Assembly (NCBI GenBank): GCA_963666115.2
Contig: CAXXET010000004.1
Span: forward strand, 288,001 to 352,000
Length of the DNA stretch: 64,000 nucleotides
Direction of reading: 5' to 3'
From: Dehalococcoidia bacterium
Lineage (GTDB): Bacteria; Chloroflexota; Dehalococcoidia; UBA6926
Of the stretch, positions 1 to 64,000 are shown one piece after another. The position numbers were made by a program, and so were the translations under genes. Under the pieces are notes generated by a model that searched no databases, was not told the origin of the DNA, and saw only the letters and a list, made by a program, of their open reading frames with translations. Numbering within the stretch: position 1 is the stretch's first letter; each line of letters begins with the position of its first letter.

Positions 1-1
1 G

Positions 2-1243
2 CTGCACTATTTCGGCGCGGCCTCGCTGTTCACCATACCGGCGAGCCTGCTGGGGACAGCGGCCTTGCCCGCCGTCCTGCTCACGTCCGCGGCGACAGGC
101 ATCGTGGGCGTGTTTGCGGGCGGGGCGCTTGCATCCTTGATCGCGTGGGTGGCATGGCCGTTCCTCACATTCCTGGTTGGGCTGTCTTCACTGTTCTCGG
201 CACCCGCGTTCGCCGCGATCACCATCGCGCCGCTGAGCATGGAGGCGGTGATCGTGATCTACCTCGTCATGGGCGGCCTGTTCCTCATACCAATAGCGAG
301 GAGTCCCTCCGGGCTGCTGGGTCCGGTCGTGTCCCTGCCGAGCATCGGGATGCCAAGCGGACGGCGGCTGCTGACCTCGTGGCCGGTCATCGGCGGACTG
401 GCGCTTATGACGGCGACAGCCGGAATTGGCGCGGCGGCTCCCTACATCGGCGATAGAGAGCAGTTGACGGTTCACGTGCTGGACGTGGGACAGGGCGACT
501 CCATCCTGGTTGAATCACCGACGGGCCGGCGCGTTCTCATCGACGGGGGGCCGGATGGGGCATTGCTGCAACGTCGGTTGGCAGAGCAGCTGCCGTGGTG
601 GTCGCGGCGCATCGACGTCGTAATCCTGACGCATCCGAGCGCGGACCACCTGATCGGCCTGACGGAAACCCTGCGACGCTACGACGTGGGATTCGTGGTC
701 GATCCGCAACTGGAATCAGGCACGGTTTACGGTCGGCAATGGGCGGAGGCGTTGCGAGAACGCGGGGATTTGACCGTCGCGCGGGCGGAGCAAGGCATGG
801 AGCTTGACCTGGGGGGAGGGGCGCTCCTGGAGATACTGCACCCGCCGTCCGAGCGGCCATTCGACACCGCCGCCGAGCACGATGACAATTCCGTCGTTGC
901 AAAACTGTCCTATGGGGAGGTGTCATTCCTGTTTGCGGCTGACATCTACGGGCCCGGCGAGGAGTTTTTGCTGGGTTCCGGGGTGGACGTCAACGCGACA
1001 GTCCTAAAGGTCGCGCACCAGGGGAGCCGCTATTCATCGAGCATGGAGTTCCTGGAGGCGGTATCGCCGCGCATCGCGATCATCACCGCGGGCAGGGACA
1101 ACAGGTTCGGGCATCCGCATCCGGAAACGCTAGAACGGTTGGAGTCGCTGCGGCCTGCGCCTGCGGTTCTTCGGACTGATGTGCATGGGACGGTGACGGT
1201 GGTGACGGATGGGCGGGGGGTGGCGTGGGAGGGCTCAGGGTGA
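2..1243 (+). CDS. comEC: ComEC/Rec2 DNA-uptake competence protein (5'-truncated by window edge)
   Basis: Frame open from position 2; TM helices followed by metallo-beta-lactamase domain motifs LDVGQGDS, LIDGG, LTHPSADH, LKVAHQGS, NRFGHPH. Confidence 0.9.
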   Translation: MHYFGAASLFTIPASLLGTAALPAVLLTSAATGIVGVFAGGALASLIAWVAWPFLTFLVGLSSLFSAPAFAAITIAPLSMEAVIVIYLVMGGLFLIPIARSPSGLLGPVVSLPSIGMPSGRRLLTSWPVIGGLALMTATAGIGAAAPYIGDREQLTVHVLDVGQGDSILVESPTGRRVLIDGGPDGALLQRRLAEQLPWWSRRIDVVILTHPSADHLIGLTETLRRYDVGFVVDPQLESGTVYGRQWAEALRERGDLTVARAEQGMELDLGGGALLEILHPPSERPFDTAAEHDDNSVVAKLSYGEVSFLFAADIYGPGEEFLLGSGVDVNATVLKVAHQGSRYSSSMEFLEAVSPRIAIITAGRDNRFGHPHPETLERLESLRPAPAVLRTDVHGTVTVVTDGRGVAWEGSG

Positions 1244-1286
1244 ACGACGACCGCGCCCCCCCATGTATACTCACCTCAGAGGCGCC

Positions 1287-2084
1287 ATGATTACGCGAGT
1301 ATCTTTGCTGGCCATCGTTGTAGCCGTGCTGGTTGCCGGTTGCTCTCTTGTGGAGAGCGATACGCCTACGCCTACTCCTTCACCGCCCTCTCCGACGCCA
1401 GACCCGTCCACACTATGGGGATCTGTTGATGGTAATGTAAGTACCGGAATTCACGATTCGGCTTGGTACGCTCCGCCAGTATTGATCGGCCAAATATACT
1501 ATGCAGATGTTATAGTGCGGGCAAGATTCGAATCGGCTAAAGCAACAACCGAAAAGGCCGTAACCAGGGCAAACTCCAGCAATTACAGCTGGCTGAACGA
1601 GGGAGTGATCAGATATCATCCGAAGCTCGAGTTGACGTTTAATGTCATCGAAACTCTAAAGGGGACGAGCGGACAGCAAATCACCGTCACCGTCTATGGC
1701 GATTACTGGCACGGTACTGCGGCCGTGGCTCAAGACTGGGCAGACGAAATGCTTTCCCACAGGGATTCGCGATGGGATAATCGCGAGGCAATTCTATTCG
1801 TAGAACAGCTTTCAGCGCGGGACGAGTTCAACGTGACCGGAGCAACGGGCGTAAACACCTTCAATCGCACCAGCCATCTGGAGTCACGGTTGAATTACAT
1901 GGTTGATTCCGATTCAGAAGTAAGCGGGGCCGAATTCTCAGTTTCACCAGGTTGGCATCCGGTTATAGACGCAAGCGCGGCTGCCGGCACTCAATCCGGC
2001 ACTCCCGGATCATATATGCTGTCGGAGTACGGAGGAACTTGGTCGAGTTTTACGGTCGCTGACATCCTCGCAGAGCTTGAATAG
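1287..2084 (+). CDS. Hypothetical lipoprotein, paralog A
   Basis: Lipobox LVAGC, PT-rich linker, lower GC; ATG preceded by GTATACT...AGAGGCGCC shared with paralogs B and C. Confidence 0.8.
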   Translation: MITRVSLLAIVVAVLVAGCSLVESDTPTPTPSPPSPTPDPSTLWGSVDGNVSTGIHDSAWYAPPVLIGQIYYADVIVRARFESAKATTEKAVTRANSSNYSWLNEGVIRYHPKLELTFNVIETLKGTSGQQITVTVYGDYWHGTAAVAQDWADEMLSHRDSRWDNREAILFVEQLSARDEFNVTGATGVNTFNRTSHLESRLNYMVDSDSEVSGAEFSVSPGWHPVIDASAAAGTQSGTPGSYMLSEYGGTWSSFTVADILAELE

Positions 2085-2092
2085 TTGGGCTA

Positions 2093-2304
2093 GATTCTTC
2101 GCTGCGCTCCGGATAACAGACCCGATGGATTCCGGCTTTCGCCGGAATGAGGGGGGGTAGGCCCCCGCCTGCGCGGGGGATTCGGAGGAGGGGTGCCCTT
2201 CGACTGCGCTCAGGGTGAGCGGAGGGGGGCGTTACGGGGCTTGGTTGGCACTATGAGATTCAGATTCCCGCTTTCGCGGGAATGACGGAGGGGGACGGAA
2301 ATGA
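2093..2304 (+). repeat. Composite cluster of palindromic repeats (family A variant 2093-2117; family B 2128-2150, 2161-2179 variant, 2263-2286; family C 2196-2222)
   Basis: GATTCTTCGCTGCGCTC, GATTCCGGCTTTCGCCGGAATGA, CCCTTCGACTGCGCTCAGGGTGAG and GATTCCCGCTTTCGCGGGAATGAC stacked in one intergenic region. Confidence 0.85.
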
Positions 2305-2346
2305 TGAGGCGGGGGCGCCTCCGCGTATACTGATTTTAGAGGCGTC

Positions 2347-3135
2347 ATGATGATACGAGTATCCTTGCTGGCCATTGTCGCAGCCGTGCTGGTTGCCGGT
2401 TGCTCTCTTGTGGAGAGCGATACGCCTACGCCTACTCCCCCGCCGCCCTCTCCGACGCCAGACCCGTCCACACTATGGGGATCTGTTGATGGTAATGTAA
2501 GTGTCGGAATTCACGATTCGTCCTGGTACGGTCCGCCAGTATTGTTCAGCCAAGTATACGATGCAGATGTTATAGTGCGCGCAAGATTTAGTTCGGCCAA
2601 GGCAAGTGTCGAAAAGATCGTAGGCACGATAAGCAACTCACACAGATACAAAGGGTTGAAGGTGGGAGACATCAGATATCATCCAAAGCTCGAGTTGACA
2701 TTCAACGTCATTGAGTATTTCAAGGGGTCAGGTGGACAGCAGATCACGGTGACCGTCTATAACGATTATTGGGTCGGAACTGAGGCCATAGCTCAAAGCC
2801 GGGCGGACGGAATGCTTTCCGGCAGAGATACCCGATGGGATGATCGGGAGGCGATTCTGTTCGTGGATCAGGCGTTGCGTTATCACAGAATGACCGGAGC
2901 AGAGAACGTAAACACCTTCGTTCGGCATAGTCATCTGGAGTCACGGTTGAACTACATGGCGGGTTCAGATTCGAAGCTGAGCGAGGCTGAATTCTCAGTT
3001 TCACCGGGTTGGCATCCGACTACAGACGCAGCTGCTGCCAAGTGGTCCCTGACTCCCGGACGATATACGTTGTCGGCTAACGAAGGAGATTCGACGAGCT
3101 TTACGATCGCAGACATCCTCGCAGAGCTTGAATAG
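2347..3135 (+). CDS. Hypothetical lipoprotein, paralog B
   Basis: Lipobox LVAGC; N-terminus and C-terminal ADILAELE nearly identical to paralog A. Confidence 0.8.
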   Translation: MMIRVSLLAIVAAVLVAGCSLVESDTPTPTPPPPSPTPDPSTLWGSVDGNVSVGIHDSSWYGPPVLFSQVYDADVIVRARFSSAKASVEKIVGTISNSHRYKGLKVGDIRYHPKLELTFNVIEYFKGSGGQQITVTVYNDYWVGTEAIAQSRADGMLSGRDTRWDDREAILFVDQALRYHRMTGAENVNTFVRHSHLESRLNYMAGSDSKLSEAEFSVSPGWHPTTDAAAAKWSLTPGRYTLSANEGDSTSFTIADILAELE

Positions 3136-3143
3136 TTGGGCTA

Positions 3144-3224
3144 GATTCTTCGCTGCGCTCAGAATGACAGCCCCCTCCGCTCACAATGACAGCCCTCCCC
3201 GTTCACCCTGAGCCTGTCGAAGGG
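3144..3224. repeat. Family A palindrome (3144-3168), partial copy, and inverted family C copy (3201-3224)
   Basis: GATTCTTCGCTGCGCTCAGAATGAC; CGCTCACAATGAC; GTTCACCCTGAGCCTGTCGAAGGG. Confidence 0.85.
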
Positions 3225-3278
3225 TGGACCCCCCGTCCCCTTGCTATACTAAGGCGAGGGGTGGATTAAGGAGCTTTT

Positions 3279-4562
3279 ATGTCGCTGGTGTCGCAGGCTG
3301 ATTCGTTGGGGCGGGGTGAGTCTTTGTTGTTGCGGGCTGATCCTGAGGTTTTTGCTGCTATTGAGGGGGAGGAGGCCCGGCAGAGGGATTCGATCATTCT
3401 CATTGCGTCTGAGAATTACACTAGCCGGGCGGTTATGGAGGCGCAGGGGTCTGCGCTCACGGAGAAGTATGCGGAGGGGTATCCCGGGCGACGGTATTAC
3501 GCGGGGTGCGAGTTCGCGGACGTTGTGGAGGACCTGGCACGGGAGCGGCTCAAGGAGCTTTTTGGGGTAGAGCACGCGAACGTGCAGCCCCACAGCGGCG
3601 TGCAGGCCAACATGGCGGCGTACTTCGCGTTCGTGAAGCCGGGGGACACCATTCTCGGCATGAGGCTTGACCAGGGCGGGCATCTGTCGCACGGCAGCCC
3701 CGTCAGCTTCTCCGGCCAGTACTACCAATTCGTCTCCTACGGGGTGGACCGCGAGACGGAGATGATCGACTACGACGAAGTGGAGTCGCTGGCGCGGGAG
3801 CACCGCCCCAAGATCATCGTGGCCGGCGCAAGCTCCTATCCGCGCACTATCGATTTCGCCAACCTGCGGCAGGTCGCCGATTCCATCGACGCGCTGTTGA
3901 TGGTGGACATGGCGCACTACGCGGGGCTGATCGCGGGCGGCGTCTACCCGGACCCCGCCCCCTACGCGGACATCATGACGTCCACCACGCAGAAGACGCT
4001 GCGGGGGCCGCGCGGGGCGTTCATCCTGAGCAAGCAGGAGCACGCCGCCGCCATCGACCGCTCCGTGTTTCCCGGGGCGCAGGGCGGGCCGATGATGCAC
4101 ACCATCGCGGCGAAGGCCGTGTGCTTCGGGGAGGCGCTGAAACCGTCGTTCCGCTCCTACCAGGAGCAGGTCCTGGCCAATGCGCGGGCAATGGCAACGG
4201 AGATGGCGGCGGACGGACTGCGAATCGTCTCAGGCGGCACGGACTGCCACCTGTACCTGGTGGACGTGACCACGCTTGGCACAACAGGCAAGGCGGCGGC
4301 AGACCTTTTGGAATCGGTGGGCGTCATCACGAATCCGAATGCGATCCCGTTCGATGAGCTTCCGCCGCGCGTGGGCAGCGGCGTCAGGATTGGCACGCCG
4401 GCGATTACGAGCCGCAATTTTGATGAGGATGACGCGCGCGCCGTTGCGCGGCTGATCACGCGCGTTCTCAGGAGCCCGGAGGATGAGGCCGTCCTTGAAT
4501 CGGCGCGCGCGGAGGTCGCGGAGTTGACGGGGGCGCATCCGATACCCCAACTCTTTGACTGA
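3279..4562 (+). CDS. glyA: Serine hydroxymethyltransferase
   Basis: [44 protein letters not shown] motifs; AAGGAG RBS. Confidence 0.97.
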
Positions 4563-4608
4563 GCCGTCTTGTATACTTCACTAGCGAAAAGCATTAAAGG
4601 GAGGCTGA

Positions 4609-4941
4609 GTGAGTCGATACGAATTGATGGTCATCGTGGATCCTGAAATCCAGGACGAGGAGTTGAACGGGGCGGTGGACCGGATCAAGCAGGTCATTGC
4701 GGACCGGGGCGGGTCGGACGAGGCGACCGAGGTCCAGGGGCGCCGGCGGCTTGCGTATCCAATCAAGGCAAAGACGGACGGAACGATGGTGGTTTCGCGC
4801 TTCGAGATGGCGGGCGACGCCGTTGGGGCGCTCACCACGACGCTCCGCGCCAACGAAAACCTCCTGCGGTCCTTCGTAACCCGCGTCCGGCCCAAACGCG
4901 TCCAAGCCAAGCCCAAGAAGGAAGAGAGCGCCGCGTCATGA
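4609..4941 (+). CDS. rpsF: 30S ribosomal protein S6
   Basis: RYELMVIVDP, GRRRLAYPI motifs; rpsF-ssb-rpsR synteny. Confidence 0.95.
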   Translation: MSRYELMVIVDPEIQDEELNGAVDRIKQVIADRGGSDEATEVQGRRRLAYPIKAKTDGTMVVSRFEMAGDAVGALTTTLRANENLLRSFVTRVRPKRVQAKPKKEESAAS

Positions 4942-5354
4942 CTTTGAACAGGATGACGGCTATCGGCAATCTCGGAAGTGATCCGGAGATGCGGTACACG
5001 CCGAACGGGAATCCGGTAACGACGTTCAACGTCGCGGTCAACCGCGTGTACAACACCAGTGACGGCGAGCGTCACGAGGAGACGGAGTGGTTCCGCGTGG
5101 TTGCGTGGAATCAACTCGCCGAGCGCTGCAACCAATATCTCAGCAAGGGCCAGAAGGTCTACGTGGACGGCCGCCTGCGCACGGATCGCTGGGAGGGACG
5201 CGACGGAACGCCGCGAACGACTATCGAAATCGTCGCGCAGAACGTTGTGTTTATGAGCAGGCCCGGGGAGGGCGGCGGCGGGATGCCGCGTGAAGGGGAT
5301 TATCCCGGCGAGGCGTTCGGCGGGGGCGGGCCGGAGGACGACCTGCCCTTCTAG
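4938..5354 (+). CDS. ssb: Single-stranded DNA-binding protein
   Basis: LNRMTAIGNLGSDPEMRYTPNG; C-terminal DDLPF. Confidence 0.97.
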   Translation: MTLNRMTAIGNLGSDPEMRYTPNGNPVTTFNVAVNRVYNTSDGERHEETEWFRVVAWNQLAERCNQYLSKGQKVYVDGRLRTDRWEGRDGTPRTTIEIVAQNVVFMSRPGEGGGGMPREGDYPGEAFGGGGPEDDLPF

Positions 5355-5423
5355 GAGCGCGCTCATCGCCCTGCCCTATGAAAGCCGTGTAGACTTAACG
5401 GCAATCAGCCTTGGAGGAAATGA

Positions 5424-5828
5424 ATGACGACAGATTCGCCCGCCCCGCCTGAGTCAACCGGCGCGCCCGCCGCGCCGCCACCGAGGCCGGCGTCGGACAG
5501 GCCGCCGGGGGGCGGACGCCCGCCGGGGGACAGGCCGGGCGGGGGGCGCCGCGAGGGCGGCCGACGCGAGGGCGGCGGCGGTCGTCGTTTCTACCCGCGC
5601 CGGCGCGTGTGCCTGTTCTGCGCCGACAAGGACGCGGTGATGGACTTCAAGCAGCCGGAGACGCTGCGGCGGTTCATCTCTGAGCGCGCGCGGATTGAGC
5701 CGCGCCGCAAGACAAGCACGTGCTCCCGTTGCCAGCGGGCGCTGGCGCGGGAAATCAAGCGCGCGCGGCAAGCCGGACTGATACCGTTCACGACGGATAC
5801 CCTCCACGATATGCCGTCCTCGCGCTGA
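5424..5828 (+). CDS. rpsR: 30S ribosomal protein S18 with Pro/Gly/Arg-rich N-terminal extension
   Basis: RRRVCLFC, LRRFISERARIEPRR, AREIKRARQAGLIPF. Confidence 0.93.
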   Translation: MTTDSPAPPESTGAPAAPPPRPASDRPPGGGRPPGDRPGGGRREGGRREGGGGRRFYPRRRVCLFCADKDAVMDFKQPETLRRFISERARIEPRRKTSTCSRCQRALAREIKRARQAGLIPFTTDTLHDMPSSR

Positions 5829-5840
5829 GCGGCACAACGA

Positions 5841-6941
5841 ATGACCCAGCAGGACCAGAGCGCCAGCGAACAAGCCGCGTCGCCGAGCGTCGTTGGAGGA
5901 CACCGGCGCGAAACGGAGCGCCGCCGCCGGTACCGCTTCACGCGGATTCTCTCCATGGCGGGCCTCCTGCTCTTGATCACCGCCCTCGTGATTCCGGCCA
6001 CAGGGTACTTTGTGGTCTTCGTCCAGCCGCACCGCGAAACCGCGCTCGTGATCAATGACACGCGCTACACGTGGGGCGAGTACCTGACGCGGTTGAAGAT
6101 GATCATCGCGGAGGCGCAGGCGATCGGCACGTGGGCGCCGGACTCCCTGAACAACCTGATATTCGACATGGTGAACGACCTGGAACGCCGCGAAATCGTC
6201 AAGCAGTACGCGCCGCTGGAGAGCGTGGCGGTGAGCGAGACGGAGATCGACAACGAGATGAAGGCGCGGATTCTTGGCGTCTCCAACATAGACAACCCGG
6301 ACATACCGGAATCCGAGTACCGCGAACGGCTGCGGCTGCGGCTCGAAATCCTGCAGGTTTCGGAGGACTTCTTCCGGGAGATCGCCCGGGAACAGGCTCT
6401 TATGAACAAGCTGGAGGCGCTGCTGAAGGAGGATATCCCGGCCAAGCTGGAGCAGCGGCACCTGTACGAGATTCGCTTCGACAGCTCGGACACCGATCTG
6501 ATTGACGCGCGGGCGGCGATTGACCGCTACGACGCCGGCGAGTCGTTCCAAGACCTTGCCCGTGAGCTGTCGGACGACGACGCCACGGCTGCCCAGGGCG
6601 GAGACCTCGGGTGGGTACCGCGCGGCATCAAGGACGAATACGACAGCGTCCTGGCGGAACTGCCCGCCGGGGACGTGTCCGGCCCCGTCGTTACCTCCAC
6701 GGGCGTTTCGGTCTTCTATGCCGAAGGGGAGTTGGAGCTGCGCGACGTGCGCGAAGACCACATAAAGCCGCTCCAGGATAAAGCCCTACAGTCGTGGATC
6801 GCGGGGCACCGCGCAGACCTGGTGGCAGTCGGCGCGCTCAGCCGTCCGGCGGGCGGCATGAGCTCGGAGAGGTACAGTTGGGTGCTCACCCAGTTGCGGC
6901 AGGACCGCGAGTTGTTCCCAACGAGGAGCGCGAGTGAGTAA
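5841..6941 (+). CDS. Membrane-anchored SurA/PrsA-like peptidyl-prolyl isomerase
   Basis: N-terminal TM helix; parvulin motif FQDLARELSDD..AAQGGDLGWVPRG. Confidence 0.85.
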   Translation: MTQQDQSASEQAASPSVVGGHRRETERRRRYRFTRILSMAGLLLLITALVIPATGYFVVFVQPHRETALVINDTRYTWGEYLTRLKMIIAEAQAIGTWAPDSLNNLIFDMVNDLERREIVKQYAPLESVAVSETEIDNEMKARILGVSNIDNPDIPESEYRERLRLRLEILQVSEDFFREIAREQALMNKLEALLKEDIPAKLEQRHLYEIRFDSSDTDLIDARAAIDRYDAGESFQDLARELSDDDATAAQGGDLGWVPRGIKDEYDSVLAELPAGDVSGPVVTSTGVSVFYAEGELELRDVREDHIKPLQDKALQSWIAGHRADLVAVGALSRPAGGMSSERYSWVLTQLRQDRELFPTRSASE

Positions 6942-8256
6942 GGGGGCGGCGGGCCCCACTGAACGGGGATACATCGGCGTCGGACTGCTCGGCATGGGTG
7001 TCGTGGGAACGGGCGTCGCGGAGGCCCTTTCGACAGAAGGCTCATTCCTTGAGGAGTCTGTCGGACTCCCGCTGACGCTGCAAGGGATACTGGTGCGCGA
7101 TGCTACACGCAGCCGCTCTTCCGTGGTGGATGCGGCCCTGATCACGACCGAGGCCAAAGACGTCCTTGAGAACCCGGACGTCGATATTGTCATCGAGCTA
7201 ATGGGCGGGGAGGATGCCGCCCTGCCCGCCATCCGCGGCGCGCTCGCGGCAGGCCGCTCCGTTGTCACGGGGAACAAGGAAGTCATGGCCAAGCACGGCG
7301 CGGGCCTGTTGGGGATGGCGCGGGCCAAGGGGGCGAGCCTCAAGTTCGAGGCGGCGGTGGGGGGCGCAATCCCGGTCATCTCCGCGTTGGAACGGGGGCT
7401 GACGGGGGCGCGGGTTCGCGCGCTGCGGGCAATCATCAACGGCACGACGAATTACATCCTGACGCGCATGGCCGTCGACGGCATCGCCTTTGACGATGCT
7501 CTTGCGGACGCGCAGGCGCGGGGGTACGCGGAGGCAGACCCCGGCAACGACATCAGCGGCGCCGACGCCGCCTACAAGCTGGCAGTGCTCGCCACGCTCG
7601 CCTATGGGTCGCCCGTGCTGCCGGAGTCCATCCATTGCGAAGGAATCGGCGGCCTGGCGCCCCGGGATTTCCGTTACGCGCAAGAACTCGGCTACGCCAT
7701 CAAGCTGCTCGCCGTCGCAAAGGAGATCGACGACGGTGAACTGGACGCGCGGGTGCATCCGGCATTCATCGACTCAGACGCGCAGTTGGCGAAGATCGAC
7801 GGCGTGTATAACGCAGTTCAGTTCGACAGCGACTCGGCGGGAGAACTGCTCCTGTCAGGACGAGGCGCGGGGGCCGGGCCGACCACCAGCGCCGTTCTCA
7901 GCGACCTCATCGAGGTTGCGCGGGGATTGATGGCGCGGAGCGAGCCGGGGCCGCGGGAGGCATTGAGCGCAGGGCGCCGCGTGCGCCCCATCGATGAGCT
8001 GGATTTTCGTTATTATTTGCGAATGACCGTGGCGGATCAGCCGGGCGTCCTGGCGGCAATTGCGCGCATCCTGGGTGACGCATCCATTAGCATTGCCTCC
8101 GTGATCCAGCAGGAGGTCGATGAAACGGCCGGCTCCGCCGAGATCGTCATCACGACGCACCGCGCCCGGGAATCCGCGCTGCGGAGCGCGACGGGCAACC
8201 TGACGGCGCTGGACGTGGTGCGGGAGATCGGCAGCATCATCCGCGTTGAGGAATAG
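6934..8256 (+). CDS. hom: Homoserine dehydrogenase with C-terminal ACT domain
   Basis: GLLGMGVVGTG, VVTGNK, FEAAVGGAIP, INGTTNYIL, GYAEADP. Confidence 0.96.
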   Translation: MSKGAAGPTERGYIGVGLLGMGVVGTGVAEALSTEGSFLEESVGLPLTLQGILVRDATRSRSSVVDAALITTEAKDVLENPDVDIVIELMGGEDAALPAIRGALAAGRSVVTGNKEVMAKHGAGLLGMARAKGASLKFEAAVGGAIPVISALERGLTGARVRALRAIINGTTNYILTRMAVDGIAFDDALADAQARGYAEADPGNDISGADAAYKLAVLATLAYGSPVLPESIHCEGIGGLAPRDFRYAQELGYAIKLLAVAKEIDDGELDARVHPAFIDSDAQLAKIDGVYNAVQFDSDSAGELLLSGRGAGAGPTTSAVLSDLIEVARGLMARSEPGPREALSAGRRVRPIDELDFRYYLRMTVADQPGVLAAIARILGDASISIASVIQQEVDETAGSAEIVITTHRARESALRSATGNLTALDVVREIGSIIRVEE

Positions 8257-8269
8257 CGGGGGCTTTGGG

Positions 8270-9319
8270 ATGGGCGTGCTCGAACGATACGGCCACCTGA
8301 TCGGGGCAGTCACGGATTCCACGCCGCAGATCACGCTGGGCGAGGGCAGCACGCCGCTGATCCGCTCCCGCCGCCTTGAGTCGCAACTGGGCGTCGGGGA
8401 ACTGTATTTCAAGCTGGAGGGGATGAACCCCACAGGCTCGTTCAAAGACCGGGGCATGGTTGTGGCAGTGGCGAAGGCGCTGGAGGACGGCTGCACAAGC
8501 GTCATCTGCGCCTCAACGGGCAATACCAGCGCGTCCGCGTCGGCGTATGGCTCGGCGTGCGGGCTGGAGAGCATCGTCGTGGTGCCCAAGGGCAACATCG
8601 CGGCGGGCAAGCTGGCGCAGGCGTCGATGTACGGCGCGCGGGTCATCGCCATCTCCGGGTTGTTTGACGACGCGCTGGACATCGTGCGCTCGTTCGCCGG
8701 GCCGGGCCCGATCAAACTCGTGAACTCGGTCAATCCCGACCGGATCGAGGGGCAGAAGACAGCGTCGTTTGAGATAGTCGATGATCTCGGCGATGCGCCG
8801 GACGACCTCTTCATCCCCGTGGGCAACGCGGGGAATATCACGGCCTACTGGAAGGGGTTTACGGAATACCACGAGGCGGGCAACGCGACCCGCCTGCCGC
8901 GGATGATGGGATTCCAGGCGGCCGGCGCAGCCCCCATCGTGCTCGGCCATCCCGTGGAGGAGCCGGACACGGTGGCGTCCGCTATCCGCATCGGCCGCCC
9001 GGCGAGCTGGGACAAGGCGGTGGCGGCGCGCGATGAGTCCGGCGGGCTGATCGACAGCGTGACGGACGAGCAGATCATGGACGCGTACTCGCTGCTGGCC
9101 GGACAGGAAGGCATCTTTGGCGAACCGGCGTCCGCCGCGTCCGTTGCGGGGCTGGCAAAATACGCCGCGGCGCGCCCGGAGATGCAAGACCGCCGCGTCG
9201 TCTGCATCATCACCGGCAACGGCCTCAAAGACCCGGACAGCGCCGCCCAGCAGGTGCTCAACGTTGAGGAGGCCCCGGCAGACCTCGCGGAGGTGCGGCG
9301 CCTGCTCGGCACCAACTGA
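8270..9319 (+). CDS. thrC: Threonine synthase
   Basis: EGMNPTGSFKDRGM, CASTGNTSASA, PVGNAGNITAYWKG. Confidence 0.96.
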   Translation: MGVLERYGHLIGAVTDSTPQITLGEGSTPLIRSRRLESQLGVGELYFKLEGMNPTGSFKDRGMVVAVAKALEDGCTSVICASTGNTSASASAYGSACGLESIVVVPKGNIAAGKLAQASMYGARVIAISGLFDDALDIVRSFAGPGPIKLVNSVNPDRIEGQKTASFEIVDDLGDAPDDLFIPVGNAGNITAYWKGFTEYHEAGNATRLPRMMGFQAAGAAPIVLGHPVEEPDTVASAIRIGRPASWDKAVAARDESGGLIDSVTDEQIMDAYSLLAGQEGIFGEPASAASVAGLAKYAAARPEMQDRRVVCIITGNGLKDPDSAAQQVLNVEEAPADLAEVRRLLGTN

Positions 9320-9376
9320 CATGCGGCGGGTGCGCTACACTACTGGAAAGCAAGTGGAGCTGCGAACTATTCCCGG

Positions 9377-9949
9377 ATGATTGATCAAGAGCGTATCGTC
9401 CGCGCCGTCGAGGAGATTCTTCGCGCGATTGGAGAGGATCCAAGGCGTGACGGGCTCGACAGGACGCCTGCGCGCGTGGCGGCGATGTACGCCGAACTCT
9501 TCTCGGGCATCGACCAGGACCCGCGCGACTTCCTGACGGTGTCCTATGACGAGGGGGCGCGCGACATGGTGACCGTCACGGACATCCCGTTCGCGGCCAT
9601 CTGCGAGCACCATCTCCTGCCCTTCTTCGGTTCGGTTCACGTGGCATACGTGCCGTCGGGGCGCGTCGTCGGCATCAGCAAGCTGGCAAGGGCCATCGAG
9701 TGCCTGTCGCGTCGACCGCAGATGCAGGAGCGAATTACGAACCAGGCCGCAGACCTGTTGACCGAGGCGCTCGAACCGCAAGGGATTGCCGTTCGCGTGG
9801 AGGCGGAGCACCTGTGCATGACGATTCGCGGCGTGCGGGCGGCAGGGAGCCGGGTCATCACGACAGCGTTTCGCGGGGTGTTCAAGGATGACCCGGCGGC
9901 GCGGGCAGAGTTCCTGTCCCTCACGTCGTCCACGGGGGCAGGCTCATGA
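9377..9949 (+). CDS. folE: GTP cyclohydrolase I
   Basis: TPARVA, CEHHLLPF, GISKLAR, RPQMQERIT, HLCMTIRG. Confidence 0.96.
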   Translation: MIDQERIVRAVEEILRAIGEDPRRDGLDRTPARVAAMYAELFSGIDQDPRDFLTVSYDEGARDMVTVTDIPFAAICEHHLLPFFGSVHVAYVPSGRVVGISKLARAIECLSRRPQMQERITNQAADLLTEALEPQGIAVRVEAEHLCMTIRGVRAAGSRVITTAFRGVFKDDPAARAEFLSLTSSTGAGS

Positions 9950-10950
9950 GTCTCGCCGTGCAATGGGAATCTCTTGCGGCAGTCACGCCCGAGTGGCCGG
10001 CCCTGTTCGCCAAATCCACAACGCAGTCGATATTCCTTTCCCTGCCCTGGCAGACGGCGTGGGCGATCAACTGCTGCGGCTCAACGGATGAGCACCCCGT
10101 TCTGACCGTTCGCGACGGCGCGGACGGCTCGCTGCGCGGCATCGCGCCACTGGTTCACGGCACGGATGCCGTCACGTTCGGCCTGGACTACAACGTGACG
10201 GATTACCAGGATATTTTGTCGGACCCGGGTGAGGAGGAGGCCGTCTGGGACGCGATCCTCGACTACGGGGCGTCCGAGGGGTGGTCGTCCATCGAACTGA
10301 CGGGCGTTCGGGATGATTCGCCGTCGACACGCATATTGGAGACACGGGCCACAGAGCACGGGTGGCGGGCTGATCGCTCCGTGTGGGACGTGTCTCCGTA
10401 CGTTGAACTGCCGGAATCATGGGAGTCGCACGTGCAGAGCCTCTCCAAGAAGGATCGCCACGAACTGCGGCGAAAGCTGCGCCGGCTGGAGGCGAGCGGG
10501 GAGGCCGAATACCGCATCTACGACCACGAACATGATGAGCTGCCGGATGCCCTGGATGCCTTCGTGTCCCTGATGGGCAAGAGCAGCGAGGCGAAGTCGG
10601 ATTTCCTGACCGAAGATCGCAGATCGTTCCTGGAGACGCTGACGCAGACGATGGCGGAGGCGGATTCACTCCAGCTTGCTTTCCTGGACGTGGGGGGCAA
10701 GCCGGTTTCGGCCACGATGAGCTTCCTGGAGGGAGACCGCCTGCTGTTGTACAACAGCGGATACGACCCGGAGTATCGCCACCTGTCGGTTGGGCTGCTG
10801 CTGAAGGCGTACGGGCTGCGCGGCGCGATTGAACTGGGGCTGCGCGAGTACGATTTCCTGCGCGGGAATGAGCCGTACAAGTACGACCTCGGCGGCAATG
10901 ACCGCGTGCTGTACCGCTGGCAGCTGGCGCGGGCGGACGGGGCGGCGTGA
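9946..10950 (+). CDS. GNAT acetyltransferase (CelD/BcsL, Acetyltransf_6-like)
   Basis: LSKKDRHELRRKLRRL, LYNSGYDPEY..LSVGLLL, YDFLRGNEPYKY. Confidence 0.85.
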   Translation: MSLAVQWESLAAVTPEWPALFAKSTTQSIFLSLPWQTAWAINCCGSTDEHPVLTVRDGADGSLRGIAPLVHGTDAVTFGLDYNVTDYQDILSDPGEEEAVWDAILDYGASEGWSSIELTGVRDDSPSTRILETRATEHGWRADRSVWDVSPYVELPESWESHVQSLSKKDRHELRRKLRRLEASGEAEYRIYDHEHDELPDALDAFVSLMGKSSEAKSDFLTEDRRSFLETLTQTMAEADSLQLAFLDVGGKPVSATMSFLEGDRLLLYNSGYDPEYRHLSVGLLLKAYGLRGAIELGLREYDFLRGNEPYKYDLGGNDRVLYRWQLARADGAA

Positions 10951-12152
10951 CTGTTCGATCGGTTGGGCTGCTTGCCCTGCATTCCTGCCCGTTGACTGCG
11001 CTGGGCACGGGGAAGGCGGGGGGGATGTCTTCCTATGTCCTGGGGCTTGCGCGGGAGTTTTCGCGGCGGGGGATCACCGTGAAGATCATCACGAATGAGC
11101 ATACGGAAGGGCATGGCGGCGGCGAGTTGTGTGACGGGTTTGAGGTGGTTCACGTGGCGAGTGGGGCGGCTGATGAGATTGCGGGGGCGTTGGGGGCGGA
11201 TTGTGAACTGATTCACTCTCATTATTGGGTTTCGGGGCTTGCGGGGATGGGCGTGGCGCGGCGGCTTGGGGCGCCGCACGTGACGACGTTTCACACGATT
11301 GGGGTGGTCAAGGAGGAGGCCTGGGTTCCCGCTTTCGCGGGAATGACGGAAGGGCACAGGGAGAGGGTGCAGGCGGAGGGGGTGGTTGCGCGGGGGGTGG
11401 ACGGGATCGTGGCGTGGACGCGGTTCGAGGCGGATGCGCTGGTTTCGATGCTGGGGGCTGAACGGGAGCGGATTGCGGTTGCGCCTATCGGCGTCGACAC
11501 GGACCGGTTCCGGCCACTGGATACGGCAGAGGCGCGTCGATGTCTTGGGATTGGCGCCGATGAGGAGACTTTGCTGTACGTCGGGCGGCTCGATCGAATC
11601 AAGGGGGCTGACGTGCTGCTGAGGGCGGCGGGGCTCCTTATTAAACGGCCGTGGCTGCGGGTTCGTTTCGTAGGCGGCGAGGTGGATGCGAACTATGCGG
11701 CCGGGCTGCGAACACTGGCGGCTGACCTAAACATCGCGGACAGAATCTCGTGGGTTGGGCCTGTGCCGAACGATGAATTGCCGTGGCATTATGCGGCGGC
11801 GGACGTGGTCGTCGTGCCATCGTATTCGGAGAGTTTCAGCATCGCGGCAACGGAGGCAATGGCGTGCGGCAGGCCGGTCGTGGCGTCCAACGTGCCGGGG
11901 CCGGCGTCGTTCATCGAGGACGGGGTATCGGGCCGGCTTGCGCCGGCGGGTGACGCCCCTGCCCTTGCGCGCTCCGTTGGGGAGTTGCTGGACGACGACG
12001 CGCTGCGGGAACGGCTTGGGGAAGGGGCGTTGGCGGCGGCGCGGGGGATGACGTGGGGGGCGAGCGCGGAGACGGCGCTGGGGCTGTACGAGAGGGTGAT
12101 CGAGGTGGGGGGCGAAGTGGGGTCTTTGGATTCTTCGCTGCGCTCAGAATGA
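10947..12152 (+). CDS. mshA: GT4 glycosyltransferase, MshA-like; in-frame family B repeat, stop supplied by family A repeat
   Basis: LHSCPL..GTGKAGGM, IHSHYWVSG, LYVGRLDRIKG, PSYSESF..EAMACG. Confidence 0.75.
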   Translation: MTVRSVGLLALHSCPLTALGTGKAGGMSSYVLGLAREFSRRGITVKIITNEHTEGHGGGELCDGFEVVHVASGAADEIAGALGADCELIHSHYWVSGLAGMGVARRLGAPHVTTFHTIGVVKEEAWVPAFAGMTEGHRERVQAEGVVARGVDGIVAWTRFEADALVSMLGAERERIAVAPIGVDTDRFRPLDTAEARRCLGIGADEETLLYVGRLDRIKGADVLLRAAGLLIKRPWLRVRFVGGEVDANYAAGLRTLAADLNIADRISWVGPVPNDELPWHYAAADVVVVPSYSESFSIAATEAMACGRPVVASNVPGPASFIEDGVSGRLAPAGDAPALARSVGELLDDDALRERLGEGALAAARGMTWGASAETALGLYERVIEVGGEVGSLDSSLRSE

Positions 12153-12153
12153 C
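12129..12153 (+). repeat. Family A palindrome overlapping the mshA-like stop codon
   Basis: GATTCTTCGCTGCGCTCAGAATGAC encodes DSSLRSE*. Confidence 0.9.
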
Positions 12154-12176
12154 AGAAGTGGTTGGGGGGCTGAATT

Positions 12177-12896
12177 GTGATTGAGGAGTTTGGGGAGGTT
12201 GAGCGGGTTTTGGTGGTTTCGCCGCATCCGGATGACGCGGAGATCGGGTGCGGGGGGACGATAGCGCGGCTGATCCGGGACGGGGTCGAGGTATATTACG
12301 TGGTCGCGACGAACGGCGACAAGGGGACGGAAGACCCTACCCTGACGAACGCCGATCTCGCGGCGCTGCGCGACAAGGAGCAGCGCGCGGCGGCGGCGAT
12401 GCTCGGCGTGAAAGAGGTCACCATCCTGCAGAACGGCGACGGGGAGCTGGTGGACGGGCGGGAACTGCTCGGCGAGATCACGCGGCACGTTCGGCGGATC
12501 AAGCCGGACATCGTACTGACGACGGACCCGTTCAGGACGAGCTTCTATACTCACCGCGACCACCGCATCACGGGCATGGTGACGATGGACGCCGTGTTCC
12601 CGTTCGCGCGGGACCGGCTGCATTTCCCCGAGCACGACGCGGAGGGTTTGAAGACGCACAAGACGGCGGAAATCTACTTTTGGGGCGCGGAGACGTCCGA
12701 CGTGTTCATTGACATTTCGGACACCATCGAAACAAAAATTGAGGCGACACTGCTTCATGCGAGCCAGTTTGAGCCGGAATCCGGCGAGTGGATCCGACGT
12801 TGGTCGGCGCGCAAGGGCGAGCCGCACGGGATAGCGTACGCGGAGGAGTTCCGCCGCTACGGAATCAGCCGCATGGGAACGGATGAAGAGGACTAG
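12177..12896 (+). CDS. PIG-L family (MshB/BshB-like) deacetylase 1
   Basis: VSPHPDDAEIGCGG, ATNGDKG, HRDH zinc motifs. Confidence 0.9.
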   Translation: MIEEFGEVERVLVVSPHPDDAEIGCGGTIARLIRDGVEVYYVVATNGDKGTEDPTLTNADLAALRDKEQRAAAAMLGVKEVTILQNGDGELVDGRELLGEITRHVRRIKPDIVLTTDPFRTSFYTHRDHRITGMVTMDAVFPFARDRLHFPEHDAEGLKTHKTAEIYFWGAETSDVFIDISDTIETKIEATLLHASQFEPESGEWIRRWSARKGEPHGIAYAEEFRRYGISRMGTDEED

Positions 12897-12927
12897 GACG
12901 ATTAGCACGGGGGAGACACAGAGGCAC

Positions 12928-13632
12928 ATGGTTGACACACAAGGCCGCCCCAAGAAGCTGATGGCGATCTCGGCGCATCCGGACGACATGGAGTTCGGGT
13001 GCGGGGGGACTATCGGCAAGTGGATACGCGAGGGCTGGGAGGGGGCGCTGGTCATCGCGACGGACGGCCGCGCGGGCACAGCCGACCCGGACACGAAGCC
13101 GGAGGACCTGGTCAAGACGCGCGAGGCCGAGGCGCGGGCGGCGGCGAAAGCGCTCGGCATCGAGGACGTGACGTTCCTTGGGTACCCGGACGGCGAACTC
13201 GAGGACAGCCGCGAGCTGCGCGAACACCTGGTGCGTGAAATCCGCCGGTTCAGGCCGGAGGTGGTGTTCACGTTCGATCCGTACCGTCGGGGTCACAACC
13301 ATCGCGATCACCGGAACGTGGGGCAGGCGGCGTTCGACGCGATGTACCCGTACGCGCGCGACCTGTATCATTTCCCGCATTTGGCGGAACAGGGCTTTGA
13401 GCCGCACATCGTGTCCGAGGCGTGGTCATGGAGCGAGGAGCCGGACACGTGGATCGACATCTCGGACTCGATCGATCTGAAAGTAGCGGCGCTTCGAGAG
13501 CACAGGAGCCAGATCAGCAACCCGGAAGGCCTGATGGAGCGGATTCACTCGCGTCACGAGGAGCAGGGGAAATCGCCGGGGTACCAGTACGCGGAGGGGT
13601 TCCGGGTACACCGGTTTAGGTGGCCGGGGTAA
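12928..13632 (+). CDS. PIG-L family deacetylase 2
   Basis: SAHPDDMEFGCGG, ATDGRAG, LGYPDG, HRDH. Confidence 0.9.
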   Translation: MVDTQGRPKKLMAISAHPDDMEFGCGGTIGKWIREGWEGALVIATDGRAGTADPDTKPEDLVKTREAEARAAAKALGIEDVTFLGYPDGELEDSRELREHLVREIRRFRPEVVFTFDPYRRGHNHRDHRNVGQAAFDAMYPYARDLYHFPHLAEQGFEPHIVSEAWSWSEEPDTWIDISDSIDLKVAALREHRSQISNPEGLMERIHSRHEEQGKSPGYQYAEGFRVHRFRWPG

Positions 13633-13675
13633 GGGCTAGGGGCTCGCGGGGGGACACGTGTAGCCTAAGGCTGCT

Positions 13676-16600
13676 ATGAGCACAGGCAATCAGAACCGGG
13701 CGGCACTCCAGGAGTACTTGGCCAGCGTCAGGGCGACGCTGGCGACGGGGCAGGCGGGAGAACACGCATACCGTGGCACGTTTGAGAGCCTGATTCGGAG
13801 TTTCGAGGGCGGGCAGTACAGGGCTATCAACGAGCCGCGCGGCGAAACCGTCGGGCGGCCAGATTTTGTCATTCACGAGGGCGACGTACCCGTTGGCTAT
13901 GTTGAGTGCAAGGACATTGGCGCCGACCTTGAGCGGGAAGAAAGTTCCGAGCAACTTGGGCGTTACCGCGACGGCTTGCACAACCTGATCCTGACGGACT
14001 ACCTGACGTTCCGGTGGTACGTGGAGGGGGAGTTCCAGAGGGAAGTCACGCTGGCGACACGACAGCCTGACGGCACACTCAGCCGGGCTGCGCAAGGCTA
14101 TACGGACGTCGATCTGCTCCTCAAGGATTTTTTGTCTCAAGACGCAACCCTCGTCAATACGCCGCAGGAGCTAGCGCGGCGCATGGCAATCAAGACGCGG
14201 CTCCTACGAGATTCGGTTCGCAGCAGACTTGCCGAGAATCCGACGGAGGGTTCCGTTGCGGCTTTTCAGCGTCTGAGCAGGGAATTGCTGGCAGCGGAGT
14301 CCGATGTAGAGGCAGTTGCGGATACGTATGCCCAGACGGCGGCTTACGGCCTGTTTGCGGCATGGCAGAAGCGTCCTGCGGGCAGCGAATTTACGCGTCA
14401 GTCAGCGGTGTTCACGGACATGACGCCGTTCTTGGGAGACGCGCTCGACAGTGTTGCGGGACGCCGGACCGAGGGAAAGCTTGCGTGGGTTATCGACGAC
14501 CTAGCGCGGCTCCTGGACAAGACAGACCGGTCGGCAATCATGCAGGGGTTTGCCCGCGCCCCAGGGCAAGACGACCCGATTATCCACTTCTACGAGGATT
14601 TCCTGGCGGTGTACGACTCAAGCATGCGCGAGAAACGCGGCGTCTATTACACCCCGCTGCCGGTCGTGTCCTATATCGTGCGCAGCATCGACAAGCTCTT
14701 GCGGGACAGCCTGGGGATTGCCGACGGGCTGGCAGACACAGAGAAGGTCGGCAACGGGGAGCACCATAGAGTAACAATTCTCGATCCGGCGGTGGGCACA
14801 GGCACGTTCCTTCGGGAGGTTGTAGCGCACGTTCGCGGCACGATCAGAGACAAGGGTTTGGGCGGCATATGGCCGGAGTACGTTAAGGACGACCTGCTGC
14901 CACGGCTACACGGCTTTGAACTGCTGATGGCGCCGTACACGATCAGCCATCTGAGCCTTAGCGTCGCGCTATCCGCTGACGGCACCCCGGGGGACATTGG
15001 CATCGGCGACCGTGAAATAAACGTCGTGCTGACGAATTCGCTGGAGCCAGCGCATGTCGTGAGCTCCGGGCCGTCATTCTGGGATGCGTCTTCCATCGAA
15101 GCAGAGTCATCCCGCGCCGACGACGTGAAGCGGGACCGGCCAGTGATGGTCGTCCTTGGCAATCCACCCTATTTCGCAGAGTCTGCCAACGACGGACAGT
15201 GGATACGCGGTCTCTTGCGGGGCAAGGATGGGGAAGCGGACACCGGCTCATATTTCCACGTAGATGGGGAACCGCTTGGGGAACGAAACCCACGATGGCT
15301 CAACGACGACTACGTGAAGTTCATTCGCTTCGCCCAGTGGCGCATCGAGCAGACCGGAGAGGGTGTGCTGGGGTTCATCACGAATCACAGCTACCTGGAC
15401 AATCCGACGTTCCGGGGGATGCGCCACAGCCTGCTGGAGACCTTTGACGATATCTACATCCTCGATCTTCATGGGAATGCCATGAAACGAGAGAAGGCGC
15501 CAGACGGCAGCGCGGACGAAAACATCTTCAATATCCAGCAGGGTGTAGCGATCGCACTGTTCATCAAGCGGGCTGACCAGAGAGCGGGGTTGGCAACGGT
15601 GCGCCACGCAGACTTGCGGGGCAAGCAGGGAGACAAGCACGCGTGGCTGGGAGAGCACGACGTATCCGATACAGAGTGGACGGAGTTGAATCCACGGCAG
15701 CCAGGCTATTTCTTCATTCAACGCAACAATGGCGTCCTCGAAGACGAATATGAACGCGGTTACAGCGTTGCTAACATCTTTCCAATGAATTCAGTTGGTA
15801 TTGTGACGGCGCGGGATAAGCTGACCATCCAGTGGTCAGAAGAAGATATGGTGGAGGTCGTCACCGATTTCGCAGCGCGTGGGGTTGAGGATGCGCGTGA
15901 GCATTACGCCCTGAATAGCGACGCGGAAGACTGGAAAGTAGGACTGGCCCAACAGGATCTCCGAGACCACCCGAATCTTTCGGATCACGTGACGGAATTG
16001 CTCTACCGACCGTTTGATATGCGCCACACCTACTACACAGGGCAATCGAGAGGCTTTATTTGCCGACCGCGCCAGAACGTGATGCGGCACATGCTGGCGG
16101 GGCAGAACCTGGGGCTGATTTCCAGTCGGCAGGTATCTGTCGACAACGGCTACTCGCATGCCATAGCGACACGCCACATCGTTGACGCCAGGTCTGTGTA
16201 TACGAGCAGGGGCATCATGTCTCTGATGCCCCTCTACTTGTATCCGACGGATGCAGAGCGGGAGAGGGGCATCGGCGTCAGGGCGAATCTGGATGAGGGA
16301 TTCGTCGAGGCAGTAATTGAGGCTATCGGGCTGACGTTCACGCAGGACGGGCCGGGTGATTTGAAGTCGACGTTCGGGCCAGAGGACGTGTTCCATTACG
16401 TGTACGCGATCCTGCACAGCCCGGGCTATCGGACTCGCTACGGCGATTTTCTGAAGTCGGACTTTCCGCGCATCCCGTTGACGCGCAGCCAAGAACTATT
16501 CAGACGGCTCATCACGTCGGGGCGGCGGCTCACGGAATTGCATCTCATGGAGGCTGAGCCACTGACGCAGCCGAGTTTTCCCGAGCAGGGGAACTTGCGG

Positions 16601-16882
16601 GTGGACCGGACGCAGTTCGTTGAGCCGCGTGACGGCGTGATTGGCCGCGTGATGATCAACCGGGATCAGTACTTCGAGGGGGTCAGCAAGGCAACGTGGG
16701 ATTTCACGATTGGCGGGTATCGACCTGCGCAGAAGTGGCTGAAGGACCGCAAGGGTCGGACGCTGACGGCTGACGACGTGCGACATTATCGGGCAATGTG
16801 CGGGGCATTGTCGGAGACGCAGGAGTTAATGGTACAGGTAGACGGGGTTATCGAAGACGCAGGCGGGTGGCCGCTGGGGTAA
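13676..16882 (+). CDS. Single-polypeptide restriction-modification enzyme (Type IIG-like: nuclease, amino-methyltransferase, LlaBIII-type specificity domain)
   Basis: N-terminal PD..ECK nuclease motif (RPDFV..VECKD), GVYYTP, ILDPAVGTGTF (motif I), GNPPY (motif IV), C-terminal YRPFD, DFPRIP, IGGYRPAQKWLKDRK. Confidence 0.85.
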   Translation: MSTGNQNRAALQEYLASVRATLATGQAGEHAYRGTFESLIRSFEGGQYRAINEPRGETVGRPDFVIHEGDVPVGYVECKDIGADLEREESSEQLGRYRDGLHNLILTDYLTFRWYVEGEFQREVTLATRQPDGTLSRAAQGYTDVDLLLKDFLSQDATLVNTPQELARRMAIKTRLLRDSVRSRLAENPTEGSVAAFQRLSRELLAAESDVEAVADTYAQTAAYGLFAAWQKRPAGSEFTRQSAVFTDMTPFLGDALDSVAGRRTEGKLAWVIDDLARLLDKTDRSAIMQGFARAPGQDDPIIHFYEDFLAVYDSSMREKRGVYYTPLPVVSYIVRSIDKLLRDSLGIADGLADTEKVGNGEHHRVTILDPAVGTGTFLREVVAHVRGTIRDKGLGGIWPEYVKDDLLPRLHGFELLMAPYTISHLSLSVALSADGTPGDIGIGDREINVVLTNSLEPAHVVSSGPSFWDASSIEAESSRADDVKRDRPVMVVLGNPPYFAESANDGQWIRGLLRGKDGEADTGSYFHVDGEPLGERNPRWLNDDYVKFIRFAQWRIEQTGEGVLGFITNHSYLDNPTFRGMRHSLLETFDDIYILDLHGNAMKREKAPDGSADENIFNIQQGVAIALFIKRADQRAGLATVRHADLRGKQGDKHAWLGEHDVSDTEWTELNPRQPGYFFIQRNNGVLEDEYERGYSVANIFPMNSVGIVTARDKLTIQWSEEDMVEVVTDFAARGVEDAREHYALNSDAEDWKVGLAQQDLRDHPNLSDHVTELLYRPFDMRHTYYTGQSRGFICRPRQNVMRHMLAGQNLGLISSRQVSVDNGYSHAIATRHIVDARSVYTSRGIMSLMPLYLYPTDAERERGIGVRANLDEGFVEAVIEAIGLTFTQDGPGDLKSTFGPEDVFHYVYAILHSPGYRTRYGDFLKSDFPRIPLTRSQELFRRLITSGRRLTELHLMEAEPLTQPSFPEQGNLRVDRTQFVEPRDGVIGRVMINRDQYFEGVSKATWDFTIGGYRPAQKWLKDRKGRTLTADDVRHYRAMCGALSETQELMVQVDGVIEDAGGWPLG

Positions 16883-17757
16883 TGGGAGTGACGGAGCGGG
16901 TTGGCGCGGGTGGGTTTGTTGATATTCATTGCCATGTTTTGCCGGGGATAGACGATGGGGCGCGGGATCGGGCCGAGGCGGTGGAGATGGTCCACATGGC
17001 GCATGAGCAGGGCACGGTCACCATCGTCACGACACCCCACAATTTTCCCCGCTCGCACCAGACTGTCCTCGAGGAATCGCGGCATCGAATAGGATTGTTG
17101 AGGCGGGCGGCGGCGGAACGCGACCTGAACGTCGATCTGCTGACTGGGCAGGAGATACGCATCACGCGGGGACTGACACAGCAGTTGGAGTCAGGGAACG
17201 GGGCGACGATCAACGCGACGCGGTACGTGCTGGCGGAGCCGCCGTTCAATTCAATGCCGGACTATGTTGAGGAGGAGATTACGTCGATCATTTCTCTCGG
17301 CTACCGGCCGGTGTTGGCGCATCCTGAGCGTAATACGATCATCCAGCGCGATCCCGACATTGTGCGGCGGTTGATCGGCCTCGGCGCGCTTACGCAAATG
17401 AACACCGGCAGCCTGTTTGACCACTATGGGCCCGGGTCACGCGAGGCGGGGGAATACCTGTTGCAGCAGGAGATGATCCACGTGATCGCGACGGACGCGC
17501 ACGGCTCGACCGGCCCTCGCGTGCCCAATATGCGGGCGGGGTTTGACCGGGTCGCCGAACTGACGGATGAGAGCCGCGCGTGGGCGCTGGCGCGAGACAA
17601 CCCGTTGGCCATCACGGAAGAGCGGGAGATACCGTACAGGCCGGCGGGTTTGTGCAGCCGGTGCGGGAATGAGACAGCGGCGCGGGAGTTGGCGGCGTCC
17701 GGGGGACGGTGCGAGTGGTGCCGTTCGGTAGACGAGGTGCCTTGGGAGGAGGATTAG
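16882..17757 (+). CDS. CpsB/CapC/YwqE-like PHP-family protein-tyrosine phosphatase with C-terminal CxxC..CxxC
   Basis: DIHCHVLPGIDDG, TTPH, LAHPERN, ATDAH; ATG overlaps upstream TAA. Confidence 0.88.
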   Translation: MGVTERVGAGGFVDIHCHVLPGIDDGARDRAEAVEMVHMAHEQGTVTIVTTPHNFPRSHQTVLEESRHRIGLLRRAAAERDLNVDLLTGQEIRITRGLTQQLESGNGATINATRYVLAEPPFNSMPDYVEEEITSIISLGYRPVLAHPERNTIIQRDPDIVRRLIGLGALTQMNTGSLFDHYGPGSREAGEYLLQQEMIHVIATDAHGSTGPRVPNMRAGFDRVAELTDESRAWALARDNPLAITEEREIPYRPAGLCSRCGNETAARELAASGGRCEWCRSVDEVPWEED

Positions 17758-18665
17758 GCGAGGGTTAGCCAGTGGGCGTATTGGTCACGTTCGCCTTTTA
17801 CTACTTCGAAGTAGAGTTTTTGGAGTTCGGCGGTGATGGGGCCGATTCCGCCGCTGCCAATGGGCCTGCCGTCCACCTCGGTAACGGGCGTGACGTGGGC
17901 GGCGGTGCCCGTCATGAATAGCTCGTCGGTCACGTAGACCTCGGTCTTGGGGATGGTTCGTTCCTCGACGCGCAGCCCAAGAACGTCACGCGCCAGTTCC
18001 ATGACGGTGTTCCGCGTGATGCCGTCAAGGATGCCGTCGGTCTGCGGCGGGGTGCTGATAACCCCGTCCTCGATCAGGAAGATGTTCTCGCCGCTGCCCT
18101 CGGATATATTGCCGTCGTCGGTCAGGAGGATCGCCTCATCGTACCCGCGCCAGACGGCTTCGCTCTTGGCCATGCTGTTGGCGACGTACATGCCGGTGAC
18201 CTTGGCGCTCGGCGGGATGACGTTGTCCTGGATGCGCGTCCAGCTTGAGAACGTGCAGCGGATTCCGGCGTCGGAGTCGAGGTAGTTGCCGAACGGGACG
18301 ATGTAGATGAGGAACTGATCGTCAAGATCGTGGATGCGGAGCCCGACGATGTCCGATGACTTGTAGGCGAGGGGGCGGATGTAGACATCCTCCTTGAAGC
18401 CGCACTGCTGCACGAGGTCAAGCGTGATTCGCTCAAAGTCGTCAAGGGAATAGGGGAGCTTGATGTTGAGCATTGCGCAGGAACGGAGAAGGCGCGCGTA
18501 GTGCTCCCGCACGCGGAACAGGTACATCTGCTCCTGGTCGGGGTTCCAGTTGCCGCGGATGCCCTCAAAGACGCCGGTGCCGTAGTTGAATGCGTGGGTG
18601 ACGACGCTGATTTTGGCCTCCTCAAGCGGGACGACTTTCCCTTCGAAGAAGGCTAGTGATGGCAT
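17754..18665 (-). CDS. ilvE: Branched-chain amino acid aminotransferase
   Basis: THAFNYGTGVFEGIRG, AKVTGMY, EGSGENIF, LDGITR, FMTGTAA. Confidence 0.95.
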   Translation of the reverse strand: MPSLAFFEGKVVPLEEAKISVVTHAFNYGTGVFEGIRGNWNPDQEQMYLFRVREHYARLLRSCAMLNIKLPYSLDDFERITLDLVQQCGFKEDVYIRPLAYKSSDIVGLRIHDLDDQFLIYIVPFGNYLDSDAGIRCTFSSWTRIQDNVIPPSAKVTGMYVANSMAKSEAVWRGYDEAILLTDDGNISEGSGENIFLIEDGVISTPPQTDGILDGITRNTVMELARDVLGLRVEERTIPKTEVYVTDELFMTGTAAHVTPVTEVDGRPIGSGGIGPITAELQKLYFEVVKGERDQYAHWLTLA

Positions 18666-18745
18666 TGGGCGTTTCTCCTACTGGTGATGCGGCTGCGGGT
18701 ACTGGTCAGTTTATCGCAGTTGGATTGGGGGCGGCAATTGAGCGG

Positions 18746-19378
18746 TTAGCGGCGGCGGTCTGCGAGTTCTGCGGCGACTTCATCGAGGGATACGCCGGCG
18801 TCTTCGAGGAGGATTGTGAGGTGGTAGAGGAGGTCGGCGGCCTCGGCGCGGACACGATCCGGGGCCTTGGCCATCGCCGCCAAAGCGGTCTCGCCGCCCT
18901 CTTCGATGACCTTTTGGGCGATGCGCTCCGTGCCGCGCTCAAAGAGCGAGGCGGTGTAGCTGCCCTCCGGCATGTCCTTCCTGCGCTGGGCGACGGTCAT
19001 GGCGAGTTCGGCAAGCGTCGCGCCGAGTTGATCCTGCGCGGCGGGCTCCAACTCCCACTCAGCGGCGTCGAAGTCCTGGTAGAAGCAGGTTTCGCTACCG
19101 GTGTGGCAGGCGGGGCCGTCCGGATTGACCCTGAGCAGGATGACATCGCCGTCGCAATCGGGGCGGATTTCGACGATGTTGAGGAAGTGGCCGGAGGTTG
19201 CGCCCTTGTGCCAGAGCTCTTGCCGCGAGCGGCTATAGAACCATGCCTGGCCGGATTCGATAGTGCGCGTGAGAGATTCGTGGTTCATGTAGGCGACCAT
19301 GAGGACGGCGCCGGTGCGGGCGTCCTGGGCGATGGCGGGGATGAGGGCTTTTTCATTGAGTACGAGTTGGGTTGGCAT
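18746..19378 (-). CDS. hisIE: Bifunctional phosphoribosyl-AMP cyclohydrolase / phosphoribosyl-ATP pyrophosphatase
   Basis: [44 protein letters not shown]. Confidence 0.95.
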
Positions 19379-19427
19379 GGGGTCTTCTCCTCTGTTCAGT
19401 GACGGGAGGCTCACTCAATTGTAGGGG

Positions 19428-20213
19428 TTAGAGGGCGGGGAGGGTTTTGGAGGCGACGATGTCTACGAGGCCGAGGAGGTTGGTGATTTCGTGGTCGGGG
19501 GTTGCCGGAACGTCCCTCGGCCAGTCCGCGCCGGCACGGTTTAGCCAGACGGCGGGGATGCCGGCCATCTGCGGGCCCTGGACATCCTCCTTTGGAGTAT
19601 CGCCGACGTAGATTGCCTGGGACGGGTCATCGATGCCGAACGCAGCGAGGGCGGTTTCAAAGATGCGGGGGTGGGGCTTGTAGACGCGCACGCCTTCGGA
19701 ATGGATGACGTGGTCGAACGCCAGGCCGTGCGTCGCGATTGTGCCGTGCAGGTATTCGTGGTCGGCGTTGCTGACGATGGCGAGCGGGACGCGGGCGCGC
19801 AGGGCTTCAAGAGCCGGGGTAACGTCACGATACATTCCCCTTGCCTTTAGATCATCGTAGAACATGCCGATGGCACCGGGAATGTAGGCGGGGTCCAGGC
19901 CGAGTTCGGTTGAGGCGAGTTCAAAGGCATTGCGCCAGGCTTCGCGGTAGGGCGTGAATTGATCAGGGGGCGGGGCGTCCCATTGGCCATCGCCATCGAG
20001 CCAGACACGGGACTGGCGGAACGCGGTTTCATGCACGCGCCAGCGTTTCAGCAGGGTTTCGGAGTCGACGGGAATGTTAAACCGCTCGACGATTTCGGCA
20101 AAGATGCGGGACAGGAGACGCGGCTCGTAGTGGAAGAGCGTGCCGTAGGCGTCAAGGAGAACGGCGCGAAGCCGGAATCGTGAGCGGCGGCGGGGTCGGC
20201 CTGGAGGGTTCAC
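19428..20213 (-). CDS. HAD-family hydrolase (haloacid dehalogenase-like)
   Basis: [26 protein letters not shown]. Confidence 0.85.
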
Positions 20214-21082
20214 GCTCCCGCGCTCGCGTTCAGCCGGACGGGGACGTTTTGGCTTCGCATGTAGTCCTTGACCTGGGCGATTGTGTATTCGCCGTAGTGG
20301 AAGATGCTTGCGGCGAGCGCGGCGTCCGCCCCGCCCTGGACGGCCTCACACATGTGCTCCACGCCGCCCGCGCCGCCGGAGGCGATGACGGGGATGGTGA
20401 CGGCGTCCGCGACTGCGCGAATGAGTTCGAGATCATAACCGGACTTGGTGCCGTCGGAGTCGATGCTGTTGAGGACGACCTCGCCGACGCCGAGTTCTGC
20501 CGCGTAGATGGTCCATTTGAGGGCATCGATGCCTGCGGCACGGCCGCCATCGGCGCCGGTGTGGGTGCGGACTTCCCAGCGGGTGGATTCGTCAAAGGCG
20601 ATGGGGGATGTGGAGGGGGGAGGATTCTTCGCTGCGCTCAGAATGACAGGGTCGGGATTGATGCGACGGGGGTGGGGGTTGATGCGGCGGGCGTCCATGC
20701 CGAGGACGATGCACTGGCTGCCGAACTGTGCGGCGGACTCACGGATGAGTTCCGGGTTCTGGACGGCGGCGGTGTTGATGCTGACCTTGTCCGCGCCGGC
20801 GTTGAGCATTGTCCGGACATCTTCGACTGAGCGGATGCCGCCGCCGACGGTGAGGGGGATATAGACTTCTTCGGCGACGCGTCGGACAACATCGAGCATG
20901 ATGGCACGCCCGTCCGAGGAGGCCGTGATGTCGTAGAAGACGAGTTCATCCGCGCCCTGCTCATCGTAGAAGCGGGCGAGTTCGACGGGGTCGCCGGCGT
21001 CGCGGTGGTCCCGGAAACGGACGCCTTTGACAACACGTCCGCCCTTGACGTCGAGGCATGGGATGATTCTGCGAGAGAGCAT
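20210..21082 (-). CDS. hisF: Imidazole glycerol phosphate synthase cyclase subunit with repeat-derived loop insertion
   Basis: [57 protein letters not shown]. Confidence 0.96.
20623..20647 (+). repeat. Family A palindrome in frame within hisF
   Basis: GATTCTTCGCTGCGCTCAGAATGAC reads VILSAAKNP on the minus strand. Confidence 0.9.
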
Positions 21083-21200
21083 GGTGGTTCCATTGTAGCG
21101 GGGTATTGTGGGGGATGGGGGCTGCTTGGATAGAAGCGGCAGTCTGTTGTGCGTTTGCTTGAGCGAGAGGCTAGCCTACGATTCGAGCTCCGCAGGGATG

Positions 21201-22082
21201 TCAGCGACCATAAATGGCCAGGTCTCGTTCGATCTCTTCGAGGATGTCGCTGACCGTAAAACTCGACCAGGTCCATTCGCTAGTCTGCAACGACTCCGAC
21301 CACCTGATCTCTTCGAGGGTCCACAACATATATGGTCCGGGAACGAGGGACCGACTGGCGATAGCTGCGTCCGTAACAGGATGCCAACCCGGTGAAATTG
21401 AGAATTCTGACTGGTTTAACTCCGAATCTGAACCTGCCAAGTAATTCAACCGTGACTCGATAGGGGTATTCCGAACGAAGGTGTTTACGTTCCCTGCTCC
21501 GGTCACGTTGTAACGATCCAACGCTGGAAGTTGTTCCAGGAACAGAATCGCCTCCCGATCAGCCCATCGCGAATCTCTTTCAGAAAGCATTTCCTCCGCC
21601 CGGCTTTGAGCCACAGCCTCAGTTGCGTGCCACCAATCGTCATAGACGGTAACGGTGATCTGCTGTCCACTCGTCCCCTTTAGAGTTTCAATTACATCGA
21701 ACGTCAACTCGAGTTTCGGATGGTATGTAAATTTCGGCCATAGTTCGCCGCTTCTGGATTTTTCGACGCTCGCCTTGGCCGAGCTGAATCTTGCGCGCAT
21801 TATGATCTCTGCGCTATATACTTGCCAGTCCAATGATGGGGGCGTATCACTAATATTCGTGTGAGTTAAATCATGAGGTCGGTAAAAGCTTGGAAGAGAT
21901 CCCCTAGCAGGTCCCAAATCGGAAGGCAAAGGTATTATCTCGGGAGAGTCTGGCGTTGGGGAGGGTGTAGGTGTATCGCTCTCAACTAAAGAGCATCCGG
22001 CTATCAGCACGGCTGCGACGATGGCCAGCACGGACAGCATGGACAAGAGCAATGCTGCCAGCAGGGGGGTTCGTGTCATCAT
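21201..22082 (-). CDS. Hypothetical lipoprotein, paralog C, between hisA and hisF
   Basis: LIAGCSLVESDTPTP, YHPKLELTF, ESRLNY shared with paralogs A/B; same GTATACT...AGAGGCGCC-ATG upstream; lower GC. Confidence 0.8.
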   Translation of the reverse strand: MMTRTPLLAALLLSMLSVLAIVAAVLIAGCSLVESDTPTPSPTPDSPEIIPLPSDLGPARGSLPSFYRPHDLTHTNISDTPPSLDWQVYSAEIIMRARFSSAKASVEKSRSGELWPKFTYHPKLELTFDVIETLKGTSGQQITVTVYDDWWHATEAVAQSRAEEMLSERDSRWADREAILFLEQLPALDRYNVTGAGNVNTFVRNTPIESRLNYLAGSDSELNQSEFSISPGWHPVTDAAIASRSLVPGPYMLWTLEEIRWSESLQTSEWTWSSFTVSDILEEIERDLAIYGR

Positions 22083-22133
22083 GGCGCCTCTGGTGTCAGT
22101 ATACGCGGGAGGATGACTGTCGGGGGTGGTCAT

Positions 22134-22155
22134 CCTTCGACAAGCTCAGGGTGAC
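22134..22155 (+). repeat. Family C palindromic element overlapping the hisA stop
   Basis: CCTTCGACAAGCTCAGGGTGAC; reverse complement gives TCA CCC TGA. Confidence 0.8.
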
Positions 22156-22871
22156 ATGGCTGCGCTGATTGCGTCCGGGAGGGTGATGTCTTCGGTGTAG
22201 AGGGCGCGGCCTATTATTACTGCTTCTACGTCTGTGGCGGCGAGGGCGCGGATGTCATCGAGGGTGGTGACGCCGCCGGAGGCGATGACCGGGATGGGGG
22301 CGACGGCCTCCGCGAAACCCTGCATCGCTTCGACGTTGACACCCTGCATGGCGCCGTCGCGCGAGATGTCCGTGTGGATGAAGCGGCGAGCGCCATCATT
22401 GGCGAGACGTTGAGCCAACTCAATGGTGTCGACGCCTGAGTCCTCTGTCCATCCGCGGACGGCGACGCGGCCATCGCGGGCATCGAGGCCGACGGCTATG
22501 CGGTCGCCGTACTTGTCACAGGCTTGGCGGACGAGTTCGGGATCGGTGACGGCGACGGTGCCGAGGATTACGCGGTCAATGCCGGCGTCGATGAGGGCAT
22601 CGATATCTTTCATGGAGCGGACGCCGCCGCCGAGTTGGACGGGGACGGTGACGGCATTGGCGATGGAGGCGGCGAGCCGGGCCTGCCCCGTGCTGCCCTC
22701 TCGCGCGCCATCGAGGTCAACGAGGTGAATGCGCCCGCCGCCCTGCTCTTCCCATCTGCGGGCGACGGCTGCGGGATCATCATCGAAGACGGTCTCGCGG
22801 TCATAGTCGCCCTGGACGAGGCGGACGGCTTTGCCGTTGCGGAGGTCTATCGCAGGAATTATTTCCATCAT
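22146..22871 (-). CDS. hisA: ProFAR isomerase
   Basis: IIPAIDLRNGKAVRLVQG, HLVDLDGA, VQLGGGVR, TDISRDG, IASGGV. Confidence 0.96.
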   Translation of the reverse strand: MMEIIPAIDLRNGKAVRLVQGDYDRETVFDDDPAAVARRWEEQGGGRIHLVDLDGAREGSTGQARLAASIANAVTVPVQLGGGVRSMKDIDALIDAGIDRVILGTVAVTDPELVRQACDKYGDRIAVGLDARDGRVAVRGWTEDSGVDTIELAQRLANDGARRFIHTDISRDGAMQGVNVEAMQGFAEAVAPIPVIASGGVTTLDDIRALAATDVEAVIIGRALYTEDITLPDAISAAMSP

Positions 22872-22899
22872 CAATTCCAGACTGTCTATACCCTCGCCG

Positions 22900-23529
22900 T
22901 TAGATCGCCCAATTGAAGAAGTCGCGGTAGAGAGCGAGGCCGGGCCTGCCGCTCTTCTCCGGGTGGAATTGCGTGGCGATGAGCTTGTCGCGCGCGACAA
23001 CGCTGGCGAAGGGGCCGCCATAGTCGGTCACGCCGAGGGCCATGTTCCCGGCGGCGGGGCGGACGTAGTAGCTGTGGACGAAATAGAACTGGTAGTTGGG
23101 GGGGATGTTGGCGGCGGCGGGGTGGTCACGAGTGAAGGCGACATCGTTCCAGCCCATGTGGGGGACGGTCAGGCTCCGGTCGAAACGGAGAACTTCACCG
23201 GGGATGAGGCCGAGGCATTGGGGGGCGTCGCCCTCTTCCGAGCGTTCGAAGAGAAGTTGGAGACCAAGGCAGACGCCGAAGAAAGGAGTTTCGCGGGCGA
23301 TGATGTCCTGGAGGGCGGCGTCCATGCCGGCGGCGCGGAGTCGTTGCATGGCGGGGCCTGCGATGCCCTGCCCCGGAAAGACGATGCCGTCCGCGCCGCG
23401 GAGATCGGCGGGCTTGTCTGTGACGCTGGGGCGAAAGCCGACGGTTTCGAGGGCTTTGGCAACGGAGCGGAGGTTGCCCGCGCCATAGTCGACGACCGCG
23501 ATGAGGGGGGCTGCGGCGTTACTGCTCAC
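22900..23529 (-). CDS. hisH: Imidazole glycerol phosphate synthase glutaminase subunit
   Basis: DYGAGNL, GVCLGLQ, VPHMGWN, YFVHSY, QFHPEKSG. Confidence 0.96.
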   Translation of the reverse strand: MSSNAAAPLIAVVDYGAGNLRSVAKALETVGFRPSVTDKPADLRGADGIVFPGQGIAGPAMQRLRAAGMDAALQDIIARETPFFGVCLGLQLLFERSEEGDAPQCLGLIPGEVLRFDRSLTVPHMGWNDVAFTRDHPAAANIPPNYQFYFVHSYYVRPAAGNMALGVTDYGGPFASVVARDKLIATQFHPEKSGRPGLALYRDFFNWAI

Positions 23530-24082
23530 CGGTCAGAAGCTCCATGGGCAAGGCGCGGTCCTGGTAGCGGGCAAGGATGAAGAGGAGATCGGCGGCGCGG
23601 TTGAGGTACGGGATGACGAGGGAGTCCTGGCGGAGATAGCCGTCCTGCATGAGGCCGACTGCGCGCCGTTCGGCGCTGCGGAGCGTGGAGCGGGCGAGAT
23701 CGAGGGCGGCAGAAGCAGGAGTCGCGCCGGGGATGATGAATGCGCGCGGCAACTCAAACGATTCCTGCAAGCTGTCTATGAGGACTTCGAGGGCATCGAC
23801 GTCCTCCTGGGTGACAGGCGAGAAGTGCTTGAGGAAGGTTTGAAAGTAGTTAACGTCGGTGGCGAGTTCGGCGCCGACGGTGAACAGTTCTCGCTGGAGG
23901 GCGATGGCGATTTCGCGGACGCGCTCGTCCTCGGAATGGCTGCGTCCCAGTCCGATGGCTGAGACGGCCTCATCGACGGTTCCGTAGGCTTCGGCGCGCG
24001 GGTCGTTCTTGGGGACGCGGCCGCCGTAGAGGAGGCCGGTCTCTCCCTTGTCGCCGTAGCGGGTGTAGACGTTGGGTGCCAT
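23519..24082 (-). CDS. ATP:cob(I)alamin adenosyltransferase (PduO type)
   Basis: VYTRYGDKGET, EAYGTVDE, FIIPG, RSAERR, YLNRAADLLF. Confidence 0.9.
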   Translation of the reverse strand: MAPNVYTRYGDKGETGLLYGGRVPKNDPRAEAYGTVDEAVSAIGLGRSHSEDERVREIAIALQRELFTVGAELATDVNYFQTFLKHFSPVTQEDVDALEVLIDSLQESFELPRAFIIPGATPASAALDLARSTLRSAERRAVGLMQDGYLRQDSLVIPYLNRAADLLFILARYQDRALPMELLTGEQ

Positions 24083-24121
24083 GTTCGTAGTGTAGCGCAG
24101 GCGGGGGGAGGATGTAGAAAG

Positions 24122-24149
24122 TTGACAATGGTGTTGTTAGGGGTATGAT
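24122..24149 (+). promoter_or_regulatory. Sigma70-type promoter for dnaJ-hspR-clp
   Basis: TTGACA-N16-TATGAT. Confidence 0.6.
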
Positions 24150-24162
24150 GAATGCGTTGGTA

Positions 24163-24207
24163 GATTCTTCGCTACGCTCAGAATGACATATGGGCGCTCA
24201 GAATGAC
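24163..24207 (+). repeat. Family A palindrome plus partial tandem copy in the dnaJ leader
   Basis: GATTCTTCGCTACGCTCAGAATGAC followed by GCGCTCAGAATGAC. Confidence 0.85.
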
Positions 24208-24264
24208 AGTCGGGCCATGAATGACAGGGGCACGGCGAGGGCAGCGGTGGTGAGGGCCGGTGAA

Positions 24265-25203
24265 ATGGCAGGGACGGATTATTACGGGACGCTTGGGGTT
24301 TCGCGGGCGGCTTCTGAGAAGGAGATCAAGTCGGCGTTTCGTCGGCTTGCGCGGCAGTATCATCCTGACGTGAATCCGGGTAACGAGGACGCGGAACAGC
24401 GCTTCAAGGAGATCAATGAGGCGCACGAGGTCCTGGGCGACGCGGACAACCGCAAGAAGTACGACACGTACGGCGAGAACTGGATGCACGCGGGTCGCAT
24501 CGAGGAGATGCAGCAGCAGGGCGGATTCGGCACTGGGCCCGGGATGGGCGGCGCGTTCCGCTTTGGCGGCGCACAGGGCTTCAGCGGCCTGGGCGATATC
24601 CTCGGGCAGTTCTTTGGCGGGGGCGGAGGCGGAAGCGAGTCGGCATTCCGGCAGCGGCCCCAGCCTCAGCGTCCGCGCGATGTTCCCGTCGAAGTAACGC
24701 TGCACGAGGCTTTTCACGGAACGCGGCGCTCGATACGCGTGCAGGATGGCGAGGGCGGAACACGCACCATCGAGGCGCAGGTTCCGGCGGGCGTCGATAG
24801 CGGCTCCCGCGTGAGAATGAGCGGCGCAGGCCCCCGGACGCCTGCGGGCGGCAATTCCGACCTTTATCTGAAAGTAACGGTCAAGCCGGATTCGCAGTTC
24901 AGCCGCAAGGGGGCCGACCTCACGACCGAGGTCAAGGTTCCCATGCTTGACGCGCTGCTGGGCGGCGAGGTCATTGTGCCCATGATCGGCGGTTCCGGTG
25001 TGGCGCTTCGCATCCCGCCGGAGACGGACAACGGCCAGACGTTTCGCATCACGGGCAAGGGGATGCCGAAGATGCGCGGTACCGGCGCGGGCGATCTCCT
25101 TGTAAAGGTGAGCGTGACGCTGCCCAAGGGCCTGCAGGAATCCGAGCGCGAACTCTTGACACAACTGCGCGGGATGCGCGAGACGGCAGGAGGTAAGGAA
25201 TGA
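24265..25203 (+). CDS. dnaJ: DnaJ-class co-chaperone lacking the zinc finger (CbpA-like)
   Basis: J-domain DYY..LGV, YHPDVN, FKEINEA; G/F region; no CxxCxGxG repeats. Confidence 0.9.
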   Translation: MAGTDYYGTLGVSRAASEKEIKSAFRRLARQYHPDVNPGNEDAEQRFKEINEAHEVLGDADNRKKYDTYGENWMHAGRIEEMQQQGGFGTGPGMGGAFRFGGAQGFSGLGDILGQFFGGGGGGSESAFRQRPQPQRPRDVPVEVTLHEAFHGTRRSIRVQDGEGGTRTIEAQVPAGVDSGSRVRMSGAGPRTPAGGNSDLYLKVTVKPDSQFSRKGADLTTEVKVPMLDALLGGEVIVPMIGGSGVALRIPPETDNGQTFRITGKGMPKMRGTGAGDLLVKVSVTLPKGLQESERELLTQLRGMRETAGGKE

Positions 25204-25535
25204 GCTTCCGCAATCCGAGTGATCCGGTGTATTCGATTCGAGTCGCGGCGCGGCTTGTCGGCCTGCACGTGCAGACGCTGCGCTATTACGAGCGCAACGG
25301 GATGGTGCAGCCGCAGCGGTCTCGCGGCAACGTGCGCTACTACAGCGATGCGGATCTGGAGCGCATTCAGAAGATCAAATCGCTCATCGATGAGCTCGGC
25401 GTGAACCTGGCCGGCGCGGAAGTGATTATGCGGATGAGCGGTCGGATGGCCGAGATGGAGCAGCGCATCAAGGACCTCGAGGGCGCGTTGGAACGGCTGA
25501 CGGGAGTGAGGGAAAACAGTCATGATGAGTCCTGA
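25200..25535 (+). CDS. hspR: MerR-family heat-shock repressor (HspR-like)
   Basis: YSIRVAARLVGLHVQTLRYYER, LGVNLAG; position between dnaJ and clp. Confidence 0.85.
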   Translation: MSFRNPSDPVYSIRVAARLVGLHVQTLRYYERNGMVQPQRSRGNVRYYSDADLERIQKIKSLIDELGVNLAGAEVIMRMSGRMAEMEQRIKDLEGALERLTGVRENSHDES

Positions 25536-28032
25536 TCGATTCACGGACGGCGCGCAAGAGGCGCTCGCCGTGGCGCAGCAGACGGTGATGGACATGAGCC
25601 ACAGCCAGATGGACGTGGAGCATATCGTCTACGCGATCTTCCAACAGCCGGACAGCCAGGCCGTGAGCGTTCTCGAACGGCTGGGCATCGACATTGACGC
25701 GATGACAGACCGGTTCGAGGGCGTGCTGAACAGCGCGCCAAAGGTGGCGGGCGGGGCGACGCAGATGTACCTGACGCCGCGCTTGCAGGGGTTGCTGACG
25801 GGCGCAACGATGGCGTCCAAGAAACTCAATTCAGAGCAGATCGGGACTGAGCACCTGCTGCTGGGCGCGGTGGGCGTGAACAACGGGGATTCGAACACAA
25901 TCTTCAAGGAGTTCAACCTGACTCAGCCGCGCCTCGAAACGGCGCTGAAAGAGGCGCAGGGCGGCGCGGGCGCGGACGGCGGCGCCGAGGGAGGGCGCGG
26001 TCGTTCGGAACAGTCGCGCCGCGCCCTGGACCGCTACACCATCGACCTGACGGCGTTGGCCGAGGAAAGCAAGCTTGACCCGGTGATCGGGCGGCAGGCG
26101 GAGATCCGGCGGGTGATGCAGATACTGACGCGGCGCACGAAGAACAATCCCGTCGTGATCGGCGAGGCAGGCGTCGGCAAGACCGCCATCGCAGAGGGGC
26201 TGGCGCAGAGGATCATTGCCGGAGACGTGCCGGAATCGTTGAGCCATGCACGCGTTCATGCGCTCGATATGGGGTCGCTCGTCGCGGGGGCGAAGTTCCG
26301 CGGGGAGTTCGAGGAGCGGCTGAAGAACGTGCTGAACGACGTGCGGAGCGCGCACGGGGACATCGTGCTGTTCATCGACGAACTGCATACGGTCGTTGGG
26401 ACAGGGGCGGCGGAGGGCGCGATGGACGCGTCCAACATGCTCAAGCCGGCACTGTCGCGGGGCGAACTACAGGCCGTCGGCGCGACGACACTCGACGAGT
26501 ATCGCAAGCACATCGAAAAGGACACGGCACTGGAGCGGCGCTTCCAGCCGGTGTATATCGAGGAGCCGTCGCTGGAGGACGCGCTTGCGATCTTGCAGGG
26601 CATCGCGCCGCGCTATGAGGCACACCACCGGGTGACGATCACGCCAGAGGCGTTGGAGGCGGCGGCGCGGCTGAGCGCGCGGTACATCACGGATCGACAA
26701 CTGCCGGACAAGGCCATCGACCTGATCGACGAGGCGGGGTCGCGCCTACGGATCGACGCGGAGTCGTTCACCCCTGAGTTGAAGCAGATGGATCAGCGGA
26801 TGCGCCAGCTTGAGATCGAGGATGAGGCGGCGTCGAACCGGGAGGATTTCGAGGAGGCGGCGCGGATCAAGCAGGCGCGGGCGCAGCTGCAGAACGACTA
26901 TGAGACGGCGCTTTCGACGTGGAAGCAGGAGAAGAGCATCCGCAACACGGTGGAGGCGGAGGACATCGCGACGTTGATCTCAGAGTGGACCGGGGTGCCG
27001 GTGAGCCGGATGATGGAGGAGGAAACGCAGCGGTTGACGCGGATGGAGTCCGAGCTTCACAGGCGCGTGATCGGGCAGGAGCAGGCGGTCACGGCGCTTT
27101 CGGACGCGGTCCGGCGGGCGCGGGCGGGGCTGAAGGACCCGGAGCGCCCCATCGGCAGCTTCATCTTCCTAGGGCCGACGGGCGTGGGCAAGACGGAGAT
27201 GGCGCGCGCGCTGGCGGAGTTCCTGTTCGGCGACGAAGAGGCGCTGGTTCGGCTGGATATGTCCGAGTACGGCGAGCGGCATGAGGTATCGCGGCTGATC
27301 GGCGCGCCGCCCGGGTACATCGGGTACGACGACGGGGGGCAGTTGACGGAACTGGTGCGGCGAAGGCCCTACCGCGTCATCCTGTTCGACGAGATCGAGA
27401 AGGCGCACCCGGACGTGTTCAACATGTTCCTGCAAATCCTGGAGGACGGGCGGCTGACAGACGGGCACGGGCGGACGGTGGACTTCCGCAACACGGTCAT
27501 CATCATGACGTCCAACCTGGGGACGGAGATATTGCAGCGGGAGAGGATCGGGCTGCTGAGGCCGTCGGACGGAGCGCAGGCGTTTCAGGACTTGCAGAAG
27601 TCCGTCGACCAGGCGTTGAAAAAGGCGTTCAGGCCGGAGTTCATCAACCGTATCGACGAGATCATCGTGTTCGAGCCGCTGAGCCAGGAGCAGATTCTGC
27701 AGATCGTGGACATGATGGTGGCGGAGGTTCAGAAGCGGCTGGAGGAGCGGAGCCTGCGGATCACGCTGACGGACGCGGCGCGGGAGTGGCTGGCGAAGGT
27801 GGGGTTCGATCCGTCGTTCGGGGCGCGACCGCTGAGGCGGGCCATCCAGCGCCACGTTGAAAACACGCTGGCGCGGGAGATACTGGAGGGGCGCATTGCG
27901 GACGGGGATGACATCATCATCGACCGCGGGGACGGGGAGGGGGAGAACGTGGATGAGTTGACGTTTGCGAAGGCGGGGGCGGACGCTGCTCCCATGCCGG
28001 TGGCGGTGGAGCGGGAGGCTGCGGGGGTGTGA
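25522..28032 (+). CDS. clpC: Hsp100/Clp AAA+ ATPase (ClpC-like short middle domain)
   Basis: Clp N domain, GEAGVGKT and GPTGVGKT Walker A motifs, UVR-like middle domain ([10 protein letters not shown]), RIGL loop. Confidence 0.85.
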
Positions 28033-28073
28033 GAGGCGAATGAGTCGGGGGCGCAATAGGGGGCGGCACGATC

Positions 28074-29549
28074 ATGAACACTCTAACCAGTGAATCCAGC
28101 GAGTCGTTACGAAAGTCTGCCGTGTGCCGCGCTGCAAAAGTCCTGGCGTGTGTCTTGGGTAGCGTCACCCTGTTGATTGTTGCGCTCCTACTAGTCTGGA
28201 TTGGTTGGATTCTCATGGACATCGCGCTAGGTAATGACTCTTGGGGGCATGATGAAACTGAATGGTCCGTTCCGCTGAGATACAATCTAGAGTGGTCGCC
28301 ATCCGGCGAGTACATCGTATTTGCCGACAACTGGAACACTCTAAGTGTTTCAGCCGACGGAACCGCTTTGCACTTCCTTCAAGGTGAGGGCAGGCGCGAT
28401 GATTTTTCCATATCTATATCTCCCGACGGATCACGTGTCGCTTACTCTACTACCAGATATCCCAGAGACGTAGACCTCGCTCTGGGCATCAATTCCGAAA
28501 TTGAAACGTCAAGACTGGATGGCTCCGATACTCGGAGGCTTACAAAGACTGAGATGGATGACATATATCCCGTATGGTCGCCAGACGGCGGGCGTTTTGT
28601 GGTGATGCGTTCCGGAGACAACGATGAGGGAGTCAGTGGGCTGTACACTATGTCTGCGGATGGCTCTGACCTACAGTTGCTCCTCCCGCTCCCATACCAT
28701 GTTGCCCCCTCGGATGAACCAGAAAATGGTTCACGCATGCCCAAACTCGCACGGCGCCCGCTTGGCGATCTTCCACAGCGCGACCATGGAGGCCCCCTTT
28801 GGTCGCCAAGCGGTGATATGCTCGCTTTCTCTGGCACACTGCTTAGCTGGCAGCCCAAAGCCCATAGCATCTATGTGATCAATTCTGATGGTACAGGACT
28901 CTCTATCGTGTTCTCAGCATCCGGAGTTACAGAGAGGGACTATTCCGACAGTAGCTCACTGCTCTACGTAGCTGACCCCATCATCGGAACACCGGCCTGG
29001 TCTCCTGACGGACGGATGATCACTTTCATGCGCTACATCGAGGACGACTACCGGGGTCTGACGTCTATGGGAGAATACTACGCGATCAAGGGTGAACCCG
29101 GGCTGGCTCTCTATGCAGTAAGCGTAGACGGCACAGGCTTTCGGGAGGTCGTGAAGTTCGGCCCGCGTTTCGCATGTGATGGCGCGGTAACCTGGTCACC
29201 AGACGGGGCCGCAATCCTCACATCCTATTTTCAGCCACAAGACGCAAGATTCAGGGTCTGCGGCAACCGTAATCCTGACTCAGATCAGGGATATGTCTAT
29301 GTCGTTGACGCGAACAGTGGCAATGCGCAACGGATTGGCGAGGGCGCGCATGCGGTCTGGTCTCCTGATGGATCAAGGGTCGCCGTCTTCAATCCGTTCT
29401 CCGATGGCGTTCTCTACACCGCCAACCCGGACGGGTCCGGCGTGCATGTGCTGGTGAGGCGAAAGGACGACGGCGAGCTTGTGGCAGCCAATCGTAGGTG
29501 CGTGCTGTTCTTCTGCTGGAGTGTTGATCCGTCGGGGGATGGGGGCTGA
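28074..29549 (+). CDS. Membrane-anchored TolB-like (PD40) beta-propeller protein, paralog 1
   Basis: N-terminal TM; repeated WSPDG motifs; lower GC. Confidence 0.8.
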   Translation: MNTLTSESSESLRKSAVCRAAKVLACVLGSVTLLIVALLLVWIGWILMDIALGNDSWGHDETEWSVPLRYNLEWSPSGEYIVFADNWNTLSVSADGTALHFLQGEGRRDDFSISISPDGSRVAYSTTRYPRDVDLALGINSEIETSRLDGSDTRRLTKTEMDDIYPVWSPDGGRFVVMRSGDNDEGVSGLYTMSADGSDLQLLLPLPYHVAPSDEPENGSRMPKLARRPLGDLPQRDHGGPLWSPSGDMLAFSGTLLSWQPKAHSIYVINSDGTGLSIVFSASGVTERDYSDSSSLLYVADPIIGTPAWSPDGRMITFMRYIEDDYRGLTSMGEYYAIKGEPGLALYAVSVDGTGFREVVKFGPRFACDGAVTWSPDGAAILTSYFQPQDARFRVCGNRNPDSDQGYVYVVDANSGNAQRIGEGAHAVWSPDGSRVAVFNPFSDGVLYTANPDGSGVHVLVRRKDDGELVAANRRCVLFFCWSVDPSGDGG

Positions 29550-29636
29550 GAGGAATGATCGCAACGCAGGCGTCGGCTACGAGCGGCGCACCCTTGTATA
29601 GTGTGAGGGCAAACAACACGGAGGGATGGTTACGCG

Positions 29637-31133
29637 ATGATGCGTCGCATGAGCACTCCAGTCAATGACCCTGGCGAGTCGTCACGGAAGTCTGCCCGGT
29701 GCCGCGTGGCGAAAATCGTGGTGTGCGTCGTGGGCAGCCTCACCTTGCTGATACTTGCCATCCCAATAGTCTGGATTGGCTATAATGTCGTAGGCTGCTG
29801 GATGGGGCAAGGCCTCTGGTGTCCTGGGTCCGCGCATGACAAAGACGAACCGCCTTACCTCAGGTATGATCTTCAATGGTCACCAGATGGCGAGTACATC
29901 GTATTTGCCGACAACCGGAGCACTCATAGTGTTACGGCAAATGGAACCTCTCTGCATCTGATTCAAGAGAGGATCAATCACAATCAGGATGATTTTTCGA
30001 TATCCATATCGCCGGACGGATCACGAGTTGTTTACTCCACTTACGAATATCCAAAGCGAGAAACGCCACCTCTTCGTAAGAATGACGAAATCGCAACATC
30101 AAGAATGGATGGCTCTGACCGCAAAAGGATTACAGAAACCCAAGTTTTTGACAATTATCCGAGCTGGTCGCCCGATGGCAAGTTCTTCGCATTGCTCAGG
30201 TTTCCACATTCACAAAATGCAACTTCGAAAGGGGGGCTCTATATGGTCGCCGCAGATGGTTCCGATCCAAAATTGCTTCTGCTGTTGCCATACAGCCTGT
30301 CTTCCTTGACGAAACCTGTAAGTGTTTCTGGCGTACCCACTCTCGTACCCGGGCCACTTAGCGATTTTCCACAGGGTGACCATAGAGGGCCCATTTGGTC
30401 ACCAAGCGGTGAAATGCTTGCTTTCTCCGGCTCGCTGTACCATTGGCGCCCCCAAGCCCATAGTATTTATGTGATAAATTCTGATGGTACTGGCCTATCC
30501 GCCGTGTTCTCAGCATCCGGAGTTATAGAGACAAAAGACTCGGGCAGGAACTCCCTGCTCTACGCAGCTGACCTCATCATCGGAACGCCGGCTTGGTCTC
30601 CTGACAGTAAGAAACTCGCGCTCATGCGGTATATTGAGGACGACTATGGAGAGCTCATGGGAGAAGAGTACTCGATTGCAGGCGAACCCGGTCTGGCTCT
30701 CTATGAAGTAGGCGTAGATGGTACAGATTTTCGTGAGATCGTGAAGCTCGGTCCACGTTTCGCATGTGATGGCGCGGTAGCCTGGTCGCCGAATGAGCCC
30801 AGCATTCTCGTTTCTTACTTTCAGCCCAACAGACCGCAAAGCAGGTTCTGTGGAGATATTAATCATGACTCGGATCAGGGGCATGTGCATGTCGTCGACG
30901 TGACCAGTGGCAATGCGCAACGGATTGGCGAGGGCGCGCATGCAGTCTGGTCTCCTGATGGATCAAGGGTCGCCGTCTTCAATCCGTTCTCAGATGACGT
31001 CATCTACACCGCCAACCCGGACGGCTCCGACATACAGGCGCTTGTAAAGCGAAACGAGGACGGCGAGCTTGTGGCGGCCAATCGTAGGTGTGTGCTGTTC
31101 TTCTGCTGGAGTGTTGCCCCGGCTGGAGTATGA
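29637..31133 (+). CDS. Membrane-anchored TolB-like (PD40) beta-propeller protein, paralog 2
   Basis: As paralog 1; shared C-terminal NRRCVLFFCWSV. Confidence 0.8.
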   Translation: MMRRMSTPVNDPGESSRKSARCRVAKIVVCVVGSLTLLILAIPIVWIGYNVVGCWMGQGLWCPGSAHDKDEPPYLRYDLQWSPDGEYIVFADNRSTHSVTANGTSLHLIQERINHNQDDFSISISPDGSRVVYSTYEYPKRETPPLRKNDEIATSRMDGSDRKRITETQVFDNYPSWSPDGKFFALLRFPHSQNATSKGGLYMVAADGSDPKLLLLLPYSLSSLTKPVSVSGVPTLVPGPLSDFPQGDHRGPIWSPSGEMLAFSGSLYHWRPQAHSIYVINSDGTGLSAVFSASGVIETKDSGRNSLLYAADLIIGTPAWSPDSKKLALMRYIEDDYGELMGEEYSIAGEPGLALYEVGVDGTDFREIVKLGPRFACDGAVAWSPNEPSILVSYFQPNRPQSRFCGDINHDSDQGHVHVVDVTSGNAQRIGEGAHAVWSPDGSRVAVFNPFSDDVIYTANPDGSDIQALVKRNEDGELVAANRRCVLFFCWSVAPAGV

Positions 31134-31143
31134 CGGGCGTGCC

Positions 31144-31452
31144 GTGAAATCACTTGACCAGTTGCGCAGCCATTTGATTGCGCGTGAGTTCGACTACTCC
31201 AAGCACGCGTTGGAGCGCGCGGCCTTCAGGAACATTAGTGAGCGAGAAATAAGGGAGGCGGGGGACGGTTGCACGGTCATTGAAGACTACCTGGACGACC
31301 ATTACGGGCCAAGCGCCCTCCTGCTGGGATTCACTGCGTCAGGCCGGCCGATTCACATCGTCGTTTCCTTAGCCGACACGCCGCGCGTGAAAATCGTTAC
31401 ACTGTATGAGCCTGATGAAGAGCTTTGGATCGACTACGCCACGAGGAGATAG
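31144..31452 (+). CDS. DUF4258-family putative toxin
   Basis: YSKHALER, VIEDY.DD.YGPSALLLG, RPIHIV, IVTLYEPD. Confidence 0.8.
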   Translation: MKSLDQLRSHLIAREFDYSKHALERAAFRNISEREIREAGDGCTVIEDYLDDHYGPSALLLGFTASGRPIHIVVSLADTPRVKIVTLYEPDEELWIDYATRR

Positions 31453-31454
31453 CC

Positions 31455-31685
31455 ATGTACGCGTGCGCGGTCTGTCACGGGGATAACAGCCGTGAAGAAA
31501 TCGTCGACGAGGTGCTCAACCTCGGTGGTCGCTACGCGCTCGTGAGTGGAGTGCCCGCAACTGTGTGCGGCAACTGTGGGGAGCGATCATTCAGCCCAGA
31601 AACGACGGAAAGGGTGCGCCTGCTCGTCAATTCTCCGGTTGCCTCCGGCGAATCCATCACCATGGAGCGCTACGAATTCGCTTAG
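31455..31685 (+). CDS. YgiT/MqsA-type zinc-finger putative antitoxin
   Basis: CAVC..VPATVCGNCGE; RBS GAGGAG; paired with DUF4258. Confidence 0.82.
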   Translation: MYACAVCHGDNSREEIVDEVLNLGGRYALVSGVPATVCGNCGERSFSPETTERVRLLVNSPVASGESITMERYEFA

Positions 31686-31795
31686 AGCGTCTCGGCGGAC
31701 GCTTCGCCCTCAGAACCCTGCTATCCAACCAATCCCCGGCTCGAATTCCACGGCTATGGCTACTGCTATCCCCTCTTCGGCGAGGGGGGCGGTCA

Positions 31796-31884
31796 CCTTT
31801 CGACAGGCTCAGGGTGACCGGGGGGGCTGAGGGTAGTGGTTTGGGGGATAATGTTGAGGGATTCTTCGCTGCGCTCAGAATGAC
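31796..31884 (+). repeat. Family C (31796-31818) and family A (31860-31884) palindromes
   Basis: CCTTTCGACAGGCTCAGGGTGAC; GATTCTTCGCTGCGCTCAGAATGAC. Confidence 0.85.
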
Positions 31885-31917
31885 AACCGGGGTGGTTTGG
31901 GGTGATGGGGCTTTGGG

Positions 31918-32793
31918 ATGAGTGATTATCCTTTGGGGGAGGGGTTTGTTTCTGTTGAGGGGATGCGGCTCCAGTTTGTGGAGGCCGGGCCTTCGAATGG
32001 GCCGCCTGTGGTGTTTTTGCACGGGATCGGCGGGGGCATCGAGGATTGGTGGGCGAACCTCGGTTATTTCGGCGAGCAGGGGTATCACGTGCTCGCGCCG
32101 AGTATGCCGGGGCATGGGAAATCGGAGTATCACCCCGATGAATGGGATCCAGCGGAGAGCGGCAAGACAGTCATCGCGCTGCTGGACGCATGGGGCATCG
32201 ATTCCGCGCCCCTGATCGCGCACTCGGCCGGCGGGATTGCGGCGATACTGGCCGCGCTGGAGTTTCCCGAACGGGTGGAGTCGCTGGTGCTGGCCGCGCC
32301 TGGCGGGCTGACGCGCAAGATGGGGTGGCCGCTGCGGCTCGTGACCATCCCGTTCGTAGGGGAGGCGATGTGGCATCCGCGGCTGCTGGCCGGACACCGC
32401 GCCCGCAAGACGATCTTCGCGGATGAGAACCTGGTGAATCACACGATCATGGACGAGTGGGTGGCGCGGCACCGCGACCCGCAACAGCGCAAGGCGTTCT
32501 TTGACCTGCTTCGCAGGGGAATGGATATTCGCGGGATGAAGCGGCCCTATAACCTGCGGGGGCGGGCGCGGGATGTGCGTTGCCCGACGCTCATCTTCTG
32601 GGGGCGGGAGGATATGATTGTGCCTTCGCCGGAGACACGGGACGGGCGGTTAATGACGTGGCCGGAGGCGGAATTCCGGGAGCTATCGCCGTGCGCGCAT
32701 TGGCCGCAGGTGGAGCAGGCGGAGGTTTTTAACAGGGAGGCGGCGGGGTTTTTGGCACGGGCGGGGGTGGATTCTTCGCTGCGCTCAGAATGA
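31918..32793 (+). CDS. Alpha/beta-fold hydrolase; stop supplied by family A repeat (32770-32794)
   Basis: VVFLHGIGG, PGHGKS, AHSAGG nucleophile, CAHWPQVEQ. Confidence 0.9.
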   Translation: MSDYPLGEGFVSVEGMRLQFVEAGPSNGPPVVFLHGIGGGIEDWWANLGYFGEQGYHVLAPSMPGHGKSEYHPDEWDPAESGKTVIALLDAWGIDSAPLIAHSAGGIAAILAALEFPERVESLVLAAPGGLTRKMGWPLRLVTIPFVGEAMWHPRLLAGHRARKTIFADENLVNHTIMDEWVARHRDPQQRKAFFDLLRRGMDIRGMKRPYNLRGRARDVRCPTLIFWGREDMIVPSPETRDGRLMTWPEAEFRELSPCAHWPQVEQAEVFNREAAGFLARAGVDSSLRSE

Positions 32794-32847
32794 CAGACGG
32801 GGCGGAAAAGGGATTGGTTTGGCGGGGGTCGGGGGCATATAATCGGC

Positions 32848-35800
32848 GTGGAGACCATGTTCACGCACCTGCACACCCATTCGGAGTTCAGCCTGCTGGA
32901 TGGCTTGTGCCGCATTCCCGACCTCGTCGGGCACGCCTGTGAACTTGGATTCGAGTCGCTTGCCCTGACCGATCACGGGAGCCTGTACGGCGTCGTCGAT
33001 TTCTATCGAGAGGCCCAAGAGGCGGGGATCAAGCCAATCATTGGCGTTGAGGCGTACGTCGCGCCAGGGAGCAGGACGGATCGCACGCCGGGCAACAATC
33101 AGCCGTATCATCTCGTCCTCCTCGCCAGGAATGACGAGGGGTACCACAACCTGCTGCGGCTTGTCAGCATCGCCCACCTGGAAGGCTTCTACTACCGGCC
33201 GCGGATGGACCGGGAGGTGCTGGAGCAGTACGGGGCGGGGCTGATCGCGCTGTCGGCGTGCATGGCAGGCGAGGTAGCCCGGGCGCTGACGGAAGGCCGG
33301 CTTGACGATGCGCGAGAGGCGGCGCTGTGGCACAAGAAGACGTTTGACGGGTATTACATCGAGATCCAGCGGCACCCGGGCATTGCGGAGCTTGACCGGC
33401 TGAACGCCATGCTGCTCGACCTGGCGCAGGAACTGGATATTCCCATTGTCGCAACGAATGACCTGCACTACACGCGGCGCGAGGATTCGGACGCGCACGA
33501 CGTGCTGCTGTGCATCCAGACGAACTCTACTGTCGATGACACGAACCGGATGCGGATGGACGACGACGGTTTCTACCTGAAGTCCGAGGCGGAGATGCGG
33601 GAGTTGTTCGCGGATCTGCCGGAGGCGATTGAGAACGCGGGACGCATCGCGGACGAGTGCAACCTTGAGTTGGAGTTCAACCGGCTGCTGCTGCCGCAGA
33701 TTGAACTGCCGGACGGGCTGTCGTCGTTCGAGTACCTCGAGCAGCTCTGCTACGAGGGATTTGAGCAAAGATACGCGGAATACGCGGACACGGAGGGGGC
33801 GCGCCAGCGCGTGGCGTATGAGCTGGACGTTATCCGCCAGATGGACTTCGCCGACTATTTCCTGGTGGTGTGGGACCTGGCGGCGTACGCGCGCAAGCAG
33901 GGAATCCTGGTGGGGGTGCGGGGGAGCGCGGCGGCCAGCGCGGTCCTGTACTGCCTCTATATCACGAATATCGAGCCGCTGCGCTATGACCTCGTCTTTG
34001 AGCGATTCCTGAATCTTGAGCGCAAGGAGATGCCGGATATCGACCTGGACATCGAGGACGAGCGGCGGGATGAGTTGATCGACTACGTGACGCGGCGGTA
34101 CGGACAGGACCGCGTGGCGCAGATCATCACGTTTGGGACGTTCGGGGCGCGGGCGGGCATCCGCGACGTCGGGCGGGCGATGGGGATGTCGTTCAACGAC
34201 GTGGACCAGGTGGCGCGGCTGCTGCCGGCGGGCGCGCATCCGTCATCGTTGCAAGACGCGCTCGACCGGCTGCCGCAGTTCAGGGAGGCCTACGACGGCG
34301 ACGAGACGGTGCAGAAGCTGGTCACGACGGCTATGCAGCTGGAGGGCATCGCGCGGAACGCGAGCACGCACGCGGCGGGGGTGGTGATCTCACGGGAACC
34401 GCTGGTCAACGTGGTGCCGCTCCAGCGGCCGGTGAAGAGCGCGGGTTCAGACGACGACGGCGTGCCGATGACGCAGTGGGACATGCACCGCGTGGCGGAG
34501 GCGGGGCTGCTCAAGCTCGACCTGCTGGGGCTGACGAACCTGACGACGCTGGCGCGGACGCGCGACCTGATCGAGCAGCGGTACGGCAAGCGCATCGACA
34601 TCGACTCAATTCCCCTTGACGATGCGAAGACCTTCGACCTGCTGTCCGCCGGCAAGACGATGGGCATCTTCCAGCTTGAGGGACAGGGGATGACGCGGTG
34701 GATACAGCGGCTGCAGCCGCAGACGTTGAATGAAATTTCGGCGATGATCGCGCTGTACCGGCCGGGGCCGATGGAGCATATACAGCACTATATCGACAGC
34801 AAGAAGGGCAAGATTTCCGTCACGTTTCCGCATGACGACCTAGCCGATATTTTGCATGAGACGTACGGCGTGATCGTGTACCAGGACCAGGTGCTGCAAA
34901 TTGCGCAGCGCTTTGCGGGGTACAGCCTCGGCCAGGCGGACATCGTGCGCAAGGCCATGGGCAAGAAGGTGCGGGAGATCATGGAGGCGGAGGAGCAGGG
35001 CTTCCTCGACGGGGCGCTGCAACAGGGGTACTCGCAGACCCAGGCGCGGGACATCTTCAAGCTCATCGAGCCGTTCGCGGGATACGCGTTCAACAAGGCG
35101 CACAGCGTGAGCTATGCGTACATCGCGTACCAGACGGCGTATTTCAAGGCGAACTATCCGCGTGAATACATGGCATCCCTGCTGAACGCGCATTTGGGGT
35201 CGCAGGACCGGGCGGGGGCGGACGCGGAGGAGTGCCGGACACTCGGGCTGACGGTCGCGCCGCCAAGCGTGAATGCAAGCACGGAGGAGTACTCAATCGA
35301 CGATGCCGCCGACCCCAACGACGACGCATCCGGGGAGGACGCGGTCATTCGCGTGGGGCTTTCGGCAATCAAGAACGTGGGGTACGGGGCGGCACAGTCG
35401 CTGGTGTCTGAACGAAAGGCGAACGGGCCGTTCAAGGACCTGGGCGACTTCATCGGGCGGGCGGATTTGACGTCGCTCAACCGGCGCGGGCTGGAGAACC
35501 TGGTCAAGGCGGGGGCGCTGGACGACCTGGGGGAACGCGCGACGCTGCTTGAGAACGTGGAGCGCATCCTGTCGTCGTCGGCACAGCAACAACGTCAGCG
35601 CAATTCGTCGCAAACAAGCATGTTCGACGCGATGGCAGACGACCCTGCCCTGTCGATCCCAAGCATCGAGCTAGCGGAGGCAGAGCAACCGGCGTCGAAT
35701 GAGGAGAAGGGGTCGTGGGAGAAGGAGTTGATGGGAATCCACTTCTCCAACGATCCGTACCGGGTGCTGCGCGCGGCGCGGTTGCCAGATGACCTAACGC

Positions 35801-36573
35801 CATGCACCAACGTCTCCGCCGAAATGGAAAGGGACAAGATTAACCTGGCGGGGATTGTGACGGCCGTGCGGACGTTTATGGTTCGCGAGAAAAATGCCGC
35901 TTCCGTCACGCTGAATGATCAATCAGGCGCCGCCACGGTGACTATCTGGCCGGAGCAATATGAGAAGTCGATGGACACATGGCAGATGAACACGCCGGTG
36001 CTTATTAGGGGAACCGTGCGTGTCCGCCAGGACGAGCCGTCCATCAATTGCGAAGAGTTCACCGTGCTGGAAGTGAGCGCGGAAGACCTTAAGGCTGCTC
36101 CGCCTGCTCCCCCGGCGGTGAACGGGCATTCATCCGCCAACGCAGTCAAAGACGAAAGCACGGACGGCGGCGCGGCGGTCGCTGAGCCTGTTCCTGTCGC
36201 AACAGAGGATGCGCCTAAGCAGGAGGCTGAGCCGGAACCGGAGAAGGGTGACGCGCCTGCTACAACGGACGTAAAGGCAGAGCGCGCGCCTGCCGTGGAG
36301 AAGCCATCGAATGGCGCGGCGGCGCGGGTGTTGATCTCCGTGATGCTGCACGAGACGCAGGACGAGGAGGCCGACGTTGACCGGCTGAACAGGGTTGTAC
36401 AGGCGTTGCGCGCACATCCGGGAGAGAGTCCGGTTCAGCTGGTGATCATGCAGCAGGGCGAGCAGTCCGTTATTACGATGGAATTCCGGACGGCTCACTC
36501 GGAGGAGTTGGAAACCGAGATCGCGGGGATTCTGGGCGGCAGTTTCCTGACGGTTCAGCCGCTGCTGATGTAG
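32848..36573 (+). CDS. dnaE: DNA polymerase III alpha subunit
   Basis: HLHTHSEFSLLDG PHP domain, RGSAAAS, MPDIDLD, STHAAGVV, YAFNKAHS. Confidence 0.97.
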   Translation: METMFTHLHTHSEFSLLDGLCRIPDLVGHACELGFESLALTDHGSLYGVVDFYREAQEAGIKPIIGVEAYVAPGSRTDRTPGNNQPYHLVLLARNDEGYHNLLRLVSIAHLEGFYYRPRMDREVLEQYGAGLIALSACMAGEVARALTEGRLDDAREAALWHKKTFDGYYIEIQRHPGIAELDRLNAMLLDLAQELDIPIVATNDLHYTRREDSDAHDVLLCIQTNSTVDDTNRMRMDDDGFYLKSEAEMRELFADLPEAIENAGRIADECNLELEFNRLLLPQIELPDGLSSFEYLEQLCYEGFEQRYAEYADTEGARQRVAYELDVIRQMDFADYFLVVWDLAAYARKQGILVGVRGSAAASAVLYCLYITNIEPLRYDLVFERFLNLERKEMPDIDLDIEDERRDELIDYVTRRYGQDRVAQIITFGTFGARAGIRDVGRAMGMSFNDVDQVARLLPAGAHPSSLQDALDRLPQFREAYDGDETVQKLVTTAMQLEGIARNASTHAAGVVISREPLVNVVPLQRPVKSAGSDDDGVPMTQWDMHRVAEAGLLKLDLLGLTNLTTLARTRDLIEQRYGKRIDIDSIPLDDAKTFDLLSAGKTMGIFQLEGQGMTRWIQRLQPQTLNEISAMIALYRPGPMEHIQHYIDSKKGKISVTFPHDDLADILHETYGVIVYQDQVLQIAQRFAGYSLGQADIVRKAMGKKVREIMEAEEQGFLDGALQQGYSQTQARDIFKLIEPFAGYAFNKAHSVSYAYIAYQTAYFKANYPREYMASLLNAHLGSQDRAGADAEECRTLGLTVAPPSVNASTEEYSIDDAADPNDDASGEDAVIRVGLSAIKNVGYGAAQSLVSERKANGPFKDLGDFIGRADLTSLNRRGLENLVKAGALDDLGERATLLENVERILSSSAQQQRQRNSSQTSMFDAMADDPALSIPSIELAEAEQPASNEEKGSWEKELMGIHFSNDPYRVLRAARLPDDLTPCTNVSAEMERDKINLAGIVTAVRTFMVREKNAASVTLNDQSGAATVTIWPEQYEKSMDTWQMNTPVLIRGTVRVRQDEPSINCEEFTVLEVSAEDLKAAPPAPPAVNGHSSANAVKDESTDGGAAVAEPVPVATEDAPKQEAEPEPEKGDAPATTDVKAERAPAVEKPSNGAAARVLISVMLHETQDEEADVDRLNRVVQALRAHPGESPVQLVIMQQGEQSVITMEFRTAHSEELETEIAGILGGSFLTVQPLLM

Positions 36574-36577
36574 TTAT

Positions 36578-36799
36578 ATGGAATGGACGCACCTGGCGAC
36601 GATGGACGACCAGATCAGCGCGGAGCTGCTGGTCCAGGCCCTGCGGGATGAGGGCATCGAGGCGCTGGTCAACCAGGGTGATACGAGCAGCTTTCTTGGC
36701 GTGATGGGACAGCCGTGCCGCGTGATGGTGCGGGCGGACGCATGGGGGCGGGCGACGGCGCTGTTGGAGAAGTGGGATTCTTCGCTACGCTCAGAATGA
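36578..36799 (+). CDS. DUF2007-like small protein; stop supplied by family A repeat (36776-36800)
   Basis: AELLVQALRDEGIEA...RVMV pattern. Confidence 0.7.
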   Translation: MEWTHLATMDDQISAELLVQALRDEGIEALVNQGDTSSFLGVMGQPCRVMVRADAWGRATALLEKWDSSLRSE

Positions 36800-36827
36800 C
36801 ATTATGCGGTCAGAATGACATGGGGGG

Positions 36828-37286
36828 TTAGGAGTTCCAGGGGCCGATGATGTCCTCTGTGCGCCAGCCGCCGTAGAAGTCGCCATGAACCAACTCAACG
36901 GGAAGGTCATCGACGTATGCCGCGTCGAGCTTCCACGTATAGAAGGCCATGTACTCCCTGATGCCCTCGTACTCCTCTTTCGGGTTCACGTAGCTCCAGA
37001 TTGCCGCTTCCGCGTGCCGGTCACCGACACGGACGCCCCAGTAGCTGGCGGCGCCTTTGAAGGGTCAAGTGGAGGTGCGCTCCTCAGCGACAAGGAATTC
37101 CTGCCGCACGTCCTCAGGCGGAAAGTAGTAGACGGGCGGCATGTCCTTTTCAACGATGCGGACACCGCGCGTCGTTTCCGCAAGGATTTCCCCGCCGAAC
37201 TCTACGCGCAGCCGGCGGTTCACCGGCTGAACCGGGCCGGGAGACGGCGGGTAATCGGCTGCTGATTCGCGGTCGGCGGTTGTCAT
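36828..37286 (-). CDS. DUF427 (NTP_transf_9)-family protein, 152 aa, with in-frame TGA at codon 74; putative selenoprotein
   Basis: Frame continues past TGA (37065-37067) as ST-U-PFKGAASYW..AIWSYVNP..MAFY..GDFYGGW..IIGPWNS-TAA; U sits at the family TxCPxKG cysteine. Confidence 0.85.
37032..37055 (-). other. Candidate bacterial SECIS hairpin
   Basis: GGCGCC-G-CCA-GCUAC-UGG-GGCGUC stem-loop starting 9 nt after UGA; G-initiated loop about 19 nt from UGA. Confidence 0.55.
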
Positions 37287-37343
37287 TGGATTGCTCCTTT
37301 TGATTGTGGCGTATGGGGGGATTGTACGCCTTTTGGGGGGATA

Positions 37344-37368
37344 AATTCTTCGCTGCGCTCAGAATGAC
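37344..37368 (+). repeat. Family A palindrome downstream of mutL
   Basis: AATTCTTCGCTGCGCTCAGAATGAC. Confidence 0.85.
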
Positions 37369-37376
37369 ATTCGGGG

Positions 37377-39209
37377 TTAGCGGCGGCCGAATTGGCGTTC
37401 AAGTTGGGCGGAGCTGAGGTGGACCATCGTCGGGCGGCCGTGGGGGCATAGGCGGGGGAAGTTGGCGTCGCTGAACAGGGTGATCAGGGACTCCATTTCG
37501 GCGAGGGAGAGGGTCTGACCGGCACGGACGGTGGAGTGGCAGGCGATGGTGGCTGCGACGCGCCTTTCCCGCATATCGACGGCGTCCGCGGCCTGGGTGA
37601 TTACGGTATCAGAAGTATCAGCTTCATCAGGGGAGGACTGGATTCCCGCTTTCGCGGGAATGACGGAGGGGTAGTCGTCGATTTCGCCGCCGGAACGCTC
37701 GTCTAGGACTTCGAGGAAGGCTTGCGGGGCCTCTGATTCTTTCAGCGTCGCGGGCATGGCGCGGAGGAGGATAGCATCGTCGCCGAACGTCTCCCACTCG
37801 AACCCGTAGGACGATAGGAGATCGCTCAAGGGGGCGATGGCATCCTGTTGGCGAGTTGTGAGTTGGACGGTGGCAGGCGTGAGGAGGCCCTGCGACGTGG
37901 CGGTCTGCTCTCTGCGCCCGGCGAGGATCTGTTCAAAGACGACGCGTTCATGGGCGGCGTGCTGATCAATGAGGTACATGCCGTCCGGGCCTTCGGCGAC
38001 GATGTAGGTGAGGCCGACCTGGCCGACGGGGCGGAGGGTGAATTGTTGCGGGGGGGGCGGTGCGCCACTGTGTTCGGTTGCCGAATTGGGGTCAAGATTC
38101 CCGCTTTCGCGGGAAAAAGGAGAGGGGGGTGGGAAGAGGGGCGGGGGTTCGAGTTGGATTTCGGCGTCGGGGGGGGCGGAGGGGATTGGGGTTCCTGCTT
38201 GCGCGGGAACAACTGCTGGGAGGTGGACGGCGAGGGTGCGGCGGAGGGCGCGCTGAACGGTTGCGATGACTTCGCCCTCACGCCGCAACCGCACTTCTGC
38301 CTTGGTGGGATGAACGTTGACGTCAATCTCATCGGGCGGGACGGTGACAAAGAGGACAACGAGGGGATAGCGCCCTCGCTGGATGATGTCGCGGTAGGCG
38401 TCGGCAATGGCGTAATAGAGGATGCGGGCCTCAACCAGGCGTCCATTGATAAAGAGAATTTGGCCAGCGCGGCGCGGGCGCGTGGTGCCCGGCTCACTGG
38501 CATAGCCCGAGACGGTCGTTCCGCCCATGGTGGTGGGCTGGATGGGAAGCATACCGGACGCGGTGTCCGGGCCCCACATTTCGAGCAGGACATGGGAAGC
38601 ATCGCCGCTGCCGGGTGAGTGGAACGCGAGGCGTCCATCGACGATGACACGGAGAGCGACATCGGGGTGCGCGAGGGCGTACTGAGTGAGGACGGTAACG
38701 CAGCGCGTCGCCTCGGCGGCGGCTGAGCGGAGGAATGAGAGGCGGGCGGGAACGTTCTTGAAGAGGTCGCGGACAAAGACGGTGGTGCCGAACGGCGCGC
38801 CCTGCATGCCCCGCTCGATGATGTCATTGTCGGCGGCGATGACGTACTGGCCGCCCTCAGTATCCGAAACGCGGGAGACGATTGTCATGCGGGCGACGGC
38901 TGCGATAGAGGCAAGAGCCTCACCGCGAAAGCCGAGAGTGCCGATGCGCTCAAGGTCCCGGACTGTTCGCAACTTGGACGTGGCGTGGCGCATGACGGCG
39001 AGTTCAAGTTCATCCTCCGGGATGCCGGATGCGTCGTCGGTAACGCGGATGAGGTCGAGGCCGCCACGCACGATTTCAACTTCGACCTGGCCGGCGCCGG
39101 CGTCGATTGCGTTTTCGACCAGTTCCTTGACGACGGACGCGGGGCGTTCGATGACCTCGCCGGCAGCGATCTTGGAGGCTACGTCTCGGTCGAGGAGTTG
39201 GATGGGCAT
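37377..39209 (-). CDS. mutL: DNA mismatch repair endonuclease MutL, with three in-frame family B repeats
   Basis: IAAGEVIERPASVVKELVEN, RHATSK, GFRGEAL, DVNVHPTK, DQHAAHER, ACH, CPHGRP. Confidence 0.97.
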   Translation of the reverse strand: MPIQLLDRDVASKIAAGEVIERPASVVKELVENAIDAGAGQVEVEIVRGGLDLIRVTDDASGIPEDELELAVMRHATSKLRTVRDLERIGTLGFRGEALASIAAVARMTIVSRVSDTEGGQYVIAADNDIIERGMQGAPFGTTVFVRDLFKNVPARLSFLRSAAAEATRCVTVLTQYALAHPDVALRVIVDGRLAFHSPGSGDASHVLLEMWGPDTASGMLPIQPTTMGGTTVSGYASEPGTTRPRRAGQILFINGRLVEARILYYAIADAYRDIIQRGRYPLVVLFVTVPPDEIDVNVHPTKAEVRLRREGEVIATVQRALRRTLAVHLPAVVPAQAGTPIPSAPPDAEIQLEPPPLFPPPSPFSRESGNLDPNSATEHSGAPPPPQQFTLRPVGQVGLTYIVAEGPDGMYLIDQHAAHERVVFEQILAGRREQTATSQGLLTPATVQLTTRQQDAIAPLSDLLSSYGFEWETFGDDAILLRAMPATLKESEAPQAFLEVLDERSGGEIDDYPSVIPAKAGIQSSPDEADTSDTVITQAADAVDMRERRVAATIACHSTVRAGQTLSLAEMESLITLFSDANFPRLCPHGRPTMVHLSSAQLERQFGRR

Positions 39210-39210
39210 A

Positions 39211-41844
39211 TCAGTCGCCGCTCGCGCCGTTCCTGCCCTGCTCTGCCAGCTTCTTTAGGTCGTAGAGCTTGGCGAGGGCTTCCATGGGCGTCATCTGATC
39301 AGGGGCCAGGCCGAGGATTTCCTTTTCGACTTGCGTGGCGTCAACCGCCGTCTGCGCGGGGCCGGAATGCAGGCTGAACAGGGCGGGCTGGGCGCCCGTT
39401 CCGGCGGATTGTGAGCCGCCTGCGCCATTCTCAAGCTGGCCGAGAACTTCCTGGGCACGGGCGACAACATCACGGGGCAGGCCGGCAAGCTGCGCGACGT
39501 GGACGCCGTAGGAGCGGTCCGCGCCGCCCGGAACGACCTGCCGCAGGAAAACGACCTTGCCCTCCTCTTCGGAAACGAGGACGTGAAGGTTGAAGGCGCG
39601 GGGGAGGGTCTCGCCGAGTTCGACAAGCTCATGGTAGTGGGTGGCGAACGCGGTGCGGGCGTTGAGGCGGGGGTGATTGTGAATATGCTCCACGACGGCC
39701 CACGCGATGGACAGGCCGTCATAGGTGCTTGTTCCCCTCCCTGTTTCGTCGAGGATGATGAGGGACCGGTCAGTGGCCTGGTGGAGGATGGCAGCGGTTT
39801 CAATCATCTCGACCATGAAGGTTGAGCGCCCGGTTGAGATGTCATCGTGGAGGCCGGCGCGTGTGAAGATGCGGTCTACGAGACCGACGCGGGCAGCAGC
39901 CGCAGGGACAAAGGAGCCGATCTGCGCCATGAGGGCGATGAGGGCAATCTGGCGGAGATAGGTGGACTTACCGGCCATGTTGGGGCCGGTGATAATCGCA
40001 ATGGGTCGGTTTTCCATGAGAGAGATGTCGTTCGGGACGAACGGCTCGTCAAGGACTTCCTCCACGACGGGATGGCGGGCTGAGGTTGCCTCCAATACGC
40101 GGGATTCGTCGATCTCGGGGCGGGTCAGGCGGAGCCGGACGGCGTTCTCGGCGAAAGCCGCAAGGACATCAAGGCGGGCGACGGCGCGGGCGGTGGCGAG
40201 GATGGACTCGCCCTGCTCCACAATCTGTTGGCAGACCTGTCGGAAGATGGCGGATTCAAGCTCCTCTGCGCGCTGCTGCGCTTCGGAAATCTGAACTTCA
40301 AGCTCCTTGAGCCGGGGGGTGAAAAAGCGCTCGCCTCCCGCAATCGTCTGCTTGCGGATGTAATGCTCCGGCACGCGGGGGAGGTGGGGACGCGTGACCT
40401 CGATGTAGTACCCAAAGACGCGGGTGTAGCCAACTTTGAGCGTCGGGATCGCGGTGGCGTCGCGCTCTTCGGTTTCGAGCGCGGCGACGGCGACACGGGC
40501 ATCCGAGGAGACCGCACGCAAGTCTTCAAGCTCCTGCGAGAATCCCTTGCGCACGACGCCGCCTGCGGAAAGAGTTGCGCCAGGCTCATCGGCGACGGCC
40601 TCATTCAACAGCTTGCGGATTTCATCATGCGTTTCGACGTCGTTGAGAGTCCATGCCAGCGGGCTGACGGTTTCATCGTCTCTCGCAATTTCGGGCAGCG
40701 GGGCGGCGTTCAATACGGCGTGGACGCCTGCGACGGCTTCAAGGCCGCGGCGAACGGCAACAACATCGCGGGGCGCGGCGGAGCCGGAGCGGATGAAGTT
40801 GATGAGCCGCTCAAGATCCGGGAGCCCGTGCATGGCAGCGCGCAGACGTGAGCGGAGCATGGGGTCCTGCGCCAGCGCCTCAACGTTGTCATGCCGTTCG
40901 ACTATGGCCTCGCGGTTGAGGAGAGGGCGTCCGAGCCACTGGCGGAGCAGGCGGCGTCCCATGGGGGTCTGCGTTGTATCGAGGAGGCCGAGCAACCCGC
41001 CTTCGCGCGCGCCGGAACTGCCCTCAAAGAGTTCAAGGGTGCGTATCGTTTGGGGATCGAGAATCATCATTTCCGCCGTTTGGCGGGTGGAGAGGGTTTG
41101 AACCTGCGTGAGAGCGCCGCGCTGCGTTTCCTGTAGATAGGCGAGCACGGCTCCCGCCGCCGAGATTGCCAGCGGCATGTTCTCGCAGCCATACGGTTCA
41201 AGGGAGTACACACCAAAGTGCGCCACGAGGCGTTGACGGGCGTCGCGTTCATCAAATGTGGATGCATCGGCTGAGACGAGCGCGGCATCGTCAAGAACCG
41301 GCGGCGCATCGAGGCTTTCCGGGACGAGCAGCTCTACCGGAGCGAGCGCGCCAAGTTCCGTTTGCAGATCATCCACGGAGAGTTCGAGCGTAACGAATTC
41401 GGATGTGGAGATATCCGCGTAGGCCAGCCCGGCGCGCTGGCCGTCAACAGTGACGGCCGCGAGGAAATTATTGGCGCTCTCAGGCAGCAAATCGTGTTGG
41501 AGGACGGTGCCGGGCGTGACGACGCGGATAATCTCGCGGTCGAGGATACCCTTTGCCGTCTTGGGGTCGCCGAACTGCTCGCAGACGGCAACCCTGTGCC
41601 CTTTCTCCAGCAGGCGGGCTAACGAGGCATCGAGGGAATGGGTGGGAACGCCGGCAAGAGGAACACGATGGCCGCGTCCAAGCTCCTTGGAGGTGAGGGC
41701 GATGCCCAGGTCACGCGACACGATTTCGGCGTCTTCCCCGAACGTCTCGTAGAAGTCGCCGAGCCGAAAGAGCAGGATTCCGTCCGGGAACTCGGCCTTG
41801 ATCCGCTCGTATTGCCGCTTAAGGGGAGAACCCCGTGTGGTCAT
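39211..41844 (-). CDS. mutS: DNA mismatch repair protein MutS
   Basis: LFRLGDFYE, TGPNMAGKST, STFMVEM, DETGRGT, FATHYHEL; probable start MTTRGSP at 41844. Confidence 0.97.
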   Translation of the reverse strand: MTTRGSPLKRQYERIKAEFPDGILLFRLGDFYETFGEDAEIVSRDLGIALTSKELGRGHRVPLAGVPTHSLDASLARLLEKGHRVAVCEQFGDPKTAKGILDREIIRVVTPGTVLQHDLLPESANNFLAAVTVDGQRAGLAYADISTSEFVTLELSVDDLQTELGALAPVELLVPESLDAPPVLDDAALVSADASTFDERDARQRLVAHFGVYSLEPYGCENMPLAISAAGAVLAYLQETQRGALTQVQTLSTRQTAEMMILDPQTIRTLELFEGSSGAREGGLLGLLDTTQTPMGRRLLRQWLGRPLLNREAIVERHDNVEALAQDPMLRSRLRAAMHGLPDLERLINFIRSGSAAPRDVVAVRRGLEAVAGVHAVLNAAPLPEIARDDETVSPLAWTLNDVETHDEIRKLLNEAVADEPGATLSAGGVVRKGFSQELEDLRAVSSDARVAVAALETEERDATAIPTLKVGYTRVFGYYIEVTRPHLPRVPEHYIRKQTIAGGERFFTPRLKELEVQISEAQQRAEELESAIFRQVCQQIVEQGESILATARAVARLDVLAAFAENAVRLRLTRPEIDESRVLEATSARHPVVEEVLDEPFVPNDISLMENRPIAIITGPNMAGKSTYLRQIALIALMAQIGSFVPAAAARVGLVDRIFTRAGLHDDISTGRSTFMVEMIETAAILHQATDRSLIILDETGRGTSTYDGLSIAWAVVEHIHNHPRLNARTAFATHYHELVELGETLPRAFNLHVLVSEEEGKVVFLRQVVPGGADRSYGVHVAQLAGLPRDVVARAQEVLGQLENGAGGSQSAGTGAQPALFSLHSGPAQTAVDATQVEKEILGLAPDQMTPMEALAKLYDLKKLAEQGRNGASGD

Positions 41845-41892
41845 GGAGCGAGTATAGCGGGGAGGGCGCGCGGGGCGGTAGGATTCGAGGAT

Positions 41893-43191
41893 ATGAGGGA
41901 ACGTGGATCGACTGTTGAGGCTGGGCAGGGCGCGGCGGCGGGGCGGCGCCTCTATACACGTTCTTTCGTCCTGCTGTTCCTGATGGAGTTCACGATCTTC
42001 GTGACCTTCTACATGCTGCTGCCGACGGTGCCGCTGTACATCAAGGAGTTGGGCGGCACAAATTCGACCGTTGGGCTGGTCATCGGCATCGCCGGGCCCG
42101 TCGCGGCGTTCGGCGTCCCCCTGTACGGGCTGGGCGTGGACAGGTGGAGCCGCAAGGGAATGGCGGTTCTCGGATTGATGATCAACGTTGCCGGCGCGCT
42201 GGTGATGATCATCGTCGTGTCGCCGCTGATGATGCTGATACCGACGATTCTGCGGCGCGTGGGGTCCGGCGCAACGGGGGCGGCGACGCGGACGCTGATC
42301 CTGGACATTGCGCCGCCGAGCAGGCGCGGCGAGGCGATGACGAACTTTGCCACGTCGCACAACATCGCCATCGCGTTTGGGCCCGCCGTTGGGCTGTGGA
42401 TCTATCACGGTTTCGGATCGACGGAACTGTTCCTTGCGTGCGCTGCGGTGATGGCGGGGGCGGCGTTGTTTTTGTGGCCTGTGGGCGGACGCCCTCACCC
42501 TAGCCCTCTCCCGGGGGGAGAGGGGGCAGCGGCTGGCGACGCCAAACGTGTCCCAGAGGGAGAAGAGAGCGGAGAGCCGCGACGGGAGACGTGGGTGGAC
42601 AAGTTGATTGTGCCGGAGGCGCTTGTGCCGGGGATCACGGTGCTGCTGTTGTCCGCAGCGTACCTGGCAACGACGACATTCGTGTCCATCCTGGGAGAGA
42701 CGCGGGATGTGCCGAATTACGAGTGGTTCTTCGTGCTGTACGCGGTCGTGGTTATTTCCGGGCGCCTGCTGACAGGCCGCGTCTCCGATACGTATGGCCG
42801 GGCAATTATCCTGCTACCGTCGCTGGCGCTGACGGTGGGGTGCATGGTGACGCTGGCGTTTACGTATTCGACCGCCGGGTTCCTCGCGGCGGCGTTCATG
42901 CTGGGGCTGGGGTTTGGAACAGGACAGCCAATGCTGCAAGCCCTCGCGGCCGACTGGACACCGCCGGAGAAGTACGGGCGCGCGATGTCCATGATGATGG
43001 GCGGTTTCTCGTTCGGCTCGGCTGCGGGAACGGTATTCGTTGGCGAGGTGAGCGAACGACTGGACTTCACGGCGGCGTTCCTGGGGCTGGCAGTGTCGGC
43101 CGGCATTGCGCTGCTCATCGCGTGGTGGGGATTCCGGCGGCGCCGGATCCCGGTGTTTGGGGCGGCGGCGCGGCGGGGTACAATCGGATAG
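41893..43191 (+). CDS. MFS transporter with in-frame family D repeat in the central loop
   Basis: About 12 TM segments, GLGVDRWSRK and GRVSDTYGR motif A; GRPHPSPLPGGEG from 42492-42526. Confidence 0.9.
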   Translation: MRERGSTVEAGQGAAAGRRLYTRSFVLLFLMEFTIFVTFYMLLPTVPLYIKELGGTNSTVGLVIGIAGPVAAFGVPLYGLGVDRWSRKGMAVLGLMINVAGALVMIIVVSPLMMLIPTILRRVGSGATGAATRTLILDIAPPSRRGEAMTNFATSHNIAIAFGPAVGLWIYHGFGSTELFLACAAVMAGAALFLWPVGGRPHPSPLPGGEGAAAGDAKRVPEGEESGEPRRETWVDKLIVPEALVPGITVLLLSAAYLATTTFVSILGETRDVPNYEWFFVLYAVVVISGRLLTGRVSDTYGRAIILLPSLALTVGCMVTLAFTYSTAGFLAAAFMLGLGFGTGQPMLQALAADWTPPEKYGRAMSMMMGGFSFGSAAGTVFVGEVSERLDFTAAFLGLAVSAGIALLIAWWGFRRRRIPVFGAAARRGTIG

Positions 43192-43242
43192 GACTGACCC
43201 GCAGCGGCAGATGATTCAGGCAACGGTGGAGGACATTGGACA

Positions 43243-44316
43243 ATGACCGTGGATTTCGTAAGCAACGAAGAAACGATCCAGGCAGCGCGCAAGAACCTGG
43301 ACCAGGCGGGGTGGGACTACCTGGTGGGGGGATCGGAATCGGAGACGACGATGCGGCGCAACCGCGCGGCGTTCGACCGCGTGGCATTCCGTCCGCGCGT
43401 GCTGCGCGACGTATCGCAGATGGACCCGTCCACCGAGTTCCTGGGCCATAAGATGCGAATACCGGTGATGCTGGCGCCGGTTGGGGGCATGCAGCGGCTA
43501 AGCCCTGACGGGGCGGGCGCCTCCGCAAAGGCGGCGGAGGCATTCGGCACGATACAGACGGTCAGTTCCGTGTCCGAGCCGGGGCTTGAGGGCACGATGG
43601 AGGCGGCGAACGGCCCCAAGCTGTTCCAGATGTATATCCAGGGCGACTGGGAGTGGATCGAGGGCATGGCGCCGCGCATCAAGGCAGCGGGCTATCACGC
43701 CTTCGTGCTGACCGTGGACAACGCGCGGTACAGCCGGCGCGAGCGGCCCATCGTCGGGCGTTCAGTGCCGGCGAATCTGAACGTGCAGCGCGTCTCGCCC
43801 GGCTCATCGGTGACGTGGGAGCTGGCTGAGCGCATCCGCGACCTGATGGGCCTGCCATTCGCGGTCAAGGGCATCCAGACGGCGGAGGACGCGGAGATGG
43901 CCGTCGAGCGCGGCTTTGACATCATCTGGGTGTCCAACCACGGCGGACGCCAGATCGACCATGCGCTGGGCAGCCTGGACACGCTGCCGGAAATCGCGAA
44001 GGCCGTTGACGGACGCGCCAAGATCGTGCTGGACGGCGGCATCGTACGCGGCAGCGACGTGGTCAAGTCGCTCGCGCTGGGCGCGGACTGCGTGGCGGTC
44101 GGCAAGCTGCAGGGCTGGGGCCTTGCGGCGGGCGGCGTGGACGGCATCGTGCGCTCGCTGGAAATCATGGAGGATGAGATGCTGAGCGCGATGGCGCTCA
44201 TCGGCGTGTCCAAGGTTGGTCAGATCGACGGGTCCTACGTAACGGAGGGATATCCGGTGACGCCGCCGCACGAGATGAGCGCGTGGGTGAATATGCCGGA
44301 CAGCCGGATTTCCTAG
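43243..44316 (+). CDS. FMN-dependent alpha-hydroxy acid dehydrogenase/oxidase
   Basis: RPRVLRDVS, LTVD, AVKGI, VSNHGGRQID, DGGIVRGSDVVK. Confidence 0.92.
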   Translation: MTVDFVSNEETIQAARKNLDQAGWDYLVGGSESETTMRRNRAAFDRVAFRPRVLRDVSQMDPSTEFLGHKMRIPVMLAPVGGMQRLSPDGAGASAKAAEAFGTIQTVSSVSEPGLEGTMEAANGPKLFQMYIQGDWEWIEGMAPRIKAAGYHAFVLTVDNARYSRRERPIVGRSVPANLNVQRVSPGSSVTWELAERIRDLMGLPFAVKGIQTAEDAEMAVERGFDIIWVSNHGGRQIDHALGSLDTLPEIAKAVDGRAKIVLDGGIVRGSDVVKSLALGADCVAVGKLQGWGLAAGGVDGIVRSLEIMEDEMLSAMALIGVSKVGQIDGSYVTEGYPVTPPHEMSAWVNMPDSRIS

Positions 44317-44325
44317 GGGCGAGTA

Positions 44326-44349
44326 GATTCCCGCTTTCGCGGGAATGAC
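44326..44349 (+). repeat. Family B palindrome between convergent genes
   Basis: GATTCCCGCTTTCGCGGGAATGAC. Confidence 0.88.
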
Positions 44350-44359
44350 GGAGGGGATT

Positions 44360-44950
44360 CTACCAATCGCCGAGGGTGGATTTGTAGCAGCGGTCCTGGT
44401 GGTCGTTGACCATGCCGGTGGCCTGCATGTGGGCGTAGCAGACTGTTGAGCCGACGAACTTGAAGCCGCGGGACTTGAGGTCTTTTGCCATGGCATCCGA
44501 CTCCGGCGAGGTGGCGGGAACGTCCTCCCAACCCTGAATCGGGTTAGGGCTGCGCAGGGTCTTGTAGTTGGTGAACTGCCAGATGTAGCGGTCGAACGAG
44601 CCGAACTCTTCCTGCACTTCAATGAACCGCTGGGCGTTCGTGATTGCGCCGAGAATCTTTAGGCGGTTGCGGACGATGCCCTTGTCTTCGAGCAGGCGCG
44701 CAACATCTTCGTCGTTAAATTGAGCGACCTTGTGAGCATCGAAGCCGGCGAACGCCTTACGAAAAGCCTCGCGCTTATTCAGGATGAGCCGCCACGAGAG
44801 GCCGGCCTGGAATCCCTCGAGAATCAGGAATTCAAAGAGCTTGTCGTCGTCGTGGAGCGGCGTTCCCCATTCCTCGTCATGGTAGGCGATCATGTCAGGG
44901 CTGACGTCAACATCGGGCCAGCAGCGGGCGGGTGGAGGGGAGTCTGTCAT
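44360..44950 (-). CDS. tag: DNA-3-methyladenine glycosylase I
   Basis: RCW, YHDEEWG, LEGFQAGLSW, IVRNRLKI, FKFVGSTVCYA.MQATGMVNDH. Confidence 0.95.
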   Translation of the reverse strand: MTDSPPPARCWPDVDVSPDMIAYHDEEWGTPLHDDDKLFEFLILEGFQAGLSWRLILNKREAFRKAFAGFDAHKVAQFNDEDVARLLEDKGIVRNRLKILGAITNAQRFIEVQEEFGSFDRYIWQFTNYKTLRSPNPIQGWEDVPATSPESDAMAKDLKSRGFKFVGSTVCYAHMQATGMVNDHQDRCYKSTLGDW

Positions 44951-45174
44951 GGGGTCAGAATCCTGATGGTGACGTTGTAGCGAGGCATGGAGCAGGCATG
45001 GGGGAGGGACTCAAAGGAGACAACTTCGGCGGCGCGCCACGTTTGGTTGGGGTCTTCGGCAGTGATGACGATGCCAGGAGCAGGTTCAAGGGGTTCTTCA
45101 TCGCGGATGTGTATTCCGAGAGGCCGATTGTCGTCATGGGCGCGGAGATACCAGGTTGCGGCGCTTGCGACCAT
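44947..45174 (-). CDS. Small hypothetical protein
   Basis: Fills the gap between two co-oriented genes; stop overlaps tag start. Confidence 0.5.
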   Translation of the reverse strand: MVASAATWYLRAHDDNRPLGIHIRDEEPLEPAPGIVITAEDPNQTWRAAEVVSFESLPHACSMPRYNVTIRILTP

Positions 45175-45179
45175 GCCGG

Positions 45180-47458
45180 CTAAACTGCGGCCAAGCGAAT
45201 GCGGCCAGGCGAAAGCGGCCACGTCTTGCCGGTGAGTTCGGAATCGAGCAGATCATACGAGAGACCGGCATAGTTGGGGACTGTGGCTGCGATGTCCGCG
45301 AAGATGTCAGGCGCGTCCTGGTAGGCAAGATCGGCCGATCCGAGTTGGCGCGCGATCTCAGTTGGGGCGCACCAGACGGGGTGGGCATCGCCAGGCGCGT
45401 CCTTGATGGCACGGACGCGCTGGACGCGGCGCTCTGCGTTCGTGTACGTGCCCTCACGCTCGACGGCAGCGGCGGCGGGAATGAGGACGTTGGCCAGCGC
45501 GGCAAGCTCATCATCAATCACAAGGCCCTGCACCACCAGGAACTCCAAGCGACCGAGGGCGGCGAGCAGGCGCGCACGTGAAGAGTCGCCGATGTCGGCG
45601 GGAATGCTTCCGGTCCAATACAGCGCGGTCACAGCGCCGGATTCGATGGCGTCAATGATTTCGTCAAGCGCAATGGCATCCGCGCCAAGCACGTCACTGA
45701 CTCCCTGCACGTTGCCGCCGCCGGGGCGCAGCACGTGGAGGCCGCCGCCCTGCGGGTTGGCGATGTTGCCCGTCACTGCGGCGATAGAGGCAATGAGCGC
45801 AGCCAGGCCGGATGGGTCATCCGCGCCCACGCCGTATATCAGGGCGGCGGGCGACGACGTAGCAATGACGCGGGCGGCCCAGCGGAGATCATCGGCGGAG
45901 ACGCCTGCCTGAGCCGCCGCGTCTTCAACCGTCGTACCCGCGAGACTCTCAGACAGATCGGAAAGGCCGTCTATGGACTGTTCGACAAATTCATCATGGA
46001 TGAGGCCGGCATCGAGCAGGGCGCGAAGGATGCCGCGCAAGACCGCCGGCTCAGTCCCCTCCGCGCAGGCGAGCCACCGCTCGGAGGCGCGGCCAAGCTC
46101 CGGGTAGGCGGCGGGGCCGATACCGATGAGCGTGGTGTCGTTGTAGTTGACGGCCTTGTGAACCTGGTAGGCGGCGACGGGATGGGTGAGTTCGATATCC
46201 GAACCGACCACGAGGACGGCGCGGGACTTTGCGATGTCCCGGATGGGGTTGGCGTTGGCGGCGCTGCCGAACATGGCGGCGAGTTCCCTGCCCGACTGAA
46301 CCGGCGCCGACGCCGCCAGGGCAACATGCTCAGTTTGCAAGGATTCACGGGCGAAACGATTCAATGTCCAGGCGTCCTCATTAGCGACACGGGGAGAAAT
46401 CACGACGGCAGCGGAATCACCGGCACGGTCGCGGAGTCCCTCAGCGGCGGCTGTGATCGCGTCGTCCCAGGACGCCTCAGCCGGAGCGCCGTTGGCGTCA
46501 CGAATCATGGCGCTGATCAGGCGGGCCTCATTAGCGGCCTCGTCGGCGAGTTCGAATTTGCCATGGATGCACGCCAAGCCGCCGTTCGCGCCTCCCTCGA
46601 TATCAGGCGTGACACGCAGCAGACGGCCGTCCTTGAGTTCCGCCGTCACCTGGCAGCCGATCTCACACTCCGTGCAGACGGTTGTGACGCCGGTGTCCGG
46701 CAGGCCGGCCCACTTGTTGTCCTTCTCCGTGAGCGCGCCGACGGGGCAGACGTCCACACACGCGCCGCAGAAGGTGCAGCCGGTCAGCGGATCGGACAGG
46801 GGCACGTCGTTTGGCGTGCCCAGGGAGGATGCGGTCTCCGCGGTCGACCATCGAGATGGCCTCCGCGCCAATGACCTCATCACACACGCGCACACAGCGC
46901 GCGCATGAAATGCAGAGGTTGTAGTCGCGATCGATGTGCGGGTCTTCTGTGCGGATCGGCAGTTCGCGGTAGGTGTACGGCAGGAGCTGTTCCGTGACGC
47001 CGACGATTTCGACCGTCGCCTGCAGCTCGCAACGCTGGTTCTGCGGGCAAACGACACAGCGGTCGGTCACGGAGACGTTGCGCAGGCAAATATCATTTCG
47101 GGCCGCAGTGGACGATGCGGTCGCACGTCAGGCATCCGTGCGGATGCTCGGACATGAGGAGGTTAAGGACGGACTGGCGCAGTTCGACGGTCTCGTCGGA
47201 GTTGGTGCGGTAGGCAGCGTCCGGGGCGGCGGGGGCGACGCAGGCCGCGGCAAAGCCGGGGCGTCCCTCCTGCTCAACCATGCACATGCGACAGGCGCCG
47301 TAGGCCTTGAGCCGCTCATCGTAGCAGAGGGTGGGGATGTAGATACCGGCCTCGGCGGCCGCCTCAAGGATGGTAGACCCTGCCGGGGCAGTGACCTGCC
47401 GCCCGTCAATCGTGATGGTGATTGTGTCGGCGGGGGCTGCCTGCGTCACGTTTGACAC
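45180..47458 (-). pseudogene. NuoG/formate-dehydrogenase-alpha-like Fe-S protein split by two +1 frameshifts (47096-47098, 46819-46821)
   Basis: 2Fe-2S (IPTLC..GACRMC), EHPHGCLTC, CISCARCVRVC, CTFCGACVDVCP and CTECEIGC motifs lie in three frames; removing one A and one G restores one ORF. Confidence 0.8.
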
Positions 47459-47527
47459 CTCCGAAGCGCTTGTGTTCCTGTGTTCAGATTATCCCACGAG
47501 CGCGGCGCACTCAATACGGGGAGGCTG

Positions 47528-47547
47528 GATTCCCGCTTTCGCGGGAA
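47528..47547 (+). repeat. Family B palindrome
   Basis: GATTCCCGCTTTCGCGGGAA. Confidence 0.85.
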
Positions 47548-47559
47548 AGCGGATTCCAG

Positions 47560-48918
47560 TTAGCGGGCGGCGTAGACGTTTGAGTCCCCGCGCTCCTCCT
47601 CCACCATCTCATCGGGGGAACGCGGAGGCAGGGGCGGTTTGCGGGCGGCGGCGAAGAGGAACGCGCCGGCGGTTGTGACGAATGCCATGAGGATGAACGC
47701 GCCCGAGTAGGAATCGAATACATCCTTGAATCCGGCGGCCACGACGGGGCCCAACATCGTCCCGCCTTGCACCACGAGCGACGAGAATCCCATGATTGTG
47801 GCGAAGGCGCCGCGGCCAAAGTACTCTGCGCGGATTGCCGTCATCAGCGGCCCGCGGAATCCCCATGACAGCGCCTGCACCACCGCAAAGGCCAGCAGCA
47901 GGGGGATGGCATTTTCCGGGTTTCCCACGGGCAGGACAAGGAGGATAAGGGCGAGCGTGTGGCCGAACATGCAGGCGACGATGATCAGCCGCATTTCGAT
48001 TCGCTCCGCGAGGAAACCCGTTGCGAGCTGCGCGCCGATCATGATGGTCGTCAGGAAGGCGTAAATCCACGCGCCGGTCTCTTTTGAGAGTCCGAGGTCG
48101 TCCTCGAGATACGGGATGAATTGTGCGTTGATGGCGGAAACGGCAAACATCGCGCTGGCATGGCCGAATGAAACGAACCAGAACGACGGATTCTTGAGCG
48201 CTTCCCGCGCGGTGAAGCCTCGCGCCACCAGGCTGAGAATCGGTCGCGCGGTCGCAGGGACGTTGTCGCCCTCGCGGCCTCCGTCCGGTTTTTCGCCGTC
48301 CGGCAGGTAGCCGTACGGCTCAGGAGAATGCCTGAAGAGGAAGGTCAGAGGCAAGCCGAGACAAAGGACGATCACGCCGGACCACATGGCGAGACCGCGC
48401 CAGCCCAAGGCGTCCATCCCGAAAACGACAGCGGGAACAGCCCAGCCGGATACGCCCCACCCGACGGCTGCCAGCCCCATCGCGCGGGATCGCTTCTTGT
48501 CGAACCAGTTGGCAATCGCGGCGTTGATGGTGATGAACCCGCCAAGGCTCGATCCAATCGAGATGATCAGGTAGGCGCCGTAGTACTGCCAAAGCTCCTC
48601 GATATTAGCGAACAGGAAGAAGCCACCCGCGTACAGCAGGACACCGACCTGGAGAACGCGGCGAGTGCCGAACCGGTCAACAAGCCAGCCCTGAAACGGG
48701 CCGAGAACTCCGCTTTCCGCTCGCGCAAGGGTGAACGCCAGGGCGATCTGCGCCCTGGTCCAGCCGAAGTCGCGCTGGAGGTGGTTGAAATAGACCTGGA
48801 AGGCCTGGAAGAAGAGTCCGCCGTTGAGCACCTGGATGAGGAACGCGCCCAATACAATCCACCAGCCGAAGAACACCTGGCCGGGATTGAATCGAAAGCC
48901 GCTTCTTAGTCGGAACAC
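47560..48918 (-). CDS. MFS transporter (MCT/OFA-like)
   Basis: FFGWWIV, GWLVDRFGTR, ANWFDKKRSRAMG, AEYFGR. Confidence 0.9.
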   Translation of the reverse strand: MFRLRSGFRFNPGQVFFGWWIVLGAFLIQVLNGGLFFQAFQVYFNHLQRDFGWTRAQIALAFTLARAESGVLGPFQGWLVDRFGTRRVLQVGVLLYAGGFFLFANIEELWQYYGAYLIISIGSSLGGFITINAAIANWFDKKRSRAMGLAAVGWGVSGWAVPAVVFGMDALGWRGLAMWSGVIVLCLGLPLTFLFRHSPEPYGYLPDGEKPDGGREGDNVPATARPILSLVARGFTAREALKNPSFWFVSFGHASAMFAVSAINAQFIPYLEDDLGLSKETGAWIYAFLTTIMIGAQLATGFLAERIEMRLIIVACMFGHTLALILLVLPVGNPENAIPLLLAFAVVQALSWGFRGPLMTAIRAEYFGRGAFATIMGFSSLVVQGGTMLGPVVAAGFKDVFDSYSGAFILMAFVTTAGAFLFAAARKPPLPPRSPDEMVEEERGDSNVYAAR

Positions 48919-48987
48919 CTACCTGCAAGCCATGGGGATGATGGGCGCGTCTGGGGCGTTAAGGAATCGTAACACAGACGGGGGGCG

Positions 48988-49014
48988 CCCTTCGACTGGG
49001 CTCAGGGTGAGCGG
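48988..49014 (+). repeat. Family C element
   Basis: CCCTTCGACTGGGCTCAGGGTGAGCGG. Confidence 0.8.
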
Positions 49015-49051
49015 CGTATGTCGTATGCTATACTAGACATACGACATACGC
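49014..49051 (+). promoter_or_regulatory. Palindromic operator enclosing an extended -10 box
   Basis: GCGTATGTCGTATG-ctatactaga-CATACGACATACGC: 14-bp perfect inverted repeat around TGcTATACT. Confidence 0.65.
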
Positions 49052-49078
49052 AGTGCAGCGCGGTTTCAGGAGGGTGCG

Positions 49079-49693
49079 ATGCGCATCGGAATCAATATCT
49101 CAAACGGACTCCACCAGCGGCTAAAAGCGATCGGGGAGCCGGTCAACGTGTCGCTAGTCTGCCGCGACGCGATTGAGGCGGTGGTGGTGGAGCACGAAGA
49201 GTTGGCCGCGCGGGTCGACGGAGACGGACTACGGGCCGTCGTCGACGGATTCGCGGACGATGGCGAGCAATGGTCTGACATCGACTGGCGGGAGTATGGC
49301 TGGACAGACGCGGGGGACTGGTTCAAGACAGTAACGCGCGAACAGTACGCCAGATTCGTCCGCTACAGGGAGGCCTTCTTGAAAAGGCCGAGACTTTCCC
49401 AGGAAATTCTCTGGCTGGTGCAGTCGGCAGATCCAACTCAAGGCGGGGTTGGTTTCCAAAAACGTCTCGAAGAGCACAGGGATCTGTACGAGAAAGAGCT
49501 TGATCGCCTGGAGGATTGGAGCATCGACGGATTCCCTTACGGCGATGCCAAGCGTGAATACGAGACCGCGTGGCTGACGTATTTCAACGTGATCCACAAA
49601 CTCATTGAGGACACGCGGAAACAGCGGGCCGAGGAGTCGCGCCGTAACCGCGCGCAATTCCCTGAACCCGAATTGCCTGAGCATCTGGTATAA
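49079..49693 (+). CDS. Hypothetical protein with N-terminal ribbon-helix-helix-like domain
   Basis: MRIGINIS-helix-NVSLVCRDAI beta-alpha-alpha pattern; RBS AGGAGG. Confidence 0.7.
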   Translation: MRIGINISNGLHQRLKAIGEPVNVSLVCRDAIEAVVVEHEELAARVDGDGLRAVVDGFADDGEQWSDIDWREYGWTDAGDWFKTVTREQYARFVRYREAFLKRPRLSQEILWLVQSADPTQGGVGFQKRLEEHRDLYEKELDRLEDWSIDGFPYGDAKREYETAWLTYFNVIHKLIEDTRKQRAEESRRNRAQFPEPELPEHLV

Positions 49694-49749
49694 CAGTATT
49701 CCGCGAAACTACGGCGGCCGAGTCAGTACGTCGGGAAAGGAGGACCCAC

Positions 49750-49860
49750 ATGAAGGCATTCGCGAAAGGCGGCAAGGGCGGCGGGGGCAAAAACCCCAAC
49801 TACCCGAGCACGACCGGCAACCCGTCCGGCGGCGGCCGGGGCAACGAGCCCAAGAAGTAG
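49750..49860 (+). CDS. 36-aa Gly-rich peptide MKAFAKGGKGGGGKNPNYPSTTGNPSGGGRGNEPKK (below the ORF-track cutoff)
   Basis: AAAGGAGG RBS just upstream, host-like GC3-rich codons, followed by a hairpin. Confidence 0.7.
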   Translation: MKAFAKGGKGGGGKNPNYPSTTGNPSGGGRGNEPKK

Positions 49861-49869
49861 CCGCCAACA

Positions 49870-49906
49870 GCCGCCTGCCCGGTACCGGGCAGGCGGCCAC
49901 ATTTTT
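49870..49906 (+). terminator. Intrinsic terminator, possibly bidirectional
   Basis: 28-nt perfect palindrome GCCGCCTGCCCGGTACCGGGCAGGCGGC followed by CACATTTTT, between convergent genes. Confidence 0.7.
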
Positions 49907-49927
49907 GTGCAGTCGTTGTAGCCGTTC

Positions 49928-51262
49928 TTATGCCGCCATGCCGCAGGTGCCGGGGTTGAGGGGGCAGGTGGAGCAGTTGGCTGCGGATTGGGCGTGGAGC
50001 TCCATCGCGCGCTTGGAGGGTTGGGCGGGGGTGGCAGCTCGCCCCTGAGCAGGCTGCTCCTGGAAGAGGGGGAGTTCGGTTTGCTTGGCGGGGGTGGGCT
50101 TGTGGCCGGGGAAGCGGATGAAGGGGAGGGCGCGCTTGAGGACGACGCCCATCGCCTTGAGTTCGCGGTTCTGGGTTATGGAGTGCTGACCCCGCTGGTC
50201 GATGATGCGGCTCGCGGCCAACGGCCCGACACCGGGAACGCGCAGCAGTTCCTGCTCGCTCGCCTGGTTGACGTCCACGGGGAATCGCTCAAAGTTGGTC
50301 ATGGCGATCATGAGCTTGGGGTCCATGCGCGTATCGAGGAAGCCGTCGTCACTGAACGCCGGGCGCAGTTCCTCGGAATCGTAGCCGTAGATGCGGGACA
50401 GCCAATCCATCTGGTAGAGGCGATGCTCACGCGCGAGCGGCGTTGCCGGGTGCTCTTCCAGCGGCGTGTACTGCACGGGGCGGAAGGCGGAGTAGTAGAC
50501 ACGCTTGAAGCCGTAGTTTCCATAGAGGCCGGTCATCCGCTCGTAGATGTCCCAATCCGACTCATCCGCCGCGCCGACGACCATCTGCGTTGCCTGGCCG
50601 ACCGCGCCGCCGTACTTCTCCTGCATGAGATCGCTGATGCGCCCCATCGGCTCGATGATGCCCTTGTCGAAGTCCTTCATCTTGCTGACTTTGCGGAGAT
50701 GCTCGCGCGAGGGGGATTCGATATTGATGGAGAGGCGCGCGCCGAGGCGGTGGCTCGCCTCCAGCAGCGACTCGTCGTTCGTGCCGGGCATGACCTTGAG
50801 ATGGACGTAGCCGCGGAACCCATAGCGAGAACGGACGGCGTCCACCACGTCCAGCAGGCGCTCCTGCGTAGCGTTGGGGTTCTTGAAGATGCCGGAGCTG
50901 AGGAAGAGGCCGTCCACCATGTGGCGTTGGCGCATCTCATTGAAGAGGCGGGCGAGCTCGTCCACCTTGAAACCGTAGCGCCTGCGCGGGACCCAGTGGG
51001 AGTTGGGGCAGTAGTGGCAGTCCATGATGCAGTGGTCGGTGAACATGACGCGGAGGAGGGAGATACGCTTGCCGTTGGGCATGGCGGCCTTGTAGACGCC
51101 GGCGTGGGGGGTGACACCACCGCGCGGGCCCACGCGCTCGCCGCCGGTGGCGCGACGCGCCGCGCCGTCCGAGCGTTCGGCGGGCGACAGGACGTCATCC
51201 GTCGCCATTCCGCCCAGGTGACGGAGTTTTTCGTACACGTCCGGCGCGCTCTTGATCAGCAT
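49928..51262 (-). CDS. Putative DNA modification/repair radical SAM protein (TIGR03916-like) with HhH domain
   Basis: CIMDCHYC, GLFLSSG, YVHLKVMPG, KRVYYSAF, REHRLYQMDWL.R.YG, ELLRVPGVG. Confidence 0.88.
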   Translation of the reverse strand: MLIKSAPDVYEKLRHLGGMATDDVLSPAERSDGAARRATGGERVGPRGGVTPHAGVYKAAMPNGKRISLLRVMFTDHCIMDCHYCPNSHWVPRRRYGFKVDELARLFNEMRQRHMVDGLFLSSGIFKNPNATQERLLDVVDAVRSRYGFRGYVHLKVMPGTNDESLLEASHRLGARLSINIESPSREHLRKVSKMKDFDKGIIEPMGRISDLMQEKYGGAVGQATQMVVGAADESDWDIYERMTGLYGNYGFKRVYYSAFRPVQYTPLEEHPATPLAREHRLYQMDWLSRIYGYDSEELRPAFSDDGFLDTRMDPKLMIAMTNFERFPVDVNQASEQELLRVPGVGPLAASRIIDQRGQHSITQNRELKAMGVVLKRALPFIRFPGHKPTPAKQTELPLFQEQPAQGRAATPAQPSKRAMELHAQSAANCSTCPLNPGTCGMAA

Positions 51263-51276
51263 GGCAGGCCTCCCTT

Positions 51277-51295
51277 ATAGAAACATATGTTCTAT
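51277..51295 (-). promoter_or_regulatory. Putative LexA (SOS) box
   Basis: Minus strand ATAGAACATATGTTTCTAT = GAAC-N4-GTTT, one mismatch from GAAC-N4-GTTC, next to the radical SAM RBS. Confidence 0.7.
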
Positions 51296-51363
51296 ATCAT
51301 AGAGGACTCTCTGAGCCTGTCAACCCCCTGTCAGGGTGAGCGGGGGGCACAATTGAGGCTTTA

Positions 51364-51422
51364 GATTCTTCGCTGCGCTCAGAATGACATGAGGGCGGTT
51401 TCAGAATGACATGGGGGCGGTT
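51364..51422 (+). repeat. Family A palindrome with a 22-bp tandem duplication of its 3' end
   Basis: GATTCTTCGCTGCGCTCAGAATGAC; TCAGAATGACATG(A/G)GGGCGGTT twice (51379-51400, 51401-51422). Confidence 0.85.
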
Positions 51423-52248
51423 AGCGGAGGGTGTAGAGCCAGCCTTCGTCGTGGGCGAAGCCCTGTTGGGCGGGGTTTGGTTGGGTGAAGGCGTCGGGGT
51501 CGCGATGCCATTGGAGGGCGCCGACCAGGTTGACGACGGCATCAAGGCAGTCGGCATTGGCGCGGGATGCCAGGCGGATGTGTTCCGGGAGGGGCGCGCC
51601 GATCCACTCTTCGAGCCGCGACAGGATTTCGTGGCGGCGCGACAGGCTGTTTTCGCCGTTCTTGTAGCCGACGCCTGAATCGGCGCGGGCGCGCAGGAGT
51701 TGACCGGGCATCAGTTCGACGAGGGTCACGTCCCAGCGTGAGGAATTGGCTGGGAGGGGCGGAATGTGGAACCGGCCGCGGGCACGGGCCAAGAGCCGCC
51801 CGAGCATCGCCATGCCGTGGTAGGTCATCGGGACCATGTTTGGGTTGGTGACGTGGAGGGGGGAGAAGGCGGGGGCTGCATCGCTGGCGCGGCGGGGTTC
51901 GCCGTAGGCGGCGACATACTCTCGCGCCACCTCTTCGAATTCGGCCTGGGGCGTGGTGGACATGCGGTCGCAGGAGTCCATGAGGCCCTCGCCCCACCTG
52001 ATGAAGCCTTGCGTGACGGCAAAGTCGGCCGGCAATCCGAAGGGGAAATCGAGGGCGGCGATGGCGGGGCCTTCGATGGTCAGCAGCATTTGTTCCAGAT
52101 CGGCGCGGCGGATGGGGAACGGGGTCTGCCACTCGATGCGGCCATCGTCGTCGCCGATGGCGGCCATAGCGATCCACGTGGCGTTATCGGCTTGGGAGCC
52201 GCTGAAGTCTACGCCGATGAGGGTGGTGGTTGGTGATGCTGTGGTCAT
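51421..52248 (-). CDS. DUF429-family predicted RNase H-fold nuclease
   Basis: LIGVDFSG, ALDFPFGLP, VELMP, DCLDAV motifs. Confidence 0.75.
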   Translation of the reverse strand: MTTASPTTTLIGVDFSGSQADNATWIAMAAIGDDDGRIEWQTPFPIRRADLEQMLLTIEGPAIAALDFPFGLPADFAVTQGFIRWGEGLMDSCDRMSTTPQAEFEEVAREYVAAYGEPRRASDAAPAFSPLHVTNPNMVPMTYHGMAMLGRLLARARGRFHIPPLPANSSRWDVTLVELMPGQLLRARADSGVGYKNGENSLSRRHEILSRLEEWIGAPLPEHIRLASRANADCLDAVVNLVGALQWHRDPDAFTQPNPAQQGFAHDEGWLYTLR

Positions 52249-52349
52249 GCCGCCATTATGGCGCAAGTGGTTGTAGGACGCGACAGGGGAGGCGAAATCA
52301 CGCGGTCCTTAAGCTGGGGGCGGTGTGTATTTTGCGATATAATCCCCCA

Positions 52350-52820
52350 ATGAATAAGAACGCCCTCATTCCGTACCTCCTCCTCTTTATCGCCATTGTG
52401 GCGCTTGCCATCTGGACGGTCTTCCACACCGTTCAGATCGCCCAGATAGACCAACTGGAAGAGAACGTGGAGGCGAATTCGGCGGCGGTAGCTGCGATTC
52501 CCTCGCCCGTTCCGACGGCCACAGCCGTTCCGACTGCGACGCCGGCGCCGACCTCGACACCCATGCCGACCGCAACCCCGGCCGTACAGGAGAACGTCAC
52601 CACCCCGACGGCTACGCCCCCGTCCGGCGATGACCTTGTTGACTCTCTCCCTCTGGAGGAGCAACTGGAGTTAGGTTGCCAAGTTTTGTTGGTCATGCGC
52701 GACCAAAACCAGGATGTGAAGAACATGTTTCTGCTGGAGACCGGCCTCACACTGGATGAGTTCAGAGACGGAGTTTTCTGGTGCGAGTTGTTTGGCCCCA
52801 CGTCTCTACAGGATGAGTGA
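52350..52820 (+). CDS. Membrane-anchored/secreted hypothetical protein with PT-rich linker
   Basis: N-terminal hydrophobic helix; PTATAVPTATP repeats; TATAAT 6 nt upstream. Confidence 0.7.
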   Translation: MNKNALIPYLLLFIAIVALAIWTVFHTVQIAQIDQLEENVEANSAAVAAIPSPVPTATAVPTATPAPTSTPMPTATPAVQENVTTPTATPPSGDDLVDSLPLEEQLELGCQVLLVMRDQNQDVKNMFLLETGLTLDEFRDGVFWCELFGPTSLQDE

Positions 52821-53042
52821 TGGCCGGTCAAGCCGGGGGCGAGGGGCTGAGGGAGAGCGTGCCCATGAGAGAGCGCGAGACCCACCTTGCGGTCGAACAG
52901 GAAGGGAACGTCGTCGCCCTGCTGTGCTGAGCGCGTTCGGGGGTGCTCTGTCACGCTTCGGGGGAGTAGCCCTTTCAATTGGTGGCCAGACAGAGATGGG
53001 AGCGCATCACAGACGCGCAGATGCGTTAGGAGCTAGGCAAGA

Positions 53043-53970
53043 ATGAAGCAGGGCATGGCGATAATTCGATCCGTTGCGGCTCAACTGAGAACTGATCTGG
53101 GCAAACTGAGGGCTGAACTTGCAGAGTTGCGCAAGGTCTCTGCGAAAGACCCCCGCAGGGGGTTCAGCATCAACTTCATGCTGGCCCTGACGGTCTTTTG
53201 CGCTCATTACGTTTTTGACCTGGGGGTTCGACTACGTTGACGGACTATACGATAGGATCTTGGTGACTCTCGTTGCCCCGCTGTTTCCTGTGTCGGCGTT
53301 CATTGAAGCGGTCCGCCAGAAAGGTGGCGGCCATGAGTTTCCTTGGATCACGTTCAGTTTTGTGATAATGGTGGGCCTGGTTGCGCTTATGGCAATCGGC
53401 GTGCGAGAGAATTTCGATGCAGTGGTACTCAACGGAGCAGTACTGTATGTATCATTCCCATGGCTATTGATGGTCATACCCATGGTTCGACAGAAGAGGA
53501 TACTGGCAGTTGGAATAATTCCAGGCGGGATTATATTGCTCTTGTATTTCACTACGGTCATATTCCCAGAAAGTGTAGATTTGAACGTCGCACTGCTTCC
53601 TTTGGCTCCAGTAGCGATAATCGTCGCTCTCTGGGCACTGCCACTCTGGATTCTATTCAAGGGGGTCGACAGGTGGCACGGACGTCCCATCTCGGGTCCA
53701 GGCATTGAGAGCGTCGCAATGTTCTTTTTGGCTGCACCCGTCGTGGTATCCGCGATGTTGGTCGTCAAAGCGTCTACCGATAACGACACTATGGTTGCGA
53801 TCATCGGCGTACTTACCAGCCTTGTATTTAGCAGCGCAGTATCTGTGCCGTTCAGGGAGTTTCTCCGCGATCTGGGGAATCTCTCGGGGAATGACACCGC
53901 TCTGGAAGACGGCGAAGATGGTCAAGGCCATGGCGACGCGGCTGACAATGCGCACGATCGTCAGCGTTAA
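53043..53970 (+). pseudogene. Multi-pass membrane protein split by a +1 frameshift at 53212-53226
   Basis: ORFs 53043-53240 and 53215-53970 join if one base is removed from TTTTT or GGGGG; lower GC. Confidence 0.55.
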
Positions 53971-53977
53971 CGAGCAC

Positions 53978-54080
53978 CCCTCACCCTAACCCTCTCCCAG
54001 AGGGAGAGGGGATTTTCTGGGTGTCGTTACTCGGTTGGATTACACTACGAGTTCTGGATTCCCGCTTTCGCGGGCAAGAC
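53978..54080 (+). repeat. Family D (53978-54011) and family B variant (54057-54080) palindromes
   Basis: CCCTCACCCTAACCCTCTCCCAGAGGGAGAGGGG; GATTCCCGCTTTCGCGGGCAAGAC. Confidence 0.85.
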
Positions 54081-54128
54081 GAGGCTGCTGGCCGGAACGA
54101 GGGGCATGTGCATATCAAGATTAATCAT
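54045..54128 (-). pseudogene. Probable VapC/PIN toxin remnant truncated at a family B repeat
   Basis: ATG overlaps the antitoxin stop (ATGATTAA); MINLDMH resembles PIN N-termini (MxxLDTH); frame runs into LPAKAGIQ and stops. Confidence 0.5.
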
Positions 54129-54375
54129 CCGGTTCCCACCACACGCCTGTGGGCGTAGTTTCGTCCTTGATCTCCGGCTTGCCCCGGAGGATTCGGTACG
54201 GGTCTGAGTTGTGCAGGTGTTCGTCCGGCCGGCTATCCGTGGAATCGCCTGTGTTATGGGGGAGGACGCGGGCGATGGGCTTGCCGCCATCTGTCACGAT
54301 CAGGCCGTCCGTGTCCAGTTCGCTGAGCAGCGCGAGACACTCGTCTTGGAACTGCGAGGTTTCGATTGTCTTCAT
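54121..54375 (-). CDS. Phd/YefM-family antitoxin
   Basis: MKTIETSQFQDECLALL..LIVTDGGKPIARVLP. Confidence 0.8.
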   Translation of the reverse strand: MKTIETSQFQDECLALLSELDTDGLIVTDGGKPIARVLPHNTGDSTDSRPDEHLHNSDPYRILRGKPEIKDETTPTGVWWEPDD

Positions 54376-54408
54376 TGCGATGCTCCTGTTCGGGCAGGGC
54401 GGTTGCTT

Positions 54409-56853
54409 CTATCTCAGCGCGTCGGCGGCGGCGAGTTCGCGGGTTTCTTCCTGGCCGATGCCGAGAATCTCGGTGAGGATGGCGTCCGTGTGTTCGTTGA
54501 GCATGGGGGCTCGGCGGAGTTCGCCTGCGTATTCGCCGTTGACTTGCCAGGGGACTTTGGCGGTGCGGCGCGGGCCTGCCTCCGGGTGGTCGATTGTGGC
54601 GAAGAAGTTTCGCGCTTGGGGGTGGGGGTGTTCGACTACTTCCAGCGGGTCGAGGATGGGGGCGGCGGAGACGCCGACGGCGGCGAGTTCATCGGCCATG
54701 GTGTATTTGTCTCGCGACTTTGTCCACGCGGCGATGATGTCATCGAGCGCGGCCTCGTTCTGCTTGCGGGATTCAGGGGTGGCAAAGCGGCTATCGTTGG
54801 CAAGGTCGTTGATGGCGCTGGACAAGCCAGTCCATTCGGAATCAGTGCGGGCGGTTATGGCAATCCATTGGTCGTCACCGTTGGCGGGGTAGATGTTGTG
54901 GGGGGCGTGGAGGGGGTGGTGGGAGCCATCGCGTTGGGGCGTGTAGCTGCCCGTGGCGCGGGCGACCATCGGCTCCGTGATGAGCGTCATGAGGGCTTCG
55001 GTCATTGCGACGTCGACATGATGCCCCATGCCGGTGCGGCGGCGGTCGTGGAGCGCGGTCAGCGTGGCCATGGCGGCGTAGGTGGCGGAGACGACGTCCG
55101 GGAAGTAGGAGCCGAGCAGCCGCTGGTGGCCGCCTGCGTAGCCGGTGACGTCCGTGAGGCCGCAGAAGGCGTTGATGATGCTGTGGAGGCCGCTGTAGTC
55201 CTTGAGGGGGCCGCTCCTGCCAAAGGCGGCGACAGACGTGTAGATGACACGGGGGTTGAGGGGGGCGATGTCTTCATAGCCGAGTCCCCACCGCTCCATG
55301 AGGCCGGTGGAGAAGTTCTCAAGCACGATGTCCGCGGACGCACACAGGCGGCGGGCAACGCCCCTGCCCTCTTCGGTCCGGAGGTTGATGGGGATGGCGC
55401 GCTTGCCCATGCTGAGCGTGTTGTAGGCGCCGGCGCGGTTCATGCCGGGAATCTCATTGGCGAACGGGGGCGAGTTGCGGAAATCGGCGGGGTTCTCACG
55501 GCTCTCAACCTGGATGACGTCCGCGCCGAGGGCGGCGAGCCACTTGGCGCAGTACGGGATGGCGATGTATTGGCCGAAGTCAATGACGCGGATGCCTTTC
55601 AGGGGGAGGGAGGGGGTGGGAGGATTCTTCGCTGCGCTCAGAATGACATCGTTTGCGTCAGTGGCATTGTTTGCGCCGTTGACTGATGTTGGCGCGGGGA
55701 CGGAACCATCGGCCTCCGGCTTGCCGGATTCGTTGCGGGGGTAGCCGGTGAGGATGAACGGCGCGCCGGTGAAAGGGACTTCCTGGCCGTCCTGCGTGGC
55801 AACCGCGCGGATGAAACGGCGCTCGCGGACGTGTTCGTGGGTCAGAACCTGGTCGAGGGTCGTGGACCAGAACGCGGGGATGTTGCGGGCTTGCAGCTCT
55901 TCTGTGATTTCCTTGCCGGTACGCTCCATCGTCCAGTTGGTCATCAGGACGCTGACGACGTCCCAGTTCATGGCGCGCTTCGTGCCATCGTCGAAGTCCT
56001 CCGTGTAGGCCCACTCCGGGCTGCCCATGACCTCGGCGAACTGCTCCCAGTGGCGGGCGCTCATGGCGACGATGACGATCCAGCCGTCCTTGCACTCGAT
56101 GTAGCAGTTGGGCTGGCGGGCAAGGATGTTGGGGCCGCGATCAAGCACACGCTCCAGGTATTCGCGCTGCAGAACGGGGTGGTAGTTGAGGGCGGTGACG
56201 GCCTCGAGTTCGGAGAGTTCGATGCGCGTGCCGGTGACGCCCGGCCCTGTTCCGTTGCCACTGCCGGATTCCGCGTAGAGCGTGGCGAGCGTGGCGACGA
56301 CGCCGACTGCGCCGGCCATGAGCGATGGGACGGACGCGCCGGTGGGCATGAGCGGCGGTTCATTGGGGAGATCATAGGTGGTGTCCGGCGGGCCGGGGGT
56401 GGTCCACGCCATGCCGCAGAGCGACCACGTTGCGAGATCGCTGGGCGGGAGGTTCGCAAGCGGGCCGTCCGCGCCGTAGGGCGTGAGAGAGACGACGGTC
56501 AGATGGGGGTAGCGGGCGTGGATGGCGTCCCAATCAAGGAAGGAGTTGTCACCGTCGAACAGGCCAACGTCCTCGATGAGGATGTCCTGCCCATCAAGGG
56601 CTGCGACCAGGGATTCCGGCGTGACGGTTTCGGCGTCAGTGTCAGAGCGGTGGGACTTGTTGGCGTTGAGGGAGCGGTGGAGCATGGGGTCCCATTCCGG
56701 CATTTCGCGTCCCTTGAGGCGGACGTAGAGGTTCCTCATGCGGCGGACGCGGTCGACGTCCGCGCCAAGCTCGCCGAGGAGGCGGGCGGCGTAGGCTCCG
56801 GCGAACGATGCGGTGACATCGACAACTCGCAGATGCGACAGCGGACCTGACAT
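54409..56853 (-). CDS. Tandem-fused class III (CaiB/BaiF) CoA-transferase; family A repeat in the interdomain linker
   Basis: Two domains: PLSHLRVVD..LGADV and PLKGIRVIDF..LGADVI; APMLNEHT; VILSAAKNP at 55623-55647. Confidence 0.92.
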   Translation of the reverse strand: MSGPLSHLRVVDVTASFAGAYAARLLGELGADVDRVRRMRNLYVRLKGREMPEWDPMLHRSLNANKSHRSDTDAETVTPESLVAALDGQDILIEDVGLFDGDNSFLDWDAIHARYPHLTVVSLTPYGADGPLANLPPSDLATWSLCGMAWTTPGPPDTTYDLPNEPPLMPTGASVPSLMAGAVGVVATLATLYAESGSGNGTGPGVTGTRIELSELEAVTALNYHPVLQREYLERVLDRGPNILARQPNCYIECKDGWIVIVAMSARHWEQFAEVMGSPEWAYTEDFDDGTKRAMNWDVVSVLMTNWTMERTGKEITEELQARNIPAFWSTTLDQVLTHEHVRERRFIRAVATQDGQEVPFTGAPFILTGYPRNESGKPEADGSVPAPTSVNGANNATDANDVILSAAKNPPTPSLPLKGIRVIDFGQYIAIPYCAKWLAALGADVIQVESRENPADFRNSPPFANEIPGMNRAGAYNTLSMGKRAIPINLRTEEGRGVARRLCASADIVLENFSTGLMERWGLGYEDIAPLNPRVIYTSVAAFGRSGPLKDYSGLHSIINAFCGLTDVTGYAGGHQRLLGSYFPDVVSATYAAMATLTALHDRRRTGMGHHVDVAMTEALMTLITEPMVARATGSYTPQRDGSHHPLHAPHNIYPANGDDQWIAITARTDSEWTGLSSAINDLANDSRFATPESRKQNEAALDDIIAAWTKSRDKYTMADELAAVGVSAAPILDPLEVVEHPHPQARNFFATIDHPEAGPRRTAKVPWQVNGEYAGELRRAPMLNEHTDAILTEILGIGQEETRELAAADALR

Positions 56854-56887
56854 AGCGCCCCCTTTGGCCGGTTGGTTACATCGCGGC

Positions 56888-58258
56888 CTACCCTACTGAA
56901 CGATAAATATAGCGTCCGTTGGCGGGGGATGCCACAATTTGGCCGTCCTGGGAGACGGTTTGGCCGCGGATGAGGGTGCGAATCGGCCAGCCGGTGTACT
57001 CCATGCCCTCGTAGATGGAGTAGTCGGCGCGGCCCTGCAGGCCGTCAATGGTGACGGTACGGGTTTCGTCGAGATCGATGATGGCGATGTCGGCGTCCGC
57101 GCCGACCTGGAGTGAGCCCTTTTGCGGCCACATGTTGAAGATCTGGGCGACGTTGGCGGATGTCACTTCCGCGACGCGCTCAAGAGGCAGGCCGCGCTCC
57201 AGGACGCCGTCATTGAGCAGGACGGGCAGTAGCATCGGCATGTTGGGCTGTCCCGGCGACGCGCTCCAGATTGTGCCCTGCTTGCGGTCGCCGAGGCGGG
57301 CGGCGTGGTCTGAGCCGATGGTATCGACGGTGCCGTCCGCGATGGCTTCCCACAGCGCATCCTGGTCATCGGGGCTGCGGAGGGGCGGGTTTTGCTTGCC
57401 AAATGTGCCGACGGGCGAGTCGTAGGTGTGGGAGAGGTAGTGGGGGCAGGTTTCGATGTAGACGCTGCCGCCCAGGGCGCGGAAATCACGCGCCGCCTCA
57501 AGCGTTTCGGCAGAGGTTGTATGCACGACGTATGGCGTGGAGCCGGTTTCGCGTCCAAAGAGCATGACGCGGACAGCGGCCTCGGCCTCCGTGAACGGCG
57601 GGCGCGACTCATGCCACGCCTTGAGGTCATCCCTGCCCGACTCTTCCAGGCGCTTGCGGATGGACCACACGACTTCGATGTTCTCCGTGTGGACGCAGAG
57701 GACGGTTCCGGGGCGCTGGCCGAGCTTTTCAAAGATCTCGTACATCAGGCCGTCGTCGATAGGGGGCAGGCCGATGTACGCGCCTTCTTCGCCGCGGAAG
57801 CTCATGAAGAACTTGAAGCTGGTGATGCCGAACTCGTCCACGTAGCGGTCGATTTCCGCCAGCTGCTCACGCGTGGAGATGATGGCGTGGAGGGCGTAGT
57901 CGATCAGGCTCTGGGAATCGCCCCACTCGCGGTACTGCTGGTATTCGGCCTCGTAGGGGTCGTTGGACATCAGGAAGTGGATGAGGGTTGTGATGCCGTG
58001 GAGGGCGGCGGCGCGGGTTTCGGTGTCAAAAGCGGTTGCGGCGTCGCCGAGGTTCAGGTGGGTGTGGGGATCGATGACGCCGGGGATGATGAATTTTCCG
58101 CGGGCGTCTATGAATTGCCTGGCGTCGACGTCAGCACCGGGGTCGAGGTGGGCGGCGATACGACCGTCCGTGATAGCGAGATCGATACGGCGCTGGCCGC
58201 CGCCGTAGGGGAGGACGACTTCGGCACCGTGTATGAGTGTGTCGAATGCGAATGGCAT
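56888..58258 (-). CDS. Cyclic amidohydrolase (dihydropyrimidinase/allantoinase/dihydroorotase family)
   Basis: PGVIDPHTH, SFKFFM, VHTEN, ETCPHYL, NPPLR, GSDH, GADADI. Confidence 0.9.
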   Translation of the reverse strand: MPFAFDTLIHGAEVVLPYGGGQRRIDLAITDGRIAAHLDPGADVDARQFIDARGKFIIPGVIDPHTHLNLGDAATAFDTETRAAALHGITTLIHFLMSNDPYEAEYQQYREWGDSQSLIDYALHAIISTREQLAEIDRYVDEFGITSFKFFMSFRGEEGAYIGLPPIDDGLMYEIFEKLGQRPGTVLCVHTENIEVVWSIRKRLEESGRDDLKAWHESRPPFTEAEAAVRVMLFGRETGSTPYVVHTTSAETLEAARDFRALGGSVYIETCPHYLSHTYDSPVGTFGKQNPPLRSPDDQDALWEAIADGTVDTIGSDHAARLGDRKQGTIWSASPGQPNMPMLLPVLLNDGVLERGLPLERVAEVTSANVAQIFNMWPQKGSLQVGADADIAIIDLDETRTVTIDGLQGRADYSIYEGMEYTGWPIRTLIRGQTVSQDGQIVASPANGRYIYRSVG

Positions 58259-58332
58259 AAAGACTCTCCGTTTGTCTTGTCCCGTTCGGGTGGCGTTAGA
58301 GGAATGATAGCGGTTTGCGGAGAGTCAGGGGG

Positions 58333-59043
58333 TTACGGCACGTCCATGTTTTTGAGGCGGTGGAGGGTTAGGAGGGCGAAGAGGACGAGGACGATGGCTG
58401 CGCCGACCAGGGCGGCGACGCCGTCGATTGAATTGGGCGTGAATATCTCGCCGTCGCTGGCCCATTCCATGACGGAGAGGGTGTAGCCGTTGATGCTGAG
58501 ATACTTGACGCCGGCGAGAATGTTTGAGGCAACGCCCTCCCACACGAATACGTACACGATGGCGAACGCGAGAGCCTGGCCGGTGACGAGTCCAAGCCAC
58601 GTGAAGATGGCGGAATAGCCGATGACGCCAATGGCGATGCCGAGAAGGAACGCGAGGAATGTCGTGCTCGCGGCGTCATAGACAAGCCAGCCGGTGACTA
58701 CCGCAGACACGCCCACCAGCGCGCCGCTCACGATTATGACGCCAACCAGCTTGGCGACCACGATCTCCCACCGCCCAATGGGCTTCATGGTGAGAAAGCC
58801 GAGTGTGCGATCCTCCACCTCATTGCCAAATGCCGGGGTGGCGGTGATAGCGACGGTCAGGGGCAGGACGATGGCAACGACGACCGCGCCGATGAACTCC
58901 TCTTCCGTCGCGGTGGTATCCGCATCGGACAACGCGCGAATCAGGAGCGTCACCCCTGCCGGAAGCAGGGCGAGCGCCAACAGGATGATCACCCGGCGAA
59001 GCCCGGTCACCTGCCGCAGCGTGAGCAAGAAGACCTGCATCAT
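58333..59043 (-). CDS. ABC-2 type transporter permease
   Basis: EVEDRTLGFL..KPIGRWEIVVAK; 6 TM. Confidence 0.85.
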   Translation of the reverse strand: MMQVFLLTLRQVTGLRRVIILLALALLPAGVTLLIRALSDADTTATEEEFIGAVVVAIVLPLTVAITATPAFGNEVEDRTLGFLTMKPIGRWEIVVAKLVGVIIVSGALVGVSAVVTGWLVYDAASTTFLAFLLGIAIGVIGYSAIFTWLGLVTGQALAFAIVYVFVWEGVASNILAGVKYLSINGYTLSVMEWASDGEIFTPNSIDGVAALVGAAIVLVLFALLTLHRLKNMDVP

Positions 59044-59060
59044 GTGTCTGTCCGCCTCGT

Positions 59061-59996
59061 TTACCGCGCCACCACGTAGGAGAAGACGCTTTCCAGCGAT
59101 TCGTCGGTGGGTTCCACGCTGAATAGGGTCACGCCGCTGTCTTTGGCGGCGCGGGGCAGGAGCGACTGGAGGGCGACAATGTCCCGCGTCGTGATCATCA
59201 CCGCGTCGTCCGGCTCCACCTTGACCGAGTCCACGGACTCATCGGCAAAGAGGGCGCCGGCCAATTGACGCGAGTCGCTTGCGCGGATCCGGATTTCATA
59301 GGGCCGCTCATCCAGCTTGGCGCGAATGGCGTGGAAGTTGCCGGAGGCGGCCAGGCGGCCGGCGACCATCAGGAGGATGGTGTCCGCGAGTTCCTCCACT
59401 TCTTCGAGGATGTGGGATGAGACGACGACAGCGCGGCCTTCCGCTGCCAGCCGGTGCGCCATGTCCTGGAACTCCAGTCGCTGGCGCGGGTCCGTGCCGT
59501 TCAACGGCTCATCCAGAACCAGGATGGGCGGGTCATGGACGAGGGTGGCAGCGAGGCGCATCCGCTGCCTCATGCCGCGCGAATAGGTGGCGAGCTTGCG
59601 GTCTTGCGCATCCAGCAGATTGACCGTGCTGATGGCCTTTTCGACGGCTTCATCCACGTTCGGGACCTTTTGAAGCTTCGCGTTCAGGGCCACGAATTGC
59701 CGGCCGGTGAGTTGATCATAGACGGACTGGTGCTCCGTCATCACGCCGATGCTCCGATACAGAGCCACGCTGCCGCGCACCGGCTGCCCCATGATCAGGA
59801 TTTCCCCTCGGGAAACGGCAGAGAGTCCGGCGATCATGTGGAGGAGCGTCGTCTTGCCCGCGCCGTTGGGGCCCAGGAGGCCGGTGACGCCGGGGCCGAT
59901 GTCCAACGAGACCTCGTTGACGGCGACAAGGTTGCCGAACCACTTGGACACGCCGCGCACGGAGATCATCGGCTCCTGGGGAGATGTCGTCGTCAT
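59061..59996 (-). CDS. ABC transporter ATP-binding protein
   Basis: GPNGAGKT, YSRGMRQR, VLDEP, SSHIL. Confidence 0.93.
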   Translation of the reverse strand: MTTTSPQEPMISVRGVSKWFGNLVAVNEVSLDIGPGVTGLLGPNGAGKTTLLHMIAGLSAVSRGEILIMGQPVRGSVALYRSIGVMTEHQSVYDQLTGRQFVALNAKLQKVPNVDEAVEKAISTVNLLDAQDRKLATYSRGMRQRMRLAATLVHDPPILVLDEPLNGTDPRQRLEFQDMAHRLAAEGRAVVVSSHILEEVEELADTILLMVAGRLAASGNFHAIRAKLDERPYEIRIRASDSRQLAGALFADESVDSVKVEPDDAVMITTRDIVALQSLLPRAAKDSGVTLFSVEPTDESLESVFSYVVAR

Positions 59997-61072
59997 TGCG
60001 TGAACCCCCGATAGCGCCACCACAGGATTCCGACGGGAATGAGCACGAGCGCGGCATACACGCCGGCCACGCCGATGACGGGCAGGTCTCTAATAAGCGG
60101 CGTCCAGAAGTCGCCCTGTTGAATCTCAGCTGACCGGTCCGAATCAAACATCCAGTCGATGAGGATGGTCACGGCGGAGTCGGGCGCTAACAACAGCAGC
60201 CATCCCGCGGCGTCGCCCGCGAGAGCGGTGCATTCCTGCGTGACGGTCACGCCCTCAGGAGCGTTGAGCTCCGCCAATTCGGATTCCGTGAGGCCCGGAC
60301 TTCCGAACTCGGTACTCGTTATTGTCCCCGTCACAACCATCTCTTCCGTCGCGGGGTCACGCTCCCGGGTAGTCGTCACCGTCTCGCATGTGGGAGACGC
60401 AAAGATGCCCGGGACGACGTTCAGCAGCAAGATGCAGGTGATCAGGGTAGCGGCCACGTAGACACGCCGGGCGAAGAACGTGGAGAGCGCCAAGGGAATG
60501 GTCGTGATGAAGAGGGCAATCATCGCGACGGCGACGATGCTGAGGGGGATGTCGGTCCACTCGTCGCGGAAGCGTTCGGCGGGGTCAGTCGACCCGATAT
60601 AGGAGACGCCAATCATGACGGCGAGGCCAATACAGATGAGGATGAAAACTGCGCTGACGAATGCCAGCCACCGCATGGTCACGTAATCGAAGATGCCCAG
60701 GGGCCGCACGAGGTAGAGGGAGAGGACGTTTTCGCGGCGGTCAGGGATCAGGAGTTCCGGCGCGCTGATAGACGCGAGCAGGAACAGGAGGAGGATGATC
60801 CCGCCGAAGTATTGCTGGACGGGCGGGAGGTTCACTTCTCCGCCGCCGCTGAACGCGACTGGGATGACGACCAGGATCAGGGCCATGCCGACAGTGACGA
60901 CACCCATGAGGGCGGGGAGCACCTTCGCGCGTCCGCCGCGGCCAATGCCGAAGACCTGCCGCACGCCGTTGACGTACAAGGCCAGCAGGGCATTGGCCCG
61001 CCCGGCGCGCGGGCCGTCGTACGGCTGGTAGCCGATGTCAAAGAGTTCGCCGGTTTGCTGCTGCTCGGTCAT
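59993..61072 (-). CDS. ABC-2 type transporter permease
   Basis: APELLIPDRRENVLSLYLVRP; multiple TM. Confidence 0.85.
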   Translation of the reverse strand: MTEQQQTGELFDIGYQPYDGPRAGRANALLALYVNGVRQVFGIGRGGRAKVLPALMGVVTVGMALILVVIPVAFSGGGEVNLPPVQQYFGGIILLLFLLASISAPELLIPDRRENVLSLYLVRPLGIFDYVTMRWLAFVSAVFILICIGLAVMIGVSYIGSTDPAERFRDEWTDIPLSIVAVAMIALFITTIPLALSTFFARRVYVAATLITCILLLNVVPGIFASPTCETVTTTRERDPATEEMVVTGTITSTEFGSPGLTESELAELNAPEGVTVTQECTALAGDAAGWLLLLAPDSAVTILIDWMFDSDRSAEIQQGDFWTPLIRDLPVIGVAGVYAALVLIPVGILWWRYRGFTQ

Positions 61073-61755
61073 GCGGTGGCATCCCCGTTTTCGCCACGGA
61101 ATATCTCGGTCAACATACGGCGGCGCGGGGCCATGCGCCGGATGGGCGCGCCGATCTCCAACACCGCGTCCAGCACAGTGTCATTGTGCAGGTTCGGCTC
61201 ATCCTGCGGCACCAGCACGGAACTGCCCTCTATGGTGGCGGTGATGCCGCGCGCGGCCAATGCGGCCACGAGCGCTTCCTGGTTGGGTCCGACGTCCACC
61301 GCCAGGGTCTGCGTGTCTCCCGTGAATCCCTCGACGGAGCCTTCACGCGCAACCCGGCCGCCCTCAAGGACGATGATGTTTTCGCAAGTACGCTCAACCT
61401 CGCCCATGAGGTGGGAGGAGAACACGACGCTGATGCCGAAATCCGTGCCGGTGCGCCGAACAAGGGAGAGCATATCGTCGCGGCTTTCCGGATCGAGGCC
61501 GGCGGTCGGCTCATCGAGCAGGATCAGCCTGGGGTCGTGGACAAGAGCCTGGGCGAGCTTGGCGCGCTGCTTCATGCCGGTGGAGTATTCGCCCATGCTT
61601 CGGAATCGCTCCTCGTGCATTCCGACGTGGCGGAGAGTATCGGATGCGCGTGAGCGGGCTTCGCCGGGCGGGAGGCCACTCACGCTATCGAGGGCAAGAA
61701 CCCTGCCGTAACGCTTGGTCAGGTTGGTCGCTTCGAGGAGGGGGGCTGTTTCCAT
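61069..61755 (-). pseudogene. ABC ATP-binding protein with an in-frame deletion of the Walker A/Q-loop region
   Basis: KRYGRVLALDSVS joins directly to GLPPGEAR; signature YSTGMKQR, Walker B LLDEP and H-loop present, GxxGxGKT absent. Confidence 0.7.
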
Positions 61756-61762
61756 GAAAGCA

Positions 61763-61806
61763 GGATAGCGGATTCGGATTGTCAAGCCAATCCGAATCCG
61801 CTATCC
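61763..61806. terminator. 19-bp perfect inverted repeat (terminator of the upstream gene or operator)
   Basis: GGATAGCGGATTCGGATTG-tcaagc-CAATCCGAATCCGCTATCC. Confidence 0.55.
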
Positions 61807-61833
61807 GCACAAAATGATTATGACCATGCGTTC

Positions 61834-62700
61834 TTAAAGAGTTTCCTCTTCAAGCTGCTGCCAGTCCGAGAGGCCGAGGATTTCGTTGCGGGCGGGGAGG
61901 GGCATGACTCGGTCAAGGAGGTTGGCGTTGCCACCCTGCCCCTTCAGCGCGTCGAGGCTGTCGGCGACGGCTTTGGCGGCTGCGCCGATGGCGAGGCCCG
62001 AATAGCCGATGAGTGTGTAGCCCATCTCAGCGAGATCGGCGGCGGGCAGGAGCGGAGTCTTGCCGCCTTCTGTGAGAACGACCATGAGCGTGCCTTTGCC
62101 CACGAGTTTGGGGAATTGTTCAAGCTCGTCGCTAGTTCCGGGGCCGGCGAGAAAGGCCATATCTGCTCCGGTGTCAAGGTAGGCGCGGGCGCGTTTCGCT
62201 GCGCCCTCTACGCCCTCGGTTTCGACGGCGTCCGTGCGAGCGATGACGACGAAATCGGGGCTGCGCCTTGCGCCCAGGGCGGCGCGGAGCTTGCCCAGCA
62301 TGGCGTCTGTCGAGACCACGCGGGTTCCGGCAAGGTGGGCGCAGCGTTTCGGGTCTTCCTGGTCTTCCATGAAGAGACCGGCCAGGCCCGCGTCCTCCAT
62401 GGCGCGGACGGTGTGAGCGGCCTGCAACGGGCCGCCGTAGCCGGTATCGGCATCGGCGATGACAGGGATATTCACGGCAGCAGCGATGCGGCGGGCCTGC
62501 CCCACCACGTCCTCACGTGAGAGAAGCCCGACGTCCGGCAGGCCGAATGCGGACGCAGCGACGGATGAGCCGCTGATGCCGGCGGCGGGGAAACCAGCCG
62601 CCTCGATGAGTTTGGCGGAGAAGGCATCGTAGGCGAAGGGGACGACGAGGGGGGCGGGGGCAGCCAAGAGTTGGCGGAGGGAGTTTGGTTTGGTAGTCAT
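61834..62700 (-). CDS. Isocitrate lyase/PEP mutase family enzyme (PrpB-like)
   Basis: AYDAFSA, GLPDVG, ADADTGYG, EDQEDPKRCAH, IARTDA. Confidence 0.9.
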   Translation of the reverse strand: MTTKPNSLRQLLAAPAPLVVPFAYDAFSAKLIEAAGFPAAGISGSSVAASAFGLPDVGLLSREDVVGQARRIAAAVNIPVIADADTGYGGPLQAAHTVRAMEDAGLAGLFMEDQEDPKRCAHLAGTRVVSTDAMLGKLRAALGARRSPDFVVIARTDAVETEGVEGAAKRARAYLDTGADMAFLAGPGTSDELEQFPKLVGKGTLMVVLTEGGKTPLLPAADLAEMGYTLIGYSGLAIGAAAKAVADSLDALKGQGGNANLLDRVMPLPARNEILGLSDWQQLEEETL

Positions 62701-62706
62701 GGTTTA

Positions 62707-62749
62707 GGTTCCCGCTTTCGCGGGAATGACGGATGGGGGCGGGAATGAC
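62707..62749 (+). repeat. Family B palindrome plus partial tandem copy
   Basis: GGTTCCCGCTTTCGCGGGAATGAC...GCGGGAATGAC. Confidence 0.85.
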
Positions 62750-62771
62750 GAATGGGTATTGTCGTCATGAC

Positions 62772-63491
62772 TTAGGTTTGGGCGCGGGCTGGGACGGCTT
62801 CGAGGATGGGTTGGAGTTCGTCCAGGGGCATGACGTCTGCGTATTTCTGGGCGATGTCGAAGAGGTTGATGGCGTGGGACGCTTGGCCCCGATCCCATAC
62901 GCAGTCCTCGGGAACGACGCAGCGGAAGCCGTAGCTCATGCCATCGACGACGGTGCCGCGCACGCAGCCGCTCGTGGTGCAGCCGACGACGATCAGGGTA
63001 TCCGCGCCGGCGGCGACAAGCTGGGTGACGAGGTTGGTGCCGAAGAAGATGGAGGGGAATCGCTTGTAGATGATGACGTCTCCCGGCTCCGGCGTGAGCG
63101 GCTCCACGATCTGCGCGCCGCGGCTGCCGGGCAGGTTGTAGTCAGCGGAGAGGGACGGAATTTTGTCCGTGTAGCGCGCGCCCTCCTGTACGCCGGTGCG
63201 CTCACCCTGCGCGTACATGACCGGCCAGCCCTTGCCGCGGAATGTCTTGACGAGCTGCTCGATGCGCTCCACGGCGCGCCACGCATCCTCACCGACGGCG
63301 GTGGCGTACTGCTTCATGGCCTCCTGGATGGGAACGGGGCCTTCGCCGGTGGTGCGGTATTGGGCGTCGATGATGAGCAAAGCGGGGCGTTCGCCGACGC
63401 CGACGCTCGCGCCGAAGCCGGATTGGGCATAGATTTCACGGTCACGGTCGCTGATAAAGGCGTCCCAGGGGCGGGCGGTTTTGGTTGTCAT
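62772..63491 (-). CDS. Isochorismatase-family amidohydrolase (maleamate/N-carbamoylsarcosine amidase-like)
   Basis: RPALLIID, KRFPSIFFGT, GCTTSGCVRGT. Confidence 0.88.
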   Translation of the reverse strand: MTTKTARPWDAFISDRDREIYAQSGFGASVGVGERPALLIIDAQYRTTGEGPVPIQEAMKQYATAVGEDAWRAVERIEQLVKTFRGKGWPVMYAQGERTGVQEGARYTDKIPSLSADYNLPGSRGAQIVEPLTPEPGDVIIYKRFPSIFFGTNLVTQLVAAGADTLIVVGCTTSGCVRGTVVDGMSYGFRCVVPEDCVWDRGQASHAINLFDIAQKYADVMPLDELQPILEAVPARAQT

Positions 63492-63499
63492 GGTGTTCT

Positions 63500-64000
63500 C
63501 TAGTTCTTGGAGATGAAGGGGTTGAGCTGGTCTGCGAGGGTTGCGATGGTGCGGGTCTGAACCCAGACCTTGCCCTTGCCGCGGAACTTCATGACCACGC
63601 CTTCGCCGCCCCCGATGAGGGACACGAGGCCGCCAACCTTGCCGATGGTGTACTCGACACCATCGGTAAAGGCGACAAGATGGCCGGTATCGACCACCAA
63701 CTCCTGATCGCCGGAGACGGTCAGCTCCTTGATCGCGCCAAAGCAGTTGCAGTAGACGACGCCGGTATCGCGCTCCACGTAGGCGCGGAGGAAGAAGAGG
63801 TTTTCGCCGCTGAACACGCCGCGCAATCCCTGGAACTTCGTGTCCAGCTCGACGTTCAGATTGGACGCGAGGAAAGAGCCGCCCTGGATGTAGAGATTCT
63901 GGCCGGGCTCAAGGTCAAAGGACTTGATGTCGCCGGGCACGGTGGGCGCGATGCCGATCCAGCCACCGCCGCGGCCGGCGGTGAAAGTATTCACGAAGAA
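63500..64000 (-). CDS. AIM24/TIGR00266-family protein (5'-truncated by window edge)
   Basis: FSGENLFFL, VDTGHLVAF, GGEGVVMKFRGKGKVWVQTR. Confidence 0.85.
   Translation of the reverse strand, partial: FFVNTFTAGRGGGWIGIAPTVPGDIKSFDLEPGQNLYIQGGSFLASNLNVELDTKFQGLRGVFSGENLFFLRAYVERDTGVVYCNCFGAIKELTVSGDQELVVDTGHLVAFTDGVEYTIGKVGGLVSLIGGGEGVVMKFRGKGKVWVQTRTIATLADQLNPFISKN

Follow-up and report, generated by a model that had tools for sequence, protein, structure and literature searches.

The window, the whole 64,000-nucleotide stretch analysed here, carries four families of short repeats (A to D) scattered between and within its genes. All 11 family A positions named in an earlier, sequence-only reading were recovered on the + strand (8 exact, one with 1 mismatch, one with 3 mismatches), as were nine of its ten family B positions at ≤3 mismatches, again all on +; none were expected by chance for either family (for A, 0 in 100 shuffles). 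The tenth B copy, at 38190, is degenerate, with 4 differences counted by eye, and is also on +. Family C has five copies (2197, 3203, 22134, 31797 and 48989), of which that at 3203 is inverted, in agreement with the earlier reading, and both family D copies (42492 and 53978) are exact and on +; one of 100 shuffles gave two D matches at 3 mismatches. The A and B copies stay on + across blocks of − strand genes. The elements are as follows.

2093..2117, +, family A, 3 mismatches, begins at the TAG stop of ORF 1209-2084
2128..2151, +, family B', ATTCCGGC stem, SRM / CGTC-REP type; Ssn-sense strand is −
2197..2218, +, family C
2263..2286, +, family B, exact, DNA hairpin of -9 kcal/mol
3144..3168, +, family A, exact, begins at the TAG stop of paralogous ORF 2347-3135
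3203..3223, −, family C, sole inverted copy in the window
11324..11347, +, family B, in frame within a GT4 glycosyltransferase ORF, reads WVPAFAGMT
12129..12153, +, family A, provides C-terminus and stop of glycosyltransferase ORF (DSSLRSE*)
20623..20647, +, family A, in frame within − strand hisF, reads VILSAAKN
22134..22154, +, family C
24163..24187, +, family A, intergenic
31797..31817, +, family C, 1 mismatch
31860..31884, +, family A, 43 nt past the C copy
32770..32794, +, family A, upstream of dnaE
36776..36800, +, family A, followed by half-site TCAGAATGAC
37344..37368, +, family A, 1 mismatch
37641..37664, +, family B, in frame within mutL (SVIPAKAGIQ)
38096..38119, +, family B variant without the GTCAT tag, ends GGGAAAAAG, mutL linker
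38190..38213, +, degenerate B, mutL linker
42492..42525, +, family D, CCCTCACCCT then CCCTCTCCC/GGGAGAGGG hairpin
44326..44349, +, family B, fills a 43-nt convergent spacer
47528..47551, +, family B variant, specific to the source genome among 10 compared
48989..49010, +, family C
51364..51388, +, family A with two half-sites downstream
53978..53998, +, family D, 79 nt upstream of a B copy
54057..54080, +, family B, 2 mismatches
55623..55647, +, family A
62707..62730, +, family B, intergenic

None of the 53 window ORFs compared with Pfam matched a transposase, recombinase or nuclease family, which agrees with the earlier statement that the window holds no mobiliser.

The B core is that of Neisseria dRS3 (ATTCCC-N8-GGGAAT), as had been recognised from the letters alone, and with its flanks B fits the 28-nt NTS consensus of Neisseria: reverse-complemented, B plus flanks is exactly the published CGTCATTCCCGCGMAVGCGGGAATCYRG, and the copy at 37641 gives the full match on the − strand. 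The copy at 2128, for which the earlier reading noted compensatory changes in the stem, is a member of a separate subfamily, B' (GATTCCGGCYTTCGCCGGAATGAC), with 33 exact copies genome-wide in 33:0 orientation. B and B' have a CGTCAT tag, an 8-bp stem starting AT, a 4-nt loop and a CCA/CAG tail. The published search motif for Ssn-related motifs (SRM) has 121 matches in the genome, about 96 of them B or B', compared with 12 in the same genome read backwards. B and B' are almost certainly canonical SRMs, that is, CGTC-tagged REPs of the dRS3/NTS class, and as such already known.

The label 'palindromic' applies strongly to B and B' (-9 kcal/mol DNA fold, z about -4.6 to -4.8) but not to A and C, which are imperfect hairpins with internal mismatches that fold no better than shuffles (z about 0), or to D (z -1.0). 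A and C lie outside the published SRM motif; they share the tag and the tail of the canonical members and have a GAGC...CGAAG core, and ends and arrays are common to A, B and C. D forms a different hairpin without the Ssn tag and travels in the same arrays. A-like elements sit beside ssn in two further genomes (G015 and G016) and in an Anaerolineaceae MAG. Shared ends, array membership and these neighbours suggest that A and C are also tied to Ssn, and the best explanation is that the four families together make up the Ssn-related hairpin motifs of this genome. Not every copy is extragenic, several being in frame inside hisF, mutL and a glycosyltransferase gene.

Scanning the whole genome (2.07 Mb, 9 contigs, scored 100% complete) at ≤3 mismatches gave 90 A and 136 B or B' copies, whose orientation agrees with local GC skew, taken from coding DNA alone, in 84/90 and 124/136 cases; for C and D the agreement is 49/58 and 22/26. 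The predicted flip of orientation with skew was thus found, and the random orientation that would have spoken against it was not seen, the polarity being near-absolute. Exact copies are oriented 76:5 (A), 46:4 (B) and 33:0 (B'), and C and D 49:9 and 22:4. Polarity among exact, and hence young, copies equals or exceeds that of degenerate ones, and the 19 discordant copies show no greater degeneracy (mean mismatches 0.33 versus 0.17 for A, 1.62 versus 1.56 for B). Half-sites (48:7) and a tag-less B variant, TTCGCGGGAAAA (24:0), are polarised too; 74 of 77 adjacent pairs are head-to-tail. A C copy followed by an A copy is a common order genome-wide.

Repeat orientation is independent of gene direction. 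Gene strands are unbiased with respect to skew (397+/444− in skew-positive and 430+/464− in skew-negative domains), all four configurations of flanking genes occur (A 19, 22, 14, 33; B 39, 34, 17, 43), and third-codon-position skew tracks the repeats in genes of both strands. The G-rich strand is generally the leading strand; this was weakly checked here with two marker operons, the single rRNA gene and the S10-operon marker L2, which both lie on the G-rich strand as expected if that strand is leading. We consider it likely that the polarity is linked to replication. The skew changes sign much more often than a single origin and terminus would permit, and dnaA lies away from any flip, so the skew reflects past, not necessarily present, replication direction.

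Two GIY-YIG matches are present in the genome: a 677-aa ORF, UvrC by our reading, and a 98-aa single-domain ORF (Pfam GIY-YIG, E 5e-16). The gene for the latter (G000:C4:200673-200969) lies on the same contig as the window and 87 kb upstream of it, with a B' copy on either side, at -56 and +193 nt. Six catalytic-type residues (Y10, Y21, R31, H35, E68 and N87) are invariant in 12 aligned homologues, and relatives of the protein occur at 38 loci in several phyla, mostly flanked by GTCAT-hairpin ... hairpin-ATGAC, with stems that co-vary between lineages and a constant tag. The flanks are direct rather than inverted in the source genome and at 7 of the 10 genus loci where they are recognisable. 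A single TnpB gene, the only copy in the genome, adjoins ssn, and a C copy lies about 100 nt upstream of TnpB. Among the enzymes proposed earlier as repeat-flanked partners, only GIY-YIG was found; the genome gave no Y1_Tnp (RAYT/Y1) match, no DUF559 gene and no IS110/Piv-type gene, and because the last was not found, the 'recombinase target' role known for dRS3 has no counterpart here. Judged from sequence, the 98-aa Ssn-kind protein is the best explanation for the partner of the repeats.

We know of no transposition or copying activity for Ssn, and GIY-YIG nucleases neither ligate nor pass through a covalent intermediate. According to the main text of PMC11893778, Ssn is characterised only as a site-specific ssDNA nuclease; the Neisseria enzyme SsnA binds the hairpin in ssDNA, and cuts ssDNA only, the cut falling a few bases upstream and always on the CGTCAT... 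strand. By analogy, the source genome's protein may behave likewise. The homologue of the strand cut by Neisseria SsnA lies on the C-rich strand in 102 of the 121 SRM-motif matches.

Comparison with 21 congeners separates the repeats from the enzyme. Nine lack an Ssn match (E<=1e-5) and seven of those carry 32-134 copies, so the repeats can persist without the enzyme, which may not be what produces them. The earlier interpretation as a whole is partly supported: an enzyme gene does lie elsewhere, on the same contig, but spreading by that enzyme sits poorly with a protein known as a nuclease only and with these seven genomes. Polarity holds genus-wide, congeners without an Ssn match included: in one of these (G009) we counted only 11 changes of orientation over 46 neighbour pairs, and in another (G022) it is uniform within contigs. 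In a closed relative (G013) orientation runs in long blocks, with skew sign agreeing in 18/20 sampled 20-kb regions, and at the syntenic loci of 11 congeners 14/14 elements are oriented as in the window, though slots differ. In other Ssn-bearing lineages polarity is absent or possibly reversed, one (G005) having 151 intermixed copies, often as inverted pairs, and another (G002) 22 copies, about 16 with the cuttable strand on the G-rich side.

At orthologous sites, elements have been gained, have decayed, have been swapped for another family or persist as half-site remnants. The B site at 44326 has orthologues in G012, G022 and G023 and decayed counterparts in G007, G008, G018, G024 and G025; it exemplifies a subset of old copies that sit at orthologous positions in species about 80% identical in DNA. 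Fixation at orthologous positions in distant relatives, named earlier as evidence against spreading, thus applies in part, alongside the B variant at 47528, a lineage-specific gain, and sites where another family has replaced the original. The 48989 slot holds C in the source genome and an A-like element in G007, G024 and G020; the 51364 slot holds A in the source genome and G024, B in G020 and neither in G007.

The elements follow one another head-to-tail, and their presumed cuttable strand is the C-rich one. Usually the C-rich strand is the newly made lagging strand, identical in sequence to the leading-strand template, so the G-rich lagging-strand template, single-stranded at the fork, would carry the uncuttable complement. 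Polarity might be made at birth, copies or blocks being generated or replaced via single-stranded pieces handled at the replication fork and incorporated into the nascent lagging strand in much the way that recombineering oligonucleotides are. Newly made copies, family swaps at one slot and tandem half-site duplications would all acquire one orientation relative to fork movement. We put forward this origin of polarity tentatively, as one that may well be wrong; the combined reading, with the SRM set, an Ssn partner and polarity at birth, is our best explanation at somewhat short of even chances. Points that weigh against it are the absence of a known copying activity for Ssn, the repeats in Ssn-less congeners, the poor folding of A and C and their place outside the SRM motif, the Ssn-bearing lineages in which polarity is absent or possibly reversed, the frequent skew flips and the old orthologous copies.

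With the same elements and enzyme, polarity could instead arise by filtering after insertion: a cuttable strand on the lagging-strand template, single-stranded each time a fork passes, would be nicked by Ssn, the fork would break and the copy would be lost, leaving only copies in the safe orientation. The C-rich position of the cut strand has the right direction for this, as do the specificity of SsnA for that strand in ssDNA (PMC11893778, main text) and the direct flanks of ssn. However, filtering is rather unlikely, since polarity is no weaker among exact than among degenerate copies, discordant copies show no excess of mismatches, congeners lacking an Ssn match remain polarised, and D and TTCGCGGGAAAA should escape cutting yet are polarised; both orientations are also tolerated in G005 and, in the main text of PMC11893778, in Neisseria. 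Polarity of exact copies, of D and of Ssn-less congeners, together with gain and swapping at slots, favours origin at birth over filtering.

The known case of replication-polarised insertion is IS200/IS605, which in the accessible text of PMC3971601 resembles the present system in orientation tied to replication direction, an ssDNA-specific enzyme and hairpin recognition sites. There the active strand is the G-rich one, which is the lagging-strand template (PMC3971601, citing Ton-Hoang 2010), whereas the presumed cuttable strand here is C-rich, and GIY-YIG hydrolysis differs from HUH covalent transfer; the opposite rule counts against our best explanation. The families, or at least A, C and D, might be relics of an IS200/IS605- or RAYT-type system that lost its Y1 gene, with polarity a fossil of lagging-strand-template insertion and Ssn a bystander, and the imperfect A and C hairpins and the TnpB gene with its nearby C copy would suit this. 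We find it improbable, given a genome scored complete with no Y1_Tnp match, a single-copy TnpB, absent GTAG tags, the exact Ssn-motif match of B/B', the ends and arrays common to A, B and C, and gains and swaps that imply activity after species split. REP/REPIN systems with RAYT, a Y1 HUH transposase, are alike in having short hairpin repeats that carry an unpaired tag, a single-copy enzyme gene that lies between copies of its repeats, and vertical inheritance within a lineage, but here there is no Y1 gene, the tag is CGTC/TGTC not GTAG, inverted doublets are lacking and the enzyme is of a different superfamily.

Host selection of orientation seems equally improbable. The elements or their G-rich flanks would then be polar chromosome-architecture signals, like KOPS or other skewed oligomers, read by segregation or repair machinery, as polarity in four unrelated-looking families and half-sites might suggest, along with a general skew of G-rich octamers (for example GGGNAGGG, 412:241) and elements that stay near consensus at orthologous sites while flanks diverge. 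Against this, slot occupancy is highly variable between sister species, G019 and G021 lack exact B/B' copies altogether and G006 has a single one, copies lie in frame inside genes, and we know of no protein reader for such signals. That the repeats are RNA-level terminators or 3'-UTR stabilisers oriented by transcription, the strand rule being gene orientation only, is hardly credible despite published REP work placing many REPs downstream of genes and mostly intergenic copies by a rough gene caller (A 75/90, B 108/136), being contradicted by the four flanking-gene configurations, genes not co-oriented with skew, window copies that stay + through − strand gene blocks and no Rfam match in the window.

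Among described systems, NTS/SRM with SsnA is closest: B is an exact instance of the NTS consensus, B/B' fit the SRM motif, a small single-domain GIY-YIG gene is flanked by motifs, copies number in the hundreds, and the source genus is a sponge-symbiont genus, matching the enrichment of SRM-rich genomes in symbionts (Chenal et al. 2025, PMC11893778, main text). That text describes the NTS-ssnA-NTS unit as an insertion-sequence architecture and SRMs as 20-50 nt inverted repeats, and never uses 'leading strand' or 'lagging'; here, in contrast, copies are head-to-tail and follow GC skew, ssn has direct flanks, A and C fall outside the motif and several congeners keep repeats without detectable ssn. 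CGTC-tagged REPs, in the accessible text of Di Nocera et al. 2013 (PMC3733652), list dRS3 as CGTC-1 and share a CGTC or TGTC tag, the 8-bp stem starting AT, the 4-nt loop, the CCA tail and intragenic in-frame copies, notably in DNA repair genes (mutL here), with no associated transposase reported. Head-to-head dimers predominate there and head-to-tail ones are negligible, unlike the 74/77 here; Chloroflexota is not among its five phyla, and 'leading' and 'lagging' occur 0 times. B and B' therefore belong to a known class, whose replication-linked polarity is not described in these texts. Near-absolute polarity, the SsnA-cut strand on the C-rich strand and a genus-wide pattern that includes Ssn-less congeners are the departures from the published description. 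Neisseria intergenic mosaic elements are dRS3 arrays of several small repeat types with the dRS3 core; the arrays here are similar mosaics sharing that core, and differ in polarity, phylum and the absence of an IS110/Piv-type recombinase.

The sequence-only reading had described four families of short repeats in the window, A to D, with every copy of A and B in one orientation, and its lists largely held. Family A has 11 copies, all on the + strand, where none is expected (100 shuffles); family D has two, both on the + strand; and family C has five, the inverted one, at 3203, being as previously noted. For family B, pattern matching recovered nine copies, all on the + strand, and the tenth that had been listed, at 38190, is only a degenerate copy. 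GC skew is positive across the whole window, and the gene blocks there lie on both strands.

The shared orientation had been read as dependent on the replication strand, and a genome-wide check of orientation against local GC skew agrees. The genome (G000), in which the window is C4:288001–352000, comprises 2.07 Mb in 9 contigs, is scored 100% complete, and holds 90 copies of A and 136 of B at ≤3 mismatches; orientation matched the sign of the local skew in 84/90 and 124/136 of these, unchanged whether all DNA or predicted coding DNA only was used. Exact copies are distributed between the G-rich and C-rich strands in ratios of 76:5 (A), 46:4 (B) and 33:0 (B', a B-like subfamily with its own stem), and the same bias is seen for C (49:9), D (22:4) and isolated half-sites, partial copies made of a hairpin arm and GAATGAC (48:7). 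All of the most frequent 12-mers in G000 derive from these families, each with a strand skew of ~10:1 or more. Adjacent pairs within 200 nt (n = 77) are arranged head-to-tail in 74 cases and inverted in three. The observation of polarised repeats is real and strong. Many copies across the genome are also trailed by tandem half-site repeats (hairpin arm, GAATGAC and ~8 nt).

Several explanations that do not involve replication were weighed. Unequal hairpin stability of the two strands could in principle favour one orientation, and GAAA-type DNA mini-hairpins are specially stable, but nearest-neighbour folding gave −9.0 vs −8.8 kcal/mol for the two strands, which lends this cause no support. Orientation linked to transcription is ruled out, because repeats sit between genes in all four flanking configurations and the strand of predicted genes does not follow skew (397+/444− and 430+/464−; gene calls, from a simple in-house codon-usage caller, are approximate). 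Nor is the skew an artefact of G-rich repeat flanks, since coding-only and third-position skew yield the same domains, the third-codon-position skew tracking the orientation of the nearest repeat in genes of either strand (+0.05/+0.22 vs −0.25/−0.08). An artefact of the 9-contig assembly is ruled out by the single-contig congener G013, which has the same blocks, and discordant copies are not simply decayed ones, being no more degenerate than the rest. Repeat polarity is tied to a replication-type strand asymmetry. Predicted genes on the G-rich strand make up 47%, without enrichment.

As a general rule, the G-rich strand is the leading strand. In G000 this strand carries both the one rRNA gene and the L2 operon marker (2/2 markers), from which we infer that the rule holds here; because dnaA (C8:66.2 kb) sits off any skew switch, the backing for replication direction comes from these two marker operons.

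B and B' can be assigned to a described class of repeats. The reverse complement of B with its flanks is an exact instance of the 28-nt consensus of the Neisseria Transformation Sequence (NTS), which contains dRS3, and a scan with the published search motif for Ssn-related motifs (SRMs), HGTCWYN(0-2)YYVSBRHN(0-5)WNVSBRGN(0-2)RNCYNB, returned 121 sites in G000 vs 12 in a reversed-genome control, most or nearly all of them B or B'. As DNA, B and B' form strong hairpins (−9 kcal/mol, z ~ −4.7). CGTC-tagged REPs are defined by a CGTC/TGTC tag, an AT-starting stem of 8–9 bp, a loop of 4–5 nt and a CCA tail, and B/B' carry all of these, with an 8-bp stem starting AT and a 4-nt loop (GTCATTCCGGCGAAGGCCGGAATCCA and similar). 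B and B' are SRMs, or CGTC-tagged REPs, and in the list of Di Nocera et al. dRS3 is CGTC-1, with no dedicated transposase reported in the main text (PMC3733652). The consensus sequences of A, C and D are absent from the SRM-motif matches in G000, and the hairpins of A and C are weak (z ~0). The features shared by A and C are limited to the tail, the GTCA tag and a core GAGC...CGAAG; both occur with B/B' in recurrent head-to-tail arrays, and A-like elements adjoin Ssn genes in two congeners and an Anaerolineaceae MAG.

A spreading enzyme had been expected elsewhere in the genome, among RAYT/Y1, IS110, DUF559 or GIY-YIG genes, and the search of G000 found one repeat-flanked GIY-YIG gene and no match to the others. 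The Y1 transposase profile (PF01797) has no match in this genome, with the control matching in 6/14 genomes, and no DUF559 protein was found. The core ATTCCC-N8-GGGAAT that had suggested a dRS3-type recombinase target is present in B; the IS110/Piv part of that proposal found no counterpart, the IS110-family (DEDD) recombinase profile PF01548 being without a match in G000. The two GIY-YIG matches are a 677-aa ORF, taken to be UvrC, and a small ORF:

G000, contig C4, 200673–200969: Ssn-type gene encoding 98 aa, 87 kb upstream of the window

The 98-aa protein matches Pfam GIY-YIG at residues 8–79 (E 5e-16) with no second domain, and its size is that typical of the small single-domain Ssn family (cd10448; about 94–100 aa). 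NCBIfam profiles gave sub-threshold matches only, and a sequence search returned no solved structure for it. The catalytic-type residues of GIY-YIG nucleases are kept in 12 aligned homologues, in which Y10, Y21 and E68 are invariant at spacings of 11 and 47, as for Y6, Y17 and E64 of the N. meningitidis enzyme, which was compared by spacing alone. The ORF is flanked by two B' copies, both with another small hairpin after them, and C copies lie outermost; this arrangement of gene and flanking motifs is the one published for SsnA (PMC11893778). Motif copies flank ssn in 10/11 loci examined from the genus or class, the exception being congener G012; the flanks are direct repeats in G000 and six congeners, and a canonical inverted pair in three congeners and one other genus. 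The repeats are associated with an Ssn-type gene. Between the ssn stop codon and the downstream B' lie about five tandem 20-nt units (GTCATCCCCACCCCACCCCC; positions 1780–1940 of L001, a stretch of contig C4 around the gene). Directly downstream of ssn is a single-copy gene for TnpB, an RNA-guided endonuclease family (405-aa ORF, contig C4, 201362–202577), with a C copy ~100 nt upstream and a B variant ~240 nt downstream of it.

SsnA is described as a single-domain GIY-YIG nuclease that binds the NTS hairpin in single-stranded DNA only, cuts only the NTS-bearing strand, a few bases upstream, and leaves the reverse strand, duplex DNA and RNA uncut (main text of PMC11893778). By analogy, Ssn of G000 would cut the strand that SsnA cuts in Neisseria, and the strand homologous to the SsnA-cut one sits on the C-rich strand at 102/121 SRM sites. 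In IS200/IS605 elements the active strand lies on the lagging-strand template (PMC3971601), whereas the presumed cuttable strand of G000 lies on the C-rich strand, so that the direction runs opposite to the IS200/IS605 rule if the G-rich strand is the leading one. An origin of the palindromes from IS200/IS605 elements is made unlikely by this presumed active strand, by the single-copy TnpB and by Y1 TnpA, which is found nowhere in G000 despite the TnpB gene. Membership of the REP/RAYT (REPIN) class is ruled out by the lack of a Y1 (HUH) transposase and by the tag, which is GTCA and not GTAG.

Searches retrieved 405 protein relatives of Ssn, 53–172 aa long and mostly 95–98 aa. Relatives were located at 38 loci, which come from Dehalococcoidia, Arenicellales, Thiotrichales, sphingomonads, Lysobacteraceae, Patescibacteria, Rikenellaceae and others, and most are bracketed by GTCAT-hairpin ... 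hairpin-ATGAC, with stems that differ compensatingly among lineages and a constant tag. The Chloroflexota Ssn protein shares 60–68% identity with proteins from Pseudoxanthomonas and other Gammaproteobacteria, which suggests that the unit has moved between phyla. G038, from another genus of the class, has 27 Ssn matches, many with internal stops or cut at contig ends, along with 64 exact B copies, a pattern suggestive of a burst of the SRM-ssn-SRM unit, as known for ISs.

Of the other species in the genus, 19/21 have the B/B' pattern; beyond the genus it is present in 0/3 genomes from the remainder of the family, 0/2 from the order and 3/14 genera from the rest of the class. An Ssn homologue (E ≤ 1e-5) is present in 12/21 congeners, and seven of the nine congeners without a match carry 32–134 repeat copies, four of these seven being single-contig assemblies. 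G013, a single contig, has 66 copies in long same-orientation runs with about a dozen switches, and its skew sign fits the repeat run in 18/20 sampled 20-kb regions; skew and repeat orientation travel together. The sign of GC skew flips many times per genome in both G000 and G013 (~6 blocks in the 1.9-Mb G013), and because the single-contig genome behaves in the same way, the many flips are a property of the genus and not an assembly fault. In these mosaic-skew genomes, repeat orientation offers a cheap marker of past inversions. Extension of the polarity rule beyond the genus is unsupported: the 151 copies of G005 are intermixed in orientation under a weak skew, G037 has inverted pairs, and G002 looks replichore-like but mostly on the opposite strand and may be polarised the other way, its 22 copies being too few to lean on.

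The repeats turn over between congeners. A 20-kb part of the window was aligned to all 21 congeners at 70–85% identity, the alignments breaking at intergenic spacers. The B copy at 44326 occupies the same site in G012, G022 and G023, near consensus despite diverged flanks; G007 and G024 have a degenerate version, G008 and G018 retain a GAATGAC half-site, and G025 lacks the element. Among the genomes compared, G000 alone has the B copy at 47528. Where G000 has A at 51364, G024 likewise has A, G020 has B and G007 has neither; at the site of the C copy at 48989, three congeners carry an A-like element. Copies fixed at orthologous positions in distant relatives had been named as evidence against a spreading system; because the orthologous spacers reveal some copies to be old and inherited, that objection applies in part. 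Other copies have come, gone or been exchanged since the species separated, and their orientation was the same in every case. At syntenic loci of 11 congeners, 14/14 elements are oriented as in the window.

As to how this polarity arises, we favour polarity at birth, in which single-stranded pieces would be taken into the nascent lagging strand, since polarity is as strong in exact copies as in decayed ones, discordant copies are no more decayed, congeners without an Ssn match retain the polarity, and it extends to the untagged D family and a tag-less B variant. Its main rival is filtering, whereby copies whose cuttable strand (the one matching the strand cut by Neisseria SsnA) is exposed on the lagging-strand template get lost, and it fits the direction equally well. 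A more specific proposal, which we regard as unlikely, is that Ssn itself drives a new copy-and-replace mobility: hairpin-tagged single strands would be cut from displaced or exposed DNA, and the freed pieces, behaving as natural 'recombineering oligos', would be taken up at forks by the nascent lagging strand. If true, this one process would account for the replichore polarity and the head-to-tail arrays with their recurrent order C, A, B', B, for family swaps at a single slot between sister species, for tandem half-site duplications beside the cut site and for in-frame insertions in housekeeping genes, with no transposase needed.

The repeats and their enzyme are known already (2013, 2025), and CGTC-tagged REPs or SRMs are described at hundreds of copies in many bacteria, including Neisseria, Rickettsia, Wolbachia and sphingomonads (main texts of PMC11893778 and PMC3733652). 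Head-to-head dimers predominate among CGTC-tagged REPs and head-to-tail ones are negligible in the main text of Di Nocera et al. (2013, PMC3733652), the opposite of the layout in G000. The terms 'leading strand' and 'lagging' are absent from the main texts of PMC3733652 and PMC11893778, and in the text searched we found no paper on replication-strand polarity of these repeats; the per-genome SRM supplementary tables of PMC11893778 may hold orientation data. Searches pairing GIY-YIG with repetitive extragenic palindromic repeats, REPIN, palindromic repeats or RAYT gave no relevant paper; dRS3 with leading strand gave only unrelated literature; REP with GC skew, orientation or lagging strand gave nothing on these repeats in the text searched; and for SsnA and GIY-YIG since 2024 the discovery paper alone (PMC11893778) was found in such text. 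What is new against this literature is a polarity linked to replication, together with the head-to-tail layout and its direction, which provide an experimental handle on how the repeats arise. Their near-perfect alignment with replication strand asymmetry connects the single-stranded DNA of the fork with the origin or the survival of the repeats, and polarity, by showing which strand matters, turns a vague question into yes-or-no experiments.

Within the window, several copies lie inside reading frames. An in-frame A copy in hisF (20623–20647) reads ...VILSAAKN..., and an in-frame B copy in a GT4 glycosyltransferase (11324–11347) reads ...WVPAFAGMT...; mutL holds three (37641–37664, 38096–38119 and 38190–38213; ...VIPAKAGIQ..., ...FSRESGN... 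and ...VPAQAGT...), and DNA repair genes are said to be favoured by such repeats in the main text of Di Nocera et al. (PMC3733652). The final residues and stop of the glycosyltransferase ORF come from the A copy at 12129–12153. Annotation should mask the repeats, because they contribute in-frame peptides in mutL, hisF and the glycosyltransferase as well as spurious ORF extensions. Two neighbouring paralogous ORFs without a Pfam match (1209–2084 and 2347–3135) are nearly identical over their last 50 nt and both stop at a TAG formed by the first bases of an A copy; the pair looks like a tandem duplication that took the repeat along. No known RNA family reached the gathering threshold in the window. 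Two adjoining PD40 (WD40-like beta-propeller) repeat proteins at 28074–31133 are encoded in a stretch with lower G+C (0.556 vs ~0.63) and a weaker skew, which is possibly acquired DNA. A 1068-aa ORF at 13676–16882, among cell-envelope sugar genes, matches the C-terminal specificity domain of Type ISP restriction enzymes (E 1e-82).

Follow-up and report, generated by a model that had tools for sequence, protein, structure and literature searches.

The window, that is, the whole stretch of 64,000 nucleotides that was analyzed, contains on its minus strand (37286..36828) a single frame of 152 codons that encodes a DUF427 protein. If TGA is translated as U, the frame comprises 73 codons, U74, and 78 sense codons before the terminal TAA, and the TGA at codon 74 is its sole internal stop. 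This TGA lies in the context ...AEERTST-U-PFKGAASYWGV.... On the same strand the mismatch repair genes mutS and mutL lie upstream, and dnaE converges on the locus from the other side. The features are, in the order of their coordinates:

32848-36573, plus strand: dnaE, converging on the DUF427 gene
36578-36799, plus strand: DUF2007 gene (73 aa, E 7.2e-10 to 'putative prokaryotic signal transducing protein'), next after dnaE
36828-37286, minus strand: full DUF427 gene with ATG at 37286-37284, 152 codons, one in-frame TGA, and TAA at 36830-36828
36828-36989, minus strand: 53-aa ORF (table 11), the C-terminal part, opened by an in-frame GTG at codon 100
37032-37055, minus strand: SECIS-like hairpin of 6 bp, a bulged G, and 4 bp with a 3-nt loop, +10 to +33 after the UGA
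37065-37067, minus strand: codon 74, TGA, predicted to be read as selenocysteine and aligned to the conserved Cys of DUF427
37065-37286, minus strand: 73-aa ORF (table 11), the N-terminal part
37068-37073, minus strand: codons 72-73 (TCC ACT) directly before the UGA, without synonymous variation in 20 of 20 Sec orthologues
37294-37300, minus strand: AAAGGAG resembling a Shine-Dalgarno motif, 7 nt ahead of the ATG, as read from the sequence
37377-39209, minus strand: mutL, upstream of the DUF427 gene
39211-42498, minus strand: mutS, upstream of the DUF427 gene

The 152-residue translation matches the Pfam family PF04248 (short name NTP_transf_9, description DUF427) with an E-value of 1.2e-31 and 108.8 bits, above the gathering score (cut-off 22.1), and this match spans the TGA (residues 27-117, profile positions 2-92 of 93). 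At E <= 0.01 no other Pfam family was found in the protein, SelR (PF01641) included, and NCBIfam release 20.0 contributed no family at the same threshold and hence no curated selenoprotein model. A first-pass annotation made from the letters of the window had described an ORF that ends at 73 aa, a frame that runs on for 78 more sense codons with intact DUF427 motifs, and a lone TGA within ERTST-TGA-PFKGAASYW. Translation with TGA as U reproduced the frame and placed the TGA at 37067-37065, and the profile match across this codon bears out the integrity of the motifs. Public gene calls split the Sec-form genes into fragments of 73 and 53 aa, and these genes are thus misannotated. In two protein collections the Sec forms occur only as such unnamed fragments; those of 73 aa fall into eight clusters of a protein collection, and the C-terminal ORFs of 53 aa are kept separate from them, all unnamed. 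Searches with the short fragments retrieved 13 matches, which belong to close relatives only.

The column under the TGA is occupied by Cys in 19 of 22 full-length homologues, in at least 90% of a 51-row alignment, and in 357 of 423 non-Sec DUF427 domain sequences cut out by the profile, where Ser comes next (30 sequences). The conserved Cys that the first-pass annotation had ascribed to DUF427 at this place is therefore found. The three other full-length homologues have Ser, His, or Asp in this column, which counts against the selenocysteine reading. A second Cys, at the place D-x-C-x-V, was read from the alignment in 21 of the 22 full-length homologues; all 22 genes of the genus have Ala instead. 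The protein of the window contains no Cys elsewhere, and Sec74 would be its only Cys-type residue. When UGA and Cys share a conserved column and the genome is Sec-competent, this pairing is the standard hallmark of a selenoprotein.

In a genome search, every other species of the genus (21 of 21) yielded an orthologue, six genomes of the two other genera of the family yielded none, and one weak match was obtained elsewhere among 61 genomes. At codon 74, 20 of the 22 translated genes have TGA, and two (G001 and G009) have TGC. All 22 are free of other stops and of indels, and their protein identity to the gene of the window ranges from 68 to 93%. Nei-Gojobori estimates for the 22 orthologues gave dN/dS ratios of 0.06-0.26 for codons 75-151 and of 0.04-0.13 for codons 1-73, with synonymous sites near saturation in the distant pairs. 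Thus, the TGA is not unique to one strain, and relaxed selection downstream of it, which the first-pass annotation had named as evidence against its reading, was not seen. The most informative segment comprises codons 75-99. It holds the most conserved residues of DUF427 (K77, G78, A80, and Y82) and has a pN/pS of 0.14-0.50, yet the first in-frame ATG, GTG, or TTG past the TGA is found only at codon 95-100. Because this segment is under selection but lacks a usable start, it can be translated only by reading through the TGA. Comparison among the species thus documents both the conservation of the UGA and translation downstream of it.

These data bear on three explanations that do without an unusual decoding of the UGA. 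According to the first, the TGA is a true stop that leaves a pseudogene or an N-terminal piece of 73 residues only. This is the call made by the public gene callers, from which the eight clusters of short fragments and the separate 53-aa ORFs derive. However, 20 species, at 68-93% protein identity, have retained both the TGA and the uninterrupted frame that follows, and the downstream part evolves under the low dN/dS given above without acquiring further stops or indels, so that a true stop is extremely improbable. The second explanation, a split gene, builds on the GTG found in frame at codon 100. The polypeptide of residues 1-73 would be made separately from a C-terminal one starting at this codon, and the two would then assemble. 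Such an arrangement would leave out codons 75-99, which have no start before codon 95-100 and nevertheless show the constraint described and carry the most conserved motif of the family; its chance of being correct is exceedingly small. Selection on these codons, together with the kept frame, excludes that the gene is split, that it is a pseudogene, or that the TGA is a nonsense mutation of one strain. In the third explanation, a sequencing or assembly error would conceal a true TGC or TGT codon. No point in favor of such an error was found, and the same TGA occurs in 20 separately assembled species. Moreover, contigs from four public runs, which stem from four studies, cover the TGA site, and none among the 40 differences listed (22 more exist) falls on 37065-37067. 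The probability of an error at this codon is practically negligible. An RNA run covering the stretch was not found among the 12 public runs listed, and no run contained half of the sampled words.

The genome (2.07 Mb, 9 contigs, 100% complete) encodes the machinery for selenocysteine insertion, with all components above their cut-offs. The tRNA-Sec scored 68 bits (cut-off 47) and was also identified by ARAGORN as tRNA-SeC with the anticodon tca; selA reached 539 bits (cut-off 267.9), selB 330 bits (cut-off 242.25), and selD 387 bits (cut-off 125). The selD gene (G000:C6:420976-421899, locus L010) has one in-frame TGA of its own, in the context ...HCAG-U-AAKLGP..., and hairpins follow. Because of this in-frame TGA, SelD is predicted to be a second selenoprotein of the organism. 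Both Cys-form species (G001 and G009) have kept selA, so that the TGC codons in their DUF427 genes are not due to a loss of the machinery. A genome-wide reassignment of TGA does not apply either, because TGA terminates 331 of the 795 open frames in this genome that are 400 codons or longer.

Another possibility is that the UGA is read through without Sec-tRNA, by a near-cognate Trp or Cys tRNA or with the help of a local recoding signal. The comparison of orthologues speaks for continued translation rather than for the identity of the inserted residue, and the hairpin behind the UGA could stimulate plain read-through as well. However, the Cys that relatives have in this column makes up the classic Sec/Cys pairing, the full Sec machinery is present, a comparable site in the genome's own selD is also occupied by TGA, and elsewhere in this genome TGA commonly serves as a stop. 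Read-through without selenocysteine is thus very improbable. The preferred reading, to which we assign a high probability, is that of a genuine, conserved, and unannotated selenoprotein gene, in which UGA codon 74 would direct the incorporation of selenocysteine into one DUF427 protein of 152 residues. The first-pass annotation had arrived at a Sec-containing member of DUF427 as well, and the machinery, the TGA/Cys pairs, the selection downstream, and the hairpin all lend support to that proposal. The machinery itself is documented by comparison; the insertion of selenocysteine at codon 74 is what we infer from these sequence data. In the proposed pathway, which is the usual one in bacteria, SelD would make selenophosphate, SelA would turn Ser-tRNA(Sec) into Sec-tRNA(Sec), and SelB would bring the latter to the ribosome when held by the mRNA hairpin just 3' of the UGA (+10 to +33).

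Among single hairpins behind the UGA this one (37055-37032) ranks best, with a dG of -14.7 kcal/mol, and its coordinates coincide exactly with those of the stem-loop proposed in the first-pass annotation. In a comparison of the 76 nt around it with shuffled sequences a z of -1.94 was obtained. As 5 of 200 shuffles folded equally well, the hairpin on its own is within chance, and the comparative data carry the weight. In most of the genus a variant occurs in a register moved by three bases, GGACGCC...GGCGUCC, with 7 bp. For the Sec forms of the genus and of the two-domain genes described below, a common register of 8 pairs was defined on 25 segments, 16 of them distinct. In this register 76.6% of the cells are paired, compared to 25-55% after displacement of the 3' partners by 1-3 columns, and none of 500 shuffles reached the same value, although both the pairing and the shuffle figures are inflated by kinship and by the fact that the structure was taken from the same sequences. 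Two of the 8 pairs change on both sides, from C-G to U-A. Both sides of the stem lie within codons for conserved amino acids, and the protein sequence therefore accounts for some of the pairing.

Cys homologues provide the appropriate contrast. On average, 6.12 of the 8 pairs of the common register are formed in the 16 distinct Sec forms and 3.16 in 108 distinct Cys forms, and 7 of the 8 positions are paired in 9 of the 16 but in only 1 of the 108, where the Sec forms represent two clades and not 16 independent cases. The mean folding energy of the segment +7 to +42 is -13.2 kcal/mol in Sec forms versus -7.7 kcal/mol in Cys forms, at a G+C content of 0.60 and 0.56, respectively. According to this comparison, the hairpin is specific to the Sec forms and far better kept in them than in the Cys homologues. 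The one Cys form that attains 7 of 8 pairs, L038, comes from the genus itself and folds equally well; its hairpin looks like a relic left by a recent change from Sec to Cys. Not every Sec form conforms to the common register: the orthologue L041 has only 3 of the 8 pairs and a different best fold, and in the two genes of G223, a member of another class, the hairpins lie further 3' (+16 to +53). Synonymous variation within the genus reaches its minimum around the UGA: among 102 windows, entropy is lowest in those starting at codons 67-73, and GGC at codon 84 is invariant in 20 of 20 Sec orthologues. An Rfam scan of 36700-37400 at E <= 10 returned only a chance match to a microRNA (16.7 bits). 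A perfect 8-bp hairpin found further 3' in the species of the window was dropped as a candidate, as it is not kept in the orthologues. The hairpin at +10 to +33 is the probable SECIS element, as predicted from sequence.

Genome sampling revealed how widely Sec forms of DUF427 are spread. In an even sample of the phylum of the window DUF427 was found in 126 of 401 genomes; G327, which is unpublished, is counted here, and no claim depends on it. Among the 150 matches listed from this sample (72 further matches exist), three contain one TGA. A 401-genome sample of the class contained DUF427 in 63 genomes. Outside the genus, one TGA was found there in G641, G599, G685, G727, G425, G674, and G553, which belong to three genera of one family, and also in G652 from another family. 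Six of these genomes (G425, G641, G599, G652, G727, and G553; loci L075 and L077-L081) encode two-domain DUF427 proteins of approximately 265 residues, and in all six genes translation verified that the TGA falls in the same column. Here, U occupies the column of the first domain, in the motif ...T[HF]-U-PI[KR]GDA..., and the second domain has Ser or, in G652, Cys. In G727, a frame resembling zinc-type alcohol dehydrogenases is located directly upstream of the two-domain gene. A third arrangement exists in G223 (locus L076, G223:C503:9068-12343), where two single-domain DUF427 genes in tandem both have TGA at the Cys column. These paralogues are 48% identical over 123 columns, and both have kept the second conserved Cys. 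Of these Sec-form genomes outside the genus, the two checked for selA, G425 and G223, contain this gene. Hence, single-domain genes, a tandem pair, and the first domain of two-domain proteins are the Sec arrangements found in the phylum. Altogether, translation verified the TGA at this column for at least 27 genomes, of which seven lie outside the genus and within the same phylum, so that the TGA/Cys pairs, with 20 TGA and two TGC in the genus, extend to other lineages of the phylum.

Among 110 further loci from many phyla, 106 matched the DUF427 motif, and all of these have Cys at the column. In another phylum, that of G764, DUF427 was detected in 10 of 401 genomes, and TGA in none of 12 matches. 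Sec forms are therefore rare in DUF427 and, within the genomes searched, confined to the phylum of the window, which the names of some closer database homologues suggest to be Chloroflexota. In the class sample, two DUF427 matches (G401:C2:79729-79980 and G612:C172:1788-2039) contain one in-frame TAG, not TGA. The number of origins was addressed by a tree of 73 domain sequences and 123 columns, from which the Sec column was excluded; it included 17 rows from Sec loci, their 8 nearest neighbours, and 48 other sequences taken at even steps from 451. On this quick tree the Sec label requires 4 changes, and at least 3 of them are forced by the starred branches. In the AU test, a single clade of all Sec forms plus the Cys forms of the genus was not rejected (p 0.071).

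No report of DUF427, PF04248, or COG2343 as a selenoprotein was found among the full-text papers listed, where a listing under another name in the supplements of selenoprotein screens is possible. [quoted passage not shown] DUF427 is thus filed here as a new selenoprotein family for which no earlier report was found. By its sequence features, the gene would be a bacterial Sec/Cys family with the SECIS inside the coding region. It shares the kind of evidence (UGA in frame at a conserved Cys, a 3' hairpin, and Sec machinery in the genome) and the proposed insertion mechanism with predicted Sec/Cys DUF families such as DUF523, DUF1858, DUF3179, DUF166, and DUF1573, which are tabulated in the review (PMC13188914). 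According to the same text, most prokaryotic selenoprotein families have a UxxC or CxxU motif and a thioredoxin-like fold, whereas DUF427 has neither. Besides the addition of one family to the list of prokaryotic selenoproteins, the recognition of the Sec forms puts right the gene calls that were split in at least 27 genomes. The family is large (4,746 clusters at E <= 0.001 in a representative search) and has no assigned function, although a solved DUF427 structure has existed since 2008. An exchange of Sec and Cys is one of the rare clues to a residue doing chemistry that can be obtained from sequence. It flags the conserved Cys/Sec column as the likely active residue of DUF427 and makes this proposal testable.

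An AlphaFold2 (AF2) model of the protein, calculated from 51 rows, has a pLDDT of 93.7 and a pTM of 0.89. Its closest structural match is 3DJM, a Cys-type DUF427 protein from Rhodobacter sphaeroides (Foldseek E 5e-9, TM 0.83 on the target; VIA-align 2 Z 16.6), which has the same fold (rmsd 1.5 over 112 residues), belongs to the same family by sequence (E 1.6e-14), and has the same motif around the Cys column. Compared to the Cys-type proteins, that of the window has Sec for the conserved and Ala for the second Cys. In the model, Sec74 ends strand 65-74, which is the first strand of the C-terminal sheet, and the conserved K77-G78 turn comes next. On this basis, Sec74 would be located beside the conserved residues A80/Y82 and W97/Y99. 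Beyond DUF427, VIA-align 2 matched the model to the yippee domain of Mis18 (Z 8.7) and, at Z-scores below 8 that may mean just a common arrangement, to YPEL5 (6.5), the CULT domain of cereblon (5.7), the C-terminal domains of RIG-I and MDA5 (5.5 and 5.3), human MsrB1 (3MAO, 5.2), the MsrB of S. aureus (7CTO, 4.5), Mss4 (4.2), GFA (3.8), and a further MsrB (5FA9, 3.6). The description of the beta-tent fold in PMC4287342 groups these matched families and names DUF427 as a member without a zinc site. The main substrate sites of beta-tent domains are said there to occupy the same place in the fold, and the catalytic Cys of MsrB is located above strand beta-7 (PMC4287342).

MsrB proteins resemble DUF427 in kind, without membership in a common family: both appear to be of the beta-tent fold class, and MsrB, likewise small, works through a single catalytic Cys. 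This Cys is replaced by Sec in some lineages, for example in animal MsrB1. However, no sequence similarity to MsrB was detected (Pfam, E <= 0.01), and DUF427 lacks the zinc site. The catalytic Cys of MsrB is placed above strand beta-7, whereas the modelled Sec74 is located where the first strand of the C-terminal sheet ends, and the weak structural similarity (Z 5.2 for the human and 4.5 for the S. aureus enzyme) counts against a catalytic role of the Sec residue. In line with the role suggested in the first-pass annotation, Sec74 is proposed to be the catalytic nucleophile or redox center of a small one-Cys/Sec enzyme. It would attack a small substrate in an aromatic pocket, and an external thiol, thioredoxin for instance, would restore the reacted Sec74, as in one-Cys MsrB. 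By analogy, DUF427 proteins might be small beta-tent reductases with one reactive Cys that act, like MsrB, on oxidized sulfur or selenium compounds, and in which Cys would have been changed to Sec more than once in the phylum. We regard this extended proposal as rather doubtful. In this context, PMC13674229 reports that genes for sulfoxide/selenoxide synthases of the ergothioneine/selenoneine type are accompanied by COG2343/DUF427 in 5.7% of such clusters. If the proteins were reductases, this co-occurrence would point to the class of their substrates. However, egtB (TIGR03440) was not found in the genome of the window, and the ergothioneine/selenoneine lead does not carry over directly to this organism.

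The surroundings of the DUF427 gene are largely shared within the genus. A mutL match adjoins the gene in 19 of 21 loci of the other species, and the DUF2007 gene is kept in 20 of 21. The two loci without an adjoining mutL match are the Cys forms G001 and G009. In G001 (G001:C221, L038/L044) a second, partial copy of the DUF427 gene, comprising residues 109-151 with 61-63% identity, was observed approximately 1.5 kb downstream. Neither a promoter nor a terminator was found in a scan of 36500-37500. The gene of the window is bracketed by a 27-nt direct repeat on the plus strand (36777-36803 and 37345-37371, 96% identical), a weaker copy of which is located at 36796-36822 on the same strand. With 87 copies at no more than 4 mismatches in the 2.07-Mb genome, this repeat is a dispersed intergenic element and thus not specific to the DUF427 gene; public contigs pile up at its copies.
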